Part shown: positions 1 through 64,000 of the stretch, piece after piece
Layout: each line of letters begins with the position of its first letter
Position numbering within the stretch: position 1 is the stretch's first letter
Notes under the pieces: generated by a model
Database searches by the model: none
What the model saw: the letters and a program-made list of their open reading frames with translations, nothing else
What the model was told of the DNA's origin: nothing
Position numbers and translations under genes: made by a program
IMG/VR virus record: IMGVR_UViG_3300037851_000284
Span: 96,001 to 160,000 of that record
Direction: 5' to 3' (one strand)
Length of the DNA stretch: 64,000 bases
Source of the DNA: a virus
Lineage: Duplodnaviria > Caudoviricetes

Positions 1-1899
1 GAACAAAAAGATATAAATGATTTAAAATATTTATACGATTGTGACTATATAATAAACTGTGCTGCTGAGACTCATGTTGATAATTCAATAGTCAAAAACG
101 ACGAGTTTTTACACTCAAATATTAATGGAGCACACAACATTCTAGAATTAATCAGAAGTAAAAGCCACTTCAAGATGCCTACTTTAATACACTTTAGTTG
201 TTATGATGAAAAGACAAAAGTATTAACACGTCAGGGATTAAGAGAATACTACCAAGTAAAAGTAGGAGATGAAGTATTAAGCATAAACACAGTTACAAAA
301 AACACGGAATTCAAAAAGATTTTGAAAGTAATAATTCAAGATTATGATGGCGAAATGGTACATTTCAAACATAAATCCGATGATTTAATGGTGACTCCTA
401 ATCATAGGATGTATTTTTTGAAGAATAAAAAAATCCAAATAGGAGAGGCTAAAAGTATATGTGATAAACACGGACAAACATATTTGAGAGGAAACAAAAG
501 TGGAAAAGAGTCAGACATTAATATAGAAGGATTAGGATTATTACCATCAAAAGAAGTATTTTATCTATCTGGAATATTTATTGGAGATGGTTTTCTTGCT
601 AATCAAGTAAAATTAACAAGAAACAAAAGTGGATTGAAAAGAGAAGATTACCTATCTAAATGTAGAAGTAATTTAGGACAATTCAAGAAACTGTCGCATA
701 TTGGAGATAATGAATATAGCAAGTCTGAGTGCTACAGGATATATTTTGATGTACCAGAAAAAGATAAAGCAAGAAAAAAATTGGAAAAAACATTAAATGT
801 ATTAAAAATAAACTGGTATCCTGAAAAAAATAGCTCAGAAGAACATATTTATTTTTCATCTAAAGAATGGAGCAATTATTTTTCGCAGTTTGGACAATAT
901 GCAGAAAATAAAACAATTCCTGATTGGATGTTCGATTATGACCATTCAATTTTAAGGGAGCTTTATAATGGTATTATAGATAGTGATGGATATAGAAATA
1001 ATTCTGGTACAGGAATTTTAACAACAACATCTTACAGTTTAGTCCAAAAATGCTGTATTCTTGGTTACTCTCTTAATTTTTATATGAAGTTTTCATCTTA
1101 CAAACAACCGAATAATCTACCACAATTTAAAGATGGAAGAGAAATAAAATCTAGAAAAAAGTCGTATCAAGTATTTTTTAACACGCAAAATATAGGATGT
1201 GGAAATGAAAAATATCATATAGATAACTACAAGGGAAAAATTTGGTGTTTAACCGTTGAGGATAATAAAAATCTAATAGTAGAGAGAAACGGATTATTGA
1301 AAATTTCAGGAAACACAGATGAAGTATACGGAGATTCTTCTGGAACACATACTGAGAAAAGTGTTCTCAATCCGAGCAACCCATATTCTTCTACTAAAGC
1401 TGCAGCAGATATGCTAATATTAGCATGGGCTCGAACCTATAAAATTCCTTACGTGATAGTAAGACCTTCTAATAACTATGGCATCGGTCAGTATGTAGAG
1501 AAACTAATACCCAAGGCATGTAAGTTCTTATCATTAGGAAGAAAGATTCCTCTACATGATGGAGGAACGCCTATGAGAACTTGGTTACATGCTAGCGATA
1601 CAGCAGAAGCAATACTAACCATCATAGAAAAAGGACGCGCAAACGAAATATTTAATATAGCAGGAGACTACGAGGATTCTAATTTAAATATAATAACCAA
1701 AATACTAAGAGTATATTATGATAGTAAGAACATAAACATATTAAATTACATAGACTTAAACTACAGAAGATTAGGTCATGATATAAGATACCAAATAGAC
1801 GACAGTAAATTAAGAAAATTAGGTTGGAAACCAAAAACAGATTTTGATAAAGTACTTCCAAATATAATTAGTTACTATAAGGAGAACTTCATATGGTAA
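1..1899 (+). CDS. rmlB: dTDP-glucose 4,6-dehydratase (RmlB/RfbB family), intein-containing, 5' end outside window
   Basis: Frame 1 is open from base 1 (EQKDIND...INCAAETHVDNSI...NINGAHNILE). After removing the intein it reads HFS-TDEVYG, and has YSSTKAAAD (YxxxK), RPSNNYGIGQYVEKLIP, RTWLHASD and GHDIRY, all RmlB hallmarks. Confidence 0.92.
   Translation, partial: EQKDINDLKYLYDCDYIINCAAETHVDNSIVKNDEFLHSNINGAHNILELIRSKSHFKMPTLIHFSCYDEKTKVLTRQGLREYYQVKVGDEVLSINTVTKNTEFKKILKVIIQDYDGEMVHFKHKSDDLMVTPNHRMYFLKNKKIQIGEAKSICDKHGQTYLRGNKSGKESDINIEGLGLLPSKEVFYLSGIFIGDGFLANQVKLTRNKSGLKREDYLSKCRSNLGQFKKLSHIGDNEYSKSECYRIYFDVPEKDKARKKLEKTLNVLKINWYPEKNSSEEHIYFSSKEWSNYFSQFGQYAENKTIPDWMFDYDHSILRELYNGIIDSDGYRNNSGTGILTTTSYSLVQKCCILGYSLNFYMKFSSYKQPNNLPQFKDGREIKSRKKSYQVFFNTQNIGCGNEKYHIDNYKGKIWCLTVEDNKNLIVERNGLLKISGNTDEVYGDSSGTHTEKSVLNPSNPYSSTKAAADMLILAWARTYKIPYVIVRPSNNYGIGQYVEKLIPKACKFLSLGRKIPLHDGGTPMRTWLHASDTAEAILTIIEKGRANEIFNIAGDYEDSNLNIITKILRVYYDSKNINILNYIDLNYRRLGHDIRYQIDDSKLRKLGWKPKTDFDKVLPNIISYYKENFIW
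199..1314 (+). mobile_element. Class 1 intein (372 aa) with LAGLIDADG homing endonuclease in rmlB
   Basis: Starts CYDEKT (Cys1); block B VTPNHRM; LAGLIDADG-like blocks YLSGIFIGDG and YNGIIDSDG; block F IWCLTVEDNKNLIV; ends ISGN, with Thr as the +1 extein residue. Confidence 0.93.
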
Positions 1900-3005
1900 A
1901 AAGATGTCATCTATGTGGAGAAAAGCTATTAAAAAACCCGATAATAACTCTAGAAGGTATACCTCAAGCAGCACAGTTTTTCTTGAATAATACAAACGAT
2001 AGAGACAAACCGATCAATCTAGTAATAAAACAATGTTCTTCTTGTGGGTTAGTACAGCATACTAATAAACCAGTAAAGTATTACAAAGAAGTTATTACTG
2101 CTTCTAACGTATCAGATACAACAAGAGAAATAAGACAAAAAACACTTAGTAAGATAATAGATACCTATTGCTTAAAAGGAAAGAAAGTATTCGAAATAGG
2201 ATGTGGAAAGGGGAATAACCTTGATATATTAAATGATTTATATATGCGTCCTTATGGTATAGAATTTTCGAACCAAAACAAATATAACATTTTTAAAAAT
2301 TATATATTAGATAAAACAATAAAAGGACCGAAAGATTTCATAGTATCATTTAATTATCTAGAGCATTTACCAAATATAGATAAAGTAATTAAAAAGATTT
2401 ACGATATACTTTCTAACGACGGATTAATTTATGCCACAGTACCAAATTTAGGATACCTTTTAGATACGAAATCCTACTACGAATTCGTTCCTGATCATAT
2501 TTCTTATTTTACTAAAGATACTTTAAGCTTTGCCTTTCATAAGAACGGATTTGATGTCTTAATTAATAACATAATAAACGATAAAAACGATATAGAGATA
2601 TTAGCTAGAAAAAGAAGTAAAATAATAATAGATAATGAAGAGACCAAATCTATTATACGTGAACTAAAATCAATAACAAGTAAATATAATAGAGTTGCTA
2701 TATTCGGAGCTGGTCATAGAACACTTACCCTACTATCACTATTAAAAGATACTAATAATATAAAATATATAGTTGATTCTTGTCAGTTCAAGCAATTCAA
2801 GTATTCATCTATAACGCACTTAAGAATACTACCAGAGGAAAGCTTAATAAGAAATCCAGTAGATTTACTATTAATTATGGTTCCAGGAATATTTCCAAAG
2901 GATGTAGTAGAGAAGATTAAAAAACTAAGATTATCCTGCGATATAGGCACTTTAAAGGATAATAAAATACTTATAGAAAAGATAAATAATGACACTAACA
3001 GATAG
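1893..3005 (+). CDS. NDP-sugar C-methyltransferase family protein (Zn-binding, class I SAM and C-terminal domains), divergent paralog
   Basis: N-terminal CHLCG...CSSCGLVQ Zn motif, VFEIGCGKG SAM motif, NYLEHLP, VPDHISYFT, C-terminal IFGAGHRTLTLL...IVDS...KQFK. Confidence 0.8.
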   Translation: MVKRCHLCGEKLLKNPIITLEGIPQAAQFFLNNTNDRDKPINLVIKQCSSCGLVQHTNKPVKYYKEVITASNVSDTTREIRQKTLSKIIDTYCLKGKKVFEIGCGKGNNLDILNDLYMRPYGIEFSNQNKYNIFKNYILDKTIKGPKDFIVSFNYLEHLPNIDKVIKKIYDILSNDGLIYATVPNLGYLLDTKSYYEFVPDHISYFTKDTLSFAFHKNGFDVLINNIINDKNDIEILARKRSKIIIDNEETKSIIRELKSITSKYNRVAIFGAGHRTLTLLSLLKDTNNIKYIVDSCQFKQFKYSSITHLRILPEESLIRNPVDLLLIMVPGIFPKDVVEKIKKLRLSCDIGTLKDNKILIEKINNDTNR

Positions 3006-4032
3006 AGAAGCAAGAATAAGAACCAGTCTTCAGGAGCGTAAACCAAGAGCGTTTGAAAAGATACAGAACTTTCCTGAAAAGATAAAAAACCATGAGTCTA
3101 TAGCATTGTTACAATTACAATACAAATATGCTTGTAATTTTAAATGTAAACACTGTGCTATAGAAAAGTTCAAACAAGCAGGAGGTAAGACGCTTACTCT
3201 AGATGAAGTCAAAAGCATAGCGGACCAGTCTGATAAAATTGGATTGGCAAGTATCTGTATATCCGGAGGAGAACCTTTAATATTTAAAGACTTAAAAGAA
3301 GTAGTGGATAATATAGGGCCTAGCAGGTTTAATATCAGTCTAGATACTAATGGGTGGTTTCTATCAAAAGAAAAGATAAAATGGTTAGTCGATATAGGAG
3401 TAGATAGAATACACCTAAGTATAGACGGTTTGGAACAGAACCACTCTATGTTCAGAGGAGAGAAAGATTCTTGGAAAAAATGTATACAAGCATTAGACTG
3501 GTGTAAGTTATACGGTTTAGGAGTTATTATAAATATAGTTATAACTAAAGACTTAATAAAATCTGGAGAACTAATAAACCAACTTGAATATATAAAACAA
3601 TTTAATCAGCACGCAAGCATGATATACGCCAAGCCTACTGGCTCATTTGAAGAACATAAAGACCAAGTTCTAGATACTAAAGATATAGAATACGTGCAGT
3701 CTTTAACATCTAAATACAATTGTTCTACCCATTTATCTCCTAATTGCGGTCATGAGTTTGGGTGCCTTTGTTTTAAAAGACACTTCTCTATAACAGCCTA
3801 TGGAGATGTTCTAGCATGTCCTTGGATTCCAATTTCGTTCGGTAATATTAGAGAAGAATCCTTACAAGATATTATAAATAGAGGACTTAAAATGAAATGG
3901 TTCTCTTATGATAACAAATACAGCTGTCAAAGTGGTAATACTGATACGTTTTTCTACCAGAAAATTCTTTCACAAGTTAATGATAATAAACAATATCCAG
4001 TTAGTTGGAAAGATATAAATTGGTATGATTGA
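2989..4032 (+). CDS. Radical SAM enzyme with C-terminal twitch/SPASM-like domain
   Basis: CNFKCKHC (CxxxCxxC), ISGGEP, DTNG; C-terminal CLCFKRHFSITAYGDVLACPW...FGNI. Confidence 0.88.
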   Translation: MTLTDREARIRTSLQERKPRAFEKIQNFPEKIKNHESIALLQLQYKYACNFKCKHCAIEKFKQAGGKTLTLDEVKSIADQSDKIGLASICISGGEPLIFKDLKEVVDNIGPSRFNISLDTNGWFLSKEKIKWLVDIGVDRIHLSIDGLEQNHSMFRGEKDSWKKCIQALDWCKLYGLGVIINIVITKDLIKSGELINQLEYIKQFNQHASMIYAKPTGSFEEHKDQVLDTKDIEYVQSLTSKYNCSTHLSPNCGHEFGCLCFKRHFSITAYGDVLACPWIPISFGNIREESLQDIINRGLKMKWFSYDNKYSCQSGNTDTFFYQKILSQVNDNKQYPVSWKDINWYD

Positions 4033-5023
4033 TAATGACTTATTTTTTATAAGTAATAGCTTTAATAAAGAACTACTAAGAAACAAAACTTTTCTTATAA
4101 CTGGCGGATACGGAACTTTATTAACGTATCTAGTTTGGGAATTATTATTTCTTAATAAGATGTACAAACTTAATATTAAGATAATATTACTATGTAATAA
4201 TGTACATAAAGCAGAAACTAGATATTGGCAATACAGGGGAGACGAATCATTAATATATATACTTGATAATTTAATGACTCCTATTAATATAACAGACAAT
4301 ATAGACTATATAATCCATGGAGCAGGTTATGCTAGTTCTAAGGCATTTATAAATAATCCTATAGAAACCATAACTCCCAACACCATTGGAACTTATAACC
4401 TACTTGAACTTGCAAGAAAGAAACAAGTTAAAACTTTCATGTATGTTAGTAGCGCTGCTGTATATGGACGCCCAGATAAAGAAATAGTAGACGAGAATTA
4501 CATGGGAAGAAACGATTTCACGGTAGTAGAAAACTGTTATCCTACGTCAAAACAAATGGGTGAAAATTTATGTCTAAGTTTTAACAGGACATATAATATT
4601 CCTATTAAAATAATAAGACCTTCTCACAATTATGGGATAACTTTAGACCTTAAGACTGATGATAGGTTGATGGCTAGATTTTTTGATTCTATAATACACA
4701 ATAAAGTATTTGAAATATCAGGAAGAGGAAGAGCAAAAAGGTCTATTATATACATAGCTGATACTATGGCCGCCATATTTCTAATATTAATTAAAGGCCA
4801 AGATAATATATATAATATATCAGATACTACTAATTATATTAATATAAATCAACTAATAAAAAGATCAAAACAGAAAATTACAACCAAATTTGTTAATGAT
4901 AAAGAGAAGCATAATAACTTCTTAGCATATCCAAGAAACTTATTTAAATTAGGTTGGTCTTGTAAATATAATCTAACTCATACTATAGACTTTGTTCGTA
5001 GAGAATTATCATGCTTCACTTAA
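4025..5023 (+). CDS. NAD-dependent epimerase/dehydratase (extended SDR), UDP-glucuronate decarboxylase-like
   Basis: ITGGYGTL Rossmann motif, IIHGAGYAS, NTIGTYNLLE, SSAAVYG, CYPTSKQMGE (YxxxK), IRPSHNYG. Exact reaction unresolved. Confidence 0.78.
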   Translation: MIDNDLFFISNSFNKELLRNKTFLITGGYGTLLTYLVWELLFLNKMYKLNIKIILLCNNVHKAETRYWQYRGDESLIYILDNLMTPINITDNIDYIIHGAGYASSKAFINNPIETITPNTIGTYNLLELARKKQVKTFMYVSSAAVYGRPDKEIVDENYMGRNDFTVVENCYPTSKQMGENLCLSFNRTYNIPIKIIRPSHNYGITLDLKTDDRLMARFFDSIIHNKVFEISGRGRAKRSIIYIADTMAAIFLILIKGQDNIYNISDTTNYININQLIKRSKQKITTKFVNDKEKHNNFLAYPRNLFKLGWSCKYNLTHTIDFVRRELSCFT

Positions 5024-5688
5024 TGACATATTTTAATAAAGAATTCTTAGGTATAGCACAAGAGTTTTTACTACCGAGCATACCTAAAGAATTCAATACA
5101 ATAGATATAACCTATACGACTCTAGAGGATGTATCCAATCTAAACAAAAAGGGAATGATAACGCGCCTAGAGGCTGGTAGAGATAAGATATTAGCTTATC
5201 GAAACAAATATCTAATGTTTGTTGATGCGGACGTAATTTTCTATAAGAATTTCAGCTCTGAAAAGGCAATAAGCTTATTGAAAAATCACGACTTATTATT
5301 TCAGTTAAATGGCGAATGGCCTTATAATACGGGAATCTGGTTAGCAAGGTGTACAGAAGATGTTTATTGGTTTTTTAATAGATGGATAGACGAAATTAGA
5401 AAACAAGATACTGTAAACATCTTTAATTCAGACCAAGCGTTCTTAAATAAAATGTTAAAAGAGCAAAAAGCGATCAGACACACACATCTTCCAGTACAAT
5501 ATAGCGCAAGTCATATGGATAACATATACTTAAGCTATCAAACTATAGGACAGCCTAGGCCTAGTACTAAAGAATTTGGGATGTATAAGTACATACCACA
5601 AGATACTATTCTATTTCATGCTACAGGAGCATACAGCATAGAAGAGAAAAAACACGTTTTAACTTGGGCAAGGGAGCAATTAAAATGA
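5011..5688 (+). CDS. Nucleotide-diphospho-sugar transferase (GT-A fold, GT77-like); start may be 5023
   Basis: MFVDADVIF (DxD), YNTGIW, SDQAFLN. ATG at 5023 overlaps the upstream TAA. Confidence 0.72.
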   Translation: MLHLMTYFNKEFLGIAQEFLLPSIPKEFNTIDITYTTLEDVSNLNKKGMITRLEAGRDKILAYRNKYLMFVDADVIFYKNFSSEKAISLLKNHDLLFQLNGEWPYNTGIWLARCTEDVYWFFNRWIDEIRKQDTVNIFNSDQAFLNKMLKEQKAIRHTHLPVQYSASHMDNIYLSYQTIGQPRPSTKEFGMYKYIPQDTILFHATGAYSIEEKKHVLTWAREQLK

Positions 5689-6536
5689 TATATTTAATGA
5701 CTAGTTCGTTTAAGCAGCCAGTTTGGGTAGATACCCAGATGAGATATCTACAAAAATATACAAAACCGGAAGACTATACAGTAGTTCTAGGAACTTATAT
5801 GTGGGACGAAAACATAAAAAGAGAGTTCCCTAGTAACTATAAGATAATTAATATGAATAATGTCCCTAATGAACACTATCTGCAGATGATGTATTTATAT
5901 GATAAAGTAACTAAAGACATAGCTCAACCCAATGATATAGTAGCATTTCTGGATGGTGATGCTTTTCCAATATGTGCTGGGTGGGTGGATAAGCTTAAAA
6001 AATATATGTCAGAATACAATATGGCTTGTATATATAGATACGAAGATAGAGGATATCAAGATGTAGATGGATATTGGCCAGCTCCTCATTTAAGTTTCTC
6101 GGCATTTAATAAAAGAATTAAAGACATTTATGACTTAAGATGGGAACTTACAGGAGACCACTTTGCTCATACTATCGTAGATAAAATAAGGAACAACGGA
6201 CTAAAAGTTAAAGAGCTAAAAAGAACCAATGTTTATAATGCTCATAATGTAATGTTTGGAGTATATGACGACATGATTTATCATAACGGTAGTGGAACTA
6301 GAGGTCTATTAGGACGACCTATAGCAGCCTATCACGGAGCACCACTTAATTTAACAAGACAGGCATATGAAGGTTCTGACCTAACCCACAGAATGAGACT
6401 ATGGCAAGGAAGAGAATGGGAAGAAGCTTGTGTTGATATAATAAAAATAAACGTAGGAATATTCGATGTCATAACTAATGCTATCAAAGAAGACAAAGAT
6501 TGTAATATTATAAGCAGATATTTTCTTGGAAAATAA
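5685..6536 (+). CDS. Putative GT-A-fold glycosyltransferase-like protein
   Basis: VAFLDGDAFPI (DxD) after a beta-alpha N-terminus. ATG 5685 overlaps the upstream TGA and follows AGGGAG, so it is preferred over the track's TTG at 5664. Confidence 0.5.
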   Translation: MIYLMTSSFKQPVWVDTQMRYLQKYTKPEDYTVVLGTYMWDENIKREFPSNYKIINMNNVPNEHYLQMMYLYDKVTKDIAQPNDIVAFLDGDAFPICAGWVDKLKKYMSEYNMACIYRYEDRGYQDVDGYWPAPHLSFSAFNKRIKDIYDLRWELTGDHFAHTIVDKIRNNGLKVKELKRTNVYNAHNVMFGVYDDMIYHNGSGTRGLLGRPIAAYHGAPLNLTRQAYEGSDLTHRMRLWQGREWEEACVDIIKINVGIFDVITNAIKEDKDCNIISRYFLGK

Positions 6537-6537
6537 T

Positions 6538-8697
6538 ATGTTTGATGTTGTTTTCGTAAGACCTCCAAACCCATTAGAATTAAACCCATCTAAAAGACAG
6601 GGCATCACAAGGTGCCCTCTTAACCTCGCTTTACTTTCCTCTTATATAAGAACTAATAGCAAACTAACATGTACTATAGTTGATTTCGAAATAACTGACG
6701 CTATAAATGCCAGATATATGGCAGAAACTATATTGTCTAATAACCCAAAATATGTATGTTTTACCACCCTTACTCCAAGATTTCCTACAGTAGTTCGTAC
6801 AATTGAATGGATTTATAATCTAAAGCCTAAAGTTATAAATATAATAGGAGGCCCCCATGTAACGGGATCGCCCTATAACTCTATAAATTATAAAGGAATA
6901 TCTTATGCCATAACTGGAGAAGGAGAAGAAGCATTATTAGAATTATTATTAGCACTTGAGGAAAACAAAGACGTTTCTAATATAAAAAACTTGTTATATA
7001 AAAAAGATAATATGATAAAGACTAATGAACAAAGACCATTTATAAAAAATTTAGATAGTCTACCATTACCCGCATGGGACCTAATGGACATTAGTAAGTA
7101 TCTAGACCCTCAGTGTTTTAATGGTCCACATATGGCAGTATTTACCTCAAGAGGATGCCCTTATTCGTGTCTTCGAGGAGATACAATTATACATACTATA
7201 GATGGTGATTTTCCTATAAAAGAACTTATAGGAAAAGATATAAAAGTATTAACAAGAGACCCAATAACACAAGAACCAATTTATGCTCAATCTTCAAATA
7301 TAGGAATTTATGGAAAAAATAAAAAACTATTGAGAATTCATTTTAATGATGGGACTCATATAGATTGTACACCAGACCATAAATTTATGGTATTTAAAGC
7401 AAAAAATCAATACACAAAAGAAAGAGAATGGGAAGTAGAAGCAAAAGATTTAAAACCTAAACAAAGTGTTAGAGCTGTTCGTTTTGAAACTACGGCACAA
7501 GGATATATTAACTTATCAACCAGAAGAAATATAAATAGAAAACGTTCTCATATTGTAATAGAATCAGTTGAAAATTGTAAAATATTAAATGATGAACAAG
7601 TGCATCATATTGATAGAAATAAAAGTAATGATACACCATCTAATCTATTAAGAGTAAAAAGAGAAAAACATATATCTATATATCATCCAGAAGTGTCAAA
7701 ACGAATGAAAATAAACAATCCTATTTGGAATAAAACCCACGAACAAAGAGTTAAACATTCAAAATTAATTACAACAGGTAAAAAAAGAAGTCCGGAATCA
7801 AAAGAACGTTACAGACTATCAAAATTAGGACAAAAAAACCCAAATTTTGGAAAACACTCTTGGAATTATAAAGGATTAAAAAACCAAGGAAACGAAGTAA
7901 ATCATAAAATAGATTTTATAGAATATTTAAAAGAAAAAGAAGATGTTTATTGCATGAGTGTTCCTGGATATGATTGGTTTTATGCAAATAAAGTATTAGT
8001 ACATAATTGTAAGTTTTGTGCTTCTGCTGTAACCTGGAACCATAAGGTAAGATTTAGATCTCCAGATAGTGTATTAAAAGAATTATCCTATATAGTTAAT
8101 AACTTAGGCATAAATAATATAATGTTCCATGACGACAGCTTCGCTGCCAATAGAAAAAGAGCTATAGAAATATGCTCAAAAATTATAGATGCTAAGTTAA
8201 ATATAAATTATACGGTACAGATAAGAGCTGATAACATAAATAACGAGTTACTAGACGTATTAAAACGCTCAGGTTGTAAGTTTATAGCTATTGGAGTAGA
8301 GAGCGGAAATGAAAAAATTCTTAAATCTTTAGGTAAAAAAGAAACTAAAGAACAAATTATCAATGCTATCAAACTAATAAAAAAGTATAATATTAAAAGT
8401 GTAGCAAGTTATGTAATAGGATTCCCCGAAGATACCCATGAAACAATAAAAGAAACAATAGACTTTGCTGAACAATTAAAAGCCGACCAGTCTAAATTTA
8501 TGATACTATCAGCTTATCCAGGAACATATTATTATACACATGCAAAAATATTAGGCCTCATAAACGAATACAGTTTTGATCAGATGGAAGAAACCACATT
8601 TTATGACCACGTATCTATAAACTTATCACAAGTATCGAGTAAAGACTTGTTAAAATATCAAGATGAAGCATACATGCGTCTAGAAGGTAGTAATTAA
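6538..8697 (+). CDS. B12-binding-domain radical SAM enzyme (class B methyltransferase-like), intein-containing
   Basis: N-terminal cobalamin-binding features (IIGGPHVT, ITGEGEE). The spliced motif SRGCPYS-CKFC gives CxxxCxxC. Also FHDDSF, IGVESG, VIGFPEDT, AYPGT. ATG 6538 preferred over TTG 6526. Confidence 0.9.
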   Translation: MFDVVFVRPPNPLELNPSKRQGITRCPLNLALLSSYIRTNSKLTCTIVDFEITDAINARYMAETILSNNPKYVCFTTLTPRFPTVVRTIEWIYNLKPKVINIIGGPHVTGSPYNSINYKGISYAITGEGEEALLELLLALEENKDVSNIKNLLYKKDNMIKTNEQRPFIKNLDSLPLPAWDLMDISKYLDPQCFNGPHMAVFTSRGCPYSCLRGDTIIHTIDGDFPIKELIGKDIKVLTRDPITQEPIYAQSSNIGIYGKNKKLLRIHFNDGTHIDCTPDHKFMVFKAKNQYTKEREWEVEAKDLKPKQSVRAVRFETTAQGYINLSTRRNINRKRSHIVIESVENCKILNDEQVHHIDRNKSNDTPSNLLRVKREKHISIYHPEVSKRMKINNPIWNKTHEQRVKHSKLITTGKKRSPESKERYRLSKLGQKNPNFGKHSWNYKGLKNQGNEVNHKIDFIEYLKEKEDVYCMSVPGYDWFYANKVLVHNCKFCASAVTWNHKVRFRSPDSVLKELSYIVNNLGINNIMFHDDSFAANRKRAIEICSKIIDAKLNINYTVQIRADNINNELLDVLKRSGCKFIAIGVESGNEKILKSLGKKETKEQIINAIKLIKKYNIKSVASYVIGFPEDTHETIKETIDFAEQLKADQSKFMILSAYPGTYYYTHAKILGLINEYSFDQMEETTFYDHVSINLSQVSSKDLLKYQDEAYMRLEGSN
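7168..8007 (+). mobile_element. Class 1 intein (280 aa) with HNH endonuclease and NUMOD3-like DNA-binding repeats
   Basis: Starts CLRGDT; block B CTPDHKF; VHHIDRNKSNDTPSNL (HNH); GKKRSPESKERYRLSKLGQKNPNFGK (NUMOD3-like); block F VYCMSVPGYDWFYAN; ends VHN, with Cys at +1. Confidence 0.93.
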
Positions 8698-9452
8698 TGG
8701 AAGATTTAGCAATAGTAGTTAATACTAATTCTAACTATGAAGATTTATGGTTAATGTTTTATAATGAGTTATATGAACATTTTCCTAATCATCCTAAAGT
8801 ATATACTTTTGTTGATAAGCCGGACGATATTAAATTTTCTGGATATATCAGTGTGTTTTCTGGACACACTATATATTATGATAAAAATCAATGTTTTAGA
8901 GACCAGTATTTATCTTGTATTAAACAAGTTCCAGAGAAATATTGTATAACTATGAACGAAGATTATATCTTATATAAAGATGTTGACTTTGACCGCGTAA
9001 AGTATTATATTAATATATTAGAGAGCACAGAATACAGCTTTATAAGATTCACTTCAACCGACGAAAACCATCAATTCGAATACAGTTCAGGACTTTATCA
9101 TATACCTTTTTATAGTAACAACTTATATTCGCAAACAGCATCAATATGGAAAACAAGAGTATTAGAACGTATACACGAAAAGGGTCCTCAGCTACATATA
9201 GCATCTAGAGGTGAAAAAGAGGGACACTTTGAAGAAGCAGCCAATCAAATATGTATGTATTTGGGTATAGAAGGACTATGTCATTGGTGTAAAGAGCCTA
9301 AGAGAGGACAAGCACATTATGACAATAATGTAGTGCCCTATGTGGCATCTGCTTTGGTCAAAGGCAAATGGAACTTATTAGAATACAAAAAAGAATTAGA
9401 ACCACTACTAGAAAAATATATCATTAACCCTTATCTAAGGGGAATTTTTTGA
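8697..9452 (+). CDS. Hypothetical protein, glycosyltransferase-like
   Basis: GT-A-like N-terminus (AIVVNTNSNYEDLW) and acidic TMNEDY motif; embedded in the sugar cluster and coupled to neighbours. Confidence 0.4.
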   Translation: MEDLAIVVNTNSNYEDLWLMFYNELYEHFPNHPKVYTFVDKPDDIKFSGYISVFSGHTIYYDKNQCFRDQYLSCIKQVPEKYCITMNEDYILYKDVDFDRVKYYINILESTEYSFIRFTSTDENHQFEYSSGLYHIPFYSNNLYSQTASIWKTRVLERIHEKGPQLHIASRGEKEGHFEEAANQICMYLGIEGLCHWCKEPKRGQAHYDNNVVPYVASALVKGKWNLLEYKKELEPLLEKYIINPYLRGIF

Positions 9453-10387
9453 GAGTTTATAGCAATTTAAGTGGAGATACTGGTGATGGTATTTCTTATC
9501 AGCTAAAGTTAGAAAAGTTTGACGATAAGATAGATGATGGTACCTTATTCTATGGTATTGATACCACCTTTGATAGAATTGCTCATGAGAAATATAAAGA
9601 CTATAACCGTAAGATTTTATTAAACTTATGGAGTCCTTGCGAATTTACCGTACCGCCTAATCCAGCCGGAACAGCCTTTCAACAAGTTGATTATTTTAAT
9701 GAGATATATACAGTTTGTCCGTTTACTGCGAGATGGTTACGAGAAGAACTAGACAACGGAGATAATAGACACAAATTTATATGGCACCCTTTCGATTCTA
9801 GTTATATACCAAATGATAAAATAAAACCTTATGACGTTTGTTACTTCGGAGGTCTTCATGGACCAGTACACTATGATTGTATTAAGCAAATAAGAAGATT
9901 TAATTACAGATTTCTTTCCCAACAATCATATCCAGAAGTAACAAATTTTAATGTTGATTACCGTTCCAAAATGGATATAATAGCTAAAACTAAAATATCT
10001 GTATGTTATCATCAAATTCCTCTAAGGGAAGATCATAAACAGTGTATAAAGTCTTATCCGTCATGGCAAAAAAATAAAGCATTTTCTCACATAGATATAT
10101 TAAATACTCTACCTCAATTTAAAGCTAGAATGCATGAAGCGGCCTTGTGTAAAACGTTAAATCTTGTCCAAAGAGACCCTTGGAATGTTGTAGAATATTT
10201 TTATGAACCAAATGTAGATTTTATTTATTTTAATAACAACGAAGAACTTCCATACTTAATAAATAATATACTAAAAACTTGGGAATATTATCAACCAATG
10301 ATTGAATCAGCATTTAACAAATGTTTAAATTACAACGCGTTAGCAACTTATACTTTTATAAAAGATAAGAAAGAAGTATGCATATAA
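9449..10387 (+). CDS. Putative GT-B glycosyltransferase (Glyco_trans_1_2/CgeB-like); TTG start
   Basis: YDVCYFGG, KTKISVCYH, KARMHEAALCKTL, YFYEPNVDFIYFNN resemble the GT-B C-terminal domain. TTG overlaps the upstream TGA and follows AAGGGG. Confidence 0.6.
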   Translation: MRVYSNLSGDTGDGISYQLKLEKFDDKIDDGTLFYGIDTTFDRIAHEKYKDYNRKILLNLWSPCEFTVPPNPAGTAFQQVDYFNEIYTVCPFTARWLREELDNGDNRHKFIWHPFDSSYIPNDKIKPYDVCYFGGLHGPVHYDCIKQIRRFNYRFLSQQSYPEVTNFNVDYRSKMDIIAKTKISVCYHQIPLREDHKQCIKSYPSWQKNKAFSHIDILNTLPQFKARMHEAALCKTLNLVQRDPWNVVEYFYEPNVDFIYFNNNEELPYLINNILKTWEYYQPMIESAFNKCLNYNALATYTFIKDKKEVCI

Positions 10388-11121
10388 ATATACCAGATTA
10401 TATTAAACAGATTCGTATAGATGTCGGTTTAGCTGGAGAGGCACCAAACTCGGCACTATGGTTAAGCGAAACAACAGATAGGTTTGTAATAGGAATAGAA
10501 CCATTAGAAAGACACTGGAAAGATTTACATAGTTATACTCAAACAGATAGACCATATCCAAATTTTAAGATGTTACAATTAGATAGGGATGCTGTAACGT
10601 TAAATAATGAAGTAGTTTGTAAAATAGATGGAAGATTTCTAGAACTACACGCTGCTATAGATAATATACCAGAACCTCAATTAAGGTCATTCTATGAAAT
10701 AGAACAAAAAGGAGGATCTTCCGGTAGTTCCAGTCTATTAAGACCAACACCTGAACATCCATATAAGGTAGAAAAGATAATATCAGTAGAAACATTCAGT
10801 CTAGAGGATTTATTGAATAAAATAGACTGGAATAGGTTTAAATATATAGAACATATTAAAACAGATTGTGAAGGAAAAGACTTTGATGCTGTAGTAAGCA
10901 TAGGAAAGTATCTAGATAATATAGTCTTTATAAGTAGTGAGGCCACATCTAATGGTCAATATTGGTATGGTTCACAAAGCAATTTAGCATTTGAAAATTA
11001 TATGATTAATAGAGGGTTTCAAATAATAGGCCGAGGAAACGGAAACCTAGATTTTGTTAATCCAAAATTTAATGATATTATAATAAGAGATAAGCTAACT
11101 AATCATACTTTCGGAGCATAA
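10378..11121 (+). CDS. FkbM-family methyltransferase
   Basis: IDVGLAGE SAM loop, IGIEP, GSSSLL, IKTDCEGKDFDAV (KxDxEG). Confidence 0.78.
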   Translation: MHINIPDYIKQIRIDVGLAGEAPNSALWLSETTDRFVIGIEPLERHWKDLHSYTQTDRPYPNFKMLQLDRDAVTLNNEVVCKIDGRFLELHAAIDNIPEPQLRSFYEIEQKGGSSGSSSLLRPTPEHPYKVEKIISVETFSLEDLLNKIDWNRFKYIEHIKTDCEGKDFDAVVSIGKYLDNIVFISSEATSNGQYWYGSQSNLAFENYMINRGFQIIGRGNGNLDFVNPKFNDIIIRDKLTNHTFGA

Positions 11122-11122
11122 A

Positions 11123-11770
11123 ATGGATTTTATAAAGGTAGTAGTTGAAAGGGAACATCCACTAGAGTCTCCTGATTTTATAGACCCAGATGGATGTATC
11201 AATGATAATAATAACAATAATGGGTTTCTAGAACAGTTAAACTTATTAATGTTAAATCAACCTTATTCTCTATTAGATTTGGGTTGCGCTGGAGGAAAAC
11301 TAGTAGTAGATGCTTATAACCAAGGAAAAACAGCAGTTGGTCTAGAAGGAGGAAACGAAGAAGCAATCTTAACAAGAGGAGCAGGAAGACAAAATTGGAT
11401 TAACTACAAGAATAAATGTTTATTCTTTGCTGATATATCAAAAAACGTAGATATTTCAGATATAAATAATAATATATACAAATTTGATATTATAACAGCT
11501 TGGGATTTTTTAGAACACCCCGCTCCAGAAGAAATACCCTTTGTTATAGATAATATAAAGAAACATCTAAAAGATACTGGTATGTTTATTGGAACCATTA
11601 ATCCGAGCGAAGGATACAAACACCGCTGTGCGCGAGACAAAAAATGGTGGAATGAAACATTTAAATCTAAAGGGTTTAAGGTTTGTAGTTATCCTTTAAC
11701 AGTAACACCAAGGCCGTATGTAGGGTTTAACGGAATTGATTATGCTGCGTGTTTTAGATTGGAGAACTAA
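11123..11770 (+). CDS. Class I SAM-dependent methyltransferase
   Basis: LLDLGCAGG, VGLEG, FDIITAWDFLEH. Confidence 0.82.
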   Translation: MDFIKVVVEREHPLESPDFIDPDGCINDNNNNNGFLEQLNLLMLNQPYSLLDLGCAGGKLVVDAYNQGKTAVGLEGGNEEAILTRGAGRQNWINYKNKCLFFADISKNVDISDINNNIYKFDIITAWDFLEHPAPEEIPFVIDNIKKHLKDTGMFIGTINPSEGYKHRCARDKKWWNETFKSKGFKVCSYPLTVTPRPYVGFNGIDYAACFRLEN

Positions 11771-13005
11771 TGAAATTAACAAGCGACCCTAGGTGGAGTC
11801 CTAGCTGTAGAAATTGCAACAATCATCCATTAGTTCCTATTTTAGATTTAGGTATGCAAGGATGGTGTAATGATTTTATTACAAATGAACAAATTGGAAA
11901 AGAACCTACCTATAGCTTAAAATTAAACTACTGTAAGGAATGCGATATGTTACAATTGACAACTACAGTTCCAAAAGAAAGGATGTTTAAGCATCACGAT
12001 TATCTATCTGGAACAACAAAAACTCTAAGAGAGCATTTTTATAATATAGCCAAGGAGAATATAGACCAATTTAAATTATCAGGTAAGGACATAGTTCTGG
12101 ATATAGGTGGTAATGATGGAACTCAGTTGGCCCAATATAAAATACTCGGATTGAGTAATTTAATAAACGTAGAATCAGCAGATAACATAGCAAAACTTTC
12201 CAGTGCCGCAGGAATATATACTATAAATGATTTTTTTAATGATAAGTTAGCATACAATAACTTTAATCCAGGAGAAATACAGTTAATAAATGCAGCAGGA
12301 GTATTCTTCCATCTCGAAGAACTACACAGTGTTATAAGAGCTATAAAATATTTACTGGCTAGGAATGGGATATTCGTAGTACAATTTATGTATGCTGGTA
12401 TGATGATTGAAAAAGGCACTTACGACATGATTTATCACGAACATTTATTATATTATACACTACACAGTCTAGAAAATCTATTAAACCCATACGGTTTAAA
12501 GGTTTTCGACGCTTATGAATCAGATATACATAGTGGTAGTGTAATAGCAAAACTTTGTCACTCTAGCGCAAATATGGAACCAACAAAAAGATATTTAAAT
12601 TTAAAAGAAAAGGATAAAGAATATACTTTTGAAAAGTTCAAGAAGTTTGGACAAAAGATTGTTTCTGATAGATATAGATTAAGAAAATTTATAAAGGATT
12701 TAAAGGGAGAATCTAAAAAGATTTATGGGTATGGTGCTCCAGCTAAAGGAAATACTTTACTAACATATGAAAAAATTGATAATAAGCTATTAGATAAGTT
12801 AGTAGAGATAAATCCGCTGAAAATAGGAAAATATACTCCGGTAACACATATCCCAATAGTTCAGGAATCTAAAGAGGATTTACCAGATTATTATCTATTA
12901 TTAGCACATAATTTCGATAAAGAGATATTAGAAAAGAATAAAGAAATAACAGATAAAGGAGTAAAATTCATAGTTCCCTTCCCAACTCCAAGGATAATAC
13001 CATGA
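11770..13005 (+). CDS. NDP-hexose C3-methyltransferase (TcaB9/TylCIII/NovU family)
   Basis: CRNC...CKECDMLQL Zn site, YLSGTT, VLDIGGNDG, YDMIYHEH, IHSGS, GYGAPAKGNTLL, K.GKYTP.THIPI, LLAHNF: the full canonical motif set. Confidence 0.92.
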   Translation: MKLTSDPRWSPSCRNCNNHPLVPILDLGMQGWCNDFITNEQIGKEPTYSLKLNYCKECDMLQLTTTVPKERMFKHHDYLSGTTKTLREHFYNIAKENIDQFKLSGKDIVLDIGGNDGTQLAQYKILGLSNLINVESADNIAKLSSAAGIYTINDFFNDKLAYNNFNPGEIQLINAAGVFFHLEELHSVIRAIKYLLARNGIFVVQFMYAGMMIEKGTYDMIYHEHLLYYTLHSLENLLNPYGLKVFDAYESDIHSGSVIAKLCHSSANMEPTKRYLNLKEKDKEYTFEKFKKFGQKIVSDRYRLRKFIKDLKGESKKIYGYGAPAKGNTLLTYEKIDNKLLDKLVEINPLKIGKYTPVTHIPIVQESKEDLPDYYLLLAHNFDKEILEKNKEITDKGVKFIVPFPTPRIIP

Positions 13006-13943
13006 GAAAAATATTAATAACAGGAGCCCTAGGTTTTATAGGATCAGTATTGGTAAAAAAGTTATTATTAGACGGTTACAATTCTATTACTGTTCTAGAT
13101 AATATTAAATATAGGCAGATCGGACCCATATATGATTACGACGACCCAGATATTACTTTTGTATACGGAGATGTAAGAGACACTAAACTATTAAAAACTC
13201 TTGTTACACATAATGATGTAATAATACCATTAGCAGCAATAGTAGGAGCTCCTGCTTGCGATATGTTTCCCGATGAGGCCACGGATGTTAACCATATACA
13301 AATAAAAAATATAGCAGAGTGGTTATCTAGAGAACAAATGTTAATTTATCCTAATAGTAATAGCGCTTATGGTACATCAAAGATTACAGTAACAGAAGAC
13401 AGTCCAAGAAGACCACTTAGTCATTATGCTAAAACTAAGTGTTTTGCTGAAGATGAAGTATTACATGGAGGAAATGGTGTAGTTTTAAGATTAGCTACAG
13501 TATTTGGACTTTCTCCTAGAATGCGCATGGATTTGTTAGTTAACGATTTCACCTATAAGGCTTATACTGATGGGTATTTAGTTTTGTTTGAATCAAGCTT
13601 CAAAAGAAATTATATACATATACAAGATGTGGCTAACACATTTATATTTATGATGGATAATTATAAGAAATGTAATAATAAAGCATTCAATGTTGGTTTA
13701 TCTAATGCTAATTTATCCAAACTTGAGTTAGCACAGGTTATTAAGAAATATCTACCAGAATTGGTAATAAAAGATGAAGAGTTTAAGAAAGACGTAGATA
13801 AGAGAAATTATATAGTATCTAATGAGCGTCTGGAATCCATGGGTTGGAAACCAACCAAGACTGTAGACGATGGTATTCAAGAACTACTTAAAGTTTGTCC
13901 AATTATAAAGGCCCATAACGATAGAAACTTTACCAATTTATAA
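13002..13943 (+). CDS. NAD-dependent epimerase/dehydratase (extended SDR)
   Basis: ILITGALGFIGS, PLAAIVGAPAC, YAKTK (YxxxK), LRLATVFGLSPRMRMDLLVNDF, RNYIHIQD. Confidence 0.88.
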   Translation: MRKILITGALGFIGSVLVKKLLLDGYNSITVLDNIKYRQIGPIYDYDDPDITFVYGDVRDTKLLKTLVTHNDVIIPLAAIVGAPACDMFPDEATDVNHIQIKNIAEWLSREQMLIYPNSNSAYGTSKITVTEDSPRRPLSHYAKTKCFAEDEVLHGGNGVVLRLATVFGLSPRMRMDLLVNDFTYKAYTDGYLVLFESSFKRNYIHIQDVANTFIFMMDNYKKCNNKAFNVGLSNANLSKLELAQVIKKYLPELVIKDEEFKKDVDKRNYIVSNERLESMGWKPTKTVDDGIQELLKVCPIIKAHNDRNFTNL

Positions 13944-14076
13944 GGAAACTAAATAAATTCTAATATAAAACATCCAATATGTTTTGGTGAACTTAAATAT
14001 ATAAAAAATAATACTTATATGCGCACAGTATATAATTTATTGAATAATCAGGAATTAAAAATGTAAGGATAGAAGA

Positions 14077-14991
14077 ATGAACGCTATAATTACAGGGTTT
14101 ACAGGATATCTAGGAAAACATTTAACAAAATTCTTAAAGAACTTAGGATGGAATCTTACTGGAATATGTTCTCAGTATCCAAGCTTGTTTTGTCCTGCTA
14201 GTGAGATAAACGATTGTATTAAAGAAGATACTCCTGATGGGTCTGTTGATTATATATTTCACCTTGCAGCGGTAGCTAAAGCTGGAAATTGGCATGAGTA
14301 TCATAAAGGAGACGTTTGGACACAAAACCAAAAGATTAATACCAATATTCTAGATTACTGGCTTAAATATCAACCTCAAGCCAAACTAATAGCTATGGGT
14401 ACTTCGTGTAGTTACGACTCTTCTTTGTCACTAACAGAAGATAACTATCTTAATGGAAAACCAGAAGACAGTTTAGCTTCCTATGCTTATACAAAACGCA
14501 TGCTTCTAGTTGGATTACAATCAATTTCTTCCCAATATGGATTAAAATATAATTATCTAATACCTTCAACTATTTATGGACCTAACTTTGTTAAAAACGA
14601 CAGTCATTTTATATTTGATTTAATTAAAAAGATATATGCTGGGTCTAAAGGAGATACAGTAGAGCTATGGGGAAACGGGGAACAAAAAAGAGAGCTAATT
14701 TATATAGATGATGTTGTTAAAACTATATATAATACTTTAAATCTAGACAATGAAATACTAAATATAGGTTATGGTAAAGAATATAGTATAAAATCTTATG
14801 CTAAATTTATATGTAATTATTTAAAATATGATTTTAATAATATTCACTTTAATGAAAAGAAGTTTGTTGGTGTGAAATCAAAATTATTAGATATTACACG
14901 CATACAATACTTTGTTCCAGATTACATATCGTCGCTAATTGGACTATCTGACGGATTACAAAAAACTATAGACTATTATAGGAGTACATAA
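14077..14991 (+). CDS. GDP-L-fucose synthase-like NDP-4-keto-sugar epimerase/reductase
   Basis: ITGFTGYLG, FHLAA, GTSCSY, YAYTKRM, PSTIYGP, LWGNGEQKRELIYIDD. Confidence 0.78.
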   Translation: MNAIITGFTGYLGKHLTKFLKNLGWNLTGICSQYPSLFCPASEINDCIKEDTPDGSVDYIFHLAAVAKAGNWHEYHKGDVWTQNQKINTNILDYWLKYQPQAKLIAMGTSCSYDSSLSLTEDNYLNGKPEDSLASYAYTKRMLLVGLQSISSQYGLKYNYLIPSTIYGPNFVKNDSHFIFDLIKKIYAGSKGDTVELWGNGEQKRELIYIDDVVKTIYNTLNLDNEILNIGYGKEYSIKSYAKFICNYLKYDFNNIHFNEKKFVGVKSKLLDITRIQYFVPDYISSLIGLSDGLQKTIDYYRST

Positions 14992-15515
14992 TGAAAACAG
15001 AAGTGGTTGGAAAAATTAATTTTGAAAGAACGGATAACACTAGGGATTTAACTGAACTAGCTGAACTAATAGAAAAAGAGGTTGGAGAAAGAAAAGCAAC
15101 AATATCACCAGAGCGCAGATATCTACCAACATTAGCAGAACTTATAGATAGATTAAGCATATTACAACTAAAAGAAGTATTCATACCAGAACATAAAGAA
15201 GAATATGCTAAAGAAATTAAAGATATTATGCACGATATAGACATAATATTAAATGAAGGACAGATAATTTTAGATGCTAAAACGATCAGAGCAATTATAG
15301 TATTAAGCCAGATGAATTTACATATTTGGTTTAATGAAAGTGAAGCCAGAAAAGGAAATAAAGAAGGAAATAAACTAGAACTAACCCACGGTTTGAACGG
15401 GATTAGAAACACATCTAAAAATATAATACAAGATATTTTAACTGGAGAAAATAGAAAAGATTATAAAATAGATTGTCTAGCTGCCGAATTTAAAACATGG
15501 GAGATTAGTTGGTAA
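14991..15515 (+). CDS. Hypothetical helical protein (TLAELIDRLSILQLK motif; DUF6165/DUF4254-like)
   Basis: Coupled to both neighbours by TAATG overlaps. The motif resembles small proteins seen near glycosyltransferase clusters; family call tentative. Confidence 0.45.
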   Translation: MKTEVVGKINFERTDNTRDLTELAELIEKEVGERKATISPERRYLPTLAELIDRLSILQLKEVFIPEHKEEYAKEIKDIMHDIDIILNEGQIILDAKTIRAIIVLSQMNLHIWFNESEARKGNKEGNKLELTHGLNGIRNTSKNIIQDILTGENRKDYKIDCLAAEFKTWEISW

Positions 15516-16084
15516 TGCGAAAAAATTATGCTGGACAAATAATAAATGGAGTAGAACCATTAGAATTCATAGAAATAAGTAACCACTCCAGTAAATGGAA
15601 ATGTAAATGTGTATGTGGAAATATTTTTAATGCTTGGATAAATGGACTTCAAAAAGGAATTAAATGTGGATGTAAAAGTGGATGTAAAAAACGCTTAACT
15701 GGAAAGAAATCTCCTTCTTGGAAAGGAATAGGAGATTTACCAGCAAGTTTTATAGCAAATATAAAATCACAAGCGAAATTTAGAAATATAGAATGGAATT
15801 TGGATATAGAATATTTATGGAAATTATTTTTAGAACAGAATAAAAAATGTAAATATTCTGGATTAGAATTAAATTTCACAGAAAAATATTCAGAAGCGAT
15901 CCATAATAAAGGAACAGCCTCATTAGATAGAATAGATTCCGATAAAGGATACATTATTGGAAATGTTCAATGGATTCATAAAGATATAAACTTTATGAAA
16001 CAAGAATATAGTCACAAAAGATTTATAAATTATTGCGATTTAATATCAAATTATAGCGGCTCTAATAGGAAAGATGATGTGTAG
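15515..16084 (+). mobile_element. Free-standing HNH-type homing endonuclease gene
   Basis: WKCKCVCGN...CGC N-terminal Zn motif, CKYSG, SLDRIDSDKGYIIGNVQWIHKDINFMK. ATG 15515 overlaps the upstream TAA. Confidence 0.8.
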
Positions 16085-16101
16085 GAAACTATTCTAATTA
16101 T

Positions 16102-17097
16102 ATGTTACTAATAGCTCTAGGAACACGCCCTGAGTGGATTAAGATACAACCACTAATTCCCCTTCTAAAAAAAGAAGGAATACCATATAAATTGCTACAT
16201 ATTGAACAACATCAAGATCTTGTGAATATTTCGGAAGAACATGATACTCTGCCATTATATGACATATCGTCTGACCGTCTTACTAACATTCATTTAAACG
16301 TGCTAGAACAGGCTGAGAACTGGCTTAAAGGAGTAAAGGCAGTCTTGGTACAGGGAGATACTAGCAGCGCTTATAGCATGGCATTGGCCGCCTTTATAAG
16401 AAAGGTACCAATAGTACATCTAGAAGCTGGTTTAAGGACATATAACATGGAAAATCCTTATCCGGAAGAATATAATAGAAGAGCTATCAGTTTAATGGCT
16501 AAGGTACACTTATGTCCAACTAACCAAAATGCTCAAAATCTTGTAAAAGAGGGAGTAAGGGCATCAAAATATGTAGTAGGAAATACAGTTCTAGACACTA
16601 TAGATTCTACTCCTTTAAATGAATCAAATTTAGTTCTGGTAACTATGCATCGTAGAGAAAATTGGCCAATTATTAATGATTGGTTTACGGCCATTAAAAA
16701 ATTAGCTAAACAGACTAGTTCATTAACCTATTTAATAGTAATGCATCCGGCAATAAAATATCCATCTGATTTTAGTAGTTCTAATATATCACTCATAACT
16801 CCACTTAGCAGAGAAGATACTATTAATTATATAAAAAAGAGCAAAATGATTATTACAGATAGCGGAGGTATACAAGAGGAGGCTTGTTATCTACATAAAA
16901 AGGTTATTATTTGTAGAAAAGTAACCGAAAGACCAGAGAGTATATGGCTTAATGCTACATTATGTAAAACTCCAGATTATTTATGTAGAGCCTTTTGGAA
17001 AATGTTAAATAAAAGACTAACTGATTACCAGTGTCCTTATGGTGATGGGCACGCAAGAGAAAAAATAATAGAAATACTTAAAAAGGAGATAGTATGA
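16102..17097 (+). CDS. wecB: UDP-N-acetylglucosamine 2-epimerase (non-hydrolysing)
   Basis: GTRPEWIK, VQGDT, HLEAGLRT, PYPEEYNR, VGNT..D, TMHRREN, TDSGGIQEEA, TERPE, PYGDG. Confidence 0.95.
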   Translation: MLLIALGTRPEWIKIQPLIPLLKKEGIPYKLLHIEQHQDLVNISEEHDTLPLYDISSDRLTNIHLNVLEQAENWLKGVKAVLVQGDTSSAYSMALAAFIRKVPIVHLEAGLRTYNMENPYPEEYNRRAISLMAKVHLCPTNQNAQNLVKEGVRASKYVVGNTVLDTIDSTPLNESNLVLVTMHRRENWPIINDWFTAIKKLAKQTSSLTYLIVMHPAIKYPSDFSSSNISLITPLSREDTINYIKKSKMIITDSGGIQEEACYLHKKVIICRKVTERPESIWLNATLCKTPDYLCRAFWKMLNKRLTDYQCPYGDGHAREKIIEILKKEIV

Positions 17098-17366
17098 ATT
17101 TTAAATTAAGACACGATAGACTATTACTTACACCCATAGAAAAGACCAAAACTGAAGGAGGAATATTACTTCCTGATAATAACAATGACCCATGGATGTA
17201 TGGACTAGTTGAAGCGGTTGGGCCTAAAATAGAAGACATTAATATAGGAGATGTAGTATGCTTCTATAAGTGTGATGCTAATCGTATAGAAGTAGAAGGA
17301 AGAAGTTATATTCATTTGAGAGATGGACACATAGTTGGAATACAACTATCACCAAAGGAAGAATAA
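17094..17366 (+). CDS. groES: Co-chaperonin GroES/Cpn10
   Basis: DRLLL...KTEGGILLP mobile loop, GLVEAVGP, IGDVV, EGRSY...IVGI. Confidence 0.9.
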   Translation: MNFKLRHDRLLLTPIEKTKTEGGILLPDNNNDPWMYGLVEAVGPKIEDINIGDVVCFYKCDANRIEVEGRSYIHLRDGHIVGIQLSPKEE

Positions 17367-18523
17367 TGATTAATATATATTCACCAATTAATATATTGGG
17401 TTACGGGATTCATTCCTGTAATATGATTAAAGCTCTTATTGAAAATGGACAGGAAATTAACCTAACTCCAATAGGAGATATACAACTAGACCATTTCTTT
17501 GAAATGTATATAAAGGATGCAGAAAAGAATAAAGATAGATATTCTGCTAAAGAACCATCATTATTTTTATTTCATGATGAATTTAGCAATCAAGCTGCTG
17601 GAAATCCGTTATTTACGTTCTCTATATTTGAAACTTCTCAAATAAAAACCCGTTCGTTTAATATGTTAGAAAACGGACCAACGGATGTTATATTAACGAC
17701 TACGTCAGGACATCTAGAATATCTGGTTAATCAAAAAATAACAAAACCCATTGAAGTAGTAAATGAAGGAGTAGACGAAACTCTTTATAATACGATACCA
17801 ATAGATAAATATCTAGACACTAAAAAGTTTACCTATATCACTATGGGTAAAAAAGAGGAAAGAAAGAACACAGACCTATTATTAAGATTATTCATTTTTA
17901 ATATGAAGGAAAAAGATGTAGCATTAATATGTCATACGTTTAATCCGTTCATAAATAAAACTAAAGACCACCCATTTAAAAACCTAGCTTGTTGGTCGGG
18001 AGTTAATCCGCTTAAACACGGGTTTGAATATAAAGGATTTAATGGTAAGGCGCATTTATTTATATATAAAAATTGTGAAATTTATTTTACAGTACCTACT
18101 ATTCATATATCAAACATGCCTTCTTTATTACATTCAGCCAATGTAGGTATACAAGTATCTAGAGGTGAAGGATGGGACCTTCCAGCAACAGAACTGATGG
18201 CCTGCGGTATTCCAATAATAGCAACAAACTGTCTAGGTCATAAAGAGTATATAAATGACAACTGTCCGGATATTCAGAAGGAATTAATAATTAAGAAAGA
18301 AACCTCTACTATAGCTCATGATGGTATGTGGTTTAATGGCGACCAAGGAATTTGGGATAATCTTAATACATTAAAATTAGAAGAATTACTAACATATACC
18401 TTTGATAATCAATCAAAATATGCTAACAAAAGCGATGAATTGGCTGATTATATGTCAAAAAAGTATTCTTGGAATAACGCCGCTCAAAAATTAATAGAAG
18501 TAATAAAGAAATATAGAGGCTAA
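17366..18523 (+). CDS. GT4-family (GT-B) glycosyltransferase
   Basis: LGYG N-terminus, NEGVDETLY, GKKEERKN, SRGEGWDLPATELMACGIPIIATN (Ex7E motif). Confidence 0.88.
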   Translation: MINIYSPINILGYGIHSCNMIKALIENGQEINLTPIGDIQLDHFFEMYIKDAEKNKDRYSAKEPSLFLFHDEFSNQAAGNPLFTFSIFETSQIKTRSFNMLENGPTDVILTTTSGHLEYLVNQKITKPIEVVNEGVDETLYNTIPIDKYLDTKKFTYITMGKKEERKNTDLLLRLFIFNMKEKDVALICHTFNPFINKTKDHPFKNLACWSGVNPLKHGFEYKGFNGKAHLFIYKNCEIYFTVPTIHISNMPSLLHSANVGIQVSRGEGWDLPATELMACGIPIIATNCLGHKEYINDNCPDIQKELIIKKETSTIAHDGMWFNGDQGIWDNLNTLKLEELLTYTFDNQSKYANKSDELADYMSKKYSWNNAAQKLIEVIKKYRG

Positions 18524-18524
18524 T

Positions 18525-18827
18525 ATGCTAGATAAAAAAGTTATAGATTCTATTTATAATAAAAGAATAGAAATCCATTATAATGAATGGGTATTTAAGG
18601 CCAACGGAGAGACAATAAAAATAGATTTAAAAGGAAAGATTAAATGTCCAGTATTTAACTCAGGTATTTCTTCGTTAACCTGCTCTAAATTAATGGATAG
18701 AGAAGATTGGCCAAGAGGAATTGATCCTTTAATATGCAAGAAATGTGATTGTTTTATAGCTCTGTCTATTAAAAAATACCAAGAGATAAAAAAAGAAAAG
18801 AAAGTAGAGCCTACAGATGGAACTTAA
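18525..18827 (+). CDS. Hypothetical Cys-containing protein
   Basis: Fills the gap between neighbours; C-x11-C...CKKCDC. Confidence 0.5.
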   Translation: MLDKKVIDSIYNKRIEIHYNEWVFKANGETIKIDLKGKIKCPVFNSGISSLTCSKLMDREDWPRGIDPLICKKCDCFIALSIKKYQEIKKEKKVEPTDGT

Positions 18828-19401
18828 CGAAGACGAAAATTCAGGACTTATAACGGTAGTTAATAGTCATCCCTATAAGAAAATATTGTATATTATAGGG
18901 GAAGTTAATGAGTCTGTTGCGAGCAATATTATTAAAGAACTATTGGAAGTAGACTGGGATGCGGGACAGACTAAAGAAATACATTTATACATAACCTCAC
19001 AAGGAGGATATCTAGCAGACTGTTTTGCTATTACAGACCTGTTACTACATATAAAAGAAAAAAATAATATTAGAATTTATACTTATGGTTTGGGAGAAAT
19101 TGCTAGTGCTGGGTTCTTTATATTTATAGCAGGTGATGAAAGAATGTTATTTCCTAGTTGTCGGGTATTCGTTCATACACATATTACAACAGGTGACGAT
19201 CGAACCTATGAGGAAAGAGTAAAAGCAGATAAAACGGAAGAAAAAGAAGTATATAATAATTATGTAAGATACACAGCTAGCCAATTAGGATTATCTATCG
19301 CGGTGGCAAAAAAGTTATTAAAGAAAAGTAAGTGGTTATCAACAAAAGAAATAAGAAGGTATAACATTATAAAAGGAAATAGTAATGAAACAAGCGGATA
19401 G
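18817..19401 (+). CDS. clpP: ClpP-like protease subunit
   Basis: LYIIGEVNE, IHLYITSQGG, GEIASAG (Ser nucleophile), RVFVH (His). The third triad Asp appears to be missing. Confidence 0.8.
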   Translation: MELNEDENSGLITVVNSHPYKKILYIIGEVNESVASNIIKELLEVDWDAGQTKEIHLYITSQGGYLADCFAITDLLLHIKEKNNIRIYTYGLGEIASAGFFIFIAGDERMLFPSCRVFVHTHITTGDDRTYEERVKADKTEEKEVYNNYVRYTASQLGLSIAVAKKLLKKSKWLSTKEIRRYNIIKGNSNETSG

Positions 19402-19621
19402 TATATTAGATAATCTTATTTCTACAGAAGAAGATAATGAACTAATTTTTAGTGATAAAATAGTTCTACCTAGACGTTGTGTGATGTGTAAACAATCTGT
19501 TATTTGTTCTGTAGTTCCAACATTTATAAATTTATCTAAAATAAAAATATATGTGTCTATAGAACAGTGTCCTTTTCATACCCCTATACCAACAAATGAT
19601 GTCGGAAAAGCTAAAAAATAA
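19385..19621 (+). CDS. Hypothetical small protein, possible Zn finger
   Basis: CVMC...C...CPFH; overlaps both neighbours. Confidence 0.45.
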   Translation: MKQADSILDNLISTEEDNELIFSDKIVLPRRCVMCKQSVICSVVPTFINLSKIKIYVSIEQCPFHTPIPTNDVGKAKK

Positions 19622-19853
19622 ATTATTATTATTAACCGAGGAAAAAAGTAAGAAATTTAAAGCTCCAGCAGAGTTCTTTATAAGTCTAAAGAATTCGTCT
19701 TTTACTAGGCTGGAATTAATGATAATAGATTCAGCATTGAAGAAAATGCCGCTTGATAACCTACATAAAACTCTTCTTTTACCTGAACAAAGGTTCTATG
19801 TTTTAATTGAAGATATAATTAAAAAGTTAGAAACTAACTATTTTGACGCATAA
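19596..19853 (+). CDS. Hypothetical protein, last gene of the + strand block
   Basis: Overlap-coupled ORF; its 3' end overlaps the convergent - strand gene. Confidence 0.45.
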   Translation: MMSEKLKNKLLLLTEEKSKKFKAPAEFFISLKNSSFTRLELMIIDSALKKMPLDNLHKTLLLPEQRFYVLIEDIIKKLETNYFDA

Positions 19854-20182
19854 GCCACTAGGCTTTTATATAGCTTATCAAATTTTGACATCATTGCTTT
19901 TAATGAGTTAAAATTAGATTGGAAATCAGATACCTCAGAGCCTTCTAGATAGAATCTGGTTTCTTCAGGAAGTATAACCTTAGCAAGTTTCTGTTCCATT
20001 TCTGATATAGTAATAGAATTAGTACGAATTAATTCTTTTAATTCATCATAAGACCTTGTAAGGTCTGCTGTAGTAATTTTACTACCCAAGTCAGTATTTA
20101 ATCTTTCTAGTTGAGTAGTCAATCCTTCAATTTTAACATCAATATTATTCAGTCTTGCTTCTATTTGTGTGGTTGTTAACAT
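19838..20182 (-). CDS. Hypothetical coiled-coil virion-module protein
   Basis: ATG 20182 (MLTTTQ) follows GGAG and is preferred over the track start at 20206; heptad-like helical sequence. Confidence 0.55.
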   Translation of the reverse strand: MLTTTQIEARLNNIDVKIEGLTTQLERLNTDLGSKITTADLTRSYDELKELIRTNSITISEMEQKLAKVILPEETRFYLEGSEVSDFQSNFNSLKAMMSKFDKLYKSLVAYASK

Positions 20183-20192
20183 TTTAACTCCG

Positions 20193-21365
20193 TTATAATG
20201 TACCATACGTGAAATTCAATTTAGCACCTCTAAATACAGGTGTTGTTTTACATACTTCGTTCATTGCTACTTTTAAATATAGACACCTTTTTCCATCTTC
20301 AGAACCCATATTAATAGTAGTCGAAGGAATAGTTTGTCTACCTTTTTTTCGTGCTAGACCTATTTTTTCAGTACTGCTTACTGTTGGAACCAAGGATATT
20401 TCTGATATAAATTGGTCATAATTATTATCTAATACGCCATCTACATAAAAATCTAAATCAATCATTACTGGAGTAATAGAGGTAATTGCGTTTCCGGCAA
20501 CATCGTAATTAGGTAAATTTTCAAACTTGAAGTATATTATATTAGTATTATTAATATAATCTATATTGCATATATCTACAGAACTAAACCCCATTGAATT
20601 TATGCCTTCCATTACATAATAAGTAATCTTAATTGAATTATTAAAATCTTTAGGAGCAAGGTGAAAAACTAATGGCCCAGTTGAATTATAAAAGGAATTT
20701 TCACTTACTGGATAAATAACCTTAAGCTTATTTTGTAAATCATAATACTCAATCTTAATAATTTCTATACCAAATATAGGAAAAGGAACGATTTCTATAT
20801 AGTTGAACCCCTTATTTATAGATGGAGGTAATAGTAATTCTAACGTATGTTGACCAGCAGTAGCACTTTCCACCCAAAAAGTAGTATTATCGCCATCAAT
20901 TATATTATATACAGCGTCGCTAGATGGTCTGAGTATTCCGTCAACTGATATTTGTATATTTGGAGAAACAACGCCGTTATAGATAGCTATTTTAGATAAT
21001 TTTTTATTATCATTCCAGTCTAACGTGGCGATTCCGGCCATTTTATTTTGTTTTTTTCCAACCATTCCCCCAAAAGCAGAAGCAAAAGCAACACCGACAT
21101 AAGAAGTAGTACTGTATATATCAGATGTGGTAGGATAATAATTATACATTTGACTAGACCTACTCATAGAGACATAAGATGATGTTAATGCTAGATTAAA
21201 TCTATCAAATGTTTCTTTGAGTTGTGTTCCTCTAATCAAAGACCTTAGAACAGATTCTTCTATAGAACGAATCATCTCATTAAGTTCCTTTGAACTAATA
21301 TTACTCCTATACTCTAATTCTTTTGTTATAGGATAAGCAAGTAATTGATCTGAATTTGTGCTCAT
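20193..21365 (-). CDS. Putative virion structural protein, discoidin-like paralog family member
   Basis: Helical N-terminus, AGIATL, NIIDGDNTTFW (F5/8-type-C-like), C-terminal TTPVFRGAKL. Confidence 0.55.
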   Translation of the reverse strand: MSTNSDQLLAYPITKELEYRSNISSKELNEMIRSIEESVLRSLIRGTQLKETFDRFNLALTSSYVSMSRSSQMYNYYPTTSDIYSTTSYVGVAFASAFGGMVGKKQNKMAGIATLDWNDNKKLSKIAIYNGVVSPNIQISVDGILRPSSDAVYNIIDGDNTTFWVESATAGQHTLELLLPPSINKGFNYIEIVPFPIFGIEIIKIEYYDLQNKLKVIYPVSENSFYNSTGPLVFHLAPKDFNNSIKITYYVMEGINSMGFSSVDICNIDYINNTNIIYFKFENLPNYDVAGNAITSITPVMIDLDFYVDGVLDNNYDQFISEISLVPTVSSTEKIGLARKKGRQTIPSTTINMGSEDGKRCLYLKVAMNEVCKTTPVFRGAKLNFTYGTL

Positions 21366-21367
21366 AT

Positions 21368-21625
21368 TTAATTCCTAATTTGACCAAAATGTTTTCGATA
21401 ATAGTAATCAAACTTTAGTGTATCTATTATTCTAGGAGAATCTCCAACTAATATACCACTAGTTGTGGTCGCTAAATATTCTCCTGAAGTTTGTAATCTA
21501 TCATAAAGTCCAGAACAATATGGTTTATCTGGAAGGCTTTGTCCTAATAAATACACTAGATTCTCGTAAGATAGTAATAGTTTATTATTTATTTGTTCTG
21601 AAGATAGTGGAAAATTGCTTCTCAT
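21368..21625 (-). CDS. Small hypothetical virion-module protein
   Basis: Directly abuts neighbours; AGGA upstream; 3 SG dipeptides in 85 aa. Confidence 0.5.
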   Translation of the reverse strand: MRSNFPLSSEQINNKLLLSYENLVYLLGQSLPDKPYCSGLYDRLQTSGEYLATTTSGILVGDSPRIIDTLKFDYYYRKHFGQIRN

Positions 21626-24600
21626 TTATTCCTCGTTTATTGTAAATCGTATAGAACGTATTTTTGGTACAAGGCTACCGGTATCATCACTTAACAATAC
21701 TATTTTGTATAAGAATCTATTATTAGTATCGTCTGAATGAATAGATGTTCTATAAGATATTGAATAATAAGAAGAAAGATTTTCTCCCGTATTAAAGAAT
21801 AAAAATCCTCTATTTATATCGTCTATTTCTACAGAATTAGACACTAAATAAATTCGTCTATCTGTTCCGTGTCCAGTTGCTAAGAGCCAAGATAACCAAT
21901 TAGAAGACCCAACCGTTCCGCTGGCTGTCGGAGCCCTAGGATCAATATCATTTGGATACAATGTTATCTTCTGTGTATTAACACTATCTACATTTATAGG
22001 ATAACCATAAGTACTATGATGCGGATAATAAGTTATTCCTGTATAATTTGGAAACTCATTTAACGTGGCTCCGCCATTCCAAGTAGTATCTCTAGTTACA
22101 TTGTCTTTTATATACAATATATTACCAGAGGAGCCAGTAGTATAATAGAATTGGTCAACAAATCTTTTATCATAATTGTGTTGTCTAACCCAATGACCTT
22201 TATTATCTAACTGTTTAGTGGAATCAGAGTAATATTTTTTATTAATTGAATCAAAATAGTATCCAGGAACAGTATCTTTTGAAGGAAACTTAACTACTAT
22301 AAATTTTTCTCCATTTTCCTCATATATAGCTGCTCTCTGATCTCCAGTAAAAGAATTATATAATAAAGTATCTAATCCGACTAGTTTAATAGGGTCTATC
22401 TTATAAACTAATTTAACATTAGGAGATATAGTAATAGAACTGCTCTGTTTATTTTTATAAGGACTCCAATTATCGGCACAATATCCATTATCGTCATTAC
22501 TAGCACAGAATAAAGTTATTTTAAAATGACTTTCCGTATTGGTGGATCCGAAGAATATCTTAAACATACCGCCATTATCTTCTAGGTAATCTGTTATTTG
22601 TCCCGTATCCAGATTTTCAATTGCGATTTTATTAATAAGATTTATATTTTTATCTACTACTTTAACATTAGGAATTATGATATAAGGATTATAAGCATTA
22701 GCAGCAATAATAGCATATCCTGTCCAAGTAGATAAATATTCGTTTTTAGTTCTATATAAATATGTGTAATCAAATGTTATACCAGAAGGTTTTAACAAGT
22801 ATTTAGTATCGCTTAAAGGTCCAAAATATATACCTGTTATTGTTACTCCGCTATATAATACTTGATATTCCTTGGAATCTAAAACCTCAGCAGTATTATG
22901 GATTTTAACCTCTGTAATAGAATCAATAATAAATTCTTCATTAGTATTAATAATACTAGAAGCTATTGGTATACAGTATTCTATCCAAGATGCGGGATTG
23001 GCAGGGTCAGAATCCTTTTCTTTAAAACCGACTTTATTAATAAATTTAGATTTGTATTTCCATTTAAAATGACAAGGATATAAATCTCCGTCATTTTCGA
23101 ACGGTCGCTCCTGATATGTATATAGTTTAACGGTAGAGTCTAGAAGCGTCTCTCTACGACCAAATTTATATATTTTATAGAAAGGAGTATTATTAAAATA
23201 GAAATCTGGAACAAAGTTATGATAACTATCTTTTAAAAATCCACTTTCAGAAAATAACCCATTAATACCTGTTGGAGTAACAGTTTCGCTAAATGGTCTC
23301 CACCAACCATTTACGTGTGCTGTGTAGTCATTAAATACTAATAATGAACCACTAAGAGTATAATTAAATGGATATCCTATTCCGCTACCAAATCCTAACC
23401 ATTGACCGGAATATCTATTATCTGCTGCGATTGAAGGATGAAGATTTCCGCTAGAGTCTTCTATATTAGCCCATGCTATACTTAAATCTGTTGCGATATC
23501 TATTCCTGATACCAGAATTCCGGCAGTAACCAGCGGACTCATAGTAGCCCACGCTGTATTAGAAGTGTTAACCCAACCACTTAATTGTAATATTCCAGTA
23601 TAACCAACATCTCCATACATTAAAGGATTAGTTACAATAAACAAAGAATTATCGAGTTTTTTATTTCTTATTGTATTATCAAAATCTATTTGTTTTGGAA
23701 CTTGTTCGAAATTTGTATTAATAAATTGTATGTTTTTCCAATTAAAATCTAATCCTTTATAATTTAGTACTCCAGTTATTGTATCAGTTGAATTAATTAT
23801 ATCTGATAAATAAACATATCCATTATAAGTACTATCAAATTTATAAGCTTCTGAAGAATCGTAATTAACAGGTAGGTTTCCAGAGTTAAGGAAAGCTCCG
23901 CTAATCTTTATATCCTGAGCAACATATACGTTTACGTCACAATTCGGAGGAACGTCAATATCACCAGAAACAGTTAAGTTATTTATAATAGAAGTTTCTG
24001 AAGAATAACTATTTACAGAAATAGGTTTAGAATATAATGTAGCAGACCTTCTAGATGTGCTTTGTGAAATAGCTATATTATTAATGACATAATAATAGGT
24101 ATTAGTATCGAATGAATCTGGACTTTCTTTAATAAATTCTATTTTAATATAAGCGGTTTTTGTATTTGGAAAGTTAAATATTACTTTATCGCTTTTGATT
24201 TCTTGTATACTTTGGGTATTAACGTCTTTCCATTCAAACTGATTTTTATAATATAATCTAATATACCCTTTAGCTATATCCGAATCCATATCTATAACTA
24301 CAGAATTTATTTCTACTTCTGATGCATCGGGAGCTAATTGAAGAGTAATTGATGCTTTTAATGGAGTAGGAGTAGAAGTAATTATCCTATATACTAATTG
24401 TCTTGGGTCATCTTGGTCTAACATAGCTGCTGGATCAGAAGACCCAACATAACCATATTCGTTTATTTGAGCAAAATTCTCTACAATGTTAAACTCTATT
24501 TTAGAACCACGATAATGTTCTAGAGACAATATATTTGAAATATCTTTATTTATAGTAAATAATCCAGCGTCATAATTTACTGGGTCACTTCTTTGAACAT

Positions 24601-25015
24601 TGATATTGGTAGAAGTATCAAAAGATTCTGTAAAATTATATTTTAAAAAATCGTCTCCTATATTTCCGTTAGCTATATCTGTAGCATTAGATTTTATTCT
24701 TCTCATTTCTCTTTTAACGCCGTTGTGTTCTTTAAGAGAATTGGTTAGTTGATCAAGAATTTCCTGAGATTCTTTTTCTATAGAATTAAACAAGACATCA
24801 ATATCATCTATAATGTTAGAAAATTTTTTCCTGATTTCAACTATATCTATATCAGTCATGTGAGTATTAGTTGTAATTGGAATATTTTCTTCAGACGTTA
24901 ATTCGTTTATTTTAGATAACACATCATTTTTACTTGGAATACGCGGAGTTCCATATTCTCCTCTAATAAACGAAGAATAAACTTTGTCATATAGACTATT
25001 GATTTTATAATTCAT
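21626..25015 (-). CDS. Large putative baseplate/tail structural protein (1129 aa), paralog family member
   Basis: Coiled-coil N-terminus, FTESF...DAGLFTI, beta-rich body, C-terminal LVPKIRSIRF. Confidence 0.6.
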   Translation of the reverse strand: MNYKINSLYDKVYSSFIRGEYGTPRIPSKNDVLSKINELTSEENIPITTNTHMTDIDIVEIRKKFSNIIDDIDVLFNSIEKESQEILDQLTNSLKEHNGVKREMRRIKSNATDIANGNIGDDFLKYNFTESFDTSTNINVQRSDPVNYDAGLFTINKDISNILSLEHYRGSKIEFNIVENFAQINEYGYVGSSDPAAMLDQDDPRQLVYRIITSTPTPLKASITLQLAPDASEVEINSVVIDMDSDIAKGYIRLYYKNQFEWKDVNTQSIQEIKSDKVIFNFPNTKTAYIKIEFIKESPDSFDTNTYYYVINNIAISQSTSRRSATLYSKPISVNSYSSETSIINNLTVSGDIDVPPNCDVNVYVAQDIKISGAFLNSGNLPVNYDSSEAYKFDSTYNGYVYLSDIINSTDTITGVLNYKGLDFNWKNIQFINTNFEQVPKQIDFDNTIRNKKLDNSLFIVTNPLMYGDVGYTGILQLSGWVNTSNTAWATMSPLVTAGILVSGIDIATDLSIAWANIEDSSGNLHPSIAADNRYSGQWLGFGSGIGYPFNYTLSGSLLVFNDYTAHVNGWWRPFSETVTPTGINGLFSESGFLKDSYHNFVPDFYFNNTPFYKIYKFGRRETLLDSTVKLYTYQERPFENDGDLYPCHFKWKYKSKFINKVGFKEKDSDPANPASWIEYCIPIASSIINTNEEFIIDSITEVKIHNTAEVLDSKEYQVLYSGVTITGIYFGPLSDTKYLLKPSGITFDYTYLYRTKNEYLSTWTGYAIIAANAYNPYIIIPNVKVVDKNINLINKIAIENLDTGQITDYLEDNGGMFKIFFGSTNTESHFKITLFCASNDDNGYCADNWSPYKNKQSSSITISPNVKLVYKIDPIKLVGLDTLLYNSFTGDQRAAIYEENGEKFIVVKFPSKDTVPGYYFDSINKKYYSDSTKQLDNKGHWVRQHNYDKRFVDQFYYTTGSSGNILYIKDNVTRDTTWNGGATLNEFPNYTGITYYPHHSTYGYPINVDSVNTQKITLYPNDIDPRAPTASGTVGSSNWLSWLLATGHGTDRRIYLVSNSVEIDDINRGFLFFNTGENLSSYYSISYRTSIHSDDTNNRFLYKIVLLSDDTGSLVPKIRSIRFTINEE

Positions 25016-26372
25016 TCAATTGATCCTTATCAAAGATAATACATTTGTAATTATAAATCTCAGGAGGGATAAATCTATCCTCTTTTATTTTAGAAAGATC
25101 AAATACTATCTTAACTCTAAATATCTTAACGTTGTTTATTTCTATATATTTTATATATGAAACATCGTTTTGTAGCTTATCAAATATTAAGATTTTTGGT
25201 ACAATATTTCCATCAGACTTTTCGTCTATTCTATTAATTGGCGAAATTCTTTCCCACTTAGAATTAATTTCTATGAAATATTTAACTACATCATATCTAT
25301 TTATATCTACGTATTCTGGTATAAATTCCTCGGATTTAATAGAAATAGAATATAGATTAAAATCGACTGGATAGTAGTTTGATACATATACTCCCTGTTT
25401 AACATAAATATTATCTCTTATTGCTATATCATTTATTCCTATGCTTAATCTTTTCCTATTGATAATGTTAGGCTCAATTTCGACTTCTCCAACTTTCTTC
25501 AATTTATTAACATCCGGAGAACTAAATACCTGGTTGTCTAGATTTCTAAAGTAGTTGTCGGAATCTATAAATTTTTGATGATCCAAGCGTATAATACGGT
25601 CATTGGATCCTGGTTTATTAGAACTAGCACTAACGTTGGATATATATAAATCGTAAATTGCGGGAGTATTATATTGGGTTCGAGTATCATAATAATTTAC
25701 ATTAAAGGTTATACCAGAACTCATAGTTCCAGAACCATAGTAAATCCAATCAGATAGGGACGGTATCAATACTCCGCTATCATGAGCATAATTAATTTTA
25801 AATCTATATGGTCCATCGTTAGGATATACTCCATAAGCAGCATCTCCTTCATTATAAAGAGTATCCCATTTTACATTATATCTCATTGAATTATTACTAG
25901 ATAGATACCCGCTTATTATTACTTCTTTATTCTGTATATTATGTGGAAAAGTATAGACTCCACTATAACTACCATATATTTCTTCAGTATCTCTTTGTAA
26001 TATCCAATGAACATTAAATATTTTATTTTCCCAATAATAATCGTTTATTTTAACATCATTAAATTTTAAGTTAACATCAGAATCAGTATCATTCTCCCCG
26101 CCTAATACAGAAAAAATACCATAAGATATGTCATGATAAAATTTATCTCCGCGTAATCTAGTAAGTAGAGCACTAACAGAGTAAGCCTCTACTGGGTCTG
26201 GTAAGACAGTAATTCCGCTTGGTACTATTATAGCTTTAACTTTCGAGTTTGGAGTCAGAGTATATTCCCCAGACACTCTTAAATATAGATTGGCGTCCCC
26301 TTTATTAACAGCAACCATCTTAAGAGATGGTAAAGAAGAAGCACCAAGATTAACATAAACATAGTTTGCCAT
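25005..26372 (-). CDS. Putative baseplate/tail structural protein
   Basis: Beta-rich, SG-rich N-terminal half; C-terminal IPPEIYNYKC motif like those of neighbours; GGA upstream. Confidence 0.55.
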   Translation of the reverse strand: MANYVYVNLGASSLPSLKMVAVNKGDANLYLRVSGEYTLTPNSKVKAIIVPSGITVLPDPVEAYSVSALLTRLRGDKFYHDISYGIFSVLGGENDTDSDVNLKFNDVKINDYYWENKIFNVHWILQRDTEEIYGSYSGVYTFPHNIQNKEVIISGYLSSNNSMRYNVKWDTLYNEGDAAYGVYPNDGPYRFKINYAHDSGVLIPSLSDWIYYGSGTMSSGITFNVNYYDTRTQYNTPAIYDLYISNVSASSNKPGSNDRIIRLDHQKFIDSDNYFRNLDNQVFSSPDVNKLKKVGEVEIEPNIINRKRLSIGINDIAIRDNIYVKQGVYVSNYYPVDFNLYSISIKSEEFIPEYVDINRYDVVKYFIEINSKWERISPINRIDEKSDGNIVPKILIFDKLQNDVSYIKYIEINNVKIFRVKIVFDLSKIKEDRFIPPEIYNYKCIIFDKDQLNEL

Positions 26373-26380
26373 TGTTGTCC

Positions 26381-27988
26381 TTAGAATGGAATATTAAAGT
26401 TATTAGCTTTATTAGTTACGCACCATACTGATGCTTGATTAAATTGGTCTTCAATTCCGATATAAAATTTATACCTACCAGATTTTGATATAGTTATCTC
26501 TATTGATTGATCAGATAAAGAAGTATAAGTATTAGGAGTCAAAGTCGTTGAATTATAATACAATCCAGCGATTCCTAACGTAAATAATTGTTCCATTGTT
26601 GGTCCGGAAAGTTCAACATTAGGATAGGTCTCTACACTATCATACGGAGTGTATATACTTTTAAAAACAGCTAGATACTTTTCAAGCTCCGTTGTTTGCA
26701 GTGCTGCAGCATAAACCTTTGTGATATATGGATATATCTGAGAATCAGGCAACTTATCTCTAGAGGTACCTTTACTCCAATCTTCATGATTTGCATCAAA
26801 GGTTATTTTTGCGTAACACACCGTACCTGTAGGATTAATAAATATGTAAGGATTTAAATTATTAATATTATCTATTACGTTAGACTCATAAGAACCAGAG
26901 ACCATAAATTGTATTTTAACATCGTCTATTGAAAATCTATGACCTTTACAGAAACTGACCATATCAGAATAGGCTATTCCTCCAGAAATAGCTGGTTTAA
27001 TTCCTGCTAGTTTTGGTTCATATGAAACATAACAATAATCCCCTCTCTTCATCGTTGAACTAGGAATCATAATAGTTGAAGGAGGTAAAAAGTTACTGGT
27101 GTAATTTACAGGAGACCCTTCTTTTATCTTATTCTCAGCTCTACTATATACACATTTTTTTACATTCTGTAATTCCGTATATGTTACACTATTTTTATTA
27201 CTATCCATAGTAATAGAAAAATATACTTCTGCATCAGTTTTATTAATGGCAGGACTAACAGATATACTTCCAGTAGCATTAGGAGGGTCTAGAGATACTC
27301 CAGTATACTCTTTTGATGCTATTATTACTCCGTATTTATTTAGAACTTTTACGTTAATAATACAGTTACTTAGAACGAAATTAGGGTCGGTGAATAAATA
27401 AGAACTTGGAGCATTGCTTAAATCCAGTTTTGCTGTTATACCAAGATTAAAACTACCAGTAGAGTTATCATAATGCCAGAACAATCCCTTTATTCTTTGC
27501 TCCGTTCCACCGTATAATAGATTAACTGAACTACAAGTAAAAGTAATTATAACGTCTTCGCCTATAGCCCAATAACCAGTTCTAGAACCAGTTTTATTGG
27601 CGTTCCATGTAGCGTAATCTCCCCCAATAGTAAATCCCATATCGGGTCTATAGTTATCATTAATTTCTATTCCGCCTTTGTCTGTGTTCCAACCCGTAGC
27701 TATTGGTAACTTTGAATAAATTCCACTACAACTATTGATATTAATTACTATAGGTATTCCGTTTTCTGAAATTATTTTAGATTTATCGTCGGTGTAATTT
27801 TGGGATCCCAAGGTAGGGTCCGCCCAATAACCAATGGTTGCTGTGCTTCCCAAAGTAAGAGTTTGAGGAGAATAATTTTTGTTTATTATAGATAAGTTGT
27901 TGGCAGAAGAACTATATAAAATAACCTGATTATCATTAGTACTAAAACCAACATCATCTTGAGAATATAATATATTTTTTGTTTCCAT
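26381..27988 (-). CDS. Hypothetical beta-rich virion-module protein
   Basis: Long ORF rich in S/T/N/G/Y within the structural operon. Confidence 0.5.
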   Translation of the reverse strand: METKNILYSQDDVGFSTNDNQVILYSSSANNLSIINKNYSPQTLTLGSTATIGYWADPTLGSQNYTDDKSKIISENGIPIVININSCSGIYSKLPIATGWNTDKGGIEINDNYRPDMGFTIGGDYATWNANKTGSRTGYWAIGEDVIITFTCSSVNLLYGGTEQRIKGLFWHYDNSTGSFNLGITAKLDLSNAPSSYLFTDPNFVLSNCIINVKVLNKYGVIIASKEYTGVSLDPPNATGSISVSPAINKTDAEVYFSITMDSNKNSVTYTELQNVKKCVYSRAENKIKEGSPVNYTSNFLPPSTIMIPSSTMKRGDYCYVSYEPKLAGIKPAISGGIAYSDMVSFCKGHRFSIDDVKIQFMVSGSYESNVIDNINNLNPYIFINPTGTVCYAKITFDANHEDWSKGTSRDKLPDSQIYPYITKVYAAALQTTELEKYLAVFKSIYTPYDSVETYPNVELSGPTMEQLFTLGIAGLYYNSTTLTPNTYTSLSDQSIEITISKSGRYKFYIGIEDQFNQASVWCVTNKANNFNIPF

Positions 27989-27989
27989 T

Positions 27990-29531
27990 TTATACCGAGA
28001 AAAATTCTAAGCTATTGATTTGTCCGTCTTTAGATAAAGTAATTTTATCTATTACTAAGGTTGTTGACCCTATAAATTTTAAATTGCTTGTAACACTAGA
28101 ACAGTTACTTGTTATATTTTCAACTATCGATTTATCTTGATTACAATTATTATTTATTATTATATTACTTTCATTTATTTGTGTTGCTCCTGCTGTTCTT
28201 AATTTAGCTGGTAATCCATTATAAAGAATACCGGTTCCTAAAGAAGCAGCGAAACTAGAACTGATTGTAGGAAATTTAAATATATATCTTTTTGAATCAG
28301 AATGAAATAATATATATAAATTACTACTCTTTTCGATTAAATCTACATCAGTTCCATTAAAAATTCTACGGCTTGCTATATTAAGTAATGAGTCATAAAT
28401 TATCATATCTGAAGTTAAATCCGAGTTATTTATCAAATACACATAATATCCATTTGCTGTATACATTGATATTCTTAGTACTGTAGTTTCAGTATATACA
28501 GTAGAGTCGTAGTCAGTTACAGCAGTAAACCCAGAAGATAAAGTAAACTTACTAATTGTATGAATATATCTATAACCGTTTCTGTCTACAAAGTAGTTCT
28601 TAATAGAGTTCGCAACAACTACGACGCCAGTAGAAGATAGATAATCGATATCTACTAGGCAACCTAGACTCATTGGTTGAAACCTAAAATTAATATATCG
28701 ACTATCTGAAATATAACGACCTGGAATAAGATTATAATTCCATAGCTTAGAGGTATAGGCTCCAGTAATAGAAGTATTTATTTTAGCAATATCCATAGAA
28801 GCAGTTGATTCTCCAAACCAAGCAGTATCAACTGGATACCCCCATGCGGTGGGAGTTATACTTAGATTTTTTCCAGCTACAGTTAAATCGCTTCTATTGA
28901 CTCGTATTCTTACTACTACAGGAATGGTCCAAAACCAATGAAACGGTTTAGTAAAAGAAATACTAATATCAGAATATGAACCAAACATATCTACTCTACT
29001 AGATACCGCTATATATAAATCATCATATGTAGTATTAGATTCTACCACCATCGATGCTTGTAGGTCATAGGCTTCTATCTTATTAACTGTAACATCAACG
29101 TATTTACTATTTCCTAAGTTTTGCATTTCCCATTGCTGAGAAGACACAAAATATTTAAGACAACTTCTAGGAACATTTAGTTCTATAAATTTAGTAGCAG
29201 AATCAAATTCTGCAGGCATTGAAAGAGAAGAAGTAATTCCTGGATTGAACGCCGCTATGTCTGTAGCACTATCAATCAAAGAAGATTTGATTTTATTAAA
29301 AAACGTAGCATCGTTAATCATTAATCTGTAAGGTAATACAGGTATTATATGTTTTGATAAAACTAAATCTTTATCAGAACCTTGAGCTGTACGTATTATA
29401 AGTTGTTTTCCGCTATCACAGTTAATAGTAGATAAAGTATAATTAATAGCCAAAGAATTATACTTCGAGGCAGTAAATCCTTTTTTATTATTAACATACC
29501 CAATAGTGTCTGGATAGTTATAAGTAGACAT
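27990..29531 (-). CDS. Hypothetical beta-rich virion-module protein
   Basis: Long ORF coupled to the upstream gene; no recognisable motif. Confidence 0.5.
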   Translation of the reverse strand: MSTYNYPDTIGYVNNKKGFTASKYNSLAINYTLSTINCDSGKQLIIRTAQGSDKDLVLSKHIIPVLPYRLMINDATFFNKIKSSLIDSATDIAAFNPGITSSLSMPAEFDSATKFIELNVPRSCLKYFVSSQQWEMQNLGNSKYVDVTVNKIEAYDLQASMVVESNTTYDDLYIAVSSRVDMFGSYSDISISFTKPFHWFWTIPVVVRIRVNRSDLTVAGKNLSITPTAWGYPVDTAWFGESTASMDIAKINTSITGAYTSKLWNYNLIPGRYISDSRYINFRFQPMSLGCLVDIDYLSSTGVVVVANSIKNYFVDRNGYRYIHTISKFTLSSGFTAVTDYDSTVYTETTVLRISMYTANGYYVYLINNSDLTSDMIIYDSLLNIASRRIFNGTDVDLIEKSSNLYILFHSDSKRYIFKFPTISSSFAASLGTGILYNGLPAKLRTAGATQINESNIIINNNCNQDKSIVENITSNCSSVTSNLKFIGSTTLVIDKITLSKDGQINSLEFFSV

Positions 29532-31009
29532 TATTTTCTCCTTGATAATAATACGTTTATAGCTCTTATTTTTTCATTTGCTTCGTCTGCTTCAGAATCA
29601 ACAAAAATATCATAGGTTTTGTTTAATATTAATAAAATATCTTCCTGATTTGTATCCGTAAGATAATAATTTTGTTGGGAACTATAACTATAATGACTCA
29701 TCGTAAATCCAATAGGAACCCAATGTAGAAAATCAGACCCGTATTCTAATATAAGCTCGATTCTAGATGGTTTTACAAATCCTCCTTTTATAACACACTT
29801 ATACTCTCCGTTATGAGTTATATCATTTGAATACGACGGTTCTGATAAATAATAATATGTATCAGTTCCATTTTTATTCGTAAAAACCTTTGATTCAGAC
29901 CAGATAATTTTAGGATAATAACCTAAATCATCTGGTTCTATATCTATAATAATTTCGTTAGTTATTGGAGCATCCGGAGTAAATGGTATAACGAGTTTGT
30001 ATTGAGGAGTAGTACCATTTGACACAGAAATATTTGACGAAACATATCTTCCTTGTAATGAATTGGGTATATCTAAAAGTATTGATTCTGCGTCCCTATT
30101 AAAAATCTTTCCGATATAATTTTTTAGAGCATATTCGTCTGGAATATATATATCTTTAGAATATATAGCCCCAATAGTCCCAGCAGCAAGGTCGTTCAGT
30201 CTATACGAGGTAGTTATTCTAATTTGTCTATTAAAAACGTCTACTTCTGTTTTAACTCCTTCAAATTCGCACCATCCAATTCCAGTATTGTCGTTAGAAT
30301 CTATCATCATTCTTCTATAGGATTCTATATCGGAAGGATTTGTACTTATAAAATGAACATCGGACCGTTTTGGTATTTTCCAATGAGACCCTATTCCTAA
30401 GGTTTTATTATTAGGATAAGTAGTCGCGTCAGGAATAGAAGTGGTAAAAAATATTCTAACGTTATTTATGTCAATCGGTTTTGATAAGGACCTAGACGCA
30501 TCTAAAGATAAAACGCCTCTGTGTTCATCTATACTTACTCCTTCGGATTCGAAACTCATATTGTCGGAACTTAAGAATGGGTTACTTGACGGAATCGTTA
30601 ATTCCCTTCCAATATACTTTTTATTCTTAATATACAAAGAATATACTTCTTGTTGAGTAGAAGTAAGATTTTCAAACGTTTTTAATCTTTGATACGAATT
30701 AAAATTAATTAAATTATTTACGTCGTTTTCTATTAGTTTTTGAGACGTAAAAATTTTCTGCATATCTATATTTATATTATTAATTAGTTTATTAAATTTT
30801 TGAGAATCAGGATAATCTTTTTCTTTTGGAATATCGTCTTTAGAAGAAATCTTACCACCAATTAATTTAAATAAATCATTTAGTCCTCGTAATATAGATT
30901 TCAAAAAAAGAGAATCTGTATGTATATTATAATTTTTATATACAATTTTAACTCTATTAAAGAAAGTTTCAACGTATTTTTGATTTATTTTGTGAAAATA
31001 TGATTTCAT
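29531..31009 (-). CDS. Putative virion structural protein, paralog family member
   Basis: KFNKLINNINID helical segment, SIDEHRGVLSL, MM...W.E segment shared with 31772..34033. Confidence 0.55.
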   Translation of the reverse strand: MKSYFHKINQKYVETFFNRVKIVYKNYNIHTDSLFLKSILRGLNDLFKLIGGKISSKDDIPKEKDYPDSQKFNKLINNINIDMQKIFTSQKLIENDVNNLINFNSYQRLKTFENLTSTQQEVYSLYIKNKKYIGRELTIPSSNPFLSSDNMSFESEGVSIDEHRGVLSLDASRSLSKPIDINNVRIFFTTSIPDATTYPNNKTLGIGSHWKIPKRSDVHFISTNPSDIESYRRMMIDSNDNTGIGWCEFEGVKTEVDVFNRQIRITTSYRLNDLAAGTIGAIYSKDIYIPDEYALKNYIGKIFNRDAESILLDIPNSLQGRYVSSNISVSNGTTPQYKLVIPFTPDAPITNEIIIDIEPDDLGYYPKIIWSESKVFTNKNGTDTYYYLSEPSYSNDITHNGEYKCVIKGGFVKPSRIELILEYGSDFLHWVPIGFTMSHYSYSSQQNYYLTDTNQEDILLILNKTYDIFVDSEADEANEKIRAINVLLSRRK

Positions 31010-31010
31010 T

Positions 31011-31772
31011 TTATCCCTTTAAATACTGACCATGTAGTTTAGCTATATAATAATCTACCGTAGGGGTAGAATAACTTTTCAACCCAGAATTTCCAGACAT
31101 TAAACACTTGATTTTAATAGAGTTATATGTTATAAAACAATGAAGTTTAATTTGAGATTGGTCAAACCCAGCAAGATTCTGGTTAGTATATAATTTATTA
31201 ATAATATTATCATAATAAAATTCTTTATTTGAATTCGCTTTAATATCAATTAGAGTTATATCAGTATTAAAAGTATCATAGTCAGTAACGTCTTTAACAA
31301 CGCTCCCGAATAATTCTAAAAATATTGGTCTTCCTGAATAAACTTTTATATCGTCTGTTGTTGCAATATCATCAATAGCAGTAACTTTAGAATAAAATCC
31401 TAGGTTTTTACCAAACTGATTGTATAGTAAGACATCAGGATTAAATGTTAATTTTTTATTATAATATTTTCCAACTTTATATAAAGAAGTTAAAGTCCAG
31501 TCAACTCCATTAGAATGTCTGGATATCCGAAGAGGTAACCCTTCAGAATCATACCAAAACCAATCTTTTGTTTCTGTATCATATTTTGAAATATCTATAA
31601 ATGGATTAATTGGGTTCTCTCCATCACATAGAGTAATAACAGATTTAAGACCATTTAGACCAGTTTCAATTTTTAAATTATCATTAGCATTTAATATTCT
31701 TTTTTTAGGAATAATATAAAAAGGAATATAGATATTATTTAATAGTATTGATTCAGGAGTATATTCTATCAT
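31011..31772 (-). CDS. Putative virion structural protein
   Basis: C-terminal STPTVDYYIAK resembles the C-termini of neighbours. Confidence 0.5.
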   Translation of the reverse strand: MIEYTPESILLNNIYIPFYIIPKKRILNANDNLKIETGLNGLKSVITLCDGENPINPFIDISKYDTETKDWFWYDSEGLPLRISRHSNGVDWTLTSLYKVGKYYNKKLTFNPDVLLYNQFGKNLGFYSKVTAIDDIATTDDIKVYSGRPIFLELFGSVVKDVTDYDTFNTDITLIDIKANSNKEFYYDNIINKLYTNQNLAGFDQSQIKLHCFITYNSIKIKCLMSGNSGLKSYSTPTVDYYIAKLHGQYLKG

Positions 31773-34033
31773 TATAATTCCCTCGTATCCGGTATGGGAG
31801 ACAAATTATAATAGACACTCAACACATCTAGATTTGCGTTACCAGAAAAATTACCAGTGTAGTGAGTAGTAGCATTAGCATATGTGCTATCTAATTTTGA
31901 TTCTCCAGTTTTAATATTAACAGAAAATCTATCGTAGGCAGCAGTAGTAGTATCTATAAGAGAAAGAAGAGATTTTGATATAAATATGCAATTATCAAAA
32001 TTAACACCAAACCAATCTTTTGCTTCCTCTATGGACGCTAAAGCATTAACAACAACAAAATCTTCATCTAAATATTTGTCGTTAGCATTAGGGTTGGTTT
32101 TTGTATATTTATTACTTGATATAAACGCTTCGAGTATTTCTCTTTTCACAGAAACTATTCCTAAAGAAAGACTTCTATTCTCTTGAGTTAATACGGATTT
32201 TGGAGATAGTACATATAAATTAACAGTTTTATATAAATCGGAAGGATACCGTATAACATAATCAGAATAATGAGGGTCTGTTATATTATGTAAATATAAA
32301 AGCCTAGAATTTAAAAATGATATTCTGGAATATACGCTTGATTTAAACTGACCATTTGTATAAATTCCCATCTCGCTGGTTGAAAATACATCTACTGGAA
32401 AATCTAATAGAACAAAACATCCTCCAGACCAGTTGCAATAGTTTGAATAAGTACTCATATCATATGGATATATAGGTTCCTTCCTATATACTAAAGTATT
32501 TTCTACTAAAGGAATATTTTTATTAGATACGTCTATATACCAATTACAGGTTGTTCCTGAAGGAGTTTCCTGTTTTGTTTTAATTGAAGCTGAAATCAGA
32601 GCTCTATCATTAAGTTTATAATCATTGGAATAAAAAACTGCTTTATCATGAGTATATAGTTCTAGTTTTGGTTCTATAGACCACAAACCAATTTCAAATT
32701 TGAATACATCTGAAAAATCTACTTTCACGATATTCGTTTCTGGTAATAGTAATTTTTCTATTCCAGTCAAAATATTTTCTATACTTGATGTAGATTCAAT
32801 TAAATCCATAATCTTATCATATAACGACTTATTAGAACTATTGATTGGTTCGGTTAAAAACTCACCTATTGTATTTCCGAATTTCACTAACTCATATCTT
32901 CTTTCACCCAAGTCAGTATTTATTTTTTCCTCGACTGATAAGGTAACAGAAGATTTAGAATTTAATAAAGAGTAATTTTCTTGATTAACAACTATCCTTA
33001 ACTTTTTTACTTTGACTCTTTCAATATTATAAAAAGAAACTACATCGAATCCTTCCCCTCTAACAGCATATTTTTTTGATTCGTACTGTTCTTCTTTTGA
33101 TAATAGAGGGTCTTCTGGTAAGAAATTTAGCGTTTTCCAACTTTCATCAACCCGTCCTTTATACAAAATAGCATCAATATTTAATGGTTTATCTCCAAAA
33201 ATATCAAAATCTATTCTATTAAATTCAACGATACTAGCATATTCAATATCTATTATTGAAGCCATTCCTTTGTAATTTCTATAAATGGGGGACTCAGCGG
33301 ACCCTATATTTATAATCATGGAAGGGACTTCATTTGTTATTATTTCTTCCTTCCACAAACCATTTTGCATCATATCTCTAGGACCATCAGTATAATTATC
33401 TTCAAAAGTGTTTAATATACTTGTAGTTTTAAAAACGCCACCGTTATCATTAGCTTCAGGATATGTTGTGGACTTTATAGATTTAATTTGATATGGTTTA
33501 TTTTGTGTCTCTGTTTTTATAGTATTCAAATATAAGTATCCGCTCTTTTTATCTACAATCGCGTCCCGAATAAAAGAAGAATTTATATCGGTGAAGAAAG
33601 ATTCCTGATATGATTCGTCGGATGGATTATAGTCATAAATATAAGTACGAATTAGATTAAGTTTATTCCATAAATCTCTTATTCTTTTCTTAACTGCTAG
33701 AAAATAATTTTTGTTTCTTTGTAGATTTAAATCCAATACTTTAGAAACTAAATTTAAGTCGGAATATAACGCATATAAATCAATATAAATTCCTTCAAAT
33801 AAGTCATTAAAATCTTTAGTTTTAATAATATCTTTCGATTTTACTATATATTTGTTAATATCTACTAATAAACCGCCAAGGGCCTGAAACTTATCCGTAT
33901 AAGATTTTATAACATTTCTTATAGCTTCTTCAGAGTTTAATAATTCCATGTTTGAATTATTACGTATATTTTGAGATATTAAACTATTCTGTATCTCTTT
34001 AATTTTACTCTGAAACCCAAAATTTTTATCCAT
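31772..34033 (-). CDS. Putative virion structural protein, paralog family member
   Basis: FNDLFEGIYID helix, YQESF...VDKKSGYLYL, discoidin-like EFNRIDFD...W. Confidence 0.55.
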   Translation of the reverse strand: MDKNFGFQSKIKEIQNSLISQNIRNNSNMELLNSEEAIRNVIKSYTDKFQALGGLLVDINKYIVKSKDIIKTKDFNDLFEGIYIDLYALYSDLNLVSKVLDLNLQRNKNYFLAVKKRIRDLWNKLNLIRTYIYDYNPSDESYQESFFTDINSSFIRDAIVDKKSGYLYLNTIKTETQNKPYQIKSIKSTTYPEANDNGGVFKTTSILNTFEDNYTDGPRDMMQNGLWKEEIITNEVPSMIINIGSAESPIYRNYKGMASIIDIEYASIVEFNRIDFDIFGDKPLNIDAILYKGRVDESWKTLNFLPEDPLLSKEEQYESKKYAVRGEGFDVVSFYNIERVKVKKLRIVVNQENYSLLNSKSSVTLSVEEKINTDLGERRYELVKFGNTIGEFLTEPINSSNKSLYDKIMDLIESTSSIENILTGIEKLLLPETNIVKVDFSDVFKFEIGLWSIEPKLELYTHDKAVFYSNDYKLNDRALISASIKTKQETPSGTTCNWYIDVSNKNIPLVENTLVYRKEPIYPYDMSTYSNYCNWSGGCFVLLDFPVDVFSTSEMGIYTNGQFKSSVYSRISFLNSRLLYLHNITDPHYSDYVIRYPSDLYKTVNLYVLSPKSVLTQENRSLSLGIVSVKREILEAFISSNKYTKTNPNANDKYLDEDFVVVNALASIEEAKDWFGVNFDNCIFISKSLLSLIDTTTAAYDRFSVNIKTGESKLDSTYANATTHYTGNFSGNANLDVLSVYYNLSPIPDTREL

Positions 34034-34034
34034 T

Positions 34035-35930
34035 TTAATGTCCTAAATCTAATATTGACCCAGAAATAACTCCAGAAATAACTGGCATTATTATATAATC
34101 AGTACCAGCAGATATATATCTCTTAATTACTTGATCTATATAATGTTTAAATTCGCGTTCGGCTATAAGTTCGGCGTCTTCTACATTAGTATAAGTTTTA
34201 AAATGGTCAATCCACTTTTGTTTTATGGAGGTAATAGTAGTATCTGGAAGATGAATAATTATTAGACTGCTTCCCGAAAGAGCCTTTCCGTCATAATTAC
34301 CTAAATCGGAATACCAATCCTTTTCATGATAATAGTTTCCGCTAAGATTGGTTCTAAACCAGTCTTCTAATTTATTATCAATTTCTAAGCTACCTATTCT
34401 CCTAGCATCTGTTAATTTTACTAAGTCTGGAGTTAGCTTATTAAGGTCTATCTCGCATATTCTAAAATAACTATCATCCATTGTTACAGATGAGGAACTT
34501 AATGACCCTACATCATATATACCACTAGCTGTATAAGGAGTTGAAATATTGTATATATAGGGAACTCCTCCGCTAGAATACGGAGCTAATGCTATTCCTA
34601 ATCCATCAGTATAATTATTTATATGAAAAGCAAATCCTCCACTAGTAGATATTTTAGGATTAAGTTCTAGATTCTCAAGCATAACGAATCCGCTATTATT
34701 TAAATAATACGATAACTCTATCTCGTCTGTGACATTAAACGTTGTATTAAATTCTATAAATCCTTTTTGGCGGTCTAAAGATTTTATTTTAATATCTTGT
34801 CTAGTTTTCCCGTTTATATCCACAGCAAAAGTTCCAGACGGAGAATATAATCCACTACTAGTTTTATCATATAAGTTTATTCTATAATTTGGATAGACAT
34901 ATTGTGATTCATCCACATCAATAGGAGTCTCTTTTACTTGTAATATATTTTTATTAACATAAGTCGGTTTAATATTGGTTATAGCAATATTAGAACTATT
35001 ATATATATTTTCTACGTTATATAAATATCCGCTATTTCCAGTATATAGACCGGATTTAGTACAAAATGCTCCTATATTTAAGCGTAATTTCCATTGCGCG
35101 TCTTTATCAGACATATAAGTATTCTGACTTTTAATAGTAATAATATCCAACGGATTAACTCTTTTTGAAGGGTCTTTAATAATATTAATAGGAGCACCCT
35201 TTGTATTTAATTTTCCTCCAGATAATACATTTAATCCAGAGGACGTAATTGAATAATCCGTGTCTGCTTTATAAATCGCTTTTAATTCGATTAATTCTTT
35301 TTGATACACATTAACGTTATTAACTATTTTATTATAATCAATTGTATAAAAATCTTTTTTGGATGAGAATTCGAATGGTAATAAAACCCTTATCCTGTGG
35401 ACAGTAGCAGATTTTATATTTTCCCAAGTAGTAGAAGAATATCTTAAGTTACCATCTTTCAATAGATTATAACTATACTGGATTTTATAATCGTTTTTAT
35501 TTACAACCGTTTCGTTATTCTTATATATATTTTTTATTGCTATTCCTGATATATCTGAATAAGCATCGAATAACAATTCATATTGATAAAATAAGTTTCC
35601 ATAATCAGTAACTAGATATTCTAGTTTATGATTATTTGTAGAAGAATAAGGATAATGGGTTATTGGATAATTTGTTCCGCTATAAGATAAGGTTTCCATT
35701 TTATGAAAATCCTGCGTATTTTCATAAATATCGTTTTCCCTTGATATTAAATTTACTATTTTGTTTGGGCTGAATCCTTCATATTCTATAGCAGCAATTG
35801 GACAATCTCCACCTTGATATGGTTGTTCAGTACATATTAATTGAGGATTGAATGCTTGAGTCCTAGATATATTTAAATAATAGCTTGGCTGACCTACACC
35901 AGATATATTTCCACTAATTAATAAATCCAT
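34035..35930 (-). CDS. Putative baseplate wedge/structural protein, SG-rich
   Basis: Long beta-rich ORF with a helical C-terminus; 18 SG dipeptides by manual count. Confidence 0.55.
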   Translation of the reverse strand: MDLLISGNISGVGQPSYYLNISRTQAFNPQLICTEQPYQGGDCPIAAIEYEGFSPNKIVNLISRENDIYENTQDFHKMETLSYSGTNYPITHYPYSSTNNHKLEYLVTDYGNLFYQYELLFDAYSDISGIAIKNIYKNNETVVNKNDYKIQYSYNLLKDGNLRYSSTTWENIKSATVHRIRVLLPFEFSSKKDFYTIDYNKIVNNVNVYQKELIELKAIYKADTDYSITSSGLNVLSGGKLNTKGAPINIIKDPSKRVNPLDIITIKSQNTYMSDKDAQWKLRLNIGAFCTKSGLYTGNSGYLYNVENIYNSSNIAITNIKPTYVNKNILQVKETPIDVDESQYVYPNYRINLYDKTSSGLYSPSGTFAVDINGKTRQDIKIKSLDRQKGFIEFNTTFNVTDEIELSYYLNNSGFVMLENLELNPKISTSGGFAFHINNYTDGLGIALAPYSSGGVPYIYNISTPYTASGIYDVGSLSSSSVTMDDSYFRICEIDLNKLTPDLVKLTDARRIGSLEIDNKLEDWFRTNLSGNYYHEKDWYSDLGNYDGKALSGSSLIIIHLPDTTITSIKQKWIDHFKTYTNVEDAELIAEREFKHYIDQVIKRYISAGTDYIIMPVISGVISGSILDLGH

Positions 35931-37039
35931 TGAGGTCCTCGTTTTCTAACAGAAATTTTATTATATTTATCAATTTCTTTAACTGCTTTTTTTGAATAAT
36001 CTATATTAGAATGGTATATAATATTTTTAAGAACAGGCTTATAGAATTTATTTTGTTCTTGAATAGATTGTGAAGAAAGAATATTATTTTCTGTTGTATA
36101 TAACGGACTTGGACTAAAATACGGAGGAGTCGTATTATTAGCAACAGGACAATATCCGGCGCCTATATCGATTCTAGGATTACCAAAGAGGTCAATGCTG
36201 TAACCAACATAAGGACTATTTCCGACCCGAGGAGGGGCGGTTACATTGACTAGAATAGTAGATAAGTTTAAAACGCTTGAACTTTGTTCTCCTTGAGACC
36301 ATAGGGTATATGGAGAATTATAACTTCTATTTTCTATCCATTCTCCAGACCATCCCCATTGATTAGAAGTATCAACGACTGTAGTACAAATAGAAGCCGT
36401 GTTGTCGTTGAATCCGCTATCTTCAATAGCACAATGGTCTAAAGTAATTATAAAATTTCCAGATAATTCATATGCAGAATAAGAAGTAAGGTTTGTTGTT
36501 TGTAATAAACTATCTTTAAATATTACTTGACTAGAACTCGTTGGTTCATCTGGAAAATTTATACAAATACAATCGTTACTACCATTAGAAAATATAGTAC
36601 ACCCTAAAATCGAGGACGTTTCGTTATCATTAATATAAATATCAACAAGACTTGTTTCGATGTAAGTTGTTTTAAAAGTTACATTCGATTCTACTTCTAA
36701 TCCTTGAACAATAAAAAGTAATCCTCCATCAATAATTGACCCAGAAGCAATTGAAATTACTGGTTGACGCCAATGTTCTGACGGATTTCCTTGATTATAA
36801 GTCATAATCCAAGGTTCGTCAACGCCATTTTCTTGATTTGTATGCCAAGGATGAATTTCTCCGCAAATAGTCAAATGAGCATGTTCTGCAGTATATAAGT
36901 GACTTCCAGTACCCTTAACATATAAAATATCAGAATGTGTAGTAATTACTTTATGCAACCATTCCTCTAATCCATAAGGATTACTAGTAGTTCCAGTTCC
37001 ACCAGAAGCCAAAGATAGATTATAATATAAATTTGCCAT
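35918..37039 (-). CDS. Putative right-handed beta-helix tail protein
   Basis: GGTGTTSNPY N-terminus typical of beta-helix proteins, repeating short beta/turn pattern, DLFGNPRIDIGAGY cap. Confidence 0.55.
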   Translation of the reverse strand: MANLYYNLSLASGGTGTTSNPYGLEEWLHKVITTHSDILYVKGTGSHLYTAEHAHLTICGEIHPWHTNQENGVDEPWIMTYNQGNPSEHWRQPVISIASGSIIDGGLLFIVQGLEVESNVTFKTTYIETSLVDIYINDNETSSILGCTIFSNGSNDCICINFPDEPTSSSQVIFKDSLLQTTNLTSYSAYELSGNFIITLDHCAIEDSGFNDNTASICTTVVDTSNQWGWSGEWIENRSYNSPYTLWSQGEQSSSVLNLSTILVNVTAPPRVGNSPYVGYSIDLFGNPRIDIGAGYCPVANNTTPPYFSPSPLYTTENNILSSQSIQEQNKFYKPVLKNIIYHSNIDYSKKAVKEIDKYNKISVRKRGPQWIY

Positions 37040-37041
37040 AT

Positions 37042-37455
37042 TTAGTACTGATAATATCTTGGTGATAGCCTGATAGGGTTACCACTTGCTATAACTCCGG
37101 CCTTATCAGGAGGAAGCAATTCTGACCATAATACTCCACTATTTGTATTATTATATGATACAAAATAACTATATACGTTTGCCCAAGATCCAGAAGCGAC
37201 AGTAAAAGTAACTTCAGATCCAAATAAGTGAGGGTCTGTTCCAGAAACAACTACCCAGTTAGAACATAGTTTTCTAGAATATCCACTACACGTCGTACTA
37301 GATAACTCAGTTAATCCTGAAGGAGTCTGATAACTTCTGGTAGGAACGACGGTGTTAGTGGCAAGACCTACATATACTCCACCATTACCCTCTATCTTAG
37401 TTTGTATGGCGCTTAATAACCAATATTGACCGCTTGTTGAAATTATTCCATTCAT
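37042..37455 (-). CDS. Phage tail-fibre-associated small protein
   Basis: YVGLAT...TELS...GYSRK...VTFTVASGSW...YFV...LW pattern typical of small phage tail proteins. Confidence 0.65.
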   Translation of the reverse strand: MNGIISTSGQYWLLSAIQTKIEGNGGVYVGLATNTVVPTRSYQTPSGLTELSSTTCSGYSRKLCSNWVVVSGTDPHLFGSEVTFTVASGSWANVYSYFVSYNNTNSGVLWSELLPPDKAGVIASGNPIRLSPRYYQY

Positions 37456-38067
37456 TTAAATAAGTCCATCTATTATCTTTAATTCATCTATTGCACAACT
37501 CATTGTAGAAAGTTGATCAATAATACTAAGATCTTTTCCGAGAGTTGTATCAAAGACTGCTTCTGGAGTAAATGTTTTTTCAACATCATCCATTAATATT
37601 ATAAATTTAGTTGCAGATTTATCATATTTAACAATAATATGATGCCAATCTGTGTCACTAATCACTGCATCACTATGATATTCAACCTCACCATTTGGAT
37701 CATATATCATAAAGTTTTGAGTAGATTTTACTAATTGTAATGACCAATAATAACCACCTGTTGTATCATAAAAATTAAGAATAGTTATATTATTCAATGC
37801 TTCGGAATCATAACTAATTTGTTTGTAATAAAAATCTGCCTCGAAATCTTGAGAAGTATTAAAAGATTCAATATTTTGATTTGTAATTCTCCAAGTATCT
37901 TGTATAGCTCATTCTTCAACAGTAACATAAAGACATCTACCGACATACCCATCGATATACGCCCACTCGTCCCCTTTATGAGTTACTATTAAGTTATTAG
38001 GTCCCGAATCTGTATCATTATCTTCAAACTTAAGAAATAATATAGTTCCACTACTTGTAGCAGATGT
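37456..38067 (-). pseudogene. Second LamG/ConA-like domain, in frame with 38068..39087 but cut off by TAG (38068-38070) and interrupted by TGA (37909-37911)
   Basis: In-frame translation after the TAG: TSATSSG-TILFLKFEDNDTDSGPNNL...YIDGYVGRCLYVTVEE*AIQDTW...FEADFYYK...WHHIIVKYD...IDELKI. The track's 37456..37797 ORF is only its C-terminal part (TTG start). Confidence 0.8.
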
Positions 38068-39087
38068 CTAACCAGACCCAACTATATCGATTCTAGAAAT
38101 ATTAGACCAATAACCTGAATTGTCTACTGTTGCTAAAAGCTTGGCTTGACAACTATTTATAGCAGTTATTCTACTACAAGTATGATATAAATTTGCATAT
38201 CCAAACTTATTAGTATATCCTGTGTCGGCTACTTTCCAAGAACCACTATAATTCAAGTATAAAGATACTGGAATATTAGACAAATAAAGAGGTTGAGCAT
38301 TTATATTAGTATAAACCTCTGCTTTAAATTGCAGCTTATCATTAGTACCAGATTTATAAGGCGTAAGTCTTTGATTTTTAATGACTGGCACAACTTTATT
38401 AGTATTTTTAAGTATTATTCTTCTATCGGTAGAAGTTGTTGTTGGACCATCATCATTATCTACATTATCTACTGATATTACACTATCATAAATTCTTATT
38501 TCATCAATCAATCCAGCAAACTGAGAATACCACGCCGCGCCAAAACGCAATGTTACTAGATTATTAGCAATAAATCTTTGCGTAGTGGGGTCATTTAATA
38601 TTTCTACGCCGTCAAGATAAACGAAGGAATATCCATTATTATATGTCCATAATATTTCATGTAGGTCGCTGTCACCAATAGTCCTGGTGCAATTAACATT
38701 AACTCCTCCGACGTTTAAGGCAATAGCCGTTTCGTACGGACTGTCTATTTCACCAGCAAGACGAATACCCCAATCAGCAGCTATGCTAGATGTAACGCCG
38801 CCTTTTGCAACAGGAAAAAAGGCGTTTACGACATCCGTAGTCTCCACCTTAATCCAAAAACGAACGGAAAAGGATGCAGTAGGAGCAAAATTAAAAAGAG
38901 CATTATTTGCCACTACTAATGCGCCATAATCATTCTGTGCTAATTTGCTAAAATTAAGACGAAATGCTTGACCGACAGCCCCAGCAGCATAGGTAGGAGT
39001 CAGTGACCCCTCCCAGGTCGCATACAAGCCAGCCTTTGACTCATCTGGATTATTTTCGCCTTTCCACCACAGTATAGGAGCAGTCAT
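38068..39087 (-). CDS. LamG/ConA-like lectin-domain tail protein with C-terminal shared adaptor module
   Basis: LWWKGE...YAAGAVGQAF...FSVRFWIK...LHEILWTY...VYLDG...FAGLIDEIRIYD (LamG), followed by the TDRR... module. Confidence 0.8.
   Translation of the reverse strand: MTAPILWWKGENNPDESKAGLYATWEGSLTPTYAAGAVGQAFRLNFSKLAQNDYGALVVANNALFNFAPTASFSVRFWIKVETTDVVNAFFPVAKGGVTSSIAADWGIRLAGEIDSPYETAIALNVGGVNVNCTRTIGDSDLHEILWTYNNGYSFVYLDGVEILNDPTTQRFIANNLVTLRFGAAWYSQFAGLIDEIRIYDSVISVDNVDNDDGPTTTSTDRRIILKNTNKVVPVIKNQRLTPYKSGTNDKLQFKAEVYTNINAQPLYLSNIPVSLYLNYSGSWKVADTGYTNKFGYANLYHTCSRITAINSCQAKLLATVDNSGYWSNISRIDIVGSG
38071..38430 (-). repeat. Copy 1 of a ~115-120-aa Ig-like adaptor module (protein-level repeat)
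   Basis: TDRRIILK...NQRLTPY...YLNYSGSW...YTNKFGYANL...CSRITAINSC...WSNISRI aligns by eye with copy 2. Confidence 0.75.
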
Positions 39088-39094
39088 TATGGCC

Positions 39095-39278
39095 TCATAT
39101 GTTTTCTACGGTAACGTATCCGATGTATTTATCTATATTAGTGATATTACTACAAGAGTAAGTTATACTGATAATTTCATCTCTATTAGTATAGATGTTT
39201 GCATATTTTACAAATTCGTTTGTATAGTTTAGGAGAAATATTTCTTTTTAGAGTATGTCTTCTATTGGCGGTAATGTT
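39095..39278 (-). pseudogene. Decayed third copy of the adaptor module (internal deletion plus frameshift)
   Basis: In frame after the TAA of 39279..40721: NITANRRHTLKRNISP. In the +1 frame: FLLNYTNEFVKYANIYTNRDEIISITYSCSNITNIDKYIGYVTVENI*. These match the two ends of copy 2, with about 40 aa missing between them. Confidence 0.8.
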
Positions 39279-40721
39279 TTATTTACTTGTTTCGTTTTGA
39301 CTTCCATAAGTATCTTTTATATAATGAAAATCAAATTCTAGAAATGCTGCATCGCCGTCATAAGTATCATCGCTGTCAGTAGGCCGTCTATATAAACGAC
39401 ACATCAACATACTAGACATACCCGATCCTGCACCGCTTATATCTGGAAAGTCTGTATAAATATGTTTCCATTGGTTATCTTCTGTAGACCCAATTCCGCT
39501 AATAGTAGTCGGTCCGGTAAATATTCCATTTATATCAGTCCACGAATATTCTAGAAGCCATTTTACGTTTCCTGTTTCGTTTGTACTAGGAGACCAATGA
39601 ATGTGTGGATGTAATATAGAATTTAATTGATATGAGTGAGGGAGTTGGCACGAAAAGAATACTTGTTCCATAGTATTATTACCATCAAAGCCAAGACATT
39701 CAAGACCGCTTCCTACAAATGTTATTAGATCAGGAGCGTTACTACCTAATTTTACAGATAATCCTGGAATTCTGATATCGTCCCAAGACATTCCAGACCC
39801 ATAACTTGTATAGAATCCATTACTATCAAATTTCGAATAATTCGTAACTCCATCACCAAAAGTTCCAGAGACACTGGCTTTAAAACTTCCATTAATATCT
39901 ATCTGAGAACCACTCTGATATATTATAGAATTAATAAATCCAGACGCAGAATTATATACTGGAATATAACCAGACGTTCCAAGCCCATGATTATGATTAC
40001 CAGAGGCAATCTCTCCATGAGCATGAATAGTAAGATCGGAATGGGTTTGTATTACTCCACTTAATTGACCACTAGTATTAGTAATATAAGTGTTAAGCTG
40101 ACCAGACACATTAGCTGCATAAAGCCCAGTTGCATTGATTCGTGTATTCAGTTGCCCAGAAGAATCAGATATATAAGTATTTAGTGCTCCACTAGCCGCG
40201 TCTACATATAACTTGGTTGTTAAGTGAGTACTAACTGTAGGAGTTCCTCCGTGAACTACGCCAGTAAAAGAACCACTACCCGCAGCTACTAAATTACCGC
40301 TACCTGCAGTAACGTTAGTTCCTATAGATATTCCGCCAGTTTCAACGTATATTCTAGATAGGGGCGTGTAAACTCCCGTTCCGATTAAAATGTTGCCATT
40401 TCCGGATCCAAACCATTCAGGAAGAACACAACTTACTGCCCCAGACCCAAATATAACATTGAGTCCAATACCAAATATCTGATGTCTAGGCTGAGCCGAC
40501 ATCTTATTAATAGTTAGAGTCTTACCACTACCAGTAAATTTAGCATTATTAGCTATTGTAATTATATCTATGTTCTGCGGTATCGTTAAGTTACCAGTAA
40601 CAGTAACATCGGTTCCTATAAATAGTGATTTATAGGCAAATCCTTGAGTTGCAATCCAAGAATCAAACGAAGTCGAAGTACTCTCTACTTCTTTAGTCCA
40701 ATTATATGTTGTAATTGACAT
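39279..40721 (-). CDS. Tail fibre/spike-like protein
   Basis: HQIFG...VLPEWFG tailspike-type N-terminal domain, SGQLNT repeats, C-terminal WDDIRIP...LPHSY...HPHIHW domain; 20 SG dipeptides. Confidence 0.7.
   Translation of the reverse strand: MSITTYNWTKEVESTSTSFDSWIATQGFAYKSLFIGTDVTVTGNLTIPQNIDIITIANNAKFTGSGKTLTINKMSAQPRHQIFGIGLNVIFGSGAVSCVLPEWFGSGNGNILIGTGVYTPLSRIYVETGGISIGTNVTAGSGNLVAAGSGSFTGVVHGGTPTVSTHLTTKLYVDAASGALNTYISDSSGQLNTRINATGLYAANVSGQLNTYITNTSGQLSGVIQTHSDLTIHAHGEIASGNHNHGLGTSGYIPVYNSASGFINSIIYQSGSQIDINGSFKASVSGTFGDGVTNYSKFDSNGFYTSYGSGMSWDDIRIPGLSVKLGSNAPDLITFVGSGLECLGFDGNNTMEQVFFSCQLPHSYQLNSILHPHIHWSPSTNETGNVKWLLEYSWTDINGIFTGPTTISGIGSTEDNQWKHIYTDFPDISGAGSGMSSMLMCRLYRRPTDSDDTYDGDAAFLEFDFHYIKDTYGSQNETSK
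40080..40200 (-). repeat. Imperfect tandem SG(Q/A)LNT peptide repeats in the fibre stalk (approximate bounds)
   Basis: ASGALNTYI-SDSSGQLNTRI-NVSGQLNTYI-NTSGQL. Confidence 0.65.
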
Positions 40722-42181
40722 TAACTTTCCTCACTATACATTAAAATATCTGAGTTATATAAAAATATCTGATCTTGATATACTACTATTTCTTGTACTG
40801 TTATATCAGTCATAGTAGTAAAATTAAATCTAACAAGATTTGATGTGTATGTTTGTGAATCTACGGTTACTTTAACATATCCTGCACAAGAATTTATATT
40901 TTTAATATCAGCACAAGAATAAGATATGTTTGCTACTCCGCGTCTGTCTGTCCAAAAATCAGCACATTTTACAAAAGAACCAGTATTATTCAAATAGAAT
41001 TCTCCAGATACATTAGATAGAGCACTTAAATTAGATTTGTTATTTAGAACTATTCTTGCTTGTATACTATCATGTGAATCTAATCTATACGAAGTAACCC
41101 TTTGGTTGCTTAAAATAGGATTAATATTCTTTTTTAGTGTTTTTCTTCTGTCTGTTACAGTATTAAGTGGTTCATGTGCTCCAATCGAAACTGTGCCAAG
41201 ACTGTTAGGTCGAGAATTTCCTTTATAATCAGTAGTATTCCATGCTGATATATCTGTTGTTCCAAGTTGATATAAAGAACTATTAGTTCCTATTTCACCA
41301 TAAGTTGATGATGTAGGATCTATTGATGTAAAATCAGAATTGGTTATTCCGTGAACATTATTATCACCTATAGTCAACGAATTATCAGAATCAGCACAAT
41401 TTTTAATTGTGTAATATTCTGGATAATTAACGCTAGGAAGATGCCAGTTTTCTTTATTATCAACTATTATGTTATCGTCACCACATATGACTACGTTTTT
41501 AAATGTACTCCAGAATGCCTGATAACTAAATGCTCCATATATACCAAACTCTACACCAAATCCGACAGGACTAAAAATGGTACAATTTTCCATAATTGTA
41601 ATTCTAACATCAGATGCTGGATAATATGGTCCTGTACCATCACCAAAAAATTCTATACCTTTAGCTCCATATTTATTGCCAGTGTGTGCCCGTAAATTAG
41701 TTATCTTCCACATTGATGAATTTAATCTATATAAACGAAGACAGGCATTTAATTTACCATTAGCATTAAGTAATAAATTATCAAGTTTCCATATTTGTGC
41801 TGTGGTTGCATTACTAACCCACCCACCGCTATATAATATAAGTAAACCATCGAAATTGCTTGCATTATCAGCAGCCTTAATTTTCAAGTTGCTCATCTCA
41901 ACATAACCTTTAGTCTTATTAACTGGATTATAATATAACGTGGCATTATTTAGAATTATTGCTACTGTGCTGGTAGTATTATATTTTGAAGGATTTAATA
42001 ATCTTAAAGTATGTTGATTTAAATATAATGACCTTGATATACATGCCGTATCATTATTAATATCAGATATTTGAACTAGATCATAATCGTCTTCAACCAC
42101 AGTCAAAGAGGTTAAATAATTAATAACTGATCCCCAATCAGTATAATCACCACCGGTTCCAATTTGTAATGTAGTACTCAT
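40721..42181 (-). CDS. Beta-helix (pectin-lyase-like) tail protein with C-terminal shared adaptor module
   Basis: IGTGGDYTDW N-terminus, repeating beta-helix-like turns, TDYKGNSRP...SIGAHE cap, then the TDRRKTLKK module. Confidence 0.7.
   Translation of the reverse strand: MSTTLQIGTGGDYTDWGSVINYLTSLTVVEDDYDLVQISDINNDTACISRSLYLNQHTLRLLNPSKYNTTSTVAIILNNATLYYNPVNKTKGYVEMSNLKIKAADNASNFDGLLILYSGGWVSNATTAQIWKLDNLLLNANGKLNACLRLYRLNSSMWKITNLRAHTGNKYGAKGIEFFGDGTGPYYPASDVRITIMENCTIFSPVGFGVEFGIYGAFSYQAFWSTFKNVVICGDDNIIVDNKENWHLPSVNYPEYYTIKNCADSDNSLTIGDNNVHGITNSDFTSIDPTSSTYGEIGTNSSLYQLGTTDISAWNTTDYKGNSRPNSLGTVSIGAHEPLNTVTDRRKTLKKNINPILSNQRVTSYRLDSHDSIQARIVLNNKSNLSALSNVSGEFYLNNTGSFVKCADFWTDRRGVANISYSCADIKNINSCAGYVKVTVDSQTYTSNLVRFNFTTMTDITVQEIVVYQDQIFLYNSDILMYSEES
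40820..41155 (-). repeat. Copy 2 of the adaptor module
   Basis: TDRRKTLKKNINPILSNQRVTSY...FYLNNTGSFVKC...WTDRRGVANISYSCADIKNINSC...YTSNLVRFNF. Confidence 0.75.
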
Positions 42182-43746
42182 TAATTTCTCAAACTATTAT
42201 AATATATACCATTCGGTGCTAAACTTAGATATATAAAGAATTTTTCTAAGTTTAAGTTTTGGTCATTTAAAGGATTTAAATCATAACATAAATATGTACC
42301 ACTAGGAGTTAAAGCAGTATCATATATTAATTGTGTATTTTGATAACCAGAACCATCTGGTAATCGAGCATATATATAATTAGTATCAAAGTCAATCATA
42401 TATCTACCCATAGGTAGTTCGGTTTTAAATCCAGTGTTTTCAGTTAAGAACGCTTTTCTTTGGTATATATCAGACCAGATTTTATCTCCATCTATACCGA
42501 CATTATAAGAACAATCTTCGTATACTCCACTAAGATAAGAGTCTCTAGAATAATTACAATAGTATGTATTATAAAAGCCGCTCTTGGCAAGTATGGTATA
42601 CATTCCTCTTGTTAGTGTGCTAGGAATAGCACTATAATATAAACCACTATAGTCTCCTGTTGTAAGTTTAGATAATGTTAGATAGCTAATATTAGGAGAT
42701 TCAAAGTAATAAAAAGGAATTCCTTCAACATAAAAGGTTCCAGGATAAATTTTAGTGTACCAGTAATTAGCCACTCCAGATATTTCTTCTATAGAAGTCT
42801 GGTATAAACTATAGCTTAAAGAATCTATTCCTCCTATATATCCTGTATAATATATAGATGATCTATAAGTGTTTTCTGGAACACACGCGTCGTAAAAGGA
42901 AGGGATCTGACCGCTACCATAGTTTTTATATACGTCCCATATACAAGAATTATTTGTAACTTTGTCCCAAGTATGATTATATTTATTATCTATATAGTTT
43001 TTAAGGTCATATAATAGTTGAGTGGGATGCCCATTAGAATCATAATACATATTCTTAAGACCAGAAGGGATGTTATTTAAATTATAAACTATAGCATTAG
43101 TAGATATATCTAGATTCTGTTTTTCTATTCTATAGGTAAATCTTGTGTCGTTTTCGTCTTTTTGATTATTCATATCTGTATATCTTAATAAAGTTTTATT
43201 ATTATAAGAATCTACAGTTTCTACATAATACTCAAATTTTAATTGAGTATAATCTTCAAATTCTCTGAATACTTCTACTATATTTGAATAATCAAAATTC
43301 TTATAACCGGATATATTAGCAAATCGTTCTCTTTGCCATACTATAAATCCTACTTTATTTTCTTTAGCAGTATAATAATCCTTTCCCCATATTTGAGGAC
43401 CAATGTTATCCCAAGTACCACTAGACGTTTTATAGTATCCAGAAATATCTTGAATATAAGGGGAACCTGATGGAATAGGATTATAACTAAGTTCAAATAT
43501 ACTTTTTTTAGTTACATTATATGGAGTTAAATCAAATTGGGTATTAATAGCATTAACTAAACCTTGTTTTGTAATATCTGAAGGATAATCGTGTTCCTTT
43601 AATATTCTATTTTTTGCTTCAAGACTAGTCTCAAATGGTTGTCTAATATATAATAGGTTTTTATATTGGTCGTCCCATACAGCAAGCCCATTTAATAAAC
43701 CAAATACATCTAAACTACCCCAAGTTTGTTTTTTAATAGGTTTCAT
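42181..43746 (-). CDS. Putative baseplate wedge protein (gpI/gp7-like N-terminus)
   Basis: LDVFGLLNGL...RQPFET...KNRI...GLVNAI resembles wedge-protein N-termini; 12 SG dipeptides. Confidence 0.55.
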   Translation of the reverse strand: MKPIKKQTWGSLDVFGLLNGLAVWDDQYKNLLYIRQPFETSLEAKNRILKEHDYPSDITKQGLVNAINTQFDLTPYNVTKKSIFELSYNPIPSGSPYIQDISGYYKTSSGTWDNIGPQIWGKDYYTAKENKVGFIVWQRERFANISGYKNFDYSNIVEVFREFEDYTQLKFEYYVETVDSYNNKTLLRYTDMNNQKDENDTRFTYRIEKQNLDISTNAIVYNLNNIPSGLKNMYYDSNGHPTQLLYDLKNYIDNKYNHTWDKVTNNSCIWDVYKNYGSGQIPSFYDACVPENTYRSSIYYTGYIGGIDSLSYSLYQTSIEEISGVANYWYTKIYPGTFYVEGIPFYYFESPNISYLTLSKLTTGDYSGLYYSAIPSTLTRGMYTILAKSGFYNTYYCNYSRDSYLSGVYEDCSYNVGIDGDKIWSDIYQRKAFLTENTGFKTELPMGRYMIDFDTNYIYARLPDGSGYQNTQLIYDTALTPSGTYLCYDLNPLNDQNLNLEKFFIYLSLAPNGIYYNSLRN

Positions 43747-43758
43747 TTAATATTCCAA

Positions 43759-44823
43759 TTAAGAAGCTAATCCTCGTTCTATTAATAATGCTCTTATAGC
43801 ATTAGCTAATGTCATTGTGGTGCTAGCGTCTGTTGCTGCTGCAGGAAGCGTTATATTTCCAGAACTAGGAATAGTAAAACTAGAACTCCCGCACGACAGA
43901 TTTAGAGATTCGGGAGCATAGGAATAAATATAATCAAACGCGTCTATTCCTCCATTTTGTCCACCAAAGATAGCAACTCCTCCACCAAGATGAGTTCTAA
44001 AGAAAGCGTTTCCGCTACCATGGTCGTTGCCTACAGTTAGACCAAAGTGTTTACCACCTATATTTTCAGCATTTCCACTATAAGGCAATCCGCTGCCTAT
44101 TACTAATTGTCCATTAGGAATATTAATATAATGACCGCTAGGATTGGCTATAAACTTAATTGACCTACTAATAGTGTCATTATTATAATATCTCCATTCT
44201 AATCCACTAGGTGTCAAATCAACATATTCGTAATCAGAAGGTCTAGAAGAGTGATTCGGAGGAAGGGTTTGTGTGATATTAAGACCAGAACTAGGAATGG
44301 CAGTTAGGCTAGAATCGATGTAATCGTTCCCTGCCCACTGAGACCTCATATATATTTCTTGGGGATGAACTTTTAGTTCATGTTCTTGTGTTGGAGAAAT
44401 ACACCCATTATAAATAAAAGCTTCTAATCCACTTAAAGTAAGAGAAGTAGGAACAGTAGTATTAGTGTAAATAGAAGTACTTGTGTCTCCATTATTTAAA
44501 TAAAGTCCACTATTAGTTAATTTAGATCTTACGGTACCCCCTCTAGAAGCTGACGTTTCTATATAATTAGAATAGAATCCGCTTTTAGAGGTAATATCAT
44601 CTATATATCCTGATTCAATTGTTAAATCTGACCTCCCAAGCATTTTACTATTTACATAGTTTTGTACTAAAGACACTTCATATCCTATACTGTTACGCAT
44701 AGAATTCTTATTAACCGGTGTATAATTATCTCTTATACATCGTACTACATCATCTGGCTTATAACTCCCGCTTTGCCAGCATGTCGCCATGCTTAAAGAA
44801 GGATTATCATTAGGATAACTCAT
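43759..44823 (-). CDS. Fibre-like virion protein
   Basis: S/T/G-rich beta segments; C-terminal AATDASTTMTLANAIRALLIERGL resembles fibre trimer tips; 12 SG dipeptides. Confidence 0.55.
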   Translation of the reverse strand: MSYPNDNPSLSMATCWQSGSYKPDDVVRCIRDNYTPVNKNSMRNSIGYEVSLVQNYVNSKMLGRSDLTIESGYIDDITSKSGFYSNYIETSASRGGTVRSKLTNSGLYLNNGDTSTSIYTNTTVPTSLTLSGLEAFIYNGCISPTQEHELKVHPQEIYMRSQWAGNDYIDSSLTAIPSSGLNITQTLPPNHSSRPSDYEYVDLTPSGLEWRYYNNDTISRSIKFIANPSGHYINIPNGQLVIGSGLPYSGNAENIGGKHFGLTVGNDHGSGNAFFRTHLGGGVAIFGGQNGGIDAFDYIYSYAPESLNLSCGSSSFTIPSSGNITLPAAATDASTTMTLANAIRALLIERGLAS

Positions 44824-44831
44824 TTTTACTC

Positions 44832-46943
44832 CTATAGATCTACATCATCGTATTGTTCTCTTAACAATACCTTGGTTTCATCATCATAGTTTGATTGAAT
44901 CAAGGCATAATCATATGCTAATTTATATTTATAAATTCCACTTGCGCTATAATAATCTGCTATCAAGAAGGTTCCGTCTTCATATACTGTTATATCAGTA
45001 GGATAGTAGTTTCCCGAGGCTAATGTGTGTATCACTGGCCCATTATCTTCGCCTGCTGGATATTTGATATAATTCATGAACAAATCATTAGTATTATACT
45101 GTAATAGTTTACCTATAGGTTCTCCTGTAGGAATTATATTTCTATTGGTTATATCTAGGGGATACTGACCTGCAGCAATGAATATGTTATCTTTAAATAC
45201 TTTTGCTCCTCTAAGATCAAATTTAGTGTTCATATTAGTAGGAATCCAATTAAAATCTCCTAACTCAGTTAATCCTATAATTTTCTTATTAGGGTCATCT
45301 GATAATATAAATGTATAATAATCTCCCTTTACCCCTGTATATATTAATCCGGATGGTCTTATTACTGATTTAGTTGGGGTTTGACATAGCAACGGATAAT
45401 ATTCTAATTCCTCTCCTGTATAAAGATTCTGTTTAATTAGAGATTGATTGGTGCCGTCAATAACCCACATAATATTTCTACCGGCATGCGATTGATTATA
45501 ATCATAAGAAATGCCTCTATAATCATATTTATTATAAACTTTTATATTATCTTTAACTATGTCTCTATAAAAAATCGCATTTGGTATAATTCCTAATTTT
45601 GTACCCATCACGTCTTCGATATTTATAACGGATCTTGGTATTATATAATTATTATAATCTTTTATTTCTGTAGTTTTTAAAGTTATTATATCCCAATCCC
45701 AAGGATAGAGGTCGGGATTATTAAAGTTAATATCAAATGACGGATATGTATTGACGTTATACTCATCAAAAACCATATTAACATATAATTCATATCTTAG
45801 ATTTTTATAATTAGATACTAAATCAGCAAAAGTTAATTCCCTATTATAATCACTAAATACGATAGTATCATCTTGAGTATAAATATATTGTAGAAAGTCT
45901 GACGTTTTAAGCAATCCTCTACTATCAAATATGCGTAATTTGGTAGCATCTAAATCATAGGTTATGGAACTATCCAGATTCAGGTTGGGTTTTATTTCAA
46001 CACAAGGAGACCCGTCGGTTTGTTTAAACTGTAATCTATAGTCTCTATTTGTACTATCATTGAATTTAGGGTCGAGATGTATATTATATCCTCCTGAAAT
46101 AGTAGTAGCTAAGGTTGATCCTGGATATAAGCACGAATTTTCTACTACAGACCCAGTAGATGCTCCTCCGGATATATTAATAACAGAAGTTTTTGATATA
46201 ATCTTATCTGCATATATAAACGCGTTATTTATATATATGGGACTGTTAAAAGTAGAATTAGTTAAATACAATGTCCCAGACCCAACATTAATATCAGCGT
46301 ATGTATTTCCATACATTAAGGTTCCAAATATATCAATGGTAAAAGAATTACCATAATAAACACCAACATAGTTATCGTGTATACATGAATTATGAATTAT
46401 AGGATTAGTACAGTATATTCCTGTTCCATAATTTGATATACTACAATTTGTTACAACATTAGTACCGCCACTAATATCATATAAAAAGTAATTTTTATTA
46501 TTGATACCATAGGAATCTAGATTCTCAAACTGTACAGTTCCTCCATAATTTAATACTCCACTTGAGTTATTAATAAGCTGAGTGTTTTTAACACTCAATC
46601 CAAATCCAGAAGGAACAGTAAACCAGTAATTAGGTAATCCGGAACAGTCTATGGTAAATCCTTCTATATATAAATTAGGAGCATATGAATACGAATAATT
46701 TCCACTAACAGTACCAATTCCACTAACTAGACACCAATATGTCCCACTACCAATTATATTAAAAGTTCCGCTATATGGTATAAACCCACTTATGGTACCG
46801 CTATAAGACCCTCCATCAACTATCATTGTATAGGTAGTTATATCTCCAGACGCAGCTAATCCACTAACAAGCATATCATTAAATGCTGTAGTGATAGTTG
46901 TATAATCACCGGTACCATCTCTTTTAACATATTTAAGTAACAT
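44832..46943 (-). CDS. Beta-helix (pectinesterase/pectin-lyase-like N-terminus) tail protein
   Basis: YVKRDGTGDYTTITTA start, parallel beta-helix repeats, LDPKF...DYRLQ...SPC cap, then a separate C-terminal domain. Confidence 0.7.
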   Translation of the reverse strand: MLLKYVKRDGTGDYTTITTAFNDMLVSGLAASGDITTYTMIVDGGSYSGTISGFIPYSGTFNIIGSGTYWCLVSGIGTVSGNYSYSYAPNLYIEGFTIDCSGLPNYWFTVPSGFGLSVKNTQLINNSSGVLNYGGTVQFENLDSYGINNKNYFLYDISGGTNVVTNCSISNYGTGIYCTNPIIHNSCIHDNYVGVYYGNSFTIDIFGTLMYGNTYADINVGSGTLYLTNSTFNSPIYINNAFIYADKIISKTSVINISGGASTGSVVENSCLYPGSTLATTISGGYNIHLDPKFNDSTNRDYRLQFKQTDGSPCVEIKPNLNLDSSITYDLDATKLRIFDSRGLLKTSDFLQYIYTQDDTIVFSDYNRELTFADLVSNYKNLRYELYVNMVFDEYNVNTYPSFDINFNNPDLYPWDWDIITLKTTEIKDYNNYIIPRSVINIEDVMGTKLGIIPNAIFYRDIVKDNIKVYNKYDYRGISYDYNQSHAGRNIMWVIDGTNQSLIKQNLYTGEELEYYPLLCQTPTKSVIRPSGLIYTGVKGDYYTFILSDDPNKKIIGLTELGDFNWIPTNMNTKFDLRGAKVFKDNIFIAAGQYPLDITNRNIIPTGEPIGKLLQYNTNDLFMNYIKYPAGEDNGPVIHTLASGNYYPTDITVYEDGTFLIADYYSASGIYKYKLAYDYALIQSNYDDETKVLLREQYDDVDL

Positions 46944-49237
46944 TATTGTGCCTCATAAAATAACTTAAATCCGCCTATATCAACATTACAATTTTTAAAT
47001 ATTCTAATTGTTGTTGATCCAACAGAATCATCAGCGCATGTAGTTTGTGATAATTTAATTTCCCTATACCAAGGGTCTGTTTCTTCTTTATAATAAAGTT
47101 TAAATGTTGGAACATTACTAGATATGTCATCCGGAGCATATTTAACTATAAAACTTTTACGATTTTCATTAAAATTAATATATTCTTTTCCAGTAAATTG
47201 ATATCCGTCTGCCTGAATTCTCAATTTTCCATCAATATCAAAGTCAAAATAAATATACTTGTCAAAGTAATCATCAAATAATTCTAATAATCTTCCGCTA
47301 CTTACTAGTCTTAACTTGCAATCAAATTGAAAATATGTTCCTTGTGATGGATACTGGTCGCTTACTTTAATATATGAGATATTATCTTTATAATAATAGG
47401 CTTCCCCATTTGTTTTAATCATTTTCTTTCCATAAGAATCGTTATAATTTATTTTATAAATAGGATATTCACCACTATATCTTAAGTCATTTCCGTTCGA
47501 ACTAACATCTGTTTCGATAAGGTTCCCAGAAACAGCAGTATCGAATAAACAATTAATTGAAGTGTGTCTGAATGTAGTAATCTGGGGCACAAATTCGTTA
47601 GAATATCCGGCATATAATTTATTAGTATTTTGATATAAAGGACCAGTAACTTGACCTTCAGAAAACTTCATTGGTAAATCAAAAGACATCTTATAAATTT
47701 TACTATAAGGTCTAACCTTTAATCCATCAAACGTTATTACTTTTGATGGTTCATTCTGATTGGGATCTTTTGTAAATTCGTATTCTAGTTCATTTAAAGT
47801 TCCGCTTTGATTGACAGTTGTAATAGGACTGCTAGTATGTAAAGAAATATAATTACTAGCTAAAGGAGAAGTTATATATCTGATACCATCATATGTTTTA
47901 TATTTATATTCAACCATATATCGACTATAGTATCCAGATATTTTTATTCGATTTGTAATTGATCCGGAACCATCAACATAAGTCATAGTTCCTTCGTCTA
48001 TCTTTCCGCTTTCGTGTAAATAATCCCAACTAGTAGTCTGTAGAAGAGTACAACCAGACCCTTCCATATTAGCACTGAATCCTTTTCCTGAAGGAACAAT
48101 TGAATCGTACCCTACATATATAGGGTCAAAGGCTCCATCAGCATCTCCAGAAGCCGTACCTAAAAACATTTTGCGGGATTTATAATAATATAAAGGTTTT
48201 CCAGTATATGGAATTTCTGTAGCATTTCCACTAGAATCGAGAATATCTATATCATATAGATGCATCGTTCCGCTAATAGGAATGTGCTCTAAATCTAAAT
48301 ACGCAACAGTATAATTATTATATCCATAGGGGTTATTATATGCTGTTCTATAGTAAATTTTGTTTCCGCCATTATCGTAATAATAATCTCCTGAATAATC
48401 CACTATAGCAACACCGCTTCCAGTTTCATCTTTAATCCAACCGTGGTAAGGAGTATAGTGGTCGATTACATATACTGTCCCGCTTTCATCTAGAACCTCT
48501 CTTGTAAGAGGATATTTACCACTTAACGTTTGACTATTAATAGGATATAAGAACTCATATTTATAAGTTCCAGAATATTGTTGGTTTTTAATTCCTGTAA
48601 ACATTCCATATATATAATTATAATCTCCAGTATGTGCAAAATTTGTACCTACATCGACCGCAAATACAGGATATAGTCCTGATTTAAATGCGGTTTCTTG
48701 GTCTATATCGCTAGATATAACTAGATATCCTGACCCTCTTTCATCTGACCTAATGTATTCTAAACCCATAAATCCGGTTAATGTAGACCAACATTCTTTA
48801 TTAAATCCTATATCGAACCCATTATCAAATCCTGCTCCGGAAGCAACCAATATTCCGGTATAGGTTGAATAATACATAGGTATTCTTACAGAACCAGTAT
48901 TAATAATCCTAGTTGGACTTCCGTCATAGAATTCGTTTTCATTAGTAATCTTAATTGGTATTGATCCGGAAGCATTTATAAAATTAGTAATAGGAACACC
49001 AGATATTGTAGCAGAATAAAGAGTTAATTCGTTAGATAAATCAAACGAGTTAATAAAAGAATTATTATATAACTCTTTCATTTTTTTATTAAGATAATCA
49101 AGTTCTACTCCATATAATAAGTTTATATATTTATAACCGTTAGAATTTTTATCATCAGCCATCTTAAAACTTGGAGGTAGAATAGCTTTGATTATTCGTT
49201 CAGTGCATTCCGCTTGTTTTGGTTGTTTTGTAAACAT
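46943..49237 (-). CDS. Putative baseplate wedge protein directly downstream of J
   Basis: Position after the J-like gene, helical N-terminus, beta-rich body; 22 SG dipeptides. Confidence 0.55.
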   Translation of the reverse strand: MFTKQPKQAECTERIIKAILPPSFKMADDKNSNGYKYINLLYGVELDYLNKKMKELYNNSFINSFDLSNELTLYSATISGVPITNFINASGSIPIKITNENEFYDGSPTRIINTGSVRIPMYYSTYTGILVASGAGFDNGFDIGFNKECWSTLTGFMGLEYIRSDERGSGYLVISSDIDQETAFKSGLYPVFAVDVGTNFAHTGDYNYIYGMFTGIKNQQYSGTYKYEFLYPINSQTLSGKYPLTREVLDESGTVYVIDHYTPYHGWIKDETGSGVAIVDYSGDYYYDNGGNKIYYRTAYNNPYGYNNYTVAYLDLEHIPISGTMHLYDIDILDSSGNATEIPYTGKPLYYYKSRKMFLGTASGDADGAFDPIYVGYDSIVPSGKGFSANMEGSGCTLLQTTSWDYLHESGKIDEGTMTYVDGSGSITNRIKISGYYSRYMVEYKYKTYDGIRYITSPLASNYISLHTSSPITTVNQSGTLNELEYEFTKDPNQNEPSKVITFDGLKVRPYSKIYKMSFDLPMKFSEGQVTGPLYQNTNKLYAGYSNEFVPQITTFRHTSINCLFDTAVSGNLIETDVSSNGNDLRYSGEYPIYKINYNDSYGKKMIKTNGEAYYYKDNISYIKVSDQYPSQGTYFQFDCKLRLVSSGRLLELFDDYFDKYIYFDFDIDGKLRIQADGYQFTGKEYINFNENRKSFIVKYAPDDISSNVPTFKLYYKEETDPWYREIKLSQTTCADDSVGSTTIRIFKNCNVDIGGFKLFYEAQ

Positions 49238-49248
49238 TTAAATCCTTA
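49238..49248 (-). promoter_or_regulatory. Shine-Dalgarno-type site TAAGGATTTAA overlapping the upstream stop
   Basis: The same TAAGGATTTAA string precedes the 51035..51802 gene. Related GGA(G) motifs precede most spaced genes. Confidence 0.6.
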
Positions 49249-50499
49249 AGCTATACAAACACTAATAAGTCCTTGATCTGTATACCACTTAGATAAACTA
49301 TCAGCTCTTTGATTTTGAAATCTTAATACTATTTGATTTCTATTTATTTTATTAAAAATATCATATTCTCCATATTTAAATGACCTAGGAATAATATCAT
49401 CAACTCCTGCAACATCCATAGAAACATCTATTATCCTATTCCAAACTATCTCTCCTCCAATTGGGAGGTCGTTAATATATTGAATAATAGAACTTCTTAC
49501 CTGTTGTCTTATTATGTTTTCGTCTGTAACTCCAATAGAAGGCACTATTCCTAGGTCTAATTCTACTCCATAATAAGTTGGTCTATTTACATAAATAGTG
49601 TCACCATACGATAATTCTTGTTGTATTTTTTCTTGTACAGCATCTATCAATCCTTGAGATATAAGAGGAGAGACTCCATCTATTACTATATTTACTGTTC
49701 CATTACCAAATTTATTCTTTTCGAATAGTATATCTCGTATTCCAGGAACACTTAATGCTGCTCTTCTAATTGATAACTCGTTAGCTCTTATAGCACTTCT
49801 TGAGGTTGCTATTTTATATCTAAATTCTTCGTCGGTTAAAGAATATTTACCATTTTGAATAGGAAATCTGTTTGAACATTTAATATATTGGGAAATCTTT
49901 CTTAACTCAGGGATAGATGCTAACGTGTGAGCCACTAATACATTTGTTTGAACATTGGCTGCTGGACCAGAACTTGACGCTATTACTCCAACATAAGTAT
50001 CACTATTAGTTAAATGGGCAGCTTCTATAGTCGTATAAGATATTGTTCCATCAAAATTTTGTATTACAGTATCCTTAGGAATTATGATTTCTGTTGGTTC
50101 TCCGTTATTATCCAAACTCATAAATCCATTATTAACCAAAGTATTTCTTTCCACGTTTGTATAAGTTCTTTTAATCATAGGGGACAAACTCATATTTATT
50201 CTAGGATCTATATAAAAATAAAAGTTAGTCTTTGAGTAATCAGAAGGAGTTACGGCATCAGTACGTGTCTCGCCAACTAGATATCCTATTTTATCTAAAT
50301 CTGCTCCTGTTGCTCTGGTGGGATCAATAGCATTATAGATATACTCCATACTGTCATAATATCTTTCGAGTTCAAGACCAAGTATATCTAATAATGCTTT
50401 GCTAATGCCTTGAGCATTAAAATTATTTACAGGAGTATTCCTTTCAAGTCTAGTTTTTCCGTCTGTAACAACATCAATATAATTTCGTCTAACTGCCAT
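49246..50499 (-). CDS. Baseplate J-like protein (T4 gp6/P2 gpJ/Mu gp47 family)
   Basis: ATGADLDKIG, IPKDTVI...YTT, GPAANV, TDEEFRY, AALSVPGI, GNGTVNIV, YINDLPIG. Confidence 0.88.
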   Translation of the reverse strand: MAVRRNYIDVVTDGKTRLERNTPVNNFNAQGISKALLDILGLELERYYDSMEYIYNAIDPTRATGADLDKIGYLVGETRTDAVTPSDYSKTNFYFYIDPRINMSLSPMIKRTYTNVERNTLVNNGFMSLDNNGEPTEIIIPKDTVIQNFDGTISYTTIEAAHLTNSDTYVGVIASSSGPAANVQTNVLVAHTLASIPELRKISQYIKCSNRFPIQNGKYSLTDEEFRYKIATSRSAIRANELSIRRAALSVPGIRDILFEKNKFGNGTVNIVIDGVSPLISQGLIDAVQEKIQQELSYGDTIYVNRPTYYGVELDLGIVPSIGVTDENIIRQQVRSSIIQYINDLPIGGEIVWNRIIDVSMDVAGVDDIIPRSFKYGEYDIFNKINRNQIVLRFQNQRADSLSKWYTDQGLISVCIA

Positions 50500-50510
50500 T
50501 TTAAACTCCG

Positions 50511-51035
50511 TTAATTAAGGAAATTTTCTCTCATAGAAGTCAAATATTTATTTGGTCTTTTCATATTTGAAATATCATTAATTTTATAATTAGTAGTCGA
50601 GATAGGATCTAACACTCTACTATCATATTTATTAAATTTGCTTATACCGTTAATAAAATCAAAATCGAATATAAGGGAATCTACTTCATAATTCTGCATC
50701 ATAATATCAACAAAAATCATTATACTCTCGTAACCAGTAGGAACTACTCTTACCGAAACTTGTCCTGGAAATACAGTATCTTTTAATCCATCAGTTAGAA
50801 AAGATTCTATTCTTTTTCCTACTTCTCTGGTATTTTGAGACCCTGTAAATACATTTGGTGTACATCCAATTTTAGGAGAAGCTTTCCAGTCTCCAGGTTC
50901 GGTTATTAATAATTTATATATTTCTCTCTCTATATAATCTATACCGTTAGATAACATTAGGTCTCCGTTTTCGAAGTGGAGATCGGTATCGTATCCAAGT
51001 AAAACATCCCACATACCAGTATATATCTGATTCAT
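50511..51035 (-). CDS. gp25/gpW/Mu gp46-like baseplate wedge subunit
   Basis: DLHFENGDL...L.TEPGDW...IG pattern; sits between the spike-like and J-like genes. Confidence 0.72.
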   Translation of the reverse strand: MNQIYTGMWDVLLGYDTDLHFENGDLMLSNGIDYIEREIYKLLITEPGDWKASPKIGCTPNVFTGSQNTREVGKRIESFLTDGLKDTVFPGQVSVRVVPTGYESIMIFVDIMMQNYEVDSLIFDFDFINGISKFNKYDSRVLDPISTTNYKINDISNMKRPNKYLTSMRENFLN

Positions 51036-51802
51036 TATGTTAGTACTCCAGCTGCTTTATCTATTACTTTCACAACTTGTCGTACTTTAGTTGCTCCGTT
51101 TGCTATTTGAGCCACTAATGATAAGTTAGGATATTCTGGAAAAGAGATAGGAAAAGTTACTATAGTTGAAGGTATAAATCGTTGAAGAGTGTTATCCATC
51201 ATTATTCCTCTTTGATGTTCTGAACTTTCCCAAGAAACGTTTCCGGCAATATAAACTCCTTCTTTCCCCATAGTAATTGAGGAACCAATTGATTTTATTA
51301 GAATTGTGCCGTCTTTATTAATAAAGATACCAACACTTTTATTCGAAAGATTTTCTTTTGATTCAGTATTAGTATAGTCTCCCTCTAAAGGAGGAGAAAT
51401 AGCCACAGATACTTTATCTAAATCAAACATATTTGTCTTACTTATAGCAAATCCTGCCCCTCCAGAATTTGGATTTGTAACAGAAACAGTCTGTTTTTTA
51501 GGTACACACCAAACTAGACCAAAAGGAAGGTCTGCCAAAGTTCCCTTATCATCCAATATTCCAGGAAGAAAATTCTGTCTTTCAGGAGTAACACATCTAG
51601 TTTCTAGTAAAGATTCATCATTTGTTACAACTATAGCAACATGATGTTCTGGACTAGGAACTATGTGCCCTCCAAAATATTTAAAATCATAATAGTTCTT
51701 ATTATGTTTAATTCTTATAACTTTATGGCGGTCATTATAATAATTAATCTCAGATATAGAAGCGCCATAAGCTTTAAGTTCGTATCTATTTTCATTAGCC
51801 AT
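51035..51802 (-). CDS. Putative baseplate central spike (gp5/gpV/Mu gp45-like)
   Basis: Position after the hub; beta-solenoid-like GIFINKDGTILIKS..SSITMGKEGVYI. Confidence 0.5.
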   Translation of the reverse strand: MANENRYELKAYGASISEINYYNDRHKVIRIKHNKNYYDFKYFGGHIVPSPEHHVAIVVTNDESLLETRCVTPERQNFLPGILDDKGTLADLPFGLVWCVPKKQTVSVTNPNSGGAGFAISKTNMFDLDKVSVAISPPLEGDYTNTESKENLSNKSVGIFINKDGTILIKSIGSSITMGKEGVYIAGNVSWESSEHQRGIMMDNTLQRFIPSTIVTFPISFPEYPNLSLVAQIANGATKVRQVVKVIDKAAGVLT

Positions 51803-51811
51803 ATTAAATCC

Positions 51812-54800
51812 TTAATATGCCCAAGGAACGATTTGTTTATATAAGCCGTAATCTTTTGGATTCCAACCAGTAGTAGCATTTGCTTTAAATATGTCTCTAT
51901 AAGCCATATATTGTGTAATCGGTTGGTCTTTCATATCGGCTACGTTATGGTTCATTAATGTTTTTAAACTGGTATAATCAATACCATCAAATCCTGCCAT
52001 ATAGGGCATTCCATGATATAATAATGATGTGAAATTAATACAATCCCTACCCATAATATGCCCCATTTGGTCAAAGACTGCTTTATGATATTTTTTAATA
52101 GTTCCTATAGTACTATTATATACCTGCGTAACAAAACCTAAAGCAAGATAAGCTGGCTCTAAAGGAAAAGCACTACTAAATATTGACCTAAAATTAATAA
52201 AATCATATATTTGATTAATAGTTTGAACGTCTTGTACCTGAACAGGGTCTCTATCGTAAGTAATTAGATTGGGAGTTATTACTGTTCTAAACCCCCTATC
52301 AGGAGTGAAAGTATGAATTACTTCTTCTACCTCAACAACTCCATGCGTGTCGTTTGTATAATCCTGTATATGTAATATATCAAATGGTTTAATTGCTGGA
52401 TTACCTATAATTTCTATAGTTCCTTGGTACATTTTTTCAACTTCGTTCTTTAATAGGTTAACTCCTACTACAACGAAAGAAGGAAATCTATCCCATCTAG
52501 GGATATTTATATCACCAGCATTAGAACTATTATCTTTAGGATTAAATTTTTCCCTATGATAATCCTCAAAGAATTTAGTAGTTTTGGAATGTATATCAAA
52601 CCAGTTAGTATCTATATTTTTTTGATAACTATTTAAAGGTCTAGATGATTCGTCCTTTTGTTCTCCAAAGGCTTTGACCGTCCATAGACTTAGTTTTTTA
52701 CTAATATACTCGTCGTCCATATTATCTAGACTTGCGTTTTTAATCTTAGGTTCCCCAGTATAATATACGTTAACTAAGTTAGAAAAGTTACTATTTAAAG
52801 ATATATTATTAGCTATTATATTAGAAGTATCAGTAACTAAATGATGTGTTTGAATTTTTTTATACTGAGGATTACTTAATAATCTCTTATCAGTATTTGA
52901 GAATCTGTCCTGAACAGCATAAAACAACTCTGGTGTAAGAGGAGGAGATTTTGCGAAATTCTTAAGTCCTATTCTACTTTTTTGGGTTAATCCTTCTCCG
53001 TGTATTATGTTTAAGAATAACGCTAATCTAGGACCATAATTATTTCCTTCAGAAAAATTATAAGTAGATAATTCGTTTTCTGGAATAGGAGGAAGATTAC
53101 CAAACTTTATTAGATTTCCAACTAATTTATTAGTAGACGTATCAATAATCTTATTATTAGAAACCATATCCATTAGATTACTATATATATCAATTGAAGA
53201 ACCAACAGCCTGTGTTTGACTTAAAACATAGGCCGCCATCACAAGACAATTTATTCGATTCTGTAAGAAACTATATAATTTTCTTCCATTAGGGGTAAGA
53301 GTTATAGTAGGAGTTAGAACAGTTGTATATAAATAACTAAATACTATAATTTGACCTTTGTCGTCTTTGATTAGCGAATCAAAAGATGTATTTACGGCTT
53401 TTATTGATTCCCAAGTCTTTATAGCTTCTTCAACTTCTCTTATATTTAAACTAGATATACTGAACGCATCAGTATATTTATAATATCCTGCTTTATCTCC
53501 TATTACTAAAGTTTCTCTAATATGATTATTATTTGATAACGAGTCGTCATTAAAAGATTTAACAGTAACAATTTTATTTCTATGATATAAAGTAATTTCT
53601 TTTAAAGCATCCCACACGCTTTGATTAAATACTACCCAATCAAAGGTAGGATGATGATATATGTTAGTATTAGAACTATAATTTAAATATATATTTTCGT
53701 CTCTTGGATTATCCTGAGCAAAAGTTAGCGAAGAGGTAGCACCAATAAGATTACTTAGTAATAATCTATCTCCGAATTTTCCCCTAACATTACGAATATT
53801 TTTTCCTGTAAATGGTTGAATTCCATTAGCTAGACCAAACATCTCTGTTTTACCAAGTTTCTCTAATCCAGGAATTAAATCAAGTATAGCGGAAGCTACA
53901 TCACCGTGTTCTCTAGATGTTGATAATAGACCGAATTTCTCTGCTACTATTTGATGATTAAGCTGGGCGCCAAAACTTTGACACACCAATTCTACATTAG
54001 GCCCATTGTTCATTTCTATTATTCTTCCTTGGAATACAGAAGTTAATAGATTATCATAGGGAGCATAACCCATTTTTATTATTATACCTGTTCCAGGTTT
54101 AAGGTCTAGTGTTCCAAAGAACAGATTATCAGGCTCGCCTTTTTGACCTATAGAGTAACCAAACAACTTCTCAGATTCTCTTAATAGAGACATTCTATCT
54201 GTAAGATTACCAGTAATGTTACTTAATCTAATAATAGCAGTAGTGCTCGGAGAATTTTTATTTGATATTATCTCTATAGACTGAATAGCATTATGAGTAT
54301 AATAATCATCAAAGTTTCTAATTAATCCTTTATCTTCTTCGACAAAAAAGATCTTAAAGGTAGGAAACATTTTAATAGTAGTATTTTTATTTAGGTTATC
54401 ACTATTATTAAAATCTTTTAGAATTTTAACTTTTCTATCATTTTCTTCTTGGGTTCTGAAATTCCAAAAATCTAGATAACCTATTTCTGGTATGGTTGAA
54501 AAATCTATATTTTGTTTACCATTTGGCGCAGCAACAGCGTCTTTAAGAACAGTATTTAATCTAATAAAAAACCCTATTTTATTGTACAAATAGTTTTCTA
54601 ATCTATAAATTCCAGGAAGAGCTACAAACTTTTCGTTATAAGTTTCAGCTAATCCATTAACATTTTGACTTCTTAAATGTTTTGCAATCTCTTTTTGTTC
54701 TTGAGTTATATTTTTCTTACTAGTATAATTTGTCTGTTCCAATAACTCAGAAGTCATATTTTCAGCATTTATTAATATGGATTCTATAACCGAATGTAGT

Positions 54801-57800
54801 TTTTGTATACTGGCTTCTTCCGTTGTACCCTTAGATAAGAAAGATTGATTATCATACTTAGAATCGGTTCTATTTGCCTTATTATTTTTATATAAAACTT
54901 GTTTAATTAAGGTATTTTTGTTAATCTTTTTAAGCATATAATCATTAATGACATTATAAACTTCCATTAATTCTATAAGAGTCTTCATTCTAGCAGTATA
55001 GATAAGATTAAATTTTCTAACATCCATGTTATCAGCAACTAATCCTTTAGAAGATTTTTCTAATTTAGCTTGTAGACGTTTTCTTTCATTAACATAATCT
55101 TTATTATTTTTATTGTTTTTATCGAAATCGTTTAAAATTCTTTGATTTACATCACTTATTATTTTCTGCTCGTTTACATTATTTTTACACATAGAAATAA
55201 CATCTCGTGTATATTTTAATATGTCTATTAATTGATCAATACTATCAGTATTAAACATAGTATTTAGATCTGATGTAATAATTTTTGAAGCAGAAGTTTT
55301 AACCTCGTCTTTTAGATTAGAAGAGTTGTTAATTAATTGATTATATCTACCCAATAACTCAGATGCTTCTGTAAAAGTCATCATAGCACATAATTTACCA
55401 ACCTTAGCATATCTCTTTAAAGAAGCATCAATATATATTCTCTTCTCGACTCCATCCATAATTGGATTAAATAAATAAAAATCAGGACCAATAATAATAT
55501 CATTATTATAAATTGGAATATCAAAGTCGTTATAACAATTTAGTGGAGTTAATTTTCTATTAGCTTCTATAGATTTATATGTTGGTTCTCCAACTATATC
55601 AGGAGTTATAAACTTATTATATACTGTTGGATCCCTTAAAATTTTCTCTGAAAAATCCCTGAATATATTATTAGCAAATTCATCTTCTAGTGAACTAAAG
55701 AACGAATCAAACTTATTGATTAATTTTTCCTTAACTTCTCCCTGTAAGGATTGGACAAATGTTTTTAAAAAAACATTACCTAAATAGTTTGAAAATCCTA
55801 ATACCGTTCCAAATATAGACAATTGAACGGCGTTAGGAGCTTTTAAATCGTGAGTAGCATAGTAAACCATCTTTTGGAAGAAAGTTCTATTTGGTTCGAT
55901 GATAAGTTTAATAGCTTCACTTTTTTGATAAAGCAATACATCAAGTCTTGATAATATATAATCAATTATTTTTCTAAATTCAGGAGAGTTAGAAACTAAA
56001 TTATTAATAGCTTCTGTCGAAATTGTATCTATTTGTTCTTCTATGTCTAATTGCTCTTTTAGACCGTTCTTTATTTTTTGAGCTGTTTCTGCTCCAATAA
56101 TCGACGACCACTGACTTGTTCCCGCTTGTGGAACCGTTGATGTTGAAGTATAAAAAGGAATAAACCTACTAATTCCTTTGGTAGCACTGCTTTCTTTTTC
56201 TGCTTGTTTAATATATTTTTCAATACTATCTCCATACACTTTTAAAAATCTTATTCTAACAAGTTCATTAAGAGTTAGTTGTAATTCTTCAGATTTGATA
56301 TTTTCCGGAGTTTTGGATTTCTTTAAATATTTTACTACCTTGAAATTTTCTCCATTTCTTTCCAATCGTGCTATTATATTAGCTATTTGTTCTACGGCTT
56401 TATCATTAGTGGGAACCCTAGATATATTGTGATAATCAGATATAGTAAAGTTAGCTTGCGTAAAATTTACAGTAGTATTCCACGAATTAGGCTGACCGTC
56501 TATAGTAACAGTATTAGAAGAATCAAATACTACTTTTTTTATACCAAAACAATTAAATATAAATCCTTGTCTTTCTTCGTTATTATCAGTAGGAGCAAAT
56601 ATGGTTAGTCTACTATCTAAATAGGTTGCTAATTCTGGAGCCGTCATCATTATAATCTTTATCGAGTCTCTTAGTCTTGTGGATAATAACGATAATTGGG
56701 TTTTTAAATCATCTGTAACATCTGGTTTTTCTGATGTAGAAGTTATAGATAATGATAATACAGCATCATCAGAACCTATATGCTGATAATAAGGTTGATC
56801 ATAGGCCTGTAAATTTATTGGTACAAATTTATTAGAGAATATTAAAGACCAATCGGTTATAATATCTTTTCTATTATCTATTTCTACTGTATATTCTTTT
56901 AATGGAAGCCTATTTACTTTAAAAATATCATTATCTGAGGAAGGAGAAATTACTAATAGATTAGAATCTTCTCCTGTAAATTCAGATATAATTGATTGTG
57001 CTATAATTTTCATACATGCTGAGAAGTCTTTTCTTCTCTGGCCTGTGGAATCAGCACTAATCCACTCGAATATTTTATTTATTTCAGCATCAAGAGTTCT
57101 TACACCAAACCCATTATCGATTCCTTTATTAACTGAGTTGTACGTTAATAAAGTTTTAAGTCCTACGGCGTCGCTCCCAGCCACTGAAAACTTCCCCTGT
57201 ATTAAATTCCAAGTATCTTGTGTTGCTTCCAACATCGGACTTAATCCAATTTTAGCTAATCCTCCTTGAATAAAATAATCCAGCAAGTTTCTTATAGGGT
57301 GATCGTCTTGAGTATCTAGAGTGATATTATATCTTGCTAAAATTTCTGGAATCTGATTAGTGATTGCGCTTATCTTAGCTGTATTAAATTCAAAAAAATC
57401 TTTTGTAGTATAAAAAGTATTTACTAATTCTTTCCATAATTCGTCTCTATTAGTTGTGGCATTATATAAGGTTGTTAATTCAGATAACAATCTTTCTTGT
57501 TCGGTCAATCTTTGTTCTGATATAACTTTACTTATTGTTGAAAAATCATCACTAATAGCTCTGTATTTAATATATACAGGAACTTTATTATCTTCCTCGT
57601 TATATTCGTGTAGTCTGTTTTCAGGATTAGTTGGTCTAAATTTTGTAATATCGTATGAAGATGATACTCTACTTCCATCACTAGAAACTGGGTATATAAC
57701 TTGGCCTAAATTGTCTTTTATCTCGGTCCTTTCTGCAATTAAGGATTGATAAAATGCCCTGAATGGTAGACTGTTTCTAAAATCATAATCGCTTCTAATA

Positions 57801-58861
57801 CTTCCTATAATTAAATCCGAAAACCTTTCTGGAACAACCGATTGTTCATATAATTTTGCTTCAGATTTTCTTATGATATCATCTAATTCCTTATTCCTGT
57901 ATAATAATGCCTGTTGTCTTTCGACATCTCTCATAGATAATAACGCGGAAAATTTTTCGGTGATTCCGCGACAATCAAAAGGAAGAATAGTAATTGCTGC
58001 TTGTAGGGTATTAGGAAATCCTCGTACAGATTGTATTTGTATACTCTCTAGAGCTATTGAAAGCCACTCATCTTCATGTAATAATGTTTTAAAGAAATTA
58101 CATATATCTTTGTTTCGAAGATTAACGAAAGGAGCGCGTCTATACATCGCGTATAAATTTAATAACTGATAATTAATTGAGTCTTGATTTGGAAATATAA
58201 GAGTTATAGATATATTTTTTACCTGTCCGACCGTCGGAATTTTAGGGTTACCTTGAGTTCTAATTGTCGGAAAATACTGGTATCCATTTTGAGTATTAAA
58301 TGATATTTGAGTAGGATCAACTAAAAATATTAAGTCTCCTATTTGGAGGGCACCGTCTCCTAAAGAATCAAAAATGATATCATTATCAGCATCTTGAATA
58401 CGTACTTCTTTTTCATCTAGAATTCTATGCGTTTTATTATCAGTACTTTGAACTATTTCCATTGATATTTTTTTAATTCTAGATTCTAATTTATCATCTA
58501 CAAGTTTAATAGGACGAATAACATTAAATTGTCTCATTCCGTCTACTATAAAATTATTTATTATTGAATCTGGTATTCTAGGCCATGTTGTCGGAGGTTC
58601 ATAAGGAACTGATTGAGTTACAACATAAAATTTATTTGCAACTAATATGTCTCCTCCTTGAATAAAATTAACACAAACTTTATCATATAAATTTACATCT
58701 ATTCCAAGATATTGTTTATAAACTTCAGTTATATAGTGATTTATATTTGTAGATTGAGTATTAGTATCATTACTTGAATAAGCGGTTTTAAGTTCTTTAT
58801 AAGGACTTTTATTTGTTAAAATGTAATTTAGAGTGTCGCCTATAACTTGTGGATCTATCAT
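51812..58861 (-). CDS. Very large baseplate hub-like protein (gp27/Mu gp44/gpD-type domains in the C-terminal third)
   Basis: IQSIEI...TAIIRLSN...LKPG..I.IKMGY...VFQGRI...ELVCQSFG, and YQGTIEIIGNPAIKPFD...EVEEVIHTFTPDRGFRTVITP. Confidence 0.72.
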   Translation of the reverse strand: MIDPQVIGDTLNYILTNKSPYKELKTAYSSNDTNTQSTNINHYITEVYKQYLGIDVNLYDKVCVNFIQGGDILVANKFYVVTQSVPYEPPTTWPRIPDSIINNFIVDGMRQFNVIRPIKLVDDKLESRIKKISMEIVQSTDNKTHRILDEKEVRIQDADNDIIFDSLGDGALQIGDLIFLVDPTQISFNTQNGYQYFPTIRTQGNPKIPTVGQVKNISITLIFPNQDSINYQLLNLYAMYRRAPFVNLRNKDICNFFKTLLHEDEWLSIALESIQIQSVRGFPNTLQAAITILPFDCRGITEKFSALLSMRDVERQQALLYRNKELDDIIRKSEAKLYEQSVVPERFSDLIIGSIRSDYDFRNSLPFRAFYQSLIAERTEIKDNLGQVIYPVSSDGSRVSSSYDITKFRPTNPENRLHEYNEEDNKVPVYIKYRAISDDFSTISKVISEQRLTEQERLLSELTTLYNATTNRDELWKELVNTFYTTKDFFEFNTAKISAITNQIPEILARYNITLDTQDDHPIRNLLDYFIQGGLAKIGLSPMLEATQDTWNLIQGKFSVAGSDAVGLKTLLTYNSVNKGIDNGFGVRTLDAEINKIFEWISADSTGQRRKDFSACMKIIAQSIISEFTGEDSNLLVISPSSDNDIFKVNRLPLKEYTVEIDNRKDIITDWSLIFSNKFVPINLQAYDQPYYQHIGSDDAVLSLSITSTSEKPDVTDDLKTQLSLLSTRLRDSIKIIMMTAPELATYLDSRLTIFAPTDNNEERQGFIFNCFGIKKVVFDSSNTVTIDGQPNSWNTTVNFTQANFTISDYHNISRVPTNDKAVEQIANIIARLERNGENFKVVKYLKKSKTPENIKSEELQLTLNELVRIRFLKVYGDSIEKYIKQAEKESSATKGISRFIPFYTSTSTVPQAGTSQWSSIIGAETAQKIKNGLKEQLDIEEQIDTISTEAINNLVSNSPEFRKIIDYILSRLDVLLYQKSEAIKLIIEPNRTFFQKMVYYATHDLKAPNAVQLSIFGTVLGFSNYLGNVFLKTFVQSLQGEVKEKLINKFDSFFSSLEDEFANNIFRDFSEKILRDPTVYNKFITPDIVGEPTYKSIEANRKLTPLNCYNDFDIPIYNNDIIIGPDFYLFNPIMDGVEKRIYIDASLKRYAKVGKLCAMMTFTEASELLGRYNQLINNSSNLKDEVKTSASKIITSDLNTMFNTDSIDQLIDILKYTRDVISMCKNNVNEQKIISDVNQRILNDFDKNNKNNKDYVNERKRLQAKLEKSSKGLVADNMDVRKFNLIYTARMKTLIELMEVYNVINDYMLKKINKNTLIKQVLYKNNKANRTDSKYDNQSFLSKGTTEEASIQKLHSVIESILINAENMTSELLEQTNYTSKKNITQEQKEIAKHLRSQNVNGLAETYNEKFVALPGIYRLENYLYNKIGFFIRLNTVLKDAVAAPNGKQNIDFSTIPEIGYLDFWNFRTQEENDRKVKILKDFNNSDNLNKNTTIKMFPTFKIFFVEEDKGLIRNFDDYYTHNAIQSIEIISNKNSPSTTAIIRLSNITGNLTDRMSLLRESEKLFGYSIGQKGEPDNLFFGTLDLKPGTGIIIKMGYAPYDNLLTSVFQGRIIEMNNGPNVELVCQSFGAQLNHQIVAEKFGLLSTSREHGDVASAILDLIPGLEKLGKTEMFGLANGIQPFTGKNIRNVRGKFGDRLLLSNLIGATSSLTFAQDNPRDENIYLNYSSNTNIYHHPTFDWVVFNQSVWDALKEITLYHRNKIVTVKSFNDDSLSNNNHIRETLVIGDKAGYYKYTDAFSISSLNIREVEEAIKTWESIKAVNTSFDSLIKDDKGQIIVFSYLYTTVLTPTITLTPNGRKLYSFLQNRINCLVMAAYVLSQTQAVGSSIDIYSNLMDMVSNNKIIDTSTNKLVGNLIKFGNLPPIPENELSTYNFSEGNNYGPRLALFLNIIHGEGLTQKSRIGLKNFAKSPPLTPELFYAVQDRFSNTDKRLLSNPQYKKIQTHHLVTDTSNIIANNISLNSNFSNLVNVYYTGEPKIKNASLDNMDDEYISKKLSLWTVKAFGEQKDESSRPLNSYQKNIDTNWFDIHSKTTKFFEDYHREKFNPKDNSSNAGDINIPRWDRFPSFVVVGVNLLKNEVEKMYQGTIEIIGNPAIKPFDILHIQDYTNDTHGVVEVEEVIHTFTPDRGFRTVITPNLITYDRDPVQVQDVQTINQIYDFINFRSIFSSAFPLEPAYLALGFVTQVYNSTIGTIKKYHKAVFDQMGHIMGRDCINFTSLLYHGMPYMAGFDGIDYTSLKTLMNHNVADMKDQPITQYMAYRDIFKANATTGWNPKDYGLYKQIVPWAY

Positions 58862-58864
58862 TAA

Positions 58865-59047
58865 TTATTCCTTAATCTTGTCTATATTAACAGGATTTAT
58901 AGAAATAGGGTCATCGACTTCCCTAATCGAAATTACTGTTTCTAATCCAGTAATATTAGATACTTGATCTTTAATAGTTTTAATATAGGTATTATAATCT
59001 ATTCCGTCAGGTAAGTCTATGATAATAGAGGCTCTTATAGAACTCAT
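58865..59047 (-). CDS. Small hypothetical protein
   Basis: 60 aa; its ATG overlaps the upstream TAA and it ends 3 nt before the hub start. Confidence 0.55.
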   Translation of the reverse strand: MSSIRASIIIDLPDGIDYNTYIKTIKDQVSNITGLETVISIREVDDPISINPVNIDKIKE

Positions 59048-62000
59048 TATCCATATTTCCTATCCAATTGTGATGAACCAAAGCTTGGTATACTTGTAGT
59101 ATAGTTAGAATATATAAGGTTCGGCTTTGTTTTCCACTCATTTAACAACGGGTTAGAATTACTATAAGAGTTCTTTAAGATATTATTTATTATATTACTA
59201 CGTTGTTTTTTATCATTCATTTTGTTTAATCGTATAAATGCTTCTTTTGAGAAGGAAGCATTAACGGTGTCCAAAGGAACCCGTCTATCAAGTTCTAAAT
59301 CAGATAGTATTCCGTTATGATTTCCATTAATATCAGAACCTAAATCAACAAACCCGTCTAGAGGATTTAATGAATTAGACATTTGGTTTGGTCTAAAAAA
59401 ATTAGCAGCTAGAAATACTGCCGCTCCTATAGCTCCAAATTTTCCAGTAGTTTTAGTAAAATTAATTGCTCTAGGATATTCTCTTAGAATCCTTGATCCA
59501 AAGCTTTCTGCTGCCTCATTAAAATTAATGTTTTCATAAGGCTCGCCTATTTTAAGTTTATCTAATATACTAATAGCTTTATTCAGTTCTGTTTGTTCAC
59601 TAATCCAAGCCTTTGATTCTCCCTTTGTTCCAAACTTTTGATGATATTTTATTATTCCTTCAGTTAATAGTTGATGAGCCTTATCTCTTTCTTCGTTTGT
59701 TTCAAAATAATCAGATAAGATATCCTTTAACGCTAAACGTGTCTCTGGATTTTTATTATATGGATTTGTTAATGCTGCTACTGCTAAAGAAATTCTCTTA
59801 ATTTTATCGACTCCGTGCTTAATCATGCTAATTGGTAGTTGTTCCATTCCAGCCAATCCAGTAGTTAATGATGTTCCTATAAACTTATTTAAAGTAAGAG
59901 TGTTATTTTTAGATAAGCTATCCATCTGCATTATTTGTCTACCTCTGGTTTCTAATATATTTGTGAATATACCAACTGCTCTTTTAGAAACAGACATCAA
60001 GGCTGATTCGTCCACCATCTTTTTAACTATATCATTAGTAACTACACTTGGATCCCTAGTTGAAATTTTTTCAACCATATCTATTAGATTTCTAAAGTTT
60101 CCTTTAATAGCATCTTCTGCGTCTTGACTTCCTAGTTCTACGGTTTTCTCGCTAATTCTTCCCGTTTCTCTATCAAAATATCCAACTCTAGCTTTTGAAT
60201 TTTCAAAACCAATAATTTTTCTTTGTTCACTTATAGCATCTCGAACCGTTTTAAATTTACCGTTCTCTTTTATCTTAGTATTTAATATATCAATAAATGA
60301 CCTGTTAACAGATTCGTGTAAGTTTAACAATTCTTTTTCTGTATTAAAAGCATGTACCACTCCAAACATTTGGTCTCCGTCAACGTCTCCTCCAACCAAC
60401 TTCCAATATTCTGCAGCAACTGCTATTCTATTAATATCCATTCCAAAATAACTTGCTATTTCTTTAGGAACAACATTGAATCTAGCTGTTAAAAAAGGAT
60501 TGGTTCCAGAAGGAGTATAAGGAGGACGAGTAATAAAACCAGTAAATTTTCTATGCATCCATGCTCTATTTTTAATTTCAGAACCGAACACATTACTTAT
60601 TCTATCATAAAAATTTTTGGTTTGGAGAAATTCAGATTCTTTAACATCAAATTCGAACTTTTTAAAAGTTTCTTCATGAACCATAACATCATGTAGTGAA
60701 AAGTCATTAACTACGTTTCTAGTCCACTTATCTAGAAACTCTGCGTGCTTTCCTTTAAATCCTCTTGCTCCCCAACCTTCAGAATCCATAATATCTTTAA
60801 GTCTTAAATATAAAGAATTAGCATCTTGAGCAGAAGCAGCAAACCCTTGAGGAAGATGGAGGTCTGTTTCAGAATTATATACATGCCTTAGTAAATATGT
60901 AAGATATTGTTTTTTAAGGAAATCTACAGATTCGCCAACAACCTTAGAATCTTCTTTTTTCATATTTTTTTCTGCCATCATATATGCAAGAAGAACATCA
61001 TCCATTAATTTAGTACTTCTGGTAGAAAATCCAAAAGCTGTTCCCTTTTTATTCTCCTTAGATACTAAGTTAATAACATTTTCGTGATGAGCAGGAGCTT
61101 CCATTAAAAGATATTTTAATTTAACAGTCTTATTAGTTTTATCAACTTCTGCTACAAAACTATCTTTCTTTTTCTTTAGTTTATCAAAGATATTTAATAC
61201 TTCATCCGTAGATGGCAATTCGTCTTTTGTGGCAATTTGATGTAACAAGCTCTCTATATCTAGAGTTATTGTATTACCTAATTTAGGATTAACTGATAAT
61301 GCAAACACTCCTTTCTTTTGAGCTAACATAGCTCTTTGTTGCGCCGATTCTAAAGACATAATAGTTCTGTTCTTGGGATCTATTACGGCTTTAGCAAAAT
61401 TATCATTCTCCATATCATCAATTATTTCTCCAGCAACCTTTAACTTTTCTTCTTCAGAATTCTCATTAATAATATCAGATACTTTTTCAATTAATTCATT
61501 TTTTTCATCGTCTCCAAAATTATATCTTTTAAGTGCTTCTAACGATAATCCTTTTTTAATATCTAATATATCATCTATCTCCTCCAGACTTAACGTTTTC
61601 ATTGTGCCAATATTAATCATTTTTAACTGGAGTCGCCTAAAGGATCTAATAGCATCTCCAAGTTTACCAGATATTCTATGTGCTCTAGCCATTTCTATTA
61701 TCTTTAAAGAAGTAGTATCTAATGCTCCCAGATGGGCTTTTTGTAATATATTTCTTCTTACTTTTATACGCGCGGGTCTAGCTTCAGTCCCATTCATTAT
61801 AGCATAAAAACTAAATCTATCAGGATGTTCTATTCCTATATCCCATTTTCCTCTACCTTTATATTTCTGTCTTGCCTCAAATAACATAGGAACTAATTTA
61901 CCTGTTCTAATAGCTTCTAAATCCGGTAAGATTAATTCATTATAGAAAGTATTATCGAAAGCTTTGTCCTTAAAAACGGCGCTAGCCAATCTAGCTGATT

Positions 62001-64000
62001 TGTTTTCGTCTTTAGATATTTCTTCAAGATAATTATTATATATGTTGCGTATGTTCTTTTTAGCGTTTTCTACTCCACCTAAAGCATTATAATAATTTTC
62101 TGCCCTTTCTGTCGTCCAAACTTGTCCAGTATCGATCATGAAAGATCTTAATTCTTCAGTAGTTAGAGAAACGTTTCCAAAGAATTTATGAGCAGCATTA
62201 ATCAAATTAACATCAGTAACGTTAGGAAACGAGCCAAGATGCGACGACCGATGTATAGGTATTTTGGTTATATCATGTATATCGGAATTCATCTTTGCCG
62301 CCCAATATTTAAGCTTTTGTTCGGCTACTACTTGTTCTTGAATAGTACCGTTTTCCATTACATTCAGCAAGTGGTCAAATCCCTTCATAACAGTAATGGT
62401 TTTCATTGGTCCAACATAACCCTTCTCTAGAAACTGGGCTGGACCAAATCCCTGCACTCCACCATACATTTTTTCTCGGGTAATCATATCCATGAATACA
62501 GATACTGCTTTACCACTAAGTCCTTTACCAACCATTGATACCCTATCTTTATCCGTGATAACATATTTGATATCAGCCATCATTTTAATAGAACCAGCAC
62601 TATCATTCCAGATATTTAATTTAGTAATTCTTCCATTAACAGGAGCATTAAAACTAATTTTTCCCAAATCTCCTCTCGAAGCCATATACTTTGTTCCCTT
62701 TGGAATTTTTGTAAGTCCTTCGTTTTCCTGTATAACTTCATAAGCCGCATAGTCATAATCGTCCTTGGTTAGAGCACTACCTTTTTTACTTTTAATTACT
62801 CTTAACTTTTCTTTAATCTTTCCCTCAAGTTTAAGAACTTGATAATTAAAACTAGGATCCTCGGCCCTAGAAGAAACATCAGAAAGATTAACTCCTATAT
62901 CAGTATGCTCAAGATTAACATCTTTAAATATTTCAGAAGTAAGATGATGTCCTCCTTCTTGGCTTCCAAAGTTAGAAATAGTTGAAAAATATTTTACCAT
63001 AACTGTATTACTAAATAAATGAGTCATAGCATCTGCGTCTCTGCCAAAACTCATAAAGTCTAATTCTCCTCTAGATATCCATGGAGGGATAATCTTACGG
63101 GCATATTTTCTTAACACGAGAGGATCTAATCTTTCATTCATGGATTTGCTATGTAGACCAGCGACTACAGCAGAAGTTCCCATCATAAATTGGTTAGCTT
63201 GTTTTGCTGGAGGATAATCTGGAATGGGTAAAAAATGTCTAGTAGTAAATATAGAGAAAGCATATTTAGCCGCTTGACCAGAAGATAATGCTGTAGAAGA
63301 AGGAATAAATCCAAATAAGTTTGTCATTTCTATATCTCTAGCATCTTTTATTTGGTCGTCAAACGACTTAAATGCGTGATAAGAATTATATTTATATTCT
63401 AACTCTTCATATGCCGAATCAAATTGTTTTTTTCCTTTATGATATTTTTCCAATTCGTGACCTAATAATAAATGTAATAACATACTGTCGGTTCCAGCAT
63501 CGTGAGCAAATAGAGTTTTGTCATTATTTAATTTTTTTAATAAGGCAGTACTAACCACTAAATTACTTTGTGGTCTACCTCTCAAAGTATTTATTGCTTC
63601 TATAATATTATTACTTGTTTCAAAATTATGAGCAGATAAACCTTTTTCTTTCATCATTAGCTTTAATAAATTAGTTTGAGACAATGACTCTACTCCACCA
63701 ACCACTACTCTATTAATTTCTACAATTCCATGAACGTCTATATGACTAATATTAGCATATTTTTTAAGTTTGCTAAAACCGATGGGGTCCTTAGATTCTA
63801 AAATTTCAAGCATTTTGAAATCGTAATAGGTTCCGAATTTAGAAGTAAGATATATAGGTTTGTCAGGATTTTCTTCAACAACCCTGATTATTTTTTCTAC
63901 CAAATGTCTTGCGATATCGTTGTTATCTTTAAAATCTCTTCCCTGAGTTTTTGTTAACGATTTTATTTTTTCTCCCCATTTGTTAATAATATCTTCTGGG
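59047..64000 (-). CDS. Large (>=1650 aa) putative two-barrel RNA polymerase / tape-measure-position protein; 5' end outside window
   Basis: Frame is open to the window edge (PEDIINKWGEK...HLVEKII). Contains ITRPP followed 47 codons later by LVGGDVDGD (DxDGD at 60373-60387), and a hydrophobic GAIGAAVFLAANFF near the C-terminus. Confidence 0.65.
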   Translation of the reverse strand, partial: PEDIINKWGEKIKSLTKTQGRDFKDNNDIARHLVEKIIRVVEENPDKPIYLTSKFGTYYDFKMLEILESKDPIGFSKLKKYANISHIDVHGIVEINRVVVGGVESLSQTNLLKLMMKEKGLSAHNFETSNNIIEAINTLRGRPQSNLVVSTALLKKLNNDKTLFAHDAGTDSMLLHLLLGHELEKYHKGKKQFDSAYEELEYKYNSYHAFKSFDDQIKDARDIEMTNLFGFIPSSTALSSGQAAKYAFSIFTTRHFLPIPDYPPAKQANQFMMGTSAVVAGLHSKSMNERLDPLVLRKYARKIIPPWISRGELDFMSFGRDADAMTHLFSNTVMVKYFSTISNFGSQEGGHHLTSEIFKDVNLEHTDIGVNLSDVSSRAEDPSFNYQVLKLEGKIKEKLRVIKSKKGSALTKDDYDYAAYEVIQENEGLTKIPKGTKYMASRGDLGKISFNAPVNGRITKLNIWNDSAGSIKMMADIKYVITDKDRVSMVGKGLSGKAVSVFMDMITREKMYGGVQGFGPAQFLEKGYVGPMKTITVMKGFDHLLNVMENGTIQEQVVAEQKLKYWAAKMNSDIHDITKIPIHRSSHLGSFPNVTDVNLINAAHKFFGNVSLTTEELRSFMIDTGQVWTTERAENYYNALGGVENAKKNIRNIYNNYLEEISKDENKSARLASAVFKDKAFDNTFYNELILPDLEAIRTGKLVPMLFEARQKYKGRGKWDIGIEHPDRFSFYAIMNGTEARPARIKVRRNILQKAHLGALDTTSLKIIEMARAHRISGKLGDAIRSFRRLQLKMINIGTMKTLSLEEIDDILDIKKGLSLEALKRYNFGDDEKNELIEKVSDIINENSEEEKLKVAGEIIDDMENDNFAKAVIDPKNRTIMSLESAQQRAMLAQKKGVFALSVNPKLGNTITLDIESLLHQIATKDELPSTDEVLNIFDKLKKKKDSFVAEVDKTNKTVKLKYLLMEAPAHHENVINLVSKENKKGTAFGFSTRSTKLMDDVLLAYMMAEKNMKKEDSKVVGESVDFLKKQYLTYLLRHVYNSETDLHLPQGFAASAQDANSLYLRLKDIMDSEGWGARGFKGKHAEFLDKWTRNVVNDFSLHDVMVHEETFKKFEFDVKESEFLQTKNFYDRISNVFGSEIKNRAWMHRKFTGFITRPPYTPSGTNPFLTARFNVVPKEIASYFGMDINRIAVAAEYWKLVGGDVDGDQMFGVVHAFNTEKELLNLHESVNRSFIDILNTKIKENGKFKTVRDAISEQRKIIGFENSKARVGYFDRETGRISEKTVELGSQDAEDAIKGNFRNLIDMVEKISTRDPSVVTNDIVKKMVDESALMSVSKRAVGIFTNILETRGRQIMQMDSLSKNNTLTLNKFIGTSLTTGLAGMEQLPISMIKHGVDKIKRISLAVAALTNPYNKNPETRLALKDILSDYFETNEERDKAHQLLTEGIIKYHQKFGTKGESKAWISEQTELNKAISILDKLKIGEPYENINFNEAAESFGSRILREYPRAINFTKTTGKFGAIGAAVFLAANFFRPNQMSNSLNPLDGFVDLGSDINGNHNGILSDLELDRRVPLDTVNASFSKEAFIRLNKMNDKKQRSNIINNILKNSYSNSNPLLNEWKTKPNLIYSNYTTSIPSFGSSQLDRKYG

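What the first reader, a model, noticed from the sequence alone, without database searches (positions are those of the whole stretch)
1..18523. Complete phage-borne pathway for a heavily methylated glycan, with no export or polymerase genes
Seen: about 17 coupled genes covering sugar activation and remodelling (RmlB, WecB, three other SDRs), five methyltransferase types (two C-MT paralogs, FkbM, class I, B12-radical SAM), a twitch radical SAM and about five transferase-like proteins. No Wzx/Wzy/ABC exporter, priming phospho-transferase or membrane protein is visible. Known: a C3-methyltransferase plus a 4-ketoreductase after a 4,6-dehydratase makes branched 3-C-methyl deoxysugars (mycarose/noviose/virenose type), and some phages and giant viruses glycosylate their virions. 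Inference: a cytoplasmic system that decorates phage proteins (or DNA) rather than host LPS.
Basis: partly seen in the sequence, partly recalled or inferred. Interest (0 to 1): 0.8.

Follow-up and report, generated by a model that had tools for sequence, protein, structure and literature searches.

The report
Modular phage sugar-building gene block
A 219-kb uncultured freshwater phage devotes about 30 kb (some 35 genes) to making rare methylated, branched deoxy-sugars and joining them into a glycan with no export machinery; related phages keep a common core but swap tailoring cassettes, which points to a strain-specific sugar coat, most likely on the virus particle, though the target is unproven.

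Summary
The gene block is real and larger than reported. It spans 29,952 bp, from 11.4 kb upstream of the window to window position 18523, on a 219-kb phage genome.

Confirmed:
- an RmlB 4,6-dehydratase, split by an intein
- three further SDRs
- WecB
- a TylC3/TcaB9-type sugar 3-C-methyltransferase plus a divergent paralog
- FkbM and class-I methyltransferases
- a B12-radical SAM enzyme, also split by an intein
- a SPASM radical SAM enzyme
- 7-10 glycosyltransferase-like proteins

The upstream part adds an Fe-S (E1-type) RfbH, an acetolactate-synthase-like ThDP enzyme, an HpcH-like aldolase, a GNAT and a mini-DegT.

Not confirmed: the words "complete" and "sugar activation". The genome has no nucleotidyltransferase, RmlC or E3 reductase, so it must draw on host NDP-sugar pools.

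No priming transferase, Wzx or multi-pass membrane protein is found in this genome. None of 169 proteins in six syntenic relatives has three or more hydrophobic segments.

New here: those six relatives share a conserved core but swap cassettes. One cassette is a 7-gene yersiniose-like deoxygenation/branching set. Four glycan genes in the lineage host inteins.

The acceptor is unproven. My estimates are virion proteins about 0.45, host envelope about 0.27 and DNA about 0.05. Analogous unexplained blocks exist in cultured cyanophages, and giant viruses offer a proven parallel. I rate this a new variant of a known kind.

The parts
1..1899 (+). dTDP-glucose-4,6-dehydratase-type SDR (RmlB), 685 aa; the gene starts 158 nt before the window. 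Part of accessory cassette A.
   Evidence: TIGR01181 264.7 bits in two stretches. S-TDE-VYG and YxxxK motifs after splicing. An intein-free 313-aa allele at 68% identity occurs in L011/L015.
199..1314 (+). 372-aa LAGLIDADG-type intein inserted at HFS|TDE of RmlB
   Evidence: Boundaries set by alignment with the intein-free L011 allele. Pfam Intein_splicing.
1893..3005 (+). Divergent sugar C-methyltransferase paralog, 370 aa (cassette A)
   Evidence: Methyltransf_23, partial Methyltransf_13 and Methyltransf_14. Paralog of C3-MT411 (phmmer 3e-8). 50% identity in L011/L015 only.
2989..4032 (+). Radical SAM enzyme with a SPASM/twitch domain, 347 aa (cassette A)
   Evidence: PF04055 1e-22 and PF13186 1e-8. 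Below every NCBIfam equivalog cut-off. PDB sequence hits to MoaA and SkfB only.
4025..5023 (+). SDR 332 aa, reductase/epimerase type (cassette A)
   Evidence: Epimerase 1.8e-33. YxxxK present, no TDE.
5011..5688 (+). GT-A type Nucleotid_trans (PF03407) glycosyltransferase, 225 aa; divergent copies in relatives
   Evidence: PF03407 2.4e-8. DADV motif invariant. 24-33% identity in relatives.
5664..6536 (+). Unassigned 290-aa protein of a mostly viral family, with a GT-A-like DxD motif (lead only); this genome only within the lineage set
   Evidence: No Pfam or PHROG hit. Atlas: nearest clusters are mostly viral, with a weak GT2 lead. Invariant D72/D74. hhalign to GT2 is weak.
6526..8697 (+). B12-binding radical SAM enzyme (putative C-methyltransferase), 723 aa including an intein
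   Evidence: PF02310 + PF04055. Best NCBIfam hits HpnJ/PhpK/BchE, all below cut-off. Absent from 5 of 6 relatives; L012 has a different B12-rSAM.
7168..8007 (+). 280-aa HNH/NUMOD3 intein splitting the CxxxCxxC cluster motif (GCPYS|CKFC)
   Evidence: Pfam Intein_splicing, HNH_3 and NUMOD3. Junctions read directly from the sequence.
8697..9452 (+). Core GT-A-fold glycosyltransferase, 251 aa, of a family whose nearest Atlas clusters are all viral
   Evidence: AlphaFold model pLDDT 85.6. Foldseek matches SpsA, GnT-I, POMGnT1, glycogenin and mimivirus R699. 41-70% identity in all six relatives. Atlas neighbours are all viral.
9449..10387 (+). Core GT1-like protein, 312 aa (weak assignment)
   Evidence: PF13524, 22.5 bits, below cut-off. 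35-67% identity in all six relatives. No PDB sequence hit.
10378..11121 (+). FkbM-type methyltransferase, 247 aa (accessory)
   Evidence: Atlas features 0.97 and structure TM 0.82 to PF05050 clusters. Present in own genome and L012 (48%), and distantly in L013 (29%).
11123..11770 (+). Class-I SAM methyltransferase, 215 aa (accessory)
   Evidence: Methyltransf_23 7e-9. Only a 28% relative, in L016.
11770..13005 (+). Core NDP-sugar 3-C-methyltransferase (TylC3/TcaB9/KijD1 type), 411 aa
   Evidence: Methyltransf_13 and Methyltransf_14. Full-length PDB matches 4RV9 (2.6e-59), 3NDI and 5T64. 58-72% identity in all six relatives.
13002..13943 (+). Core SDR 313 aa (reductase/epimerase)
   Evidence: YxxxK without TDE; 49-69% identity in all six relatives.
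14077..14991 (+). Core SDR 304 aa, GDP-fucose-synthase-like (epimerase/4-reductase type)
   Evidence: NF047922, 102 bits, below cut-off. 44-64% identity in all six relatives.
14991..15515 (+). Core small helical protein of unknown function; the conserved part starts near residue 40
   Evidence: 59-80% identity in six relatives, 60 invariant columns. Only a weak DUF4254 hit.
15509..16084 (+). Free-standing HNH homing endonuclease; a mobile insert, not a glycan gene
   Evidence: phrog_3322 1.3e-24. Absent from all relatives. A contig in an independent metagenome joins 15491 to 16068.
16102..17097 (+). Core WecB, non-hydrolysing UDP-GlcNAc 2-epimerase
   Evidence: TIGR00236, 236.1 bits, above cut-off 210. 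42-71% identity in all six relatives.
17094..17366 (+). Cpn10/GroES-like co-chaperonin, syntenic with the block but not a glycan enzyme
   Evidence: PF00166 6e-14. Same position in L011-L015.
17366..18523 (+). Core GT4-family GT-B glycosyltransferase, 385 aa, last gene of the block
   Evidence: PF00534, PF13692, PF20706. 60-72% identity in the four relatives that reach it. The L011 allele carries a 368-aa intein at the conserved EGWDLP site.

Best explanation
The block is a modular, cytoplasmic glycan factory carried by a large, probably lytic, contractile-tailed phage.

Inputs. It makes no activated sugars itself. It takes host NDP-hexoses (dTDP- or CDP-glucose and UDP-GlcNAc) and tailors them.

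Conserved core. WecB makes UDP-ManNAc. A TylC3-type C3-methyltransferase with two reductase/epimerase SDRs makes a 3-C-methyl branched deoxysugar. A mini-DegT with a GNAT probably makes an N-acetylated amino sugar.

Accessory cassette A. RmlB makes the 4-keto-6-deoxy sugar. The Fe-S E1-type RfbH removes the 3-OH, using a host reductase. An acetolactate-synthase-like ThDP enzyme, with an HpcH-like partner, adds a carbon branch as in yersiniose. A second C-methyltransferase, a SPASM radical SAM enzyme and an SDR finish the sugar.

Further cassettes. A B12-radical SAM enzyme, FkbM and a class-I methyltransferase add extra C- and O-methyl groups.

Assembly. Seven to ten soluble glycosyltransferases (GT-A, GT-B and possibly GT-D) then assemble an oligosaccharide.

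Target. No lipid-priming, flipping or polymerising enzyme is found in this genome, and no multi-pass membrane protein is predicted in the six relatives. The sugar cassettes vary between relatives with no cognate exporter varying alongside them. The most likely acceptor is therefore a phage protein inside the cell, probably on the virion surface. That would give each strain its own glycan coat.

Status of the steps. Shown: the gene content, the enzyme families and motifs, the absence of export genes, and the core/cassette architecture. Inferred: the order of steps, the sugar identities and the acceptor.
For: Phage identity and extent.

Enzyme assignments:
- RfbH above the NCBIfam cut-off (458.6 > 423). 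It has the E1 His motif SFYPAHH and the Cys-rich segment aligned to 3BCX.
- C3-methyltransferase full-length to 4RV9/TcaB9/KijD1.
- WecB above cut-off.
- TDE motif only in RmlB.
- ThDP enzyme with all three TPP domains but far below acetolactate-synthase cut-offs (355.8 against 738).
- FkbM.
- unk251 has a GT-A fold.
- GT-B 494 is a GT4-type GT-B whose top structural match is a chlorovirus glycosyltransferase (E 3.9e-22; Z 34.1).
- The mini-DegT keeps the PLP-Lys motif.

Host dependence: no NTP_transferase, RmlC, NAD_binding_1 or Fer2 in the genome.

No export route:
- No Bac_transf, WecA-type transferase or Wzx.
- No multi-pass membrane protein in the block.
- 0 of 169 proteins in six relatives has three or more hydrophobic segments, whereas a Bdellovibrio O-antigen locus gives five.

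Long residence and modularity:
- The core is conserved at 41-80% identity in six syntenic phage contigs, while the cassettes come and go.
- GC content matches the rest of the genome.

Links to virions and precedents:
- Conserved synteny WecB-Cpn10-GT4-x-ClpP abutting the virion module.
- No integrase.
- Wzx flippases prefer their cognate O unit (abstract of PMC6436433). Cassette swapping without a cognate wzx therefore argues against export.
- Precedents: Megavirinae clade-specific clusters of 6-33 genes for fibril glycans (PMC10117803); mycobacteriophage capsid and tail-tube glycans, as cited in PMC12619734.
Against: - No computation here shows a glycosylated phage protein.
- Core families have clear homologs in bacterial surface-polysaccharide loci that do contain Wzx and Wzy: unk258 at 48%, WecB at 36%, GT2 at 27% and a unk251-like domain at 28%. 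Host machinery could in principle take over a phage-built unit.
- GT-B 494's similarity to the chlorovirus enzyme is statistically tied with BshA, MshA and HepE (Z 32-33). Its beta-insertion did not align with the insertion of the protein O-glycosyltransferases SdgB and GtfA.
- E1-type RfbH normally works on CDP-sugars with a dedicated E3 reductase, whereas the dehydratase here is dTDP-type (264.7 against 50.7 bits). The cassette A chemistry is therefore a model, not a demonstration.
- Four families (unk290, unk295, unk332, GT1-like312) have only motif-level or below-cut-off support as transferases.
- The timing of expression is unknown.
Confidence: 0.45

Rival explanations
1. Host envelope remodelling. 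The phage supplies unusual NDP-sugars and peripheral glycosyltransferases that act on the host's own undecaprenyl-linked intermediates. Host priming transferase, flippase, polymerase and ligase then export the altered glycan. This changes the LPS, capsule or S-layer glycan of the infected cell, for example to block superinfection or to stop progeny sticking to debris.
For: - Homologs of core proteins sit inside bacterial O-antigen/LPS loci with Wzy, Wzx, NTP-transferases and GT9.
- WecB and UDP-ManNAc are typical of envelope polymers.
- This is the usual reading of the analogous 'cell-wall synthesis and modification' genes of cyanomyoviruses (PMC12801897; RN05-S block).
- The phage already depends on the host for NDP-sugars and reductants.
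Against: - No membrane component is found in this genome, and no multi-pass membrane protein is predicted in the six relatives.
- The cassettes differ between close relatives with no cognate flippase or polymerase, although Wzx enzymes prefer their cognate unit (PMC6436433 abstract).
- No integrase, so no lysogenic conversion.
- The core is conserved about as well as neighbouring essential-looking genes such as ClpP. That fits an integral phage function better than a moron.
- The unk251, unk290 and FkbM families have mainly viral neighbours.
Confidence: 0.27
2. A soluble or non-virion target. The glycan or single sugars are attached to a small molecule (a glycoside-type secondary metabolite) or to host proteins such as pilin or flagellin. 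Alternatively, the sugars act as free NDP-sugar analogues that perturb host metabolism.
For: - The enzyme repertoire (B12-rSAM, SPASM rSAM, C-methyltransferases, DegT, GNAT, ThDP enzyme) is that of actinomycete natural-product sugar tailoring.
- GT4 enzymes closest in fold include small-molecule glycosyltransferases (BshA, MshA).
Against: - No aglycone-forming genes (PKS, NRPS, cyclitol synthase) appear in the block or in relatives.
- Seven to ten transferases imply an oligosaccharide rather than a mono- or di-glycoside.
- Every viral precedent found in the literature searches has a macromolecular target: virion proteins, host surface glycans or DNA.
Confidence: 0.1
3. DNA hypermodification. 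The sugars are transferred to modified bases of the phage genome to evade restriction, as in T4-like and other phages.
For: - Phage-encoded glycosyltransferases commonly glycosylate DNA (Pyle et al. 2024, as cited in PMC12619734).
- The terminal GT4 matches PF20706 'GT4 in conflict systems'.
- The block follows replication genes on the same strand.
Against: - No ThyA-type pyrimidine hydroxymethylase in the genome, so there is no obvious hydroxyl acceptor base.
- Known DNA glycans use one to three common sugars, not a roughly 35-gene tailoring system.
- The TET/JBP search found nothing, but its control also failed, so this is not excluded.
Confidence: 0.05
4. Artefact. The block is a cellular O-antigen or capsule locus misassembled into, or binned with, a phage contig.
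For: The gene families are those of bacterial polysaccharide loci.
Against: - The same block lies between primase-helicase and ClpP/virion genes in six independent contigs from different samples.
- One 151,845-bp contig spans it at uniform depth, though that run may be the source of this DNA.
- GC content is uniform with the phage.
- Inteins and an HNH endonuclease typical of phage genes are embedded in it.
Confidence: 0.01

Closest known systems
Megavirinae (mimivirus-group) fibril glycosylation gene clusters (Notaro et al. 2022, PMC10117803)
   Same: Virus-encoded clusters of 6-33 genes combining nucleotide-sugar tailoring enzymes and soluble glycosyltransferases. They make rare bacterial-type sugars, have no membrane export route, and differ between clades of one virus group. 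The structural matches of unk251 include mimivirus R699.
   Different: Those are eukaryote-infecting giant viruses, with glycans proven chemically on virion fibrils. Their sugars are amino sugars and rhamnose, not 3-deoxygenated, ThDP-branched or radical-SAM-modified sugars. Here the target is unproven.
Cyanomyovirus 'LPS / cell-wall synthesis and modification' blocks (P-SSM2, S-SCSM1, S-SCSM2R in PMC12801897; Synechococcus phage RN05-S, S-B05, S-B43)
   Same: Large lytic myoviruses with blocks of 17-24 genes: 4,6-dehydratase, SDRs, an RfbH-like protein (40% identity), FkbM and other methyltransferases, many glycosyltransferases and no exporter. Their function is likewise unresolved.
   Different: The cyanophage block encodes its own cytidylyltransferase and RmlC and is rich in fucosyltransferase families. 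It shares only 5 of about 18 genes at the BLAST level. No C3-methyltransferase, ThDP enzyme, B12 or SPASM radical SAM, or intein is annotated there.
Mycobacteriophage virion O-glycosylation (Freeman et al. 2023, cited in PMC12619734 and PMC12801897)
   Same: The only experimentally shown case of phage-encoded glycosyltransferases decorating capsid and tail-tube proteins inside the cell.
   Different: Those phages carry a few glycosyltransferase genes and use host sugars. They have no sugar-tailoring pathway. I could not read the paper, so the details rest on citing papers.
Yersinia pseudotuberculosis yersiniose A / 3,6-dideoxyhexose pathway (ddhABCD plus ThDP-dependent YerE; PMC5399914 and Chen, Guo & Liu 1998 cited there)
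   Same: A 4,6-dehydratase, an E1-type RfbH/DdhC (335 bits to 3BCX, with the His motif and Cys cluster retained) and an acetolactate-synthase-like ThDP enzyme occur together. They travel as one cassette in three phages. RfbH and a ThDP enzyme also lie near each other in the unrelated viral contig L004.
   Different: No DdhA (activation) and no DdhD (E3 reductase). The dehydratase is dTDP-type, not CDP-type. The cassette adds an HpcH-like protein, a C-methyltransferase and a SPASM radical SAM enzyme. The cellular pathway feeds a Wzx/Wzy O-antigen.
Actinomycete branched deoxysugar pathways (TylC3 for mycarose, TcaB9 for tetronitrose, KijD1 for kijanose)
   Same: C3-MT411 aligns end to end with these enzymes, including the N-terminal Zn-binding and C-terminal domains, and is followed by reductase-type SDRs.
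   Different: Identity is about 30%. No 2,3-dehydratase or 3-ketoreductase is found here. The sugars there end up on polyketide aglycones.
Chlorovirus capsid glycosylation enzymes (NY-2A B736L, PDB 3OY2)
   Same: Top structural match of the first glycosyltransferase of the block (Foldseek E 3.9e-22; VIA Z 34.1, rmsd 2.6 over 371 residues, 21% identity). It is a virus-encoded soluble GT4 enzyme.
   Different: The match is essentially tied with cellular GT4 enzymes. The phage protein has an extra beta-rich insertion of about 55 residues.

Membership tests
Wzx/Wzy-dependent O-antigen or capsule gene cluster | Initiating polyprenyl-phosphate sugar transferase (Bac_transf or WecA-type) | tested here: not met
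   PF02397: no match. PF00953: only a 15.5-bit match with internal stops. Both searched in six frames across the whole genome, with controls positive.
Wzx/Wzy-dependent O-antigen or capsule gene cluster | Wzx flippase and Wzy polymerase (multi-pass membrane proteins) | tested here: not met
   PF01943: no match. No protein with 3 or more hydrophobic segments in the block or in six relatives, whereas a Bdellovibrio locus gives five, including Wzy and Wzx. PF04932 was not searched directly.
Wzx/Wzy-dependent O-antigen or capsule gene cluster | Nucleotide-sugar tailoring genes plus several glycosyltransferases in one co-directional block | tested here: met
3,6-dideoxyhexose pathway (DdhA-D / RfbFGHI) | DdhC/RfbH E1: PMP enzyme with His replacing the Lys, and an Fe-S cysteine cluster | tested here: met
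   NF011936 458.6 bits (cut-off 423). SFYPAHHITMGEGG is identical to wild-type 3BCX, and the CxC...C segment is retained.
3,6-dideoxyhexose pathway (DdhA-D / RfbFGHI) | DdhA glucose-1-phosphate cytidylyltransferase | tested here: not met
   PF00483 and PF12804: no match in the genome.
3,6-dideoxyhexose pathway (DdhA-D / RfbFGHI) | DdhB CDP-glucose 4,6-dehydratase | tested here: inconclusive
   A 4,6-dehydratase is present, but it scores as dTDP-type (264.7 bits) rather than CDP-type (50.7 bits).
3,6-dideoxyhexose pathway (DdhA-D / RfbFGHI) | DdhD/E3 NAD(P)H-dependent Fe-S flavoprotein reductase | tested here: not met
   PF00175 and PF00111: no match in the genome. A host reductase would be needed.
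Yersiniose-type ThDP-branched sugar pathway | Acetolactate-synthase-like ThDP enzyme (YerE-like) linked to the E1 and dehydratase genes | tested here: inconclusive
   All three TPP domains are present and the protein is far below acetolactate-synthase cut-offs. It co-travels with RfbH in own, L011, L015 and L004. No YerE reference sequence was available for comparison.
NDP-sugar 3-C-methyltransferases (TylC3/TcaB9/KijD1) | Three-domain architecture (Zn-binding N-domain, class-I methyltransferase domain, C-terminal Methyltransf_14 domain) with full-length similarity | tested here: met
   PF08421 65.5 bits, PF13489 and PF08484 131.2 bits. 4RV9 aligns over residues 8-411.
NDP-sugar 3-C-methyltransferases (TylC3/TcaB9/KijD1) | C3-methylation of an NDP-4-keto sugar | not testable with these tools
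   Needs an enzyme assay.
Phage DNA glycosylation systems (T4-type and relatives) | Enzyme creating a hydroxylated acceptor base (ThyA-like hydroxymethylase or TET/JBP) | tested here: inconclusive
   PF00303 absent with a positive control. PF12851 absent, but its control did not ring.
Virus-encoded virion glycosylation systems (mycobacteriophage, chlorovirus, Megavirinae) | Soluble virus-encoded glycosyltransferases with no membrane route | tested here: met
Virus-encoded virion glycosylation systems (mycobacteriophage, chlorovirus, Megavirinae) | Glycan chemically present on virion proteins | not testable with these tools
   Needs purified virions.
GT-D (DUF1792-type) glycosyltransferases, for unk258 | Match to the GT-D / GT-D-like profile and a DxE metal motif | tested here: inconclusive
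   An invariant RFSDGE motif is present. Homolog P0033 scores 26.0 bits on PF22882, against a cut-off of 27. The phage protein itself gives no hit, and the profile finds nothing in the PDB.

The most novel reading that the evidence does not exclude
This phage lineage builds strain-specific 'serotypes' of a virion-surface glycan entirely in the cytoplasm. The glycan would be made of C-methylated, ThDP-branched 3,6-dideoxy sugars and radical-SAM-modified sugars that have not been reported for any virus. Relatives would diversify it by swapping tailoring cassettes on a conserved scaffold. That would make it a bacterial-virus counterpart of giant-virus fibril glycosylation, with homing inteins spreading through the glycan genes of co-infecting phages.
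Probability: 0.35. Interest if true: 0.8.

Novelty: new variant of a known kind. Interest (0 to 1): 0.62.

Why it matters
Large sugar-gene blocks in big phages have been annotated for twenty years as "LPS genes", and their target has never been settled. This lineage offers a clean comparative system. It has a conserved core, defined swappable cassettes and no export genes in seven genomes, so competing hypotheses become testable by glycoproteomics of virions against LPS profiling of infected cells.

The chemistry has not been reported in any virus. It combines E1-type 3-deoxygenation without a dedicated reductase, ThDP-dependent branching, two C-methyltransferases, and B12 and SPASM radical SAM enzymes. 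It would be a source of new sugar-tailoring enzymes.

If the glycan coats the virion, it bears on how phages evade host defences or tune adsorption, and on phage antigenicity. The concentration of inteins in four different glycan genes also shows that these genes are widely shared and under strong purifying selection in phage populations.

Tried and rejected
**Searches that found nothing**
- Megablast of the first 20 kb, and tblastn of a virion protein, against GenBank phages: no match.
- Single-protein scans of IMG/VR with GT4-385 and the 390-aa neighbour: no relatives. With primase-helicase: only 23-24% matches.
- PHROGs on ten unassigned proteins: only the HNH endonuclease was identified.
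- PDB sequence searches for unk251 and FkbM247, and profile searches for unk258, unk332, unk295 and GT1-like312: nothing significant.

**Inconclusive tests**
- Profile-profile comparisons of the unassigned families with the GT-A and GT-B families of the block gave probabilities below 8%. Only the acidic motifs aligned.
- I rejected the idea that GT-B 494 is an SdgB/GtfA/TarM-type protein O-glycosyltransferase. TarM aligned over only 344 of its 492 residues, fewer than several GT4 enzymes that lack the insertion.
- TET/JBP search: the control did not ring.

**Expression and regulation**
- Sigma-70 promoter and terminator scans were at or below the shuffled expectation (99 against 114; 9 against 6.8).
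- A k-mer enrichment search of intergenic regions found only the tRNA T-arm. The timing of expression is therefore unknown.
- No RNA holder is listed among public runs.

**Not interpretable**
- In run X2, window 1-4648 had almost no cover while the rest was covered. No contig bridges the gap, so this cannot be read as absence.

**Not done**
- Complex prediction was not used. An enzyme with an unknown substrate protein is the kind of pair the tool says is rarely worth a job, and I claim no specific binding pair.
- Freeman et al. 2023 could not be read.

Full report
**What the window is**

The window is bases 96001-160000 of a single 219,054-bp virus record that CheckV estimates as 95% complete. 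GC content is about 30% throughout, and the finding's region has the same composition as the rest. Downstream of the finding, on the minus strand, lie large virion genes, including a baseplate wedge protein (phrog_6, 7e-27). Upstream lie Rad52 and a primase-helicase. The genome has no tyrosine integrase.

**Checking the observation**

Window 1-18523 holds 19 co-directional ORFs, mostly overlapping at their start and stop codons.
- An RmlB-type 4,6-dehydratase.
- WecB (236 bits, above the 210 cut-off).
- Three more SDRs.
- A sugar C-methyltransferase with both flanking domains. It aligns end to end with the solved 3-C-methyltransferases 4RV9, TcaB9 and KijD1.
- A divergent paralog of that methyltransferase.
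- A class-I methyltransferase.
- A B12-binding radical SAM enzyme.
- A radical SAM enzyme with a SPASM domain.
- An FkbM methyltransferase, which Pfam missed. The Atlas supports it by features (0.97) and by structure (TM 0.82).
- Five transferase-like proteins.

Of the four SDRs, only RmlB has the dehydratase TDE motif. The others keep YxxxK alone and are reductases or epimerases.

**Corrections to the observation**

1. The block starts 11.4 kb upstream of the window and spans 29,952 bp. The upstream part contains:
   - a 494-aa GT-B and a GT2;
   - an acetolactate-synthase-like ThDP enzyme and an HpcH-like protein;
   - three unassigned proteins;
   - a GNAT and a 215-aa mini-DegT that keeps the PLP-lysine motif;
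   - an RfbH above its NCBIfam cut-off (458.6 against 423). This RfbH is the Fe-S E1 type. It keeps the His-containing SFYPAHH motif and the cysteine-rich segment of Yersinia E1.
2. The pathway is neither complete nor self-activating. Six-frame searches of the whole genome, with positive controls, find no sugar-phosphate nucleotidyltransferase, RmlC, E3-type reductase or ferredoxin.
3. Cpn10 and a free-standing HNH endonuclease lie inside the range but are not glycan genes.
4. RmlB and the B12-radical SAM enzyme are interrupted by inteins:
   - The RmlB intein is at window 199-1314, at the catalytic TDE motif.
   - The B12-rSAM intein is at 7168-8007, inside the CxxxCxxC motif.

**No export route**

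- No protein in the block is predicted to be multi-pass, and none in the whole genome has more than four hydrophobic segments.
- Bac_transf, WecA-type and Wzx profiles find nothing credible.
- The same hydrophobicity scan finds five multi-pass proteins, including Wzy and Wzx, in a Bdellovibrio O-antigen locus. It finds none among 169 proteins of six related phage loci.

**Relatives and modularity (the main new result)**

The 251-aa protein at 8697-9452 has homologs at 41-72% identity on long metagenomic contigs. Six of these contigs (L011-L016) share the same architecture: primase-helicase, then the sugar block, then WecB-Cpn10-GT4-small ORF-ClpP, then minus-strand virion genes.

A presence/absence matrix separates two classes of gene.
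- The core is present in five or six of the six relatives, at 32-80% identity. It comprises the mini-DegT, unk258, unk251, GT1-like312, C3-MT411, SDR313, SDR304, a small helical protein (unk174) and WecB.
- GT4-385 is present in all four relatives that reach that position.
- GT2-248, unk295, unk332 and the GNAT are present in most.
- The remaining genes form accessory cassettes.

The accessory cassettes are as follows:
- Cassette A has seven genes: ThDP enzyme, HpcH-like, RfbH, RmlB, the C-methyltransferase paralog, the SPASM radical SAM enzyme and SDR332. It occurs only in this phage and in L011/L015. It is contiguous there but split in two here.
- The B12-radical SAM enzyme and unk290 are unique to this genome. 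L012 has a different B12 enzyme.
- FkbM and the class-I methyltransferase are patchy.
- L013 has in their place another SDR, FkbM, a small radical SAM enzyme and a split transketolase.
- Unrelated genes (ThyX, DNA ligase, a PfkB kinase, endonuclease VII) are inserted at several points in relatives.

Intein content is also variable:
- RmlB is intein-free in L011/L015.
- GT4-385 carries a 368-aa intein in L011 only.
- Close homologs of GT-B 494 carry one or two inteins.
- In an independent metagenome, a contig joins 15491 to 16068, skipping the HNH gene.

**Structure-based annotation**

- unk251 folds with high confidence (pLDDT 85.6) as a GT-A enzyme. Its matches include SpsA, GnT-I, POMGnT1, glycogenin and mimivirus R699.
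- GT-B 494 (pLDDT 89.3) is a GT4-type retaining GT-B. Its best match is the chlorovirus NY-2A glycosyltransferase 3OY2 (Foldseek E 3.9e-22; VIA Z 34.1). By Z-score this is essentially tied with BshA, MshA and HepE. Its beta-rich insertion did not align with that of the protein O-glycosyltransferases SdgB and GtfA.
- unk258 belongs to a large family of more than 200 members, some of them fused to a GNAT. One homolog scores just under the cut-off on Pfam GT-D-like.
- unk290, unk295, unk332 and GT1-like312 have only motif-level or below-cut-off support as transferases.

**Mechanism**

The steps below are inferred from family knowledge.

Core:
- WecB gives UDP-ManNAc.
- C3-MT411 methylates C3 of an NDP-4-keto sugar, and SDR313 and SDR304 reduce or epimerise it.
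- The mini-DegT plus the GNAT give an N-acetylated amino sugar.

Cassette A:
- RmlB forms the 4-keto-6-deoxy sugar.
- RfbH removes the 3-OH using a host reductase. From memory, the E1 homolog SpnQ of the spinosyn pathway also works without a dedicated E3, using general ferredoxin or flavodoxin reductases.
- The ThDP enzyme adds a two-carbon (or longer) branch, as YerE does in yersiniose biosynthesis (PMC5399914 and the paper it cites).
- SDR332 reduces the product.
- The roles of the HpcH-like protein, the second C-methyltransferase and the SPASM enzyme are open.

RfbH and a ThDP enzyme also occur close together in an unrelated viral contig (L004). That supports a functional link between the two.

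**The acceptor**

For a phage (virion) protein:
- There is no membrane machinery in seven genomes.
- Cassettes swap without any cognate flippase, although Wzx enzymes prefer their own O unit (PMC6436433 abstract).
- There is no integrase.
- Core conservation is comparable with that of neighbouring ClpP.
- Synteny with Cpn10 and ClpP, next to the virion module, is conserved.
- unk251, unk290 and FkbM have mainly viral neighbours.
- Precedents exist in mycobacteriophages, chloroviruses and Megavirinae.
I did not test it.

For the host envelope:
- unk258 (48%), WecB (36%), GT2 (27%) and a unk251-like domain (28%) have homologs inside bacterial loci with Wzx, Wzy or LPS-core enzymes.
- This is the usual reading of the analogous cyanophage genes.

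DNA is disfavoured because no ThyA-type hydroxymethylase is present.

I put virion or other phage proteins at about 0.45, host envelope at 0.27, other soluble or host-protein targets at 0.10, DNA at 0.05 and artefact at 0.01. The remaining probability I leave to targets not considered here.

**Comparison with what is known**

- Cultured Synechococcus myoviruses (RN05-S, S-B05, S-B43) carry a block of about 17 kb with a cytidylyltransferase, a dehydratase, RmlC, SDRs, an RfbH-like protein, FkbM and many glycosyltransferases. Only five genes match ours by BLAST.
- A 642-kb huge phage has RfbH (two copies), a fused C-methyltransferase, SDRs and the mini-DegT within about 25 kb.
- Exporter-less sugar blocks in large phages are therefore a known but unexplained kind. 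Giant-virus fibril glycosylation is the closest proven analogue.
- A full-text search found no paper combining phage with C-methyltransferase, radical SAM and deoxysugar, and none linking phage genes to yersiniose.

**Verdict**

- This is a new variant of a known kind. Its new features are the core-plus-cassette architecture across a phage lineage, sugar chemistry unreported in viruses, and an unusual load of inteins in the glycan genes.

Other notes of this scan had already flagged the upstream yersiniose-like genes and both inteins on this same genome.

Noticed in passing
window 17094-17366 and 18817-19401: A Cpn10/GroES-like gene sits between WecB and the last glycosyltransferase, and a ClpP-family protease follows two genes later. 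The order WecB-Cpn10-GT4-small ORF-ClpP is conserved in relatives L011 and L013-L015. L012 shows WecB-Cpn10 before the locus ends. This may link the block to capsid folding and maturation.
   Followed up: partly
window 15509-16084: A free-standing HNH homing endonuclease lies between unk174 and WecB. It is absent from all six relatives, and one contig of an independent freshwater metagenome skips it (join 15491 to 16068).
   Followed up: yes
L011:16883-19144; proteins P0150, P0154: Inteins occur in other glycan genes of the lineage. The GT4-385 ortholog of L011 has a 368-aa LAGLIDADG intein at the conserved EGWDLP site. Close homologs of GT-B 494 carry one or two inteins. With RmlB and the B12-rSAM enzyme, that makes four intein-hosting glycan genes.
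   Followed up: partly
L002:9381-10154 (genome 87381-88154): An RlaP-type (Pol-beta superfamily) nucleotidyltransferase is embedded in the upstream part of the block. It is found only in this genome among the seven, so it is probably an unrelated insertion.
   Followed up: no
L013:8327-9404: Relative L013 has a split transketolase (N and pyrimidine-binding halves) with a small radical SAM enzyme and FkbM at the position where this phage has cassette A. This looks like a different ThDP-dependent branching solution at the same slot. A similar split transketolase lies in the Desulfobacteraceae LPS locus L018.
   Followed up: no
L012:14696-15388 and 17330-18445; L016:14832-15877: Unrelated genes are inserted between core sugar genes in relatives: ThyX and a DNA ligase in L012, a PfkB kinase and an Mpo1-like protein in L016. 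The block therefore has several insertion hot spots.
   Followed up: no
window 14991-15515: unk174 is one of the best conserved proteins of the block, with 60 invariant columns in six phages. It appears helical from its sequence (not tested) and has only a weak DUF4254 hit. The conserved part starts at an internal Met near residue 40, so the annotated start is probably too early.
   Followed up: partly
L007 (LR756502.1 425000-470000): A 642-kb huge phage has its own sugar block with two RfbH paralogs, a C3-methyltransferase fused into an 867-aa protein, and a 196-aa homolog (34%) of the mini-DegT. The mini-DegT is therefore a real family and not a truncated gene.
   Followed up: partly
proteins P0122, P0130, P0139: In some organisms the unk258 family is fused to a GNAT domain. 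In this phage, the GNAT gene is the immediate downstream neighbour of unk258.
   Followed up: partly

Follow-up and report, generated by a model that had tools for sequence, protein, structure and literature searches.

Why do the outer virion proteins of an uncultured 219-kb phage contain so many Ser-Gly (SG) pairs, and could these pairs be sites of glycosylation? The original prediction, made from a 64,000-nucleotide stretch of the genome (the window), proposed that SG is an acceptor site for O-glycosylation by the products of the neighboring sugar gene cluster. Our results confirm the excess itself: in the outward-facing virion proteins of this phage and its relatives, Ser-Gly pairs occur at two to three times the chance level. 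The proposed interpretation is partly supported overall.

Size and specificity of the Ser-Gly excess

The expected number of SG and the z value were obtained for each protein from 2000 composition-preserving shuffles (Table 1). The counts reported previously were reproduced (22/764, 20/480, 18/631, 14/1129, 12/354, 12/521, and 7/137), with a small correction for the 703-aa protein (18 SG, not 17, with 15 of the 18 in the first 283 residues), and the excess survived the shuffles, with z = 3.5–7.9 in nine minus-strand proteins.

Table 1. Features of the window and of the adjacent transferase gene, with observed and expected SG numbers (positions in the window unless stated otherwise).
Feature	Position	Strand	SG observed vs. 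expected, z	SG observed/expected in orthologues	Remarks
GT494, conserved GT-B transferase	genome 84572-86056 (L056:4572-6056:+)	+			outside the window; cassette start
Variable sugar cassette	1..17097	+			RmlB-like and Fcl-like SDRs, C-methyltransferases, two radical-SAM, GT-A/GT-B, WecB; inteins in two genes
Conserved GT4-type GT-B glycosyltransferase (GT4)	17366..18523	+			3' end of sugar island; PF00534, PF13692, PF20706
1129-aa SG-rich protein	21626..25015	-	14 vs. 6.1, z 3.5	G001 16/6.2, G009 22/7.4	residues 1-349 without any SG; TG also raised, 12 vs. 5.0
455-aa SG-rich protein	25005..26372	-	7 vs. 2.1, z 3.6	G001 10/2.0	absent from the original list
Five co-oriented ORFs (535, 513, 492, 253, 753 aa)	26381..34033	-	5/4.0, 2/3.0, 0/2.3, 3/1.0, 4/2.9		no SG excess
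631-aa SG-rich protein	34035..35930	-	18 vs. 3.9, z 7.9	G001 10/3.8, G002 10/2.8, G009 13/3.3, but G004 1/1.9	strongest excess of the window
137-aa SG-rich small protein	37042..37455	-	7 vs. 2.1, z 3.8	G001 8/1.3, G009 9/2.6	
480-aa Gly/Ser-rich protein	39279..40721	-	20 vs. 7.1, z 5.6		S 12.1%, G 12.5%; GS also raised, 14 vs. 7.2
521-aa SG-rich virion structural protein	42181..43746	-	12 vs. 2.7, z 6.1	13/2.3, 9/2.5, 15/3.4; G010 homologue 11/1.8	phrog_21059 'virion structural protein'
354-aa SG-rich virion protein	43759..44823	-	12 vs. 4.8, z 3.9		
703-aa tailspike-like protein	44832..46943	-	18 vs. 4.5, z 7.1		
764-aa SG-rich virion protein	46943..49237	-	22 vs. 5.8, z 7.3	G001 20/5.2, G002 12/3.3, G003 13/4.1, G009 18/5.4	GS 9; just downstream of the gp6-like wedge gene; no match in Pfam and PHROG searches
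gp6-like baseplate wedge subunit	49246..50499	-	1 vs. 1.9		not enriched; phrog_6, E 7e-27; start of the distal-tail block
2349-aa giant protein, lysin-like domain	51812..58861	-	0 vs. 7.7, z -2.9		phrog_20474

A scan of all 400 dipeptides in the 20 ORFs of the block revealed SG as the single outlier (159 vs. 63.3 expected, z = 12), the runner-up reaching z = 3.9. GS, NG, DG, and AG did not rise in the shuffle test of the window proteins, and TG rose only slightly; the excess depends on residue order (SG, not GS) and on Ser itself. Since the SG codons are a mixture of AGY and TCN, it acts on the protein and not on the DNA. The SG-rich proteins have no BLAST-detectable similarity to one another, are not paralogues, and include different folds.

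Only virion proteins that face outward, or look as if they do, show the excess. The 20 plus-strand ORFs of the window, 6289 aa in all, contain 30 SG (about 1 per 210 aa, close to the 1 per 200 aa stated originally), non-late genes are neutral (O/E 1.04), and cytoplasmic phage enzymes show no SG avoidance. Within positions 21368-49237, eight ORFs are not enriched (e.g., 29531..31009, 0 vs. 2.3, and 40721..42181, 2 vs. 3.2). The three giant proteins have fewer SG than expected (13 vs. 30.8). The excess continues past the window, at genome positions 177473-192251 (88 vs. 40.5, z = 7.5).

Among other virion protein families, SG is raised 3.4-fold in w90512, 1.71-fold in the sheath (in G000, 10 of 16 sites lie within the variable middle domain), and slightly, 1.35-fold, in the MCP family, with no rise in the portal-like (0.96) and w96254 (0.47) families. 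A 392-aa capsid-decoration-like protein, encoded outside the window next to the MCP gene, has a 2.14-fold excess over 39 orthologues. Its VIA-align Z scores are 4.1–7.0, i.e., below 8, and nearly all of the top 17 rows are capsid decoration, cement, or head-fibre proteins of phages; a Foldseek search gave no match at E <= 0.001. One of the 17 rows is an archaeal-virus protein.

Structural setting of the Ser-Gly pairs

The AF2 model of the 703-aa protein (mean pLDDT 82.6, mostly above 85 across residues 1-300) predicts an N-terminal right-handed beta-helix (residues ~1-300) followed by a C-terminal propeller-like part. Its Foldseek matches are AlgE6 (E 5.8e-5), AlgE4, PL6 lyases, and the tailspikes Fri1 gp49, Sf6, Pam1, Dettilon, and P22, and the model has the pectate-lyase-like beta-solenoid of the right-handed parallel beta-helix tailspike/depolymerase fold. 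The label "outer baseplate/fibre", originally given to the whole group, holds for this one, the single protein checked.

In this model, SG lies at strand-[SG]-strand arcs, and 23 other database homologues, together with the G002 and G003 orthologues, carry 10–23 SG each (expected 4–7); the G004 orthologue carries 2. Many sites are positionally conserved, S531-G532 being found in 26/26 sequences. At sites that keep G but not S, Thr is the commonest replacement (39/104), ahead of Gly, Asn, and Asp. G004 fills conserved SG turn positions with Asn-Asn or x-Asn and keeps the fold, so the need for a turn accounts for some of the signal.

SG occurs in the context [V/I/P]-x-[A/P/V/I]-S-G-x-[Y/W/L/F/I], with a hydrophobic residue after S-G-x, and this context is unlike those of NG, DG, and TG. 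Charged neighbors are few: over 794 sites, their frequencies at positions -3, -1, and +3 are 0.09, 0.09, and 0.07, compared with a background of 0.20. The same element is repeated across sequence-unrelated virion proteins, namely the beta-helix tailspike, other distal-tail proteins, the variable insertion domain of the sheath, and the capsid-decoration-like protein. Ser-Gly marks one particular element of structure, the tight arc that links two beta-strands.

Conserved transferases and the variable sugar cassette

Only two GT-B genes, GT494 and GT4, which bracket the variable cassette, are conserved; the cassette starts upstream of the window, at GT494. Both match PF00534/PF13692/PF20706 (GT1/GT4) and are found in 6/6 clade genomes with long contigs, with inteins in several. 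Orthologues of GT4 occur in G001, G002, G003 (where an intein interrupts the gene), G004, and G009 at 35–62% identity. Among solved structures, the best relative of GT494 is B736L of chlorovirus NY-2A (PDB 3oy2, E 2.4e-8), and the Atlas clusters nearest to GT494 are GT4 groups dominated by viruses, of both Uroviricota and Nucleocytoviricota.

The sugar genes between them are a different matter. Almost none has a homologue in G001-G004, and the proposed link of these genes to SG fails for the SDR, C-methyltransferase, and radical-SAM genes (1-17097), which have no homologues in the complete and equally SG-rich relative G001. The SDR described as UDP-xylose-synthase-like does not bear that name out either, as the NCBIfam model of this enzyme gives 31–42 bits against a cut-off of 294, and the SDRs, absent from G001, best match dTDP-glucose 4,6-dehydratase (191 bits, partial) and GDP-fucose synthase.

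The SG excess is also seen in the orthologues from at least six related phages. Of seven genomes whose GT494 orthologue reaches 33% identity or more, six have a distal-tail SG O/E of 2.13–2.61; the value is 0.92–1.46 in six relatives with no such orthologue or only a distant one. The two ranges are separate (Mann-Whitney p = 0.0012, phylogeny not corrected for), and the strong excess is seen only where a GT494 orthologue is present. The excess is weak (0.92–1.46) in four relatives that share the order of the tail genes but gave no PF00534 match, namely G013 (complete) and G015-G017 (61–73% complete); G013 has no PF00535 match either, and there SG ranks third among 371 dipeptides. In the originally suggested comparison of phages with and without GT clusters, SG is much stronger here than in T4, 0305phi8-36, and the four relatives in which no GT1/GT4 transferase was detected. 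The association is weakened by G004, where the excess is only 1.55-fold, and by phylogeny, which confounds it so that about two or three independent contrasts between lineages lie behind it. As G004 has Asn-Asn or x-Asn despite carrying both transferases, the positions accept any turn-former, and the presence of the enzymes does not enforce SG.

Possible roles of Ser-Gly and comparison with known systems

We propose, tentatively and with confidence somewhat below an even chance, that SG is a candidate glycosylation sequon on outer virion proteins. The SG serines would be putative acceptors for cytoplasmic O-glycosylation of folded virion proteins by the clade-conserved pair GT494 and GT4. Because these genes bracket a cassette that differs between relatives, the attachment chemistry would stay conserved and the glycan would vary, as in a serotype locus. 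Against this reading, SG is raised 1.2–1.5-fold in most relatives without a detectable transferase, the cytoplasmic enzymes of the phage show no avoidance of SG, and the sugar island adjoins replication genes, as DNA-modification islands often do. Nor does the SG depletion of the giants track the enrichment (giants 1.09 in G010, with a strong excess; 0.68 in G004, with a weak one). As judged from the sequence, no enzyme was found that would make a hydroxymethyl base for the route of DNA-glycosylating phages (hmC/hmU or MT+TET): the ThyA-type hydroxymethylase (PF00303) was not found in G000, the only genome searched, nor was C5 DNA methyltransferase (PF00145) in G000, G001, and G009, while the TET/JBP search (PF12851) gave no match, as did its positive control.

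A purely structural role is nearly as likely. S-G would then be the two-residue arc favored by this lineage, in which Gly adopts the left-handed conformation and the hydroxyl of Ser/Thr caps the backbone; the beta-solenoid and beta-sandwich domains that abound in outer virion proteins would supply many such arcs, and the transferases would serve another purpose. The strand boundaries occupied by SG in the models, the conserved positions, the intact fold of G004, the 1.2–1.5-fold excess in most relatives without a detectable transferase, and the enrichment of some outgroup sheaths (13/5.1 and 10/4.3) all fit, and Thr replacement suits an ST-turn hydrogen bond as well as an acceptor. However, baseplate, fibre, and sheath proteins of T4 and 0305phi8-36 show no excess (O/E 0.98–1.09), and orthologous or analogous proteins of six outgroup genomes reach only 0.9–1.5 compared with 2.1–2.6 here. 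The usual turn dipeptides NG and DG are not raised, although at ~30–33% GC Asn should outdo Ser, and the excess arises in parallel in unrelated folds.

Any hydroxyl-directed enzyme could account for the distinct context around SG and for the preference for Ser or Thr, and the genome contains radical-SAM and other modification-type genes, so SG might direct another Ser modification (phosphorylation, acylation, or ADP-ribosylation) or serve as a docking motif for assembly or accessory proteins. We consider this improbable: no kinase, acyltransferase, or ADP-ribosyltransferase candidate was found whose conservation follows the trait, G001 has no homologues of the window's radical-SAM genes, and the two glycosyltransferases are the only conserved modification-type enzymes beside the late genes. 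A compositional by-product is, if anything, less credible still. AT-rich genomes would keep only structurally essential Gly, sharpening Gly-dipeptide biases, with the SG excess and the giant-protein depletion as side effects; the clade has 25–35% GC compared with 36–46% in most outgroups (G010 and G011, ~34%), its giants are SG-depleted throughout, G004 included, and a general xGC|GG codon-context effect exists. But the excess is weakest in G004, the most AT-rich genome at 25% GC, two genomes of equal GC, G010 and G011, differ (2.13 vs. 1.34), SG alone rises and not NG, DG, TG, or AG, and the per-protein shuffles already correct for composition.

As for the sequon reading, several known systems share parts of it. 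Giant viruses encode their own cytoplasmic glycosylation, with sugar clusters that vary between clades and with methylated sugars, and GT494 is related to B736L, with virus-dominated GT4 groups nearest to it. Chlorovirus capsid glycans are N-linked at atypical sequons; to our knowledge, the acceptor of B736L itself is unproven, and we know of no SG rule in chloroviruses or giant viruses. Proteoglycan xylosyltransferases likewise use a Ser-Gly dipeptide as the acceptor core, but their site needs acidic neighbors, whereas the phage SG flanks are charge-poor and no equivalent of UDP-xylose synthase was found; the analogy drawn in the original prediction does not hold. BclA has glycosylated collagen-like Gly-x-Thr repeats. 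Relatives of the phage encode (G-Y-S)n collagen-like fibres with 156–258 SG, and their Gly-Tyr-Ser/Gly-x-Ser triplets similarly put a hydroxyl residue before each Gly; unlike BclA, these fibres use Ser and not Thr, have no Pro, and are absent from the window.

Mycobacteriophages glycosylate their virion proteins with transferases of their own (Freeman et al. 2023, as cited in PMC12619734), and the glycans are carried at the C-termini of the capsid and tail-tube subunits. The candidate sites here are instead dispersed SG turns, in a different, jumbo myovirus-like lineage. C-terminal capsid/tube glycosylation of this type was considered and rejected, with the MCP at 2 SG vs. 2.0, the putative tube protein w79681 at 1 vs. 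2.1, and SG dispersed elsewhere.

The mechanistic analogue would be TibC/AAH, with Ser-only heptosylation of turn loops in beta-helical autotransporters. The phage enzymes differ in matching GT1/GT4 (PF00534) and not GT9, with no GT9 heptosyltransferase match for either conserved transferase in Pfam scans, and the candidate acceptors are many unrelated proteins instead of one partner adhesin. In both cases, however, GT-B enzymes would be involved: TibC/AAH are cytoplasmic and hyperglycosylate many dispersed Ser, but not Thr, in the turn loops of right-handed beta-helices (TibA, AIDA-I), and Ser-313 of TibA is heptosylated within N-S-G-G (PMC4358343). Judging by sequence and model, the phage SG would be comparable putative acceptors, located at the arcs of the 703-aa beta-helix, with TG barely enriched.

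Excess of the Ser-Gly dipeptide in the late proteins

The virus record is a single contig of 219,054 bp, and the GC content of the window is about 30%. Two genes of its plus-strand sugar half contain inteins, and the minus-strand half consists of virion protein genes, with giant proteins of 2349 aa and more than 1600 aa among the products. No close cultured phage was found by megablast; the best tblastn matches, at 28% identity, were to baseplate proteins of Bacillus phage 0305phi8-36 and Moorella phage MTATph1, and most of the proteins rich in the Ser-Gly dipeptide (SG) had no match in PHROGs and Pfam searches. The clade resembles the 'moraphage' lineage of large aquatic phages, which are predicted to infect Bacteroidota, share four core glycosyltransferase orthogroups and lack a recognised RNA polymerase (PMC12619734).

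Features of the phage under study and of its relatives
Feature	Coordinates	Strand	Remarks
Sugar-nucleotide and transferase genes	window 1-19401	+	SDR epimerase/dehydratases, C-methyltransferases, two radical-SAM enzymes, WecB, GT-A/GT-B enzymes
RmlB-like dehydratase	window 175-1899		intein-interrupted
B12-binding radical-SAM enzyme	window 6526-8697		intein-interrupted, with HNH endonuclease
GT494 (GT-B)	genome 84572-86056		just after primase-helicase gene
GT4 (GT-B)	window 17366-18523		just before ClpP-like gene and late genes
Sugar cassette	genome 84572-114523 (window -11428 to 18523)		
Laminin_G_3 (concanavalin-like lectin) protein	window 38068-39087		
486-aa neighbour	window 40721-42181		
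703-aa protein	window 44832-46943	-	SG-rich
764-aa protein	window 46943-49237	-	SG-rich
gp6-like baseplate wedge	window 49246-50499		minus-strand half
2349-aa protein	window 51812-58861		lysin-like domain
Second SG-enriched block	genome 177473-192251		outside window
Orthologue of 703-aa protein in G004	L037:1927-3903		
Triplet fibre, 1709 aa	L060:5041-10170		IMG/VR contig 3300047552_001770; 258 SG
Triplet fibre, 680 aa	G011 57517-59559		156 SG

The SG counts of the original prediction were reproduced, the sole change being 18 rather than 17 SG in the 703-aa protein. The excess survives composition correction (2000 composition-preserving shuffles of each protein) in nine minus-strand proteins (z 3.5 to 7.9), while GS, NG, DG and AG are not raised and TG barely so. 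Among all dipeptides in the 20 ORFs at 21626-49237, SG alone stands out (159 observed, 63.3 expected, z 12), the runner-up reaching z 3.9. Eight ORFs within the originally proposed interval show no SG enrichment, and the second enriched block contains 88 SG versus 40.5 expected. Non-late genes are SG-neutral (observed/expected ratio, O/E, 1.04), the three giant proteins are depleted (13 versus 30.8), and the 2349-aa protein has no SG where 7.7 are expected.

The sites are dispersed and are written with six Ser and four Gly codons; therefore, the signal lies at the protein level. A DNA-level motif was rejected on account of these mixed codons and because the higher use of AGC in front of Gly reflects a general xGC|GG context effect: TGC, GGC and CAC are over-used there as well, so that Cys, Gly and His codons share it. 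In the minus-strand late genes of this phage (genome 116000-211000), xGC codons (AGC, TGC, GGC) and CAC are 2-3 times commoner before a Gly codon than elsewhere; the context effect suggests a preference for GCGG over GTGG. Paralogous repeats were rejected as well, since the SG-rich proteins have no BLAST-detectable similarity to each other. Nor is the excess a general property of myovirus tail proteins: it is absent from T4 baseplate, sheath, head and long-tail-fibre proteins (O/E 1.09 and 0.98) and from phage 0305phi8-36 (1.08). MTATph1 gives 1.65, with GS raised as well.

SG as a selected turn element on outer virion proteins

In the outer virion proteins, SG is a turn element that is under selection and has been amplified in certain lineages. 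The 703-aa protein was folded with 25 homologues (mean pLDDT 82.6), and residues 1-300 are modelled as a right-handed beta-helix. Because this beta-helix matches AlgE6/AlgE4 alginate epimerases, PL6 lyases and the tailspikes of Fri1, Sf6, Pam1, Dettilon and P22, the protein is predicted to be tailspike- or depolymerase-like. The beta-helix domain holds 15 of its 18 SG, typically in the pattern strand-[SG]-strand.

The tail sheath, recognised by PHROG matches and encoded outside the window, contains 16 SG versus 5.9 expected, 10 of them in its middle domain (residues 312-479), which is the least conserved. A 392-aa protein adjoining the major capsid protein (MCP) gene was folded with 36 orthologues (pTM 0.77); Foldseek alone gave nothing significant for it, and its best 17 VIA-align matches are nearly all capsid decoration, cement or head-fibre proteins (Z 4.1-7.0) from tailed phages and one archaeal virus. 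With moderate confidence, we consider it a decoration-like protein.

In a survey of about 40 IMG/VR loci of the clade, the SG O/E was 4.35 and 3.40 for two families (w88815 and w90512), 2.14 for the decoration-like family (221 versus 103, 39 orthologues), 1.71 for the sheath, 1.35 for the MCP, 0.96 for the portal-like family and 0.48 and 0.47 for families w85202 and w96254. Enrichment thus differs by family, and the excess therefore tracks proteins and domains that are or look outward-facing, the structural characterisation behind this term covering three SG-enriched proteins. Scans of the MCP neighbourhood were dropped as a poor discriminator (1.3-2.4x in the clade versus 0.8-1.6x, mostly 1.0-1.6x, in outgroups).

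The Laminin_G_3 protein and its 486-aa neighbour have a common 120-aa C-terminal module, and neither is strongly SG-enriched. Relatives also carry fibres that consist largely of Gly-Tyr-Ser/Gly-x-Ser triplets, in which every Gly is preceded by Ser and neither Pro nor charged residues occur; these repeats look collagen-like or polyglycine-II-like.

Related genomes G001 (230 kb, terminal repeats), G002, G003 and G004 were fetched whole and G009 in part. Orthologues of the SG-rich proteins are also SG-rich in G001, G002, G003 and G009, SG being the top dipeptide outlier in each. The alignment made for the 703-aa protein has 26 sequences (23 other homologues from databases and the orthologues of G002, G003 and G004); every sequence but that of G004 has 10-23 SG, with 4-7 expected, and some positions are almost invariant, Ser531-Gly532 being present in 26/26. 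A 55%-identical homologue, P0010, lies on a 229-kb contig labelled by NCBI as a Candidatus Omnitrophica MAG, which is probably a mis-binned phage genome of the same clade. Many other sites turn over: when four sequences of the 764-aa protein are aligned, 27 of the 42 columns with SG have it in a single sequence.

Over 794 SG sites, position +3 is hydrophobic at a frequency of 0.62 versus a background of 0.36 and aromatic at 0.27 versus 0.13, charged residues are under-represented at -3, -1 and +3, and Pro or Ala is enriched at -1. Sites of NG, DG, TG, GS and AG lack this profile.

Distribution among relatives and the conserved transferase pair

Outgroups were collected by major capsid protein, which gave seven long contigs (two of them complete genomes) with a common order of the gp6-like gene and then the distal-tail block. 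The distal-tail O/E is 2.54 in the phage under study (G000), 2.61 in G009, 2.44 in G001, 2.26 in both G002 and G003 and 1.55 in G004; among the wider relatives, it is 2.13 in G010, 1.46 in G013, 1.41 in G014, 1.34 in G011, 1.31 in G017, 1.23 in G015 and 0.92 in G016. These values therefore indicate a wider-group baseline of about 1.2-1.5x, which some lineages amplify to more than 2x. In G013, SG ranks third of 371 dipeptides.

The proposed link of SG sites to the neighbouring sugar genes does not hold, since almost no gene of window 1-17097 has a homologue in G001-G004. What is conserved at the locus is the pair of GT-B genes, GT494 and GT4, that brackets the cassette. G000 has about 27 kb between them, G001 and G009 have 16 kb, G002 6 kb, G003 9 kb and G004 1.5 kb, and the cassette is almost wholly replaced between relatives, like an O-antigen or serotype locus. 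Island size as a correlate of SG strength was rejected: the G000-G004 gradient is confounded by ascertainment and is broken by G010, which has a tiny island and a 2.13x excess.

Inteins occur in GT494 of G002, G003 and G009 and in GT4 of G003; the G009 GT494, one open frame of 1257 aa, was matched as three separate pieces. The closest solved relative of GT494 is the chlorovirus NY-2A transferase B736L (E 2.4e-8), and in the Atlas it neighbours GT4 clusters dominated by viral sequences, from both phages and giant viruses. For the window SDRs, the best-scoring types are dTDP-glucose 4,6-dehydratase and GDP-fucose synthase, and WecB is above its cut-off; the suggested UDP-xylose-synthase-like SDR was not borne out, as UDP-xylose synthase reaches only 31-42 bits versus a cut-off of 294.

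Possible roles of the SG turns

The SG excess originally noted was confirmed and extended, and its interpretation is partly supported; the links to SDR/sugar genes and xylosyltransferase fail. We infer that SG may be an acceptor site for O-glycosylation by the two conserved transferases, a possibility that we rate somewhat below even; a purely structural turn element is nearly as likely. Where Ser is replaced and Gly kept, Thr is commonest (39/104), followed by Gly (14), Tyr (11), Asn (8) and Asp (8), and Thr leads even though an AGY codon mutates more easily to Asn or Gly. In G004, the 703-aa protein has an orthologue with 2 SG, in which the conserved turns read NN, EN, DN or SN instead of SG, so the fold does not need SG; in the tail proteins of this genome (IMG/VR 3300033146_000946; 25% GC), NG is the raised dipeptide (1.48x). 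Where a GT494 orthologue of at least 33% identity is present (G000-G004, G009, G010), the distal-tail O/E is 1.55-2.61; where there is none (G013, G015-G017) or only a 26-29% relative (G011, G014), it is 0.92-1.46. The groups do not overlap (Mann-Whitney p 0.0012, with only two or three independent lineage contrasts). The baseline of 1.2-1.5x is seen in most relatives without a detectable transferase, and G004 shows that having the transferase does not enforce the excess. G013 is complete and G015-G017 are 61-73% complete; PF00534, searched in G013-G017, gave no match in G013 and G015-G017, and PF00535 gave none in G013 and G014.

Depletion in the giant proteins (152 versus 214.6 expected in the clade, 0.71; 256 versus 244.3 in outgroups, 1.05) was rejected as sequon avoidance, being uncoupled from enrichment (giants of G010, 1.09; of G004, 0.68). 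The island might instead serve DNA glycosylation, which needs a hydroxymethyl base. G000 yielded no ThyA-type hydroxymethylase, three complete or near-complete genomes yielded no C5 DNA methyltransferase, and a TET/JBP search whose control gave no signal found nothing; these results make this alternative less likely.

A more tentative proposal, building on the acceptor reading, is that the virion-wide SG turn sequon, the two GT-B enzymes and the hypervariable cassette form a particle serotype system. The two core, intein-invaded enzymes would add O-linked glycans to dozens of S-G arcs in folded proteins of the virion exterior (tailspikes, distal-tail proteins, the sheath surface domain and the capsid decoration protein), and the cassette between GT494 and GT4 would make the glycan lineage-specific, in effect serotyping the jumbo-phage particle. 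If SG turns are acceptors, a simple sequence statistic would predict glycosylated virion proteins and surfaces in uncultured phages, the large, fast-evolving sugar islands of lytic jumbo-phage genomes would be explained, and a cytoplasmic enzyme-sequon pair would be usable for glycoengineering folded proteins. If they are only structural, they form a clean lineage-specific turn code able to mislead sequon hunting.

To our knowledge, very few phages have documented virion glycosylation, and we know of a tailed-phage acceptor rule only for mycobacteriophage C-terminal sites; no SG rule for phages was described in the literature searched. The analogy with proteoglycan xylosyltransferases fails on both flanking residues and UDP-xylose supply. 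Mycobacteriophage virion glycosylation (cited in PMC12619734) uses a type of site unlike the dispersed SG turns described here. The cytoplasmic GT-B enzymes TibC/AAH heptosylate many Ser, and no Thr, in turn loops of beta-helical TibA/AIDA-I, with a mapped site at Ser-313 in N-S-G-G (PMC4358343). TibC/AAH thus offer a working analogue for the proposed phage system, whose enzymes, being of the GT1/GT4 type, lie outside that family.

What the first reader, a model, noticed from the sequence alone, without database searches (positions are those of the whole stretch)
51812..58861. Zero SG dipeptides in the 2349-aa hub protein
Seen: I found no SG in the whole protein although S and G are both common; a handful (roughly 5-8) would be expected by chance. 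The J-like (1), gp25-like (0), spike (1) and polymerase-like (4 in 1618 aa) proteins are also low. Inference: proteins that are buried, must pack precisely or must pass a channel avoid the motif, which is the mirror image expected if SG is a modification signal.
Basis: partly seen in the sequence, partly recalled or inferred. Interest (0 to 1): 0.6.

Follow-up and report, generated by a model that had tools for sequence, protein, structure and literature searches.

The report
Phage hub protein lacking Ser-Gly pairs
The giant central baseplate protein of this uncultured 219-kb freshwater phage really contains no Ser-Gly pair, but comparison with about 150 related hubs shows this is mainly the extreme low tail of one small lineage and not demonstrable avoidance of a sugar-attachment signal.

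Summary
The count is correct. Residues 1480-2349 fold like the T4 gp27 / Mu gp44 / VgrG central baseplate hub. The effect is at protein level and specific to SG. The nearest relatives are also SG-poor (O/E 0.1-0.4), and SG ranks first of about 300 dipeptides for depletion specific to that lineage.

The "mirror of a modification signal" reading is not supported:
- 107 further hub representatives average O/E 0.90 with plain Poisson scatter.
- Five relatives with the same core glycosyltransferase and equally SG-rich outer proteins have normal hubs (42 vs 46.7).
- Hub SG level does not correlate with the neighbours' SG excess (25 pairs, rho about 0).
- New SG sites arise in the query's clade at the usual relative rate.

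The robust signal is the threefold SG excess (S-G-hydrophobic-hydrophobic, before beta strands) in the sheath and distal tail proteins. This scan has noted that excess before in other phage genomes. The hub's zero is most likely drift on top of a mild under-representation in core proteins.

The parts
51812..58861 (-). 2349-aa baseplate hub gene; 0 SG against 7.7 expected
   Evidence: phrog_20474 E = 4e-36; 31% identity over 10% of its length to the 0305phi8-36 gp147 hub
51815..54424 (-). Hub residues 1480-2349: the conserved core with a gp27 / Mu gp44 / VgrG-like fold
   Evidence: AF2 model pLDDT 62.7, pTM 0.66. Foldseek probability 1.00 to contractile-injection-system, phi812, Mu gp44 and T4 gp27 hubs, E down to 1e-9
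53804..53809 (-). Residues 1685-1686 read TG, where most of the family has SG (F-S-G-K-N)
   Evidence: S, T and N alternate at this site in several clades
53486..53491 (-). Residues 1791-1792 read AG, where most of the family has SG (D-K-S-G-Y-Y-K)
   Evidence: S, A, G and T alternate at this site in several clades
51035..51802 (-). 255-aa protein in the gpV/spike position; SG 1/1.6; orthologues 3/7.8
50511..51035 (-). 174-aa protein in the gp25/gpW position; SG 0/0.8
49246..50499 (-). 417-aa Baseplate_J protein; SG 1/1.9; orthologues 7/10.6
   Evidence: PF04865 E = 9e-19
46943..49237 (-). 764-aa SG-rich distal baseplate/fibre protein (22 vs 5.8). All 65 homologues carry 10-25 SG
44832..46943 (-). 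703-aa SG-rich protein (18 vs 4.5)
42181..44823 (-). 521-aa and 354-aa SG-rich proteins (12 vs 2.7 and 12 vs 4.7)
34035..35930 (-). 631-aa SG-rich protein (18 vs 3.8)
59047..64000 (-). RNAP-like giant in the tape-measure slot (2250 aa, runs off the window); SG 5/9.2; orthologues 21/37.9
17366..18523 (+). GT4 glycosyltransferase, the only sugar gene conserved in all 5 relatives examined
   Evidence: Pfam PF00534/PF13692/PF20706; 37-63% identical orthologues in G001-G005
1..17097 (+). Nucleotide-sugar biosynthesis and tailoring island; most of its genes have no orthologue in the five relatives

Best explanation
The protein is the central baseplate hub of an uncultured contractile-tailed jumbo phage. 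It has a gp27 / Mu gp44 / VgrG-type core at residues about 1480-2349, behind a long N-terminal extension. The phage family uses Ser-Gly in two ways. Outward-facing, beta-rich virion proteins (the sheath insertion region and the distal baseplate and fibre proteins) carry about three times the expected SG. There it takes the form of an uncharged x-S-G-hydrophobic-hydrophobic turn-to-strand junction, and the count is kept across the whole family. Core proteins do not use this idiom and sit slightly below expectation (0.55-0.9). The hub's fall from that baseline to zero is confined to the query's own small lineage. It is best explained as stochastic loss: the few shared SG sites were lost by ordinary S-to-T and S-to-A changes, and the Poisson tail did the rest. 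It is not best explained as enforced avoidance of a modification sequon. Shown: the count, its protein-level and SG-specific nature, the hub fold, the family-wide excess in outer proteins, and the lack of coupling between hub depletion and either GT presence or neighbour enrichment. Inferred: that drift, not selection, produced the zero.
For: (1) In the superfamily, 107 hub representatives that are mutually under 50% identical have SG O/E 0.90 with chi2/df 0.89. That is pure Poisson scatter with no second depleted population. At that baseline P(0) is about 0.001, and about 14% of samples of 150 hubs would contain one such value. (2) Hubs of five relatives that share the core GT4 total 42/46.7, while their outer proteins are as SG-rich as ours (O/E 2.3-3.9). 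(3) Hub O/E does not correlate with neighbour O/E: rho = 0.11 for 11 loci and -0.005 for 24 contig-matched pairs. (4) Distinct SG sites per unit of tree, relative to eight control dipeptides, is 0.60 in the query's clade against 0.55-0.75 in the other clades. New SGs therefore arise at the usual rate, and only shared sites are missing. (5) The two family-conserved SG sites that read TG and AG in the query also switch S/T/A/G repeatedly in other clades. (6) SGs in hubs have unbiased flanks, with charged residues at 1.0-1.18 of expectation, whereas in SG-rich proteins charged residues are at 0.29-0.53. There is no selective purge of sequon-like SGs. (7) P0020 and P0024 nest inside the depleted clade yet have normal counts (10/10.8 and 7/10.9).
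Against: SG is the single most depleted dipeptide in the query's monophyletic clade (44/99.8) and ranks first of 288-344 dipeptides for depletion relative to the distant clade, about 2.5-2.8 empirical SD. It is the same dipeptide that is most enriched elsewhere in the genome, a coincidence of roughly 1 in 300 under pure drift. The nearest sisters are 47-54% diverged yet all carry only 1-4 SG against 8-10 expected. In this genome the other late proteins that are not SG-rich are also lower than their orthologues (49/69.3 = 0.71 against 0.99, P = 0.009), while early proteins are not. The three giants together have 13 against 30.8 expected (P = 2.5e-4). The nearest clade combines the lowest hub values with the highest neighbour values (3.8-4.2).
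Confidence: 0.55

Rival explanations
1. Sequon avoidance. A phage glycosyltransferase (the candidate is the family's core GT4) O-glycosylates serines in S-G turns of outer virion proteins. In the query's lineage the hub and other core or injected proteins have been purged of SG because a glycan there would disturb packing or passage through the tail.
For: The depletion is lineage-specific, SG-specific and at protein level, and ranks first of about 300 dipeptides. Late proteins of this genome that are not SG-rich are lower than their orthologues, while early ones are not. The giants as a class total 13/30.8. The GT-less outgroup 0305phi8-36 shows neither enrichment nor depletion. The preference for Ser over Thr before the conserved Gly (about 75-80% S, 7-8% T) resembles the Ser-only heptosylation of autotransporters, where one of the two mapped sites is followed by Gly (PMC4358343).
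Against: The same GT4 and the same SG-rich outer proteins coexist with normal hubs in five relatives and across the upper clade. There is no correlation across 25 pairs. The tolerated hub SGs show no context bias. The SG gain rate in the clade is ordinary. Nothing shows glycosylation, and I found no paper describing an SG sequon for phage virions.
Confidence: 0.25
2. A lineage-specific structural cause. The query's clade has remodelled the hub's loops, for example with fewer glycines (104-120 against 130-158) and shorter loops, so the backbone contexts that accept S-G have been lost.
For: Hubs of the near clade have fewer glycines than distant ones. The hub core is a mixed alpha/beta fold unlike the all-beta SG-rich proteins. 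The hub family as a whole is mildly SG-poor (0.65-0.79).
Against: Expectations already correct for composition, including local composition. TG, NG, DG and AG are all at expectation in the query. S/G-rich linkers contribute almost none of the SGs in distant hubs.
Confidence: 0.15
3. A DNA-level cause: avoidance of a nucleotide motif, such as a restriction site or slippery sequence, that coincides with Ser-Gly codon pairs.
For: None found.
Against: SG-coding hexamers occur 5 and 6 times in the two other frames of the hub gene, against 1.4 and 4.9 expected from codon shuffles. The same hexamers (AGTGGA, TCTGGA and others) are abundant in neighbouring genes.
Confidence: 0.02

Closest known systems
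Central baseplate hub proteins: T4 gp27, Mu gp44, P2 gpD, T6SS VgrG, and the giant hub gp147 of Bacillus phage 0305phi8-36
   Same: Same fold in the C-terminal 870 residues. Same gene position, between the tape-measure-slot gene and the gpV-, gp25- and gpJ-like genes. There is weak sequence similarity to gp147.
   Different: About six times longer than gp27 or gp44, with a roughly 1480-residue N-terminal extension of unknown fold. No recognisable lysozyme or peptidase domain, unlike gp147 and the more distant hits P0046-P0048. It has zero SG, whereas gp147 has 16 against 12.5 expected.
Autotransporter heptosylation by TibC/AAH (BAHT family; PMC4358343)
   Same: Serine, not threonine, is modified in turns of a beta-rich surface protein, and one of the two mapped sites is followed by Gly. 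The enzyme is cytoplasmic and has a GT-B-type fold, as a GT4 does.
   Different: A different enzyme family. Modification is demonstrated there and entirely unproven here. I know of no report of sequon avoidance in non-target proteins for that system.
Mycobacteriophage virion O-glycosylation (Che8, Corndog, Myrna; Freeman et al. 2023). This is recalled from my own knowledge and from earlier notes of this scan; I did not read the paper here.
   Same: Phage-encoded glycosyltransferases decorate virion proteins.
   Different: As I recall, the targets there are capsid and tail-tube C-terminal Ser/Thr-rich extensions, not dispersed SG turns. No counter-selection in other virion proteins is described.
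Ser-Gly excess in phage tail and fibre proteins, noted earlier in this scan on other genomes (e1-5844004, e1-5660689, e1-5930044, e1-5636368, e1-5761538)
   Same: The same two- to threefold SG excess in outer, beta-rich virion proteins of uncultured phages that carry sugar islands.
   Different: Those notes concern the enrichment. This finding concerns the opposite tail in a core protein, which those notes did not test.

Membership tests
Central baseplate hub (gp27 / Mu gp44 / VgrG-like) | gp27-type hub fold | tested here: met
   The model of residues 1480-2349 (pLDDT 62.7, pTM 0.66) matches Anabaena CIS, phi812, Mu gp44 (9ki1_G, 1wru), T4 gp27 (1k28_D) and VgrG at probability 1.00, TM-score by target up to 0.68. 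The model is of moderate confidence.
Central baseplate hub (gp27 / Mu gp44 / VgrG-like) | Gene position between the tape-measure-slot gene and the spike, gp25 and gpJ genes | tested here: met
   The order is 2250-aa giant, hub, 255 aa, 174 aa, Baseplate_J. This matches 0305phi8-36 gp146-gp151.
Central baseplate hub (gp27 / Mu gp44 / VgrG-like) | Sequence similarity to annotated hubs | tested here: met
   phrog_20474 E = 4e-36. tblastn to the hub genes of 0305phi8-36, WH1, Edson and KLEB27-3 gives 30-32% identity over about 10% of the query. No Pfam or PDB sequence hit.
Tail-associated lysin (hub with a peptidoglycan hydrolase domain) | A recognisable lysozyme, SLT or M23 domain | tested here: not met
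   No Pfam family at E <= 0.01. The PHROG label 'endolysin' comes from other members of that family.
Protein O-glycosylation sequon system | A glycosyltransferase and sugar supply are encoded | tested here: met
   GT4, GT1-like and Nucleotid_trans genes, epimerases/dehydratases, C-methyltransferases and radical SAM enzymes. The GT4 is conserved in 5 of 5 relatives.
Protein O-glycosylation sequon system | A glycan is demonstrated on the motif's serine | not testable with these tools
   This needs mass spectrometry of virions or of co-expressed proteins.
Protein O-glycosylation sequon system | Depletion of the motif in non-targets tracks the enzyme and the strength of enrichment in targets | tested here: not met
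   Hubs are normal in GT4-bearing relatives (42/46.7). rho is about 0 over 25 pairs. Hub SGs show no context bias.
Protein O-glycosylation sequon system | No enrichment or depletion in GT-less relatives | tested here: inconclusive
   Only one very distant GT-less relative was available. 0305phi8-36 has no PF00534 or PF00535 match, and its tail module totals 61/56.3 with the hub at 16/12.5. This is consistent with the idea, but n = 1.
Structural Ser-Gly turn idiom of beta-rich proteins | SG lies in inter-strand loops just before a strand, with uncharged and hydrophobic flanks | tested here: met
   In the model of the 764-aa protein, most of the 22 SGs lie 0-3 residues before a strand start (low confidence, pLDDT 60). 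Hydrophobic residues are at 1.39 and 1.68 of expectation at +1 and +2, and charged residues at 0.29-0.53.

The most novel reading that the evidence does not exclude
Ser-Gly turns are the acceptor sites of a phage-encoded, serine-specific O-glycosyltransferase (the family's core GT4) that coats the sheath and distal tail proteins with a strain-specific glycan. In the query's lineage, core and injected proteins, the hub above all, are under purifying selection against accidental acceptor sites. That would be the first case of sequon avoidance in a virus of bacteria.
Probability: 0.2. Interest if true: 0.75.

Novelty: not a real feature. Interest (0 to 1): 0.25.

Why it matters
If the zero reflected selection, it would be indirect but strong sequence evidence that SG serines are modified in vivo, and that phage proteomes are shaped by their own modification enzymes much as genomes are shaped by restriction-site avoidance. 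The comparative data do not show this. They do give a usable baseline for any later claim of this kind: hub proteins sit at SG O/E 0.9 with Poisson scatter. They also confirm that the robust signal in this phage family is the conserved SG excess in outer virion proteins, for example all 65 homologues of the 764-aa protein. That excess is the feature worth testing experimentally.

Tried and rejected
- No genome of the nearest clade (contigs of P0001-P0004, P0009, P0010) could be fetched. I substituted contig-length matching between protein searches.
- **Single-protein locus search:** The search for related loci with the single hub protein found nothing. The alignment-based scans gave 26 loci, none from the nearest clade.
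- **Replicate on the RNAP-like giant:** the search returned only one homologue, P0050 with 7/12.1 SG, too few for a clade test.
- **Local-composition and S/G-rich-linker explanations:** rejected.
- **DNA motif avoidance:** rejected.
- **Paralogy among SG-rich proteins** as the source of the excess: no BLAST-detectable paralogy.
- **The TG and AG replacements** at the two conserved SG sites as evidence of avoidance: rejected, because the same switches recur across the family.
- **My first "near clade" of 7 sequences** (16/62.4, P = 3e-12) was chosen after seeing the counts. I replaced it with monophyletic clades and an empirical null, which reduced the signal to about 2.5-2.8 SD.
- **Literature:** searches found no SG sequon for phage virions.
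- **Sequence search of solved structures** with the hub profile gave nothing useful.
Full report
**The observation.** The ORF at 51812-58861 on the minus strand encodes 2349 residues with 175 Ser and 104 Gly but no Ser-Gly pair. Composition predicts 7.75. The probability of zero is 4.3e-4 by Poisson and 2.8e-4 in 200,000 shuffles. Zero never occurred in 2000 codon shuffles. Expectations from 50- to 400-residue windows are 6.4-7.7, so separate S-rich and G-rich regions are not the cause. GS, TG, NG, DG and AG are all at expectation, so only SG is missing. SG-coding hexamers occur 5 and 6 times in the other two reading frames, at or above expectation, and are common in neighbouring genes. The effect is therefore on the protein and not on the DNA.

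**Multiple testing.** SG is the most depleted of the 400 dipeptides in the hub. It is second among 3191 protein-by-dipeptide tests over the 219-kb genome, where about 1.4 results this extreme are expected by chance. On its own it would not survive an agnostic scan. However, SG also gives the five strongest enrichment signals in the genome, so treating SG as pre-specified is legitimate.

**What the protein is.**
- The genome is one 219,054-bp contig at 33% GC.
- The hub matches phrog_20474 (E = 4e-36) and, weakly, the hub genes of the Bacillus jumbo phages 0305phi8-36, WH1, Edson and KLEB27-3.
- The gene order is giant, tape-measure-slot giant, hub, 255 aa, 174 aa, Baseplate_J. This is the order of 0305phi8-36 gp145-gp151.
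- A model of residues 1480-2349 (pLDDT 62.7, pTM 0.66) matches central hubs of contractile systems at Foldseek probability 1.00. The hits include Anabaena and Algoriphagus CIS, phi812, Mu gp44, T4 gp27 and VgrG.
- No lysozyme or peptidase domain is detectable.

**The wider SG pattern.** Fourteen late proteins carry 193 SG against 65 expected (P = 2e-37). About 30% of their glycines follow a serine. NG and DG are not enriched, and TG only slightly (1.25). These proteins include the tail sheath (16/5.9, with 11 of the 16 SGs between the two conserved core segments) and the proteins distal to the J-like protein. The tube paralogues, portal, protease, terminase, hub, spike-like and J-like proteins are not enriched.

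The motif is extended. Charged residues are excluded at -1, +1 and +2 (0.29-0.53 of expectation), and hydrophobic residues are favoured at +1 and +2 (1.39 and 1.68). In a low-confidence model of the 764-aa protein, most SGs lie in loops 0-3 residues before a beta strand.

The excess is conserved. All 65 homologues of the 764-aa protein have 10-25 SGs (O/E 3.33), and every relative's downstream block shows O/E 2.3-2.9. Eight to ten sites per protein are positionally conserved and many others turn over. When the Gly is kept, the residue before it is Ser in about 75-80% of cases. The SG-rich proteins are not detectable paralogues of each other. This excess has been noted before in this scan on other phage genomes.

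**Is the hub's zero more than chance?** Forty-five full-length homologues at 33-51% identity total 305 SG against 458 expected (0.67). There is a gradient: the closest relatives have 1-5 against 8-10 expected, and distant ones are near 0.8-1.0. On the tree, the query's monophyletic clade has 44/99.8, the lower half of the tree 0.54 and the upper half 0.79. Using all other dipeptides as an empirical null that shares the same tree, SG ranks first of 288-344 for lineage-specific depletion, at 2.5-2.8 SD. So there is a moderate signal, real at roughly the 1-in-300 level.

**Evidence that limits that signal.**
- A profile search of the 50%-identity representative library finds about 2000 hub relatives. 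For the 107 new long ones, SG O/E is 0.90 with chi2/df 0.89. This is plain Poisson scatter. The lowest value is 1/6.4 and none is zero.
- At that baseline the query's zero has P about 0.001. Roughly one sample of 150 hubs in seven would contain such a value.
- The nearest clade collapses to very few 50% clusters, so it provides few independent observations.
- Relative to its sisters' rate, the query's zero has P about 0.1.
- A tree-aware count shows that distinct SG sites, relative to eight control dipeptides, are as frequent in the query's clade (0.60) as in other clades (0.55-0.75). The clade lacks shared, persistent sites, not new ones.
- The two family-conserved SG sites (F-S-G-K-N and D-K-S-G-Y-Y) read TG and AG in the query, but the same S/T/A/G switches recur in several clades.

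**Is it the mirror of a modification signal?**
- The window holds a large sugar island: epimerases/dehydratases, C-methyltransferases, two radical SAM enzymes, three GT-like genes and two inteins.
- Most island genes have no orthologue in five relatives with long contigs. The GT4 at 17366-18523 is present in all five at 37-63% identity.
- Those five relatives have SG-rich outer proteins like ours and yet normal hubs, 42/46.7.
The nearest clade does combine the lowest hubs with the highest neighbours.
- The SGs that hubs tolerate show no bias away from the S-G-hydrophobic-hydrophobic context.

- In this genome the late proteins that are not SG-rich, hub excluded, are at 0.71 against 0.99 in their orthologues (P = 0.009). 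Early proteins are unchanged.
- The three giants together have 13 against 30.8 expected.
- The inner trio (spike-like, gp25-like, J-like) in relatives totals 31/45.3.
- The only GT-less relative available, 0305phi8-36, has no PF00534 or PF00535 match. It has neither enrichment (tail module 61/56.3) nor a depleted hub (16/12.5).

**Conclusion.** The count is right, and the class difference between outer and core virion proteins is real. The step from "core proteins lack the SG idiom" (O/E about 0.6-0.9) to "the hub avoids SG" (0) rests on one small lineage. It is not coupled to the features the modification hypothesis requires. I rate drift on a mildly SG-poor background at 0.55, sequon avoidance at 0.25, a lineage-specific structural cause at 0.15 and a DNA-level cause at 0.02. 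Whether SG serines are modified at all cannot be decided from sequence. The closest documented analogue is serine-only heptosylation of autotransporter beta-helix turns, where one of the two mapped sites is followed by Gly (PMC4358343). I found no paper describing an SG sequon on phage virions.

**Limits.**
- Gene calls are my own longest-ORF calls.
- Both structure models are of modest confidence.

Noticed in passing
G000 161802-170261 (window 65802-74261, beyond the window end); locus L080: The 2819-aa giant upstream of the RNAP-like giant carries a Cas4 / PD-(D/E)XK-type exonuclease match at residues about 2209-2342 (phrog_1706, 2506 and 1990). That places a nuclease domain in a tail-module giant protein.
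   Followed up: no
G000 177473-180238 (L082:7473-10238, minus strand): The tail sheath is SG-rich (16 vs 5.9). Eleven of its 16 SGs lie in residues 311-478, between the two conserved sheath-core segments, which is presumably the exposed insertion domain.
   Followed up: partly
window 175-1899 and 6526-8697 (+): Two sugar-pathway genes contain inteins: a 4,6-dehydratase/epimerase-like gene, and a B12-binding radical SAM gene whose intein carries an HNH nuclease (Pfam Intein_splicing and HNH_3).
   Followed up: no
window 17366-18523 (+): The GT4 next to the ClpP-like protease gene is the only sugar gene conserved in all five relatives examined (37-63% identity). The upstream island of roughly 16 kb is almost entirely lineage-specific. 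No close homologue exists in cultured phages (best hit 26% identity, in Microcystis phage Mel-JY01).
   Followed up: partly
whole genome, plus-strand early genes (G000 1-115000): The dipeptide Pro-Gly is strongly depleted in the early proteins (25 vs 63 expected, P = 3e-8) and less so in late proteins (0.47-0.73 of expectation).
   Followed up: no
G000 171233-176127 (L082): Three tail-tube paralogues of 769, 365 and 148 aa match phrog_9206, which is labelled 'major head protein'. They correspond to the 'tail tube paralog' genes of 0305phi8-36. None is SG-rich.
   Followed up: no
hub superfamily, proteins P0051-P0184: The giant-hub superfamily is large, with 2073 representatives at E <= 1e-3 in the 50%-identity library. 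Many are 2000-3900 aa, and almost all come from uncultured sources.
   Followed up: partly
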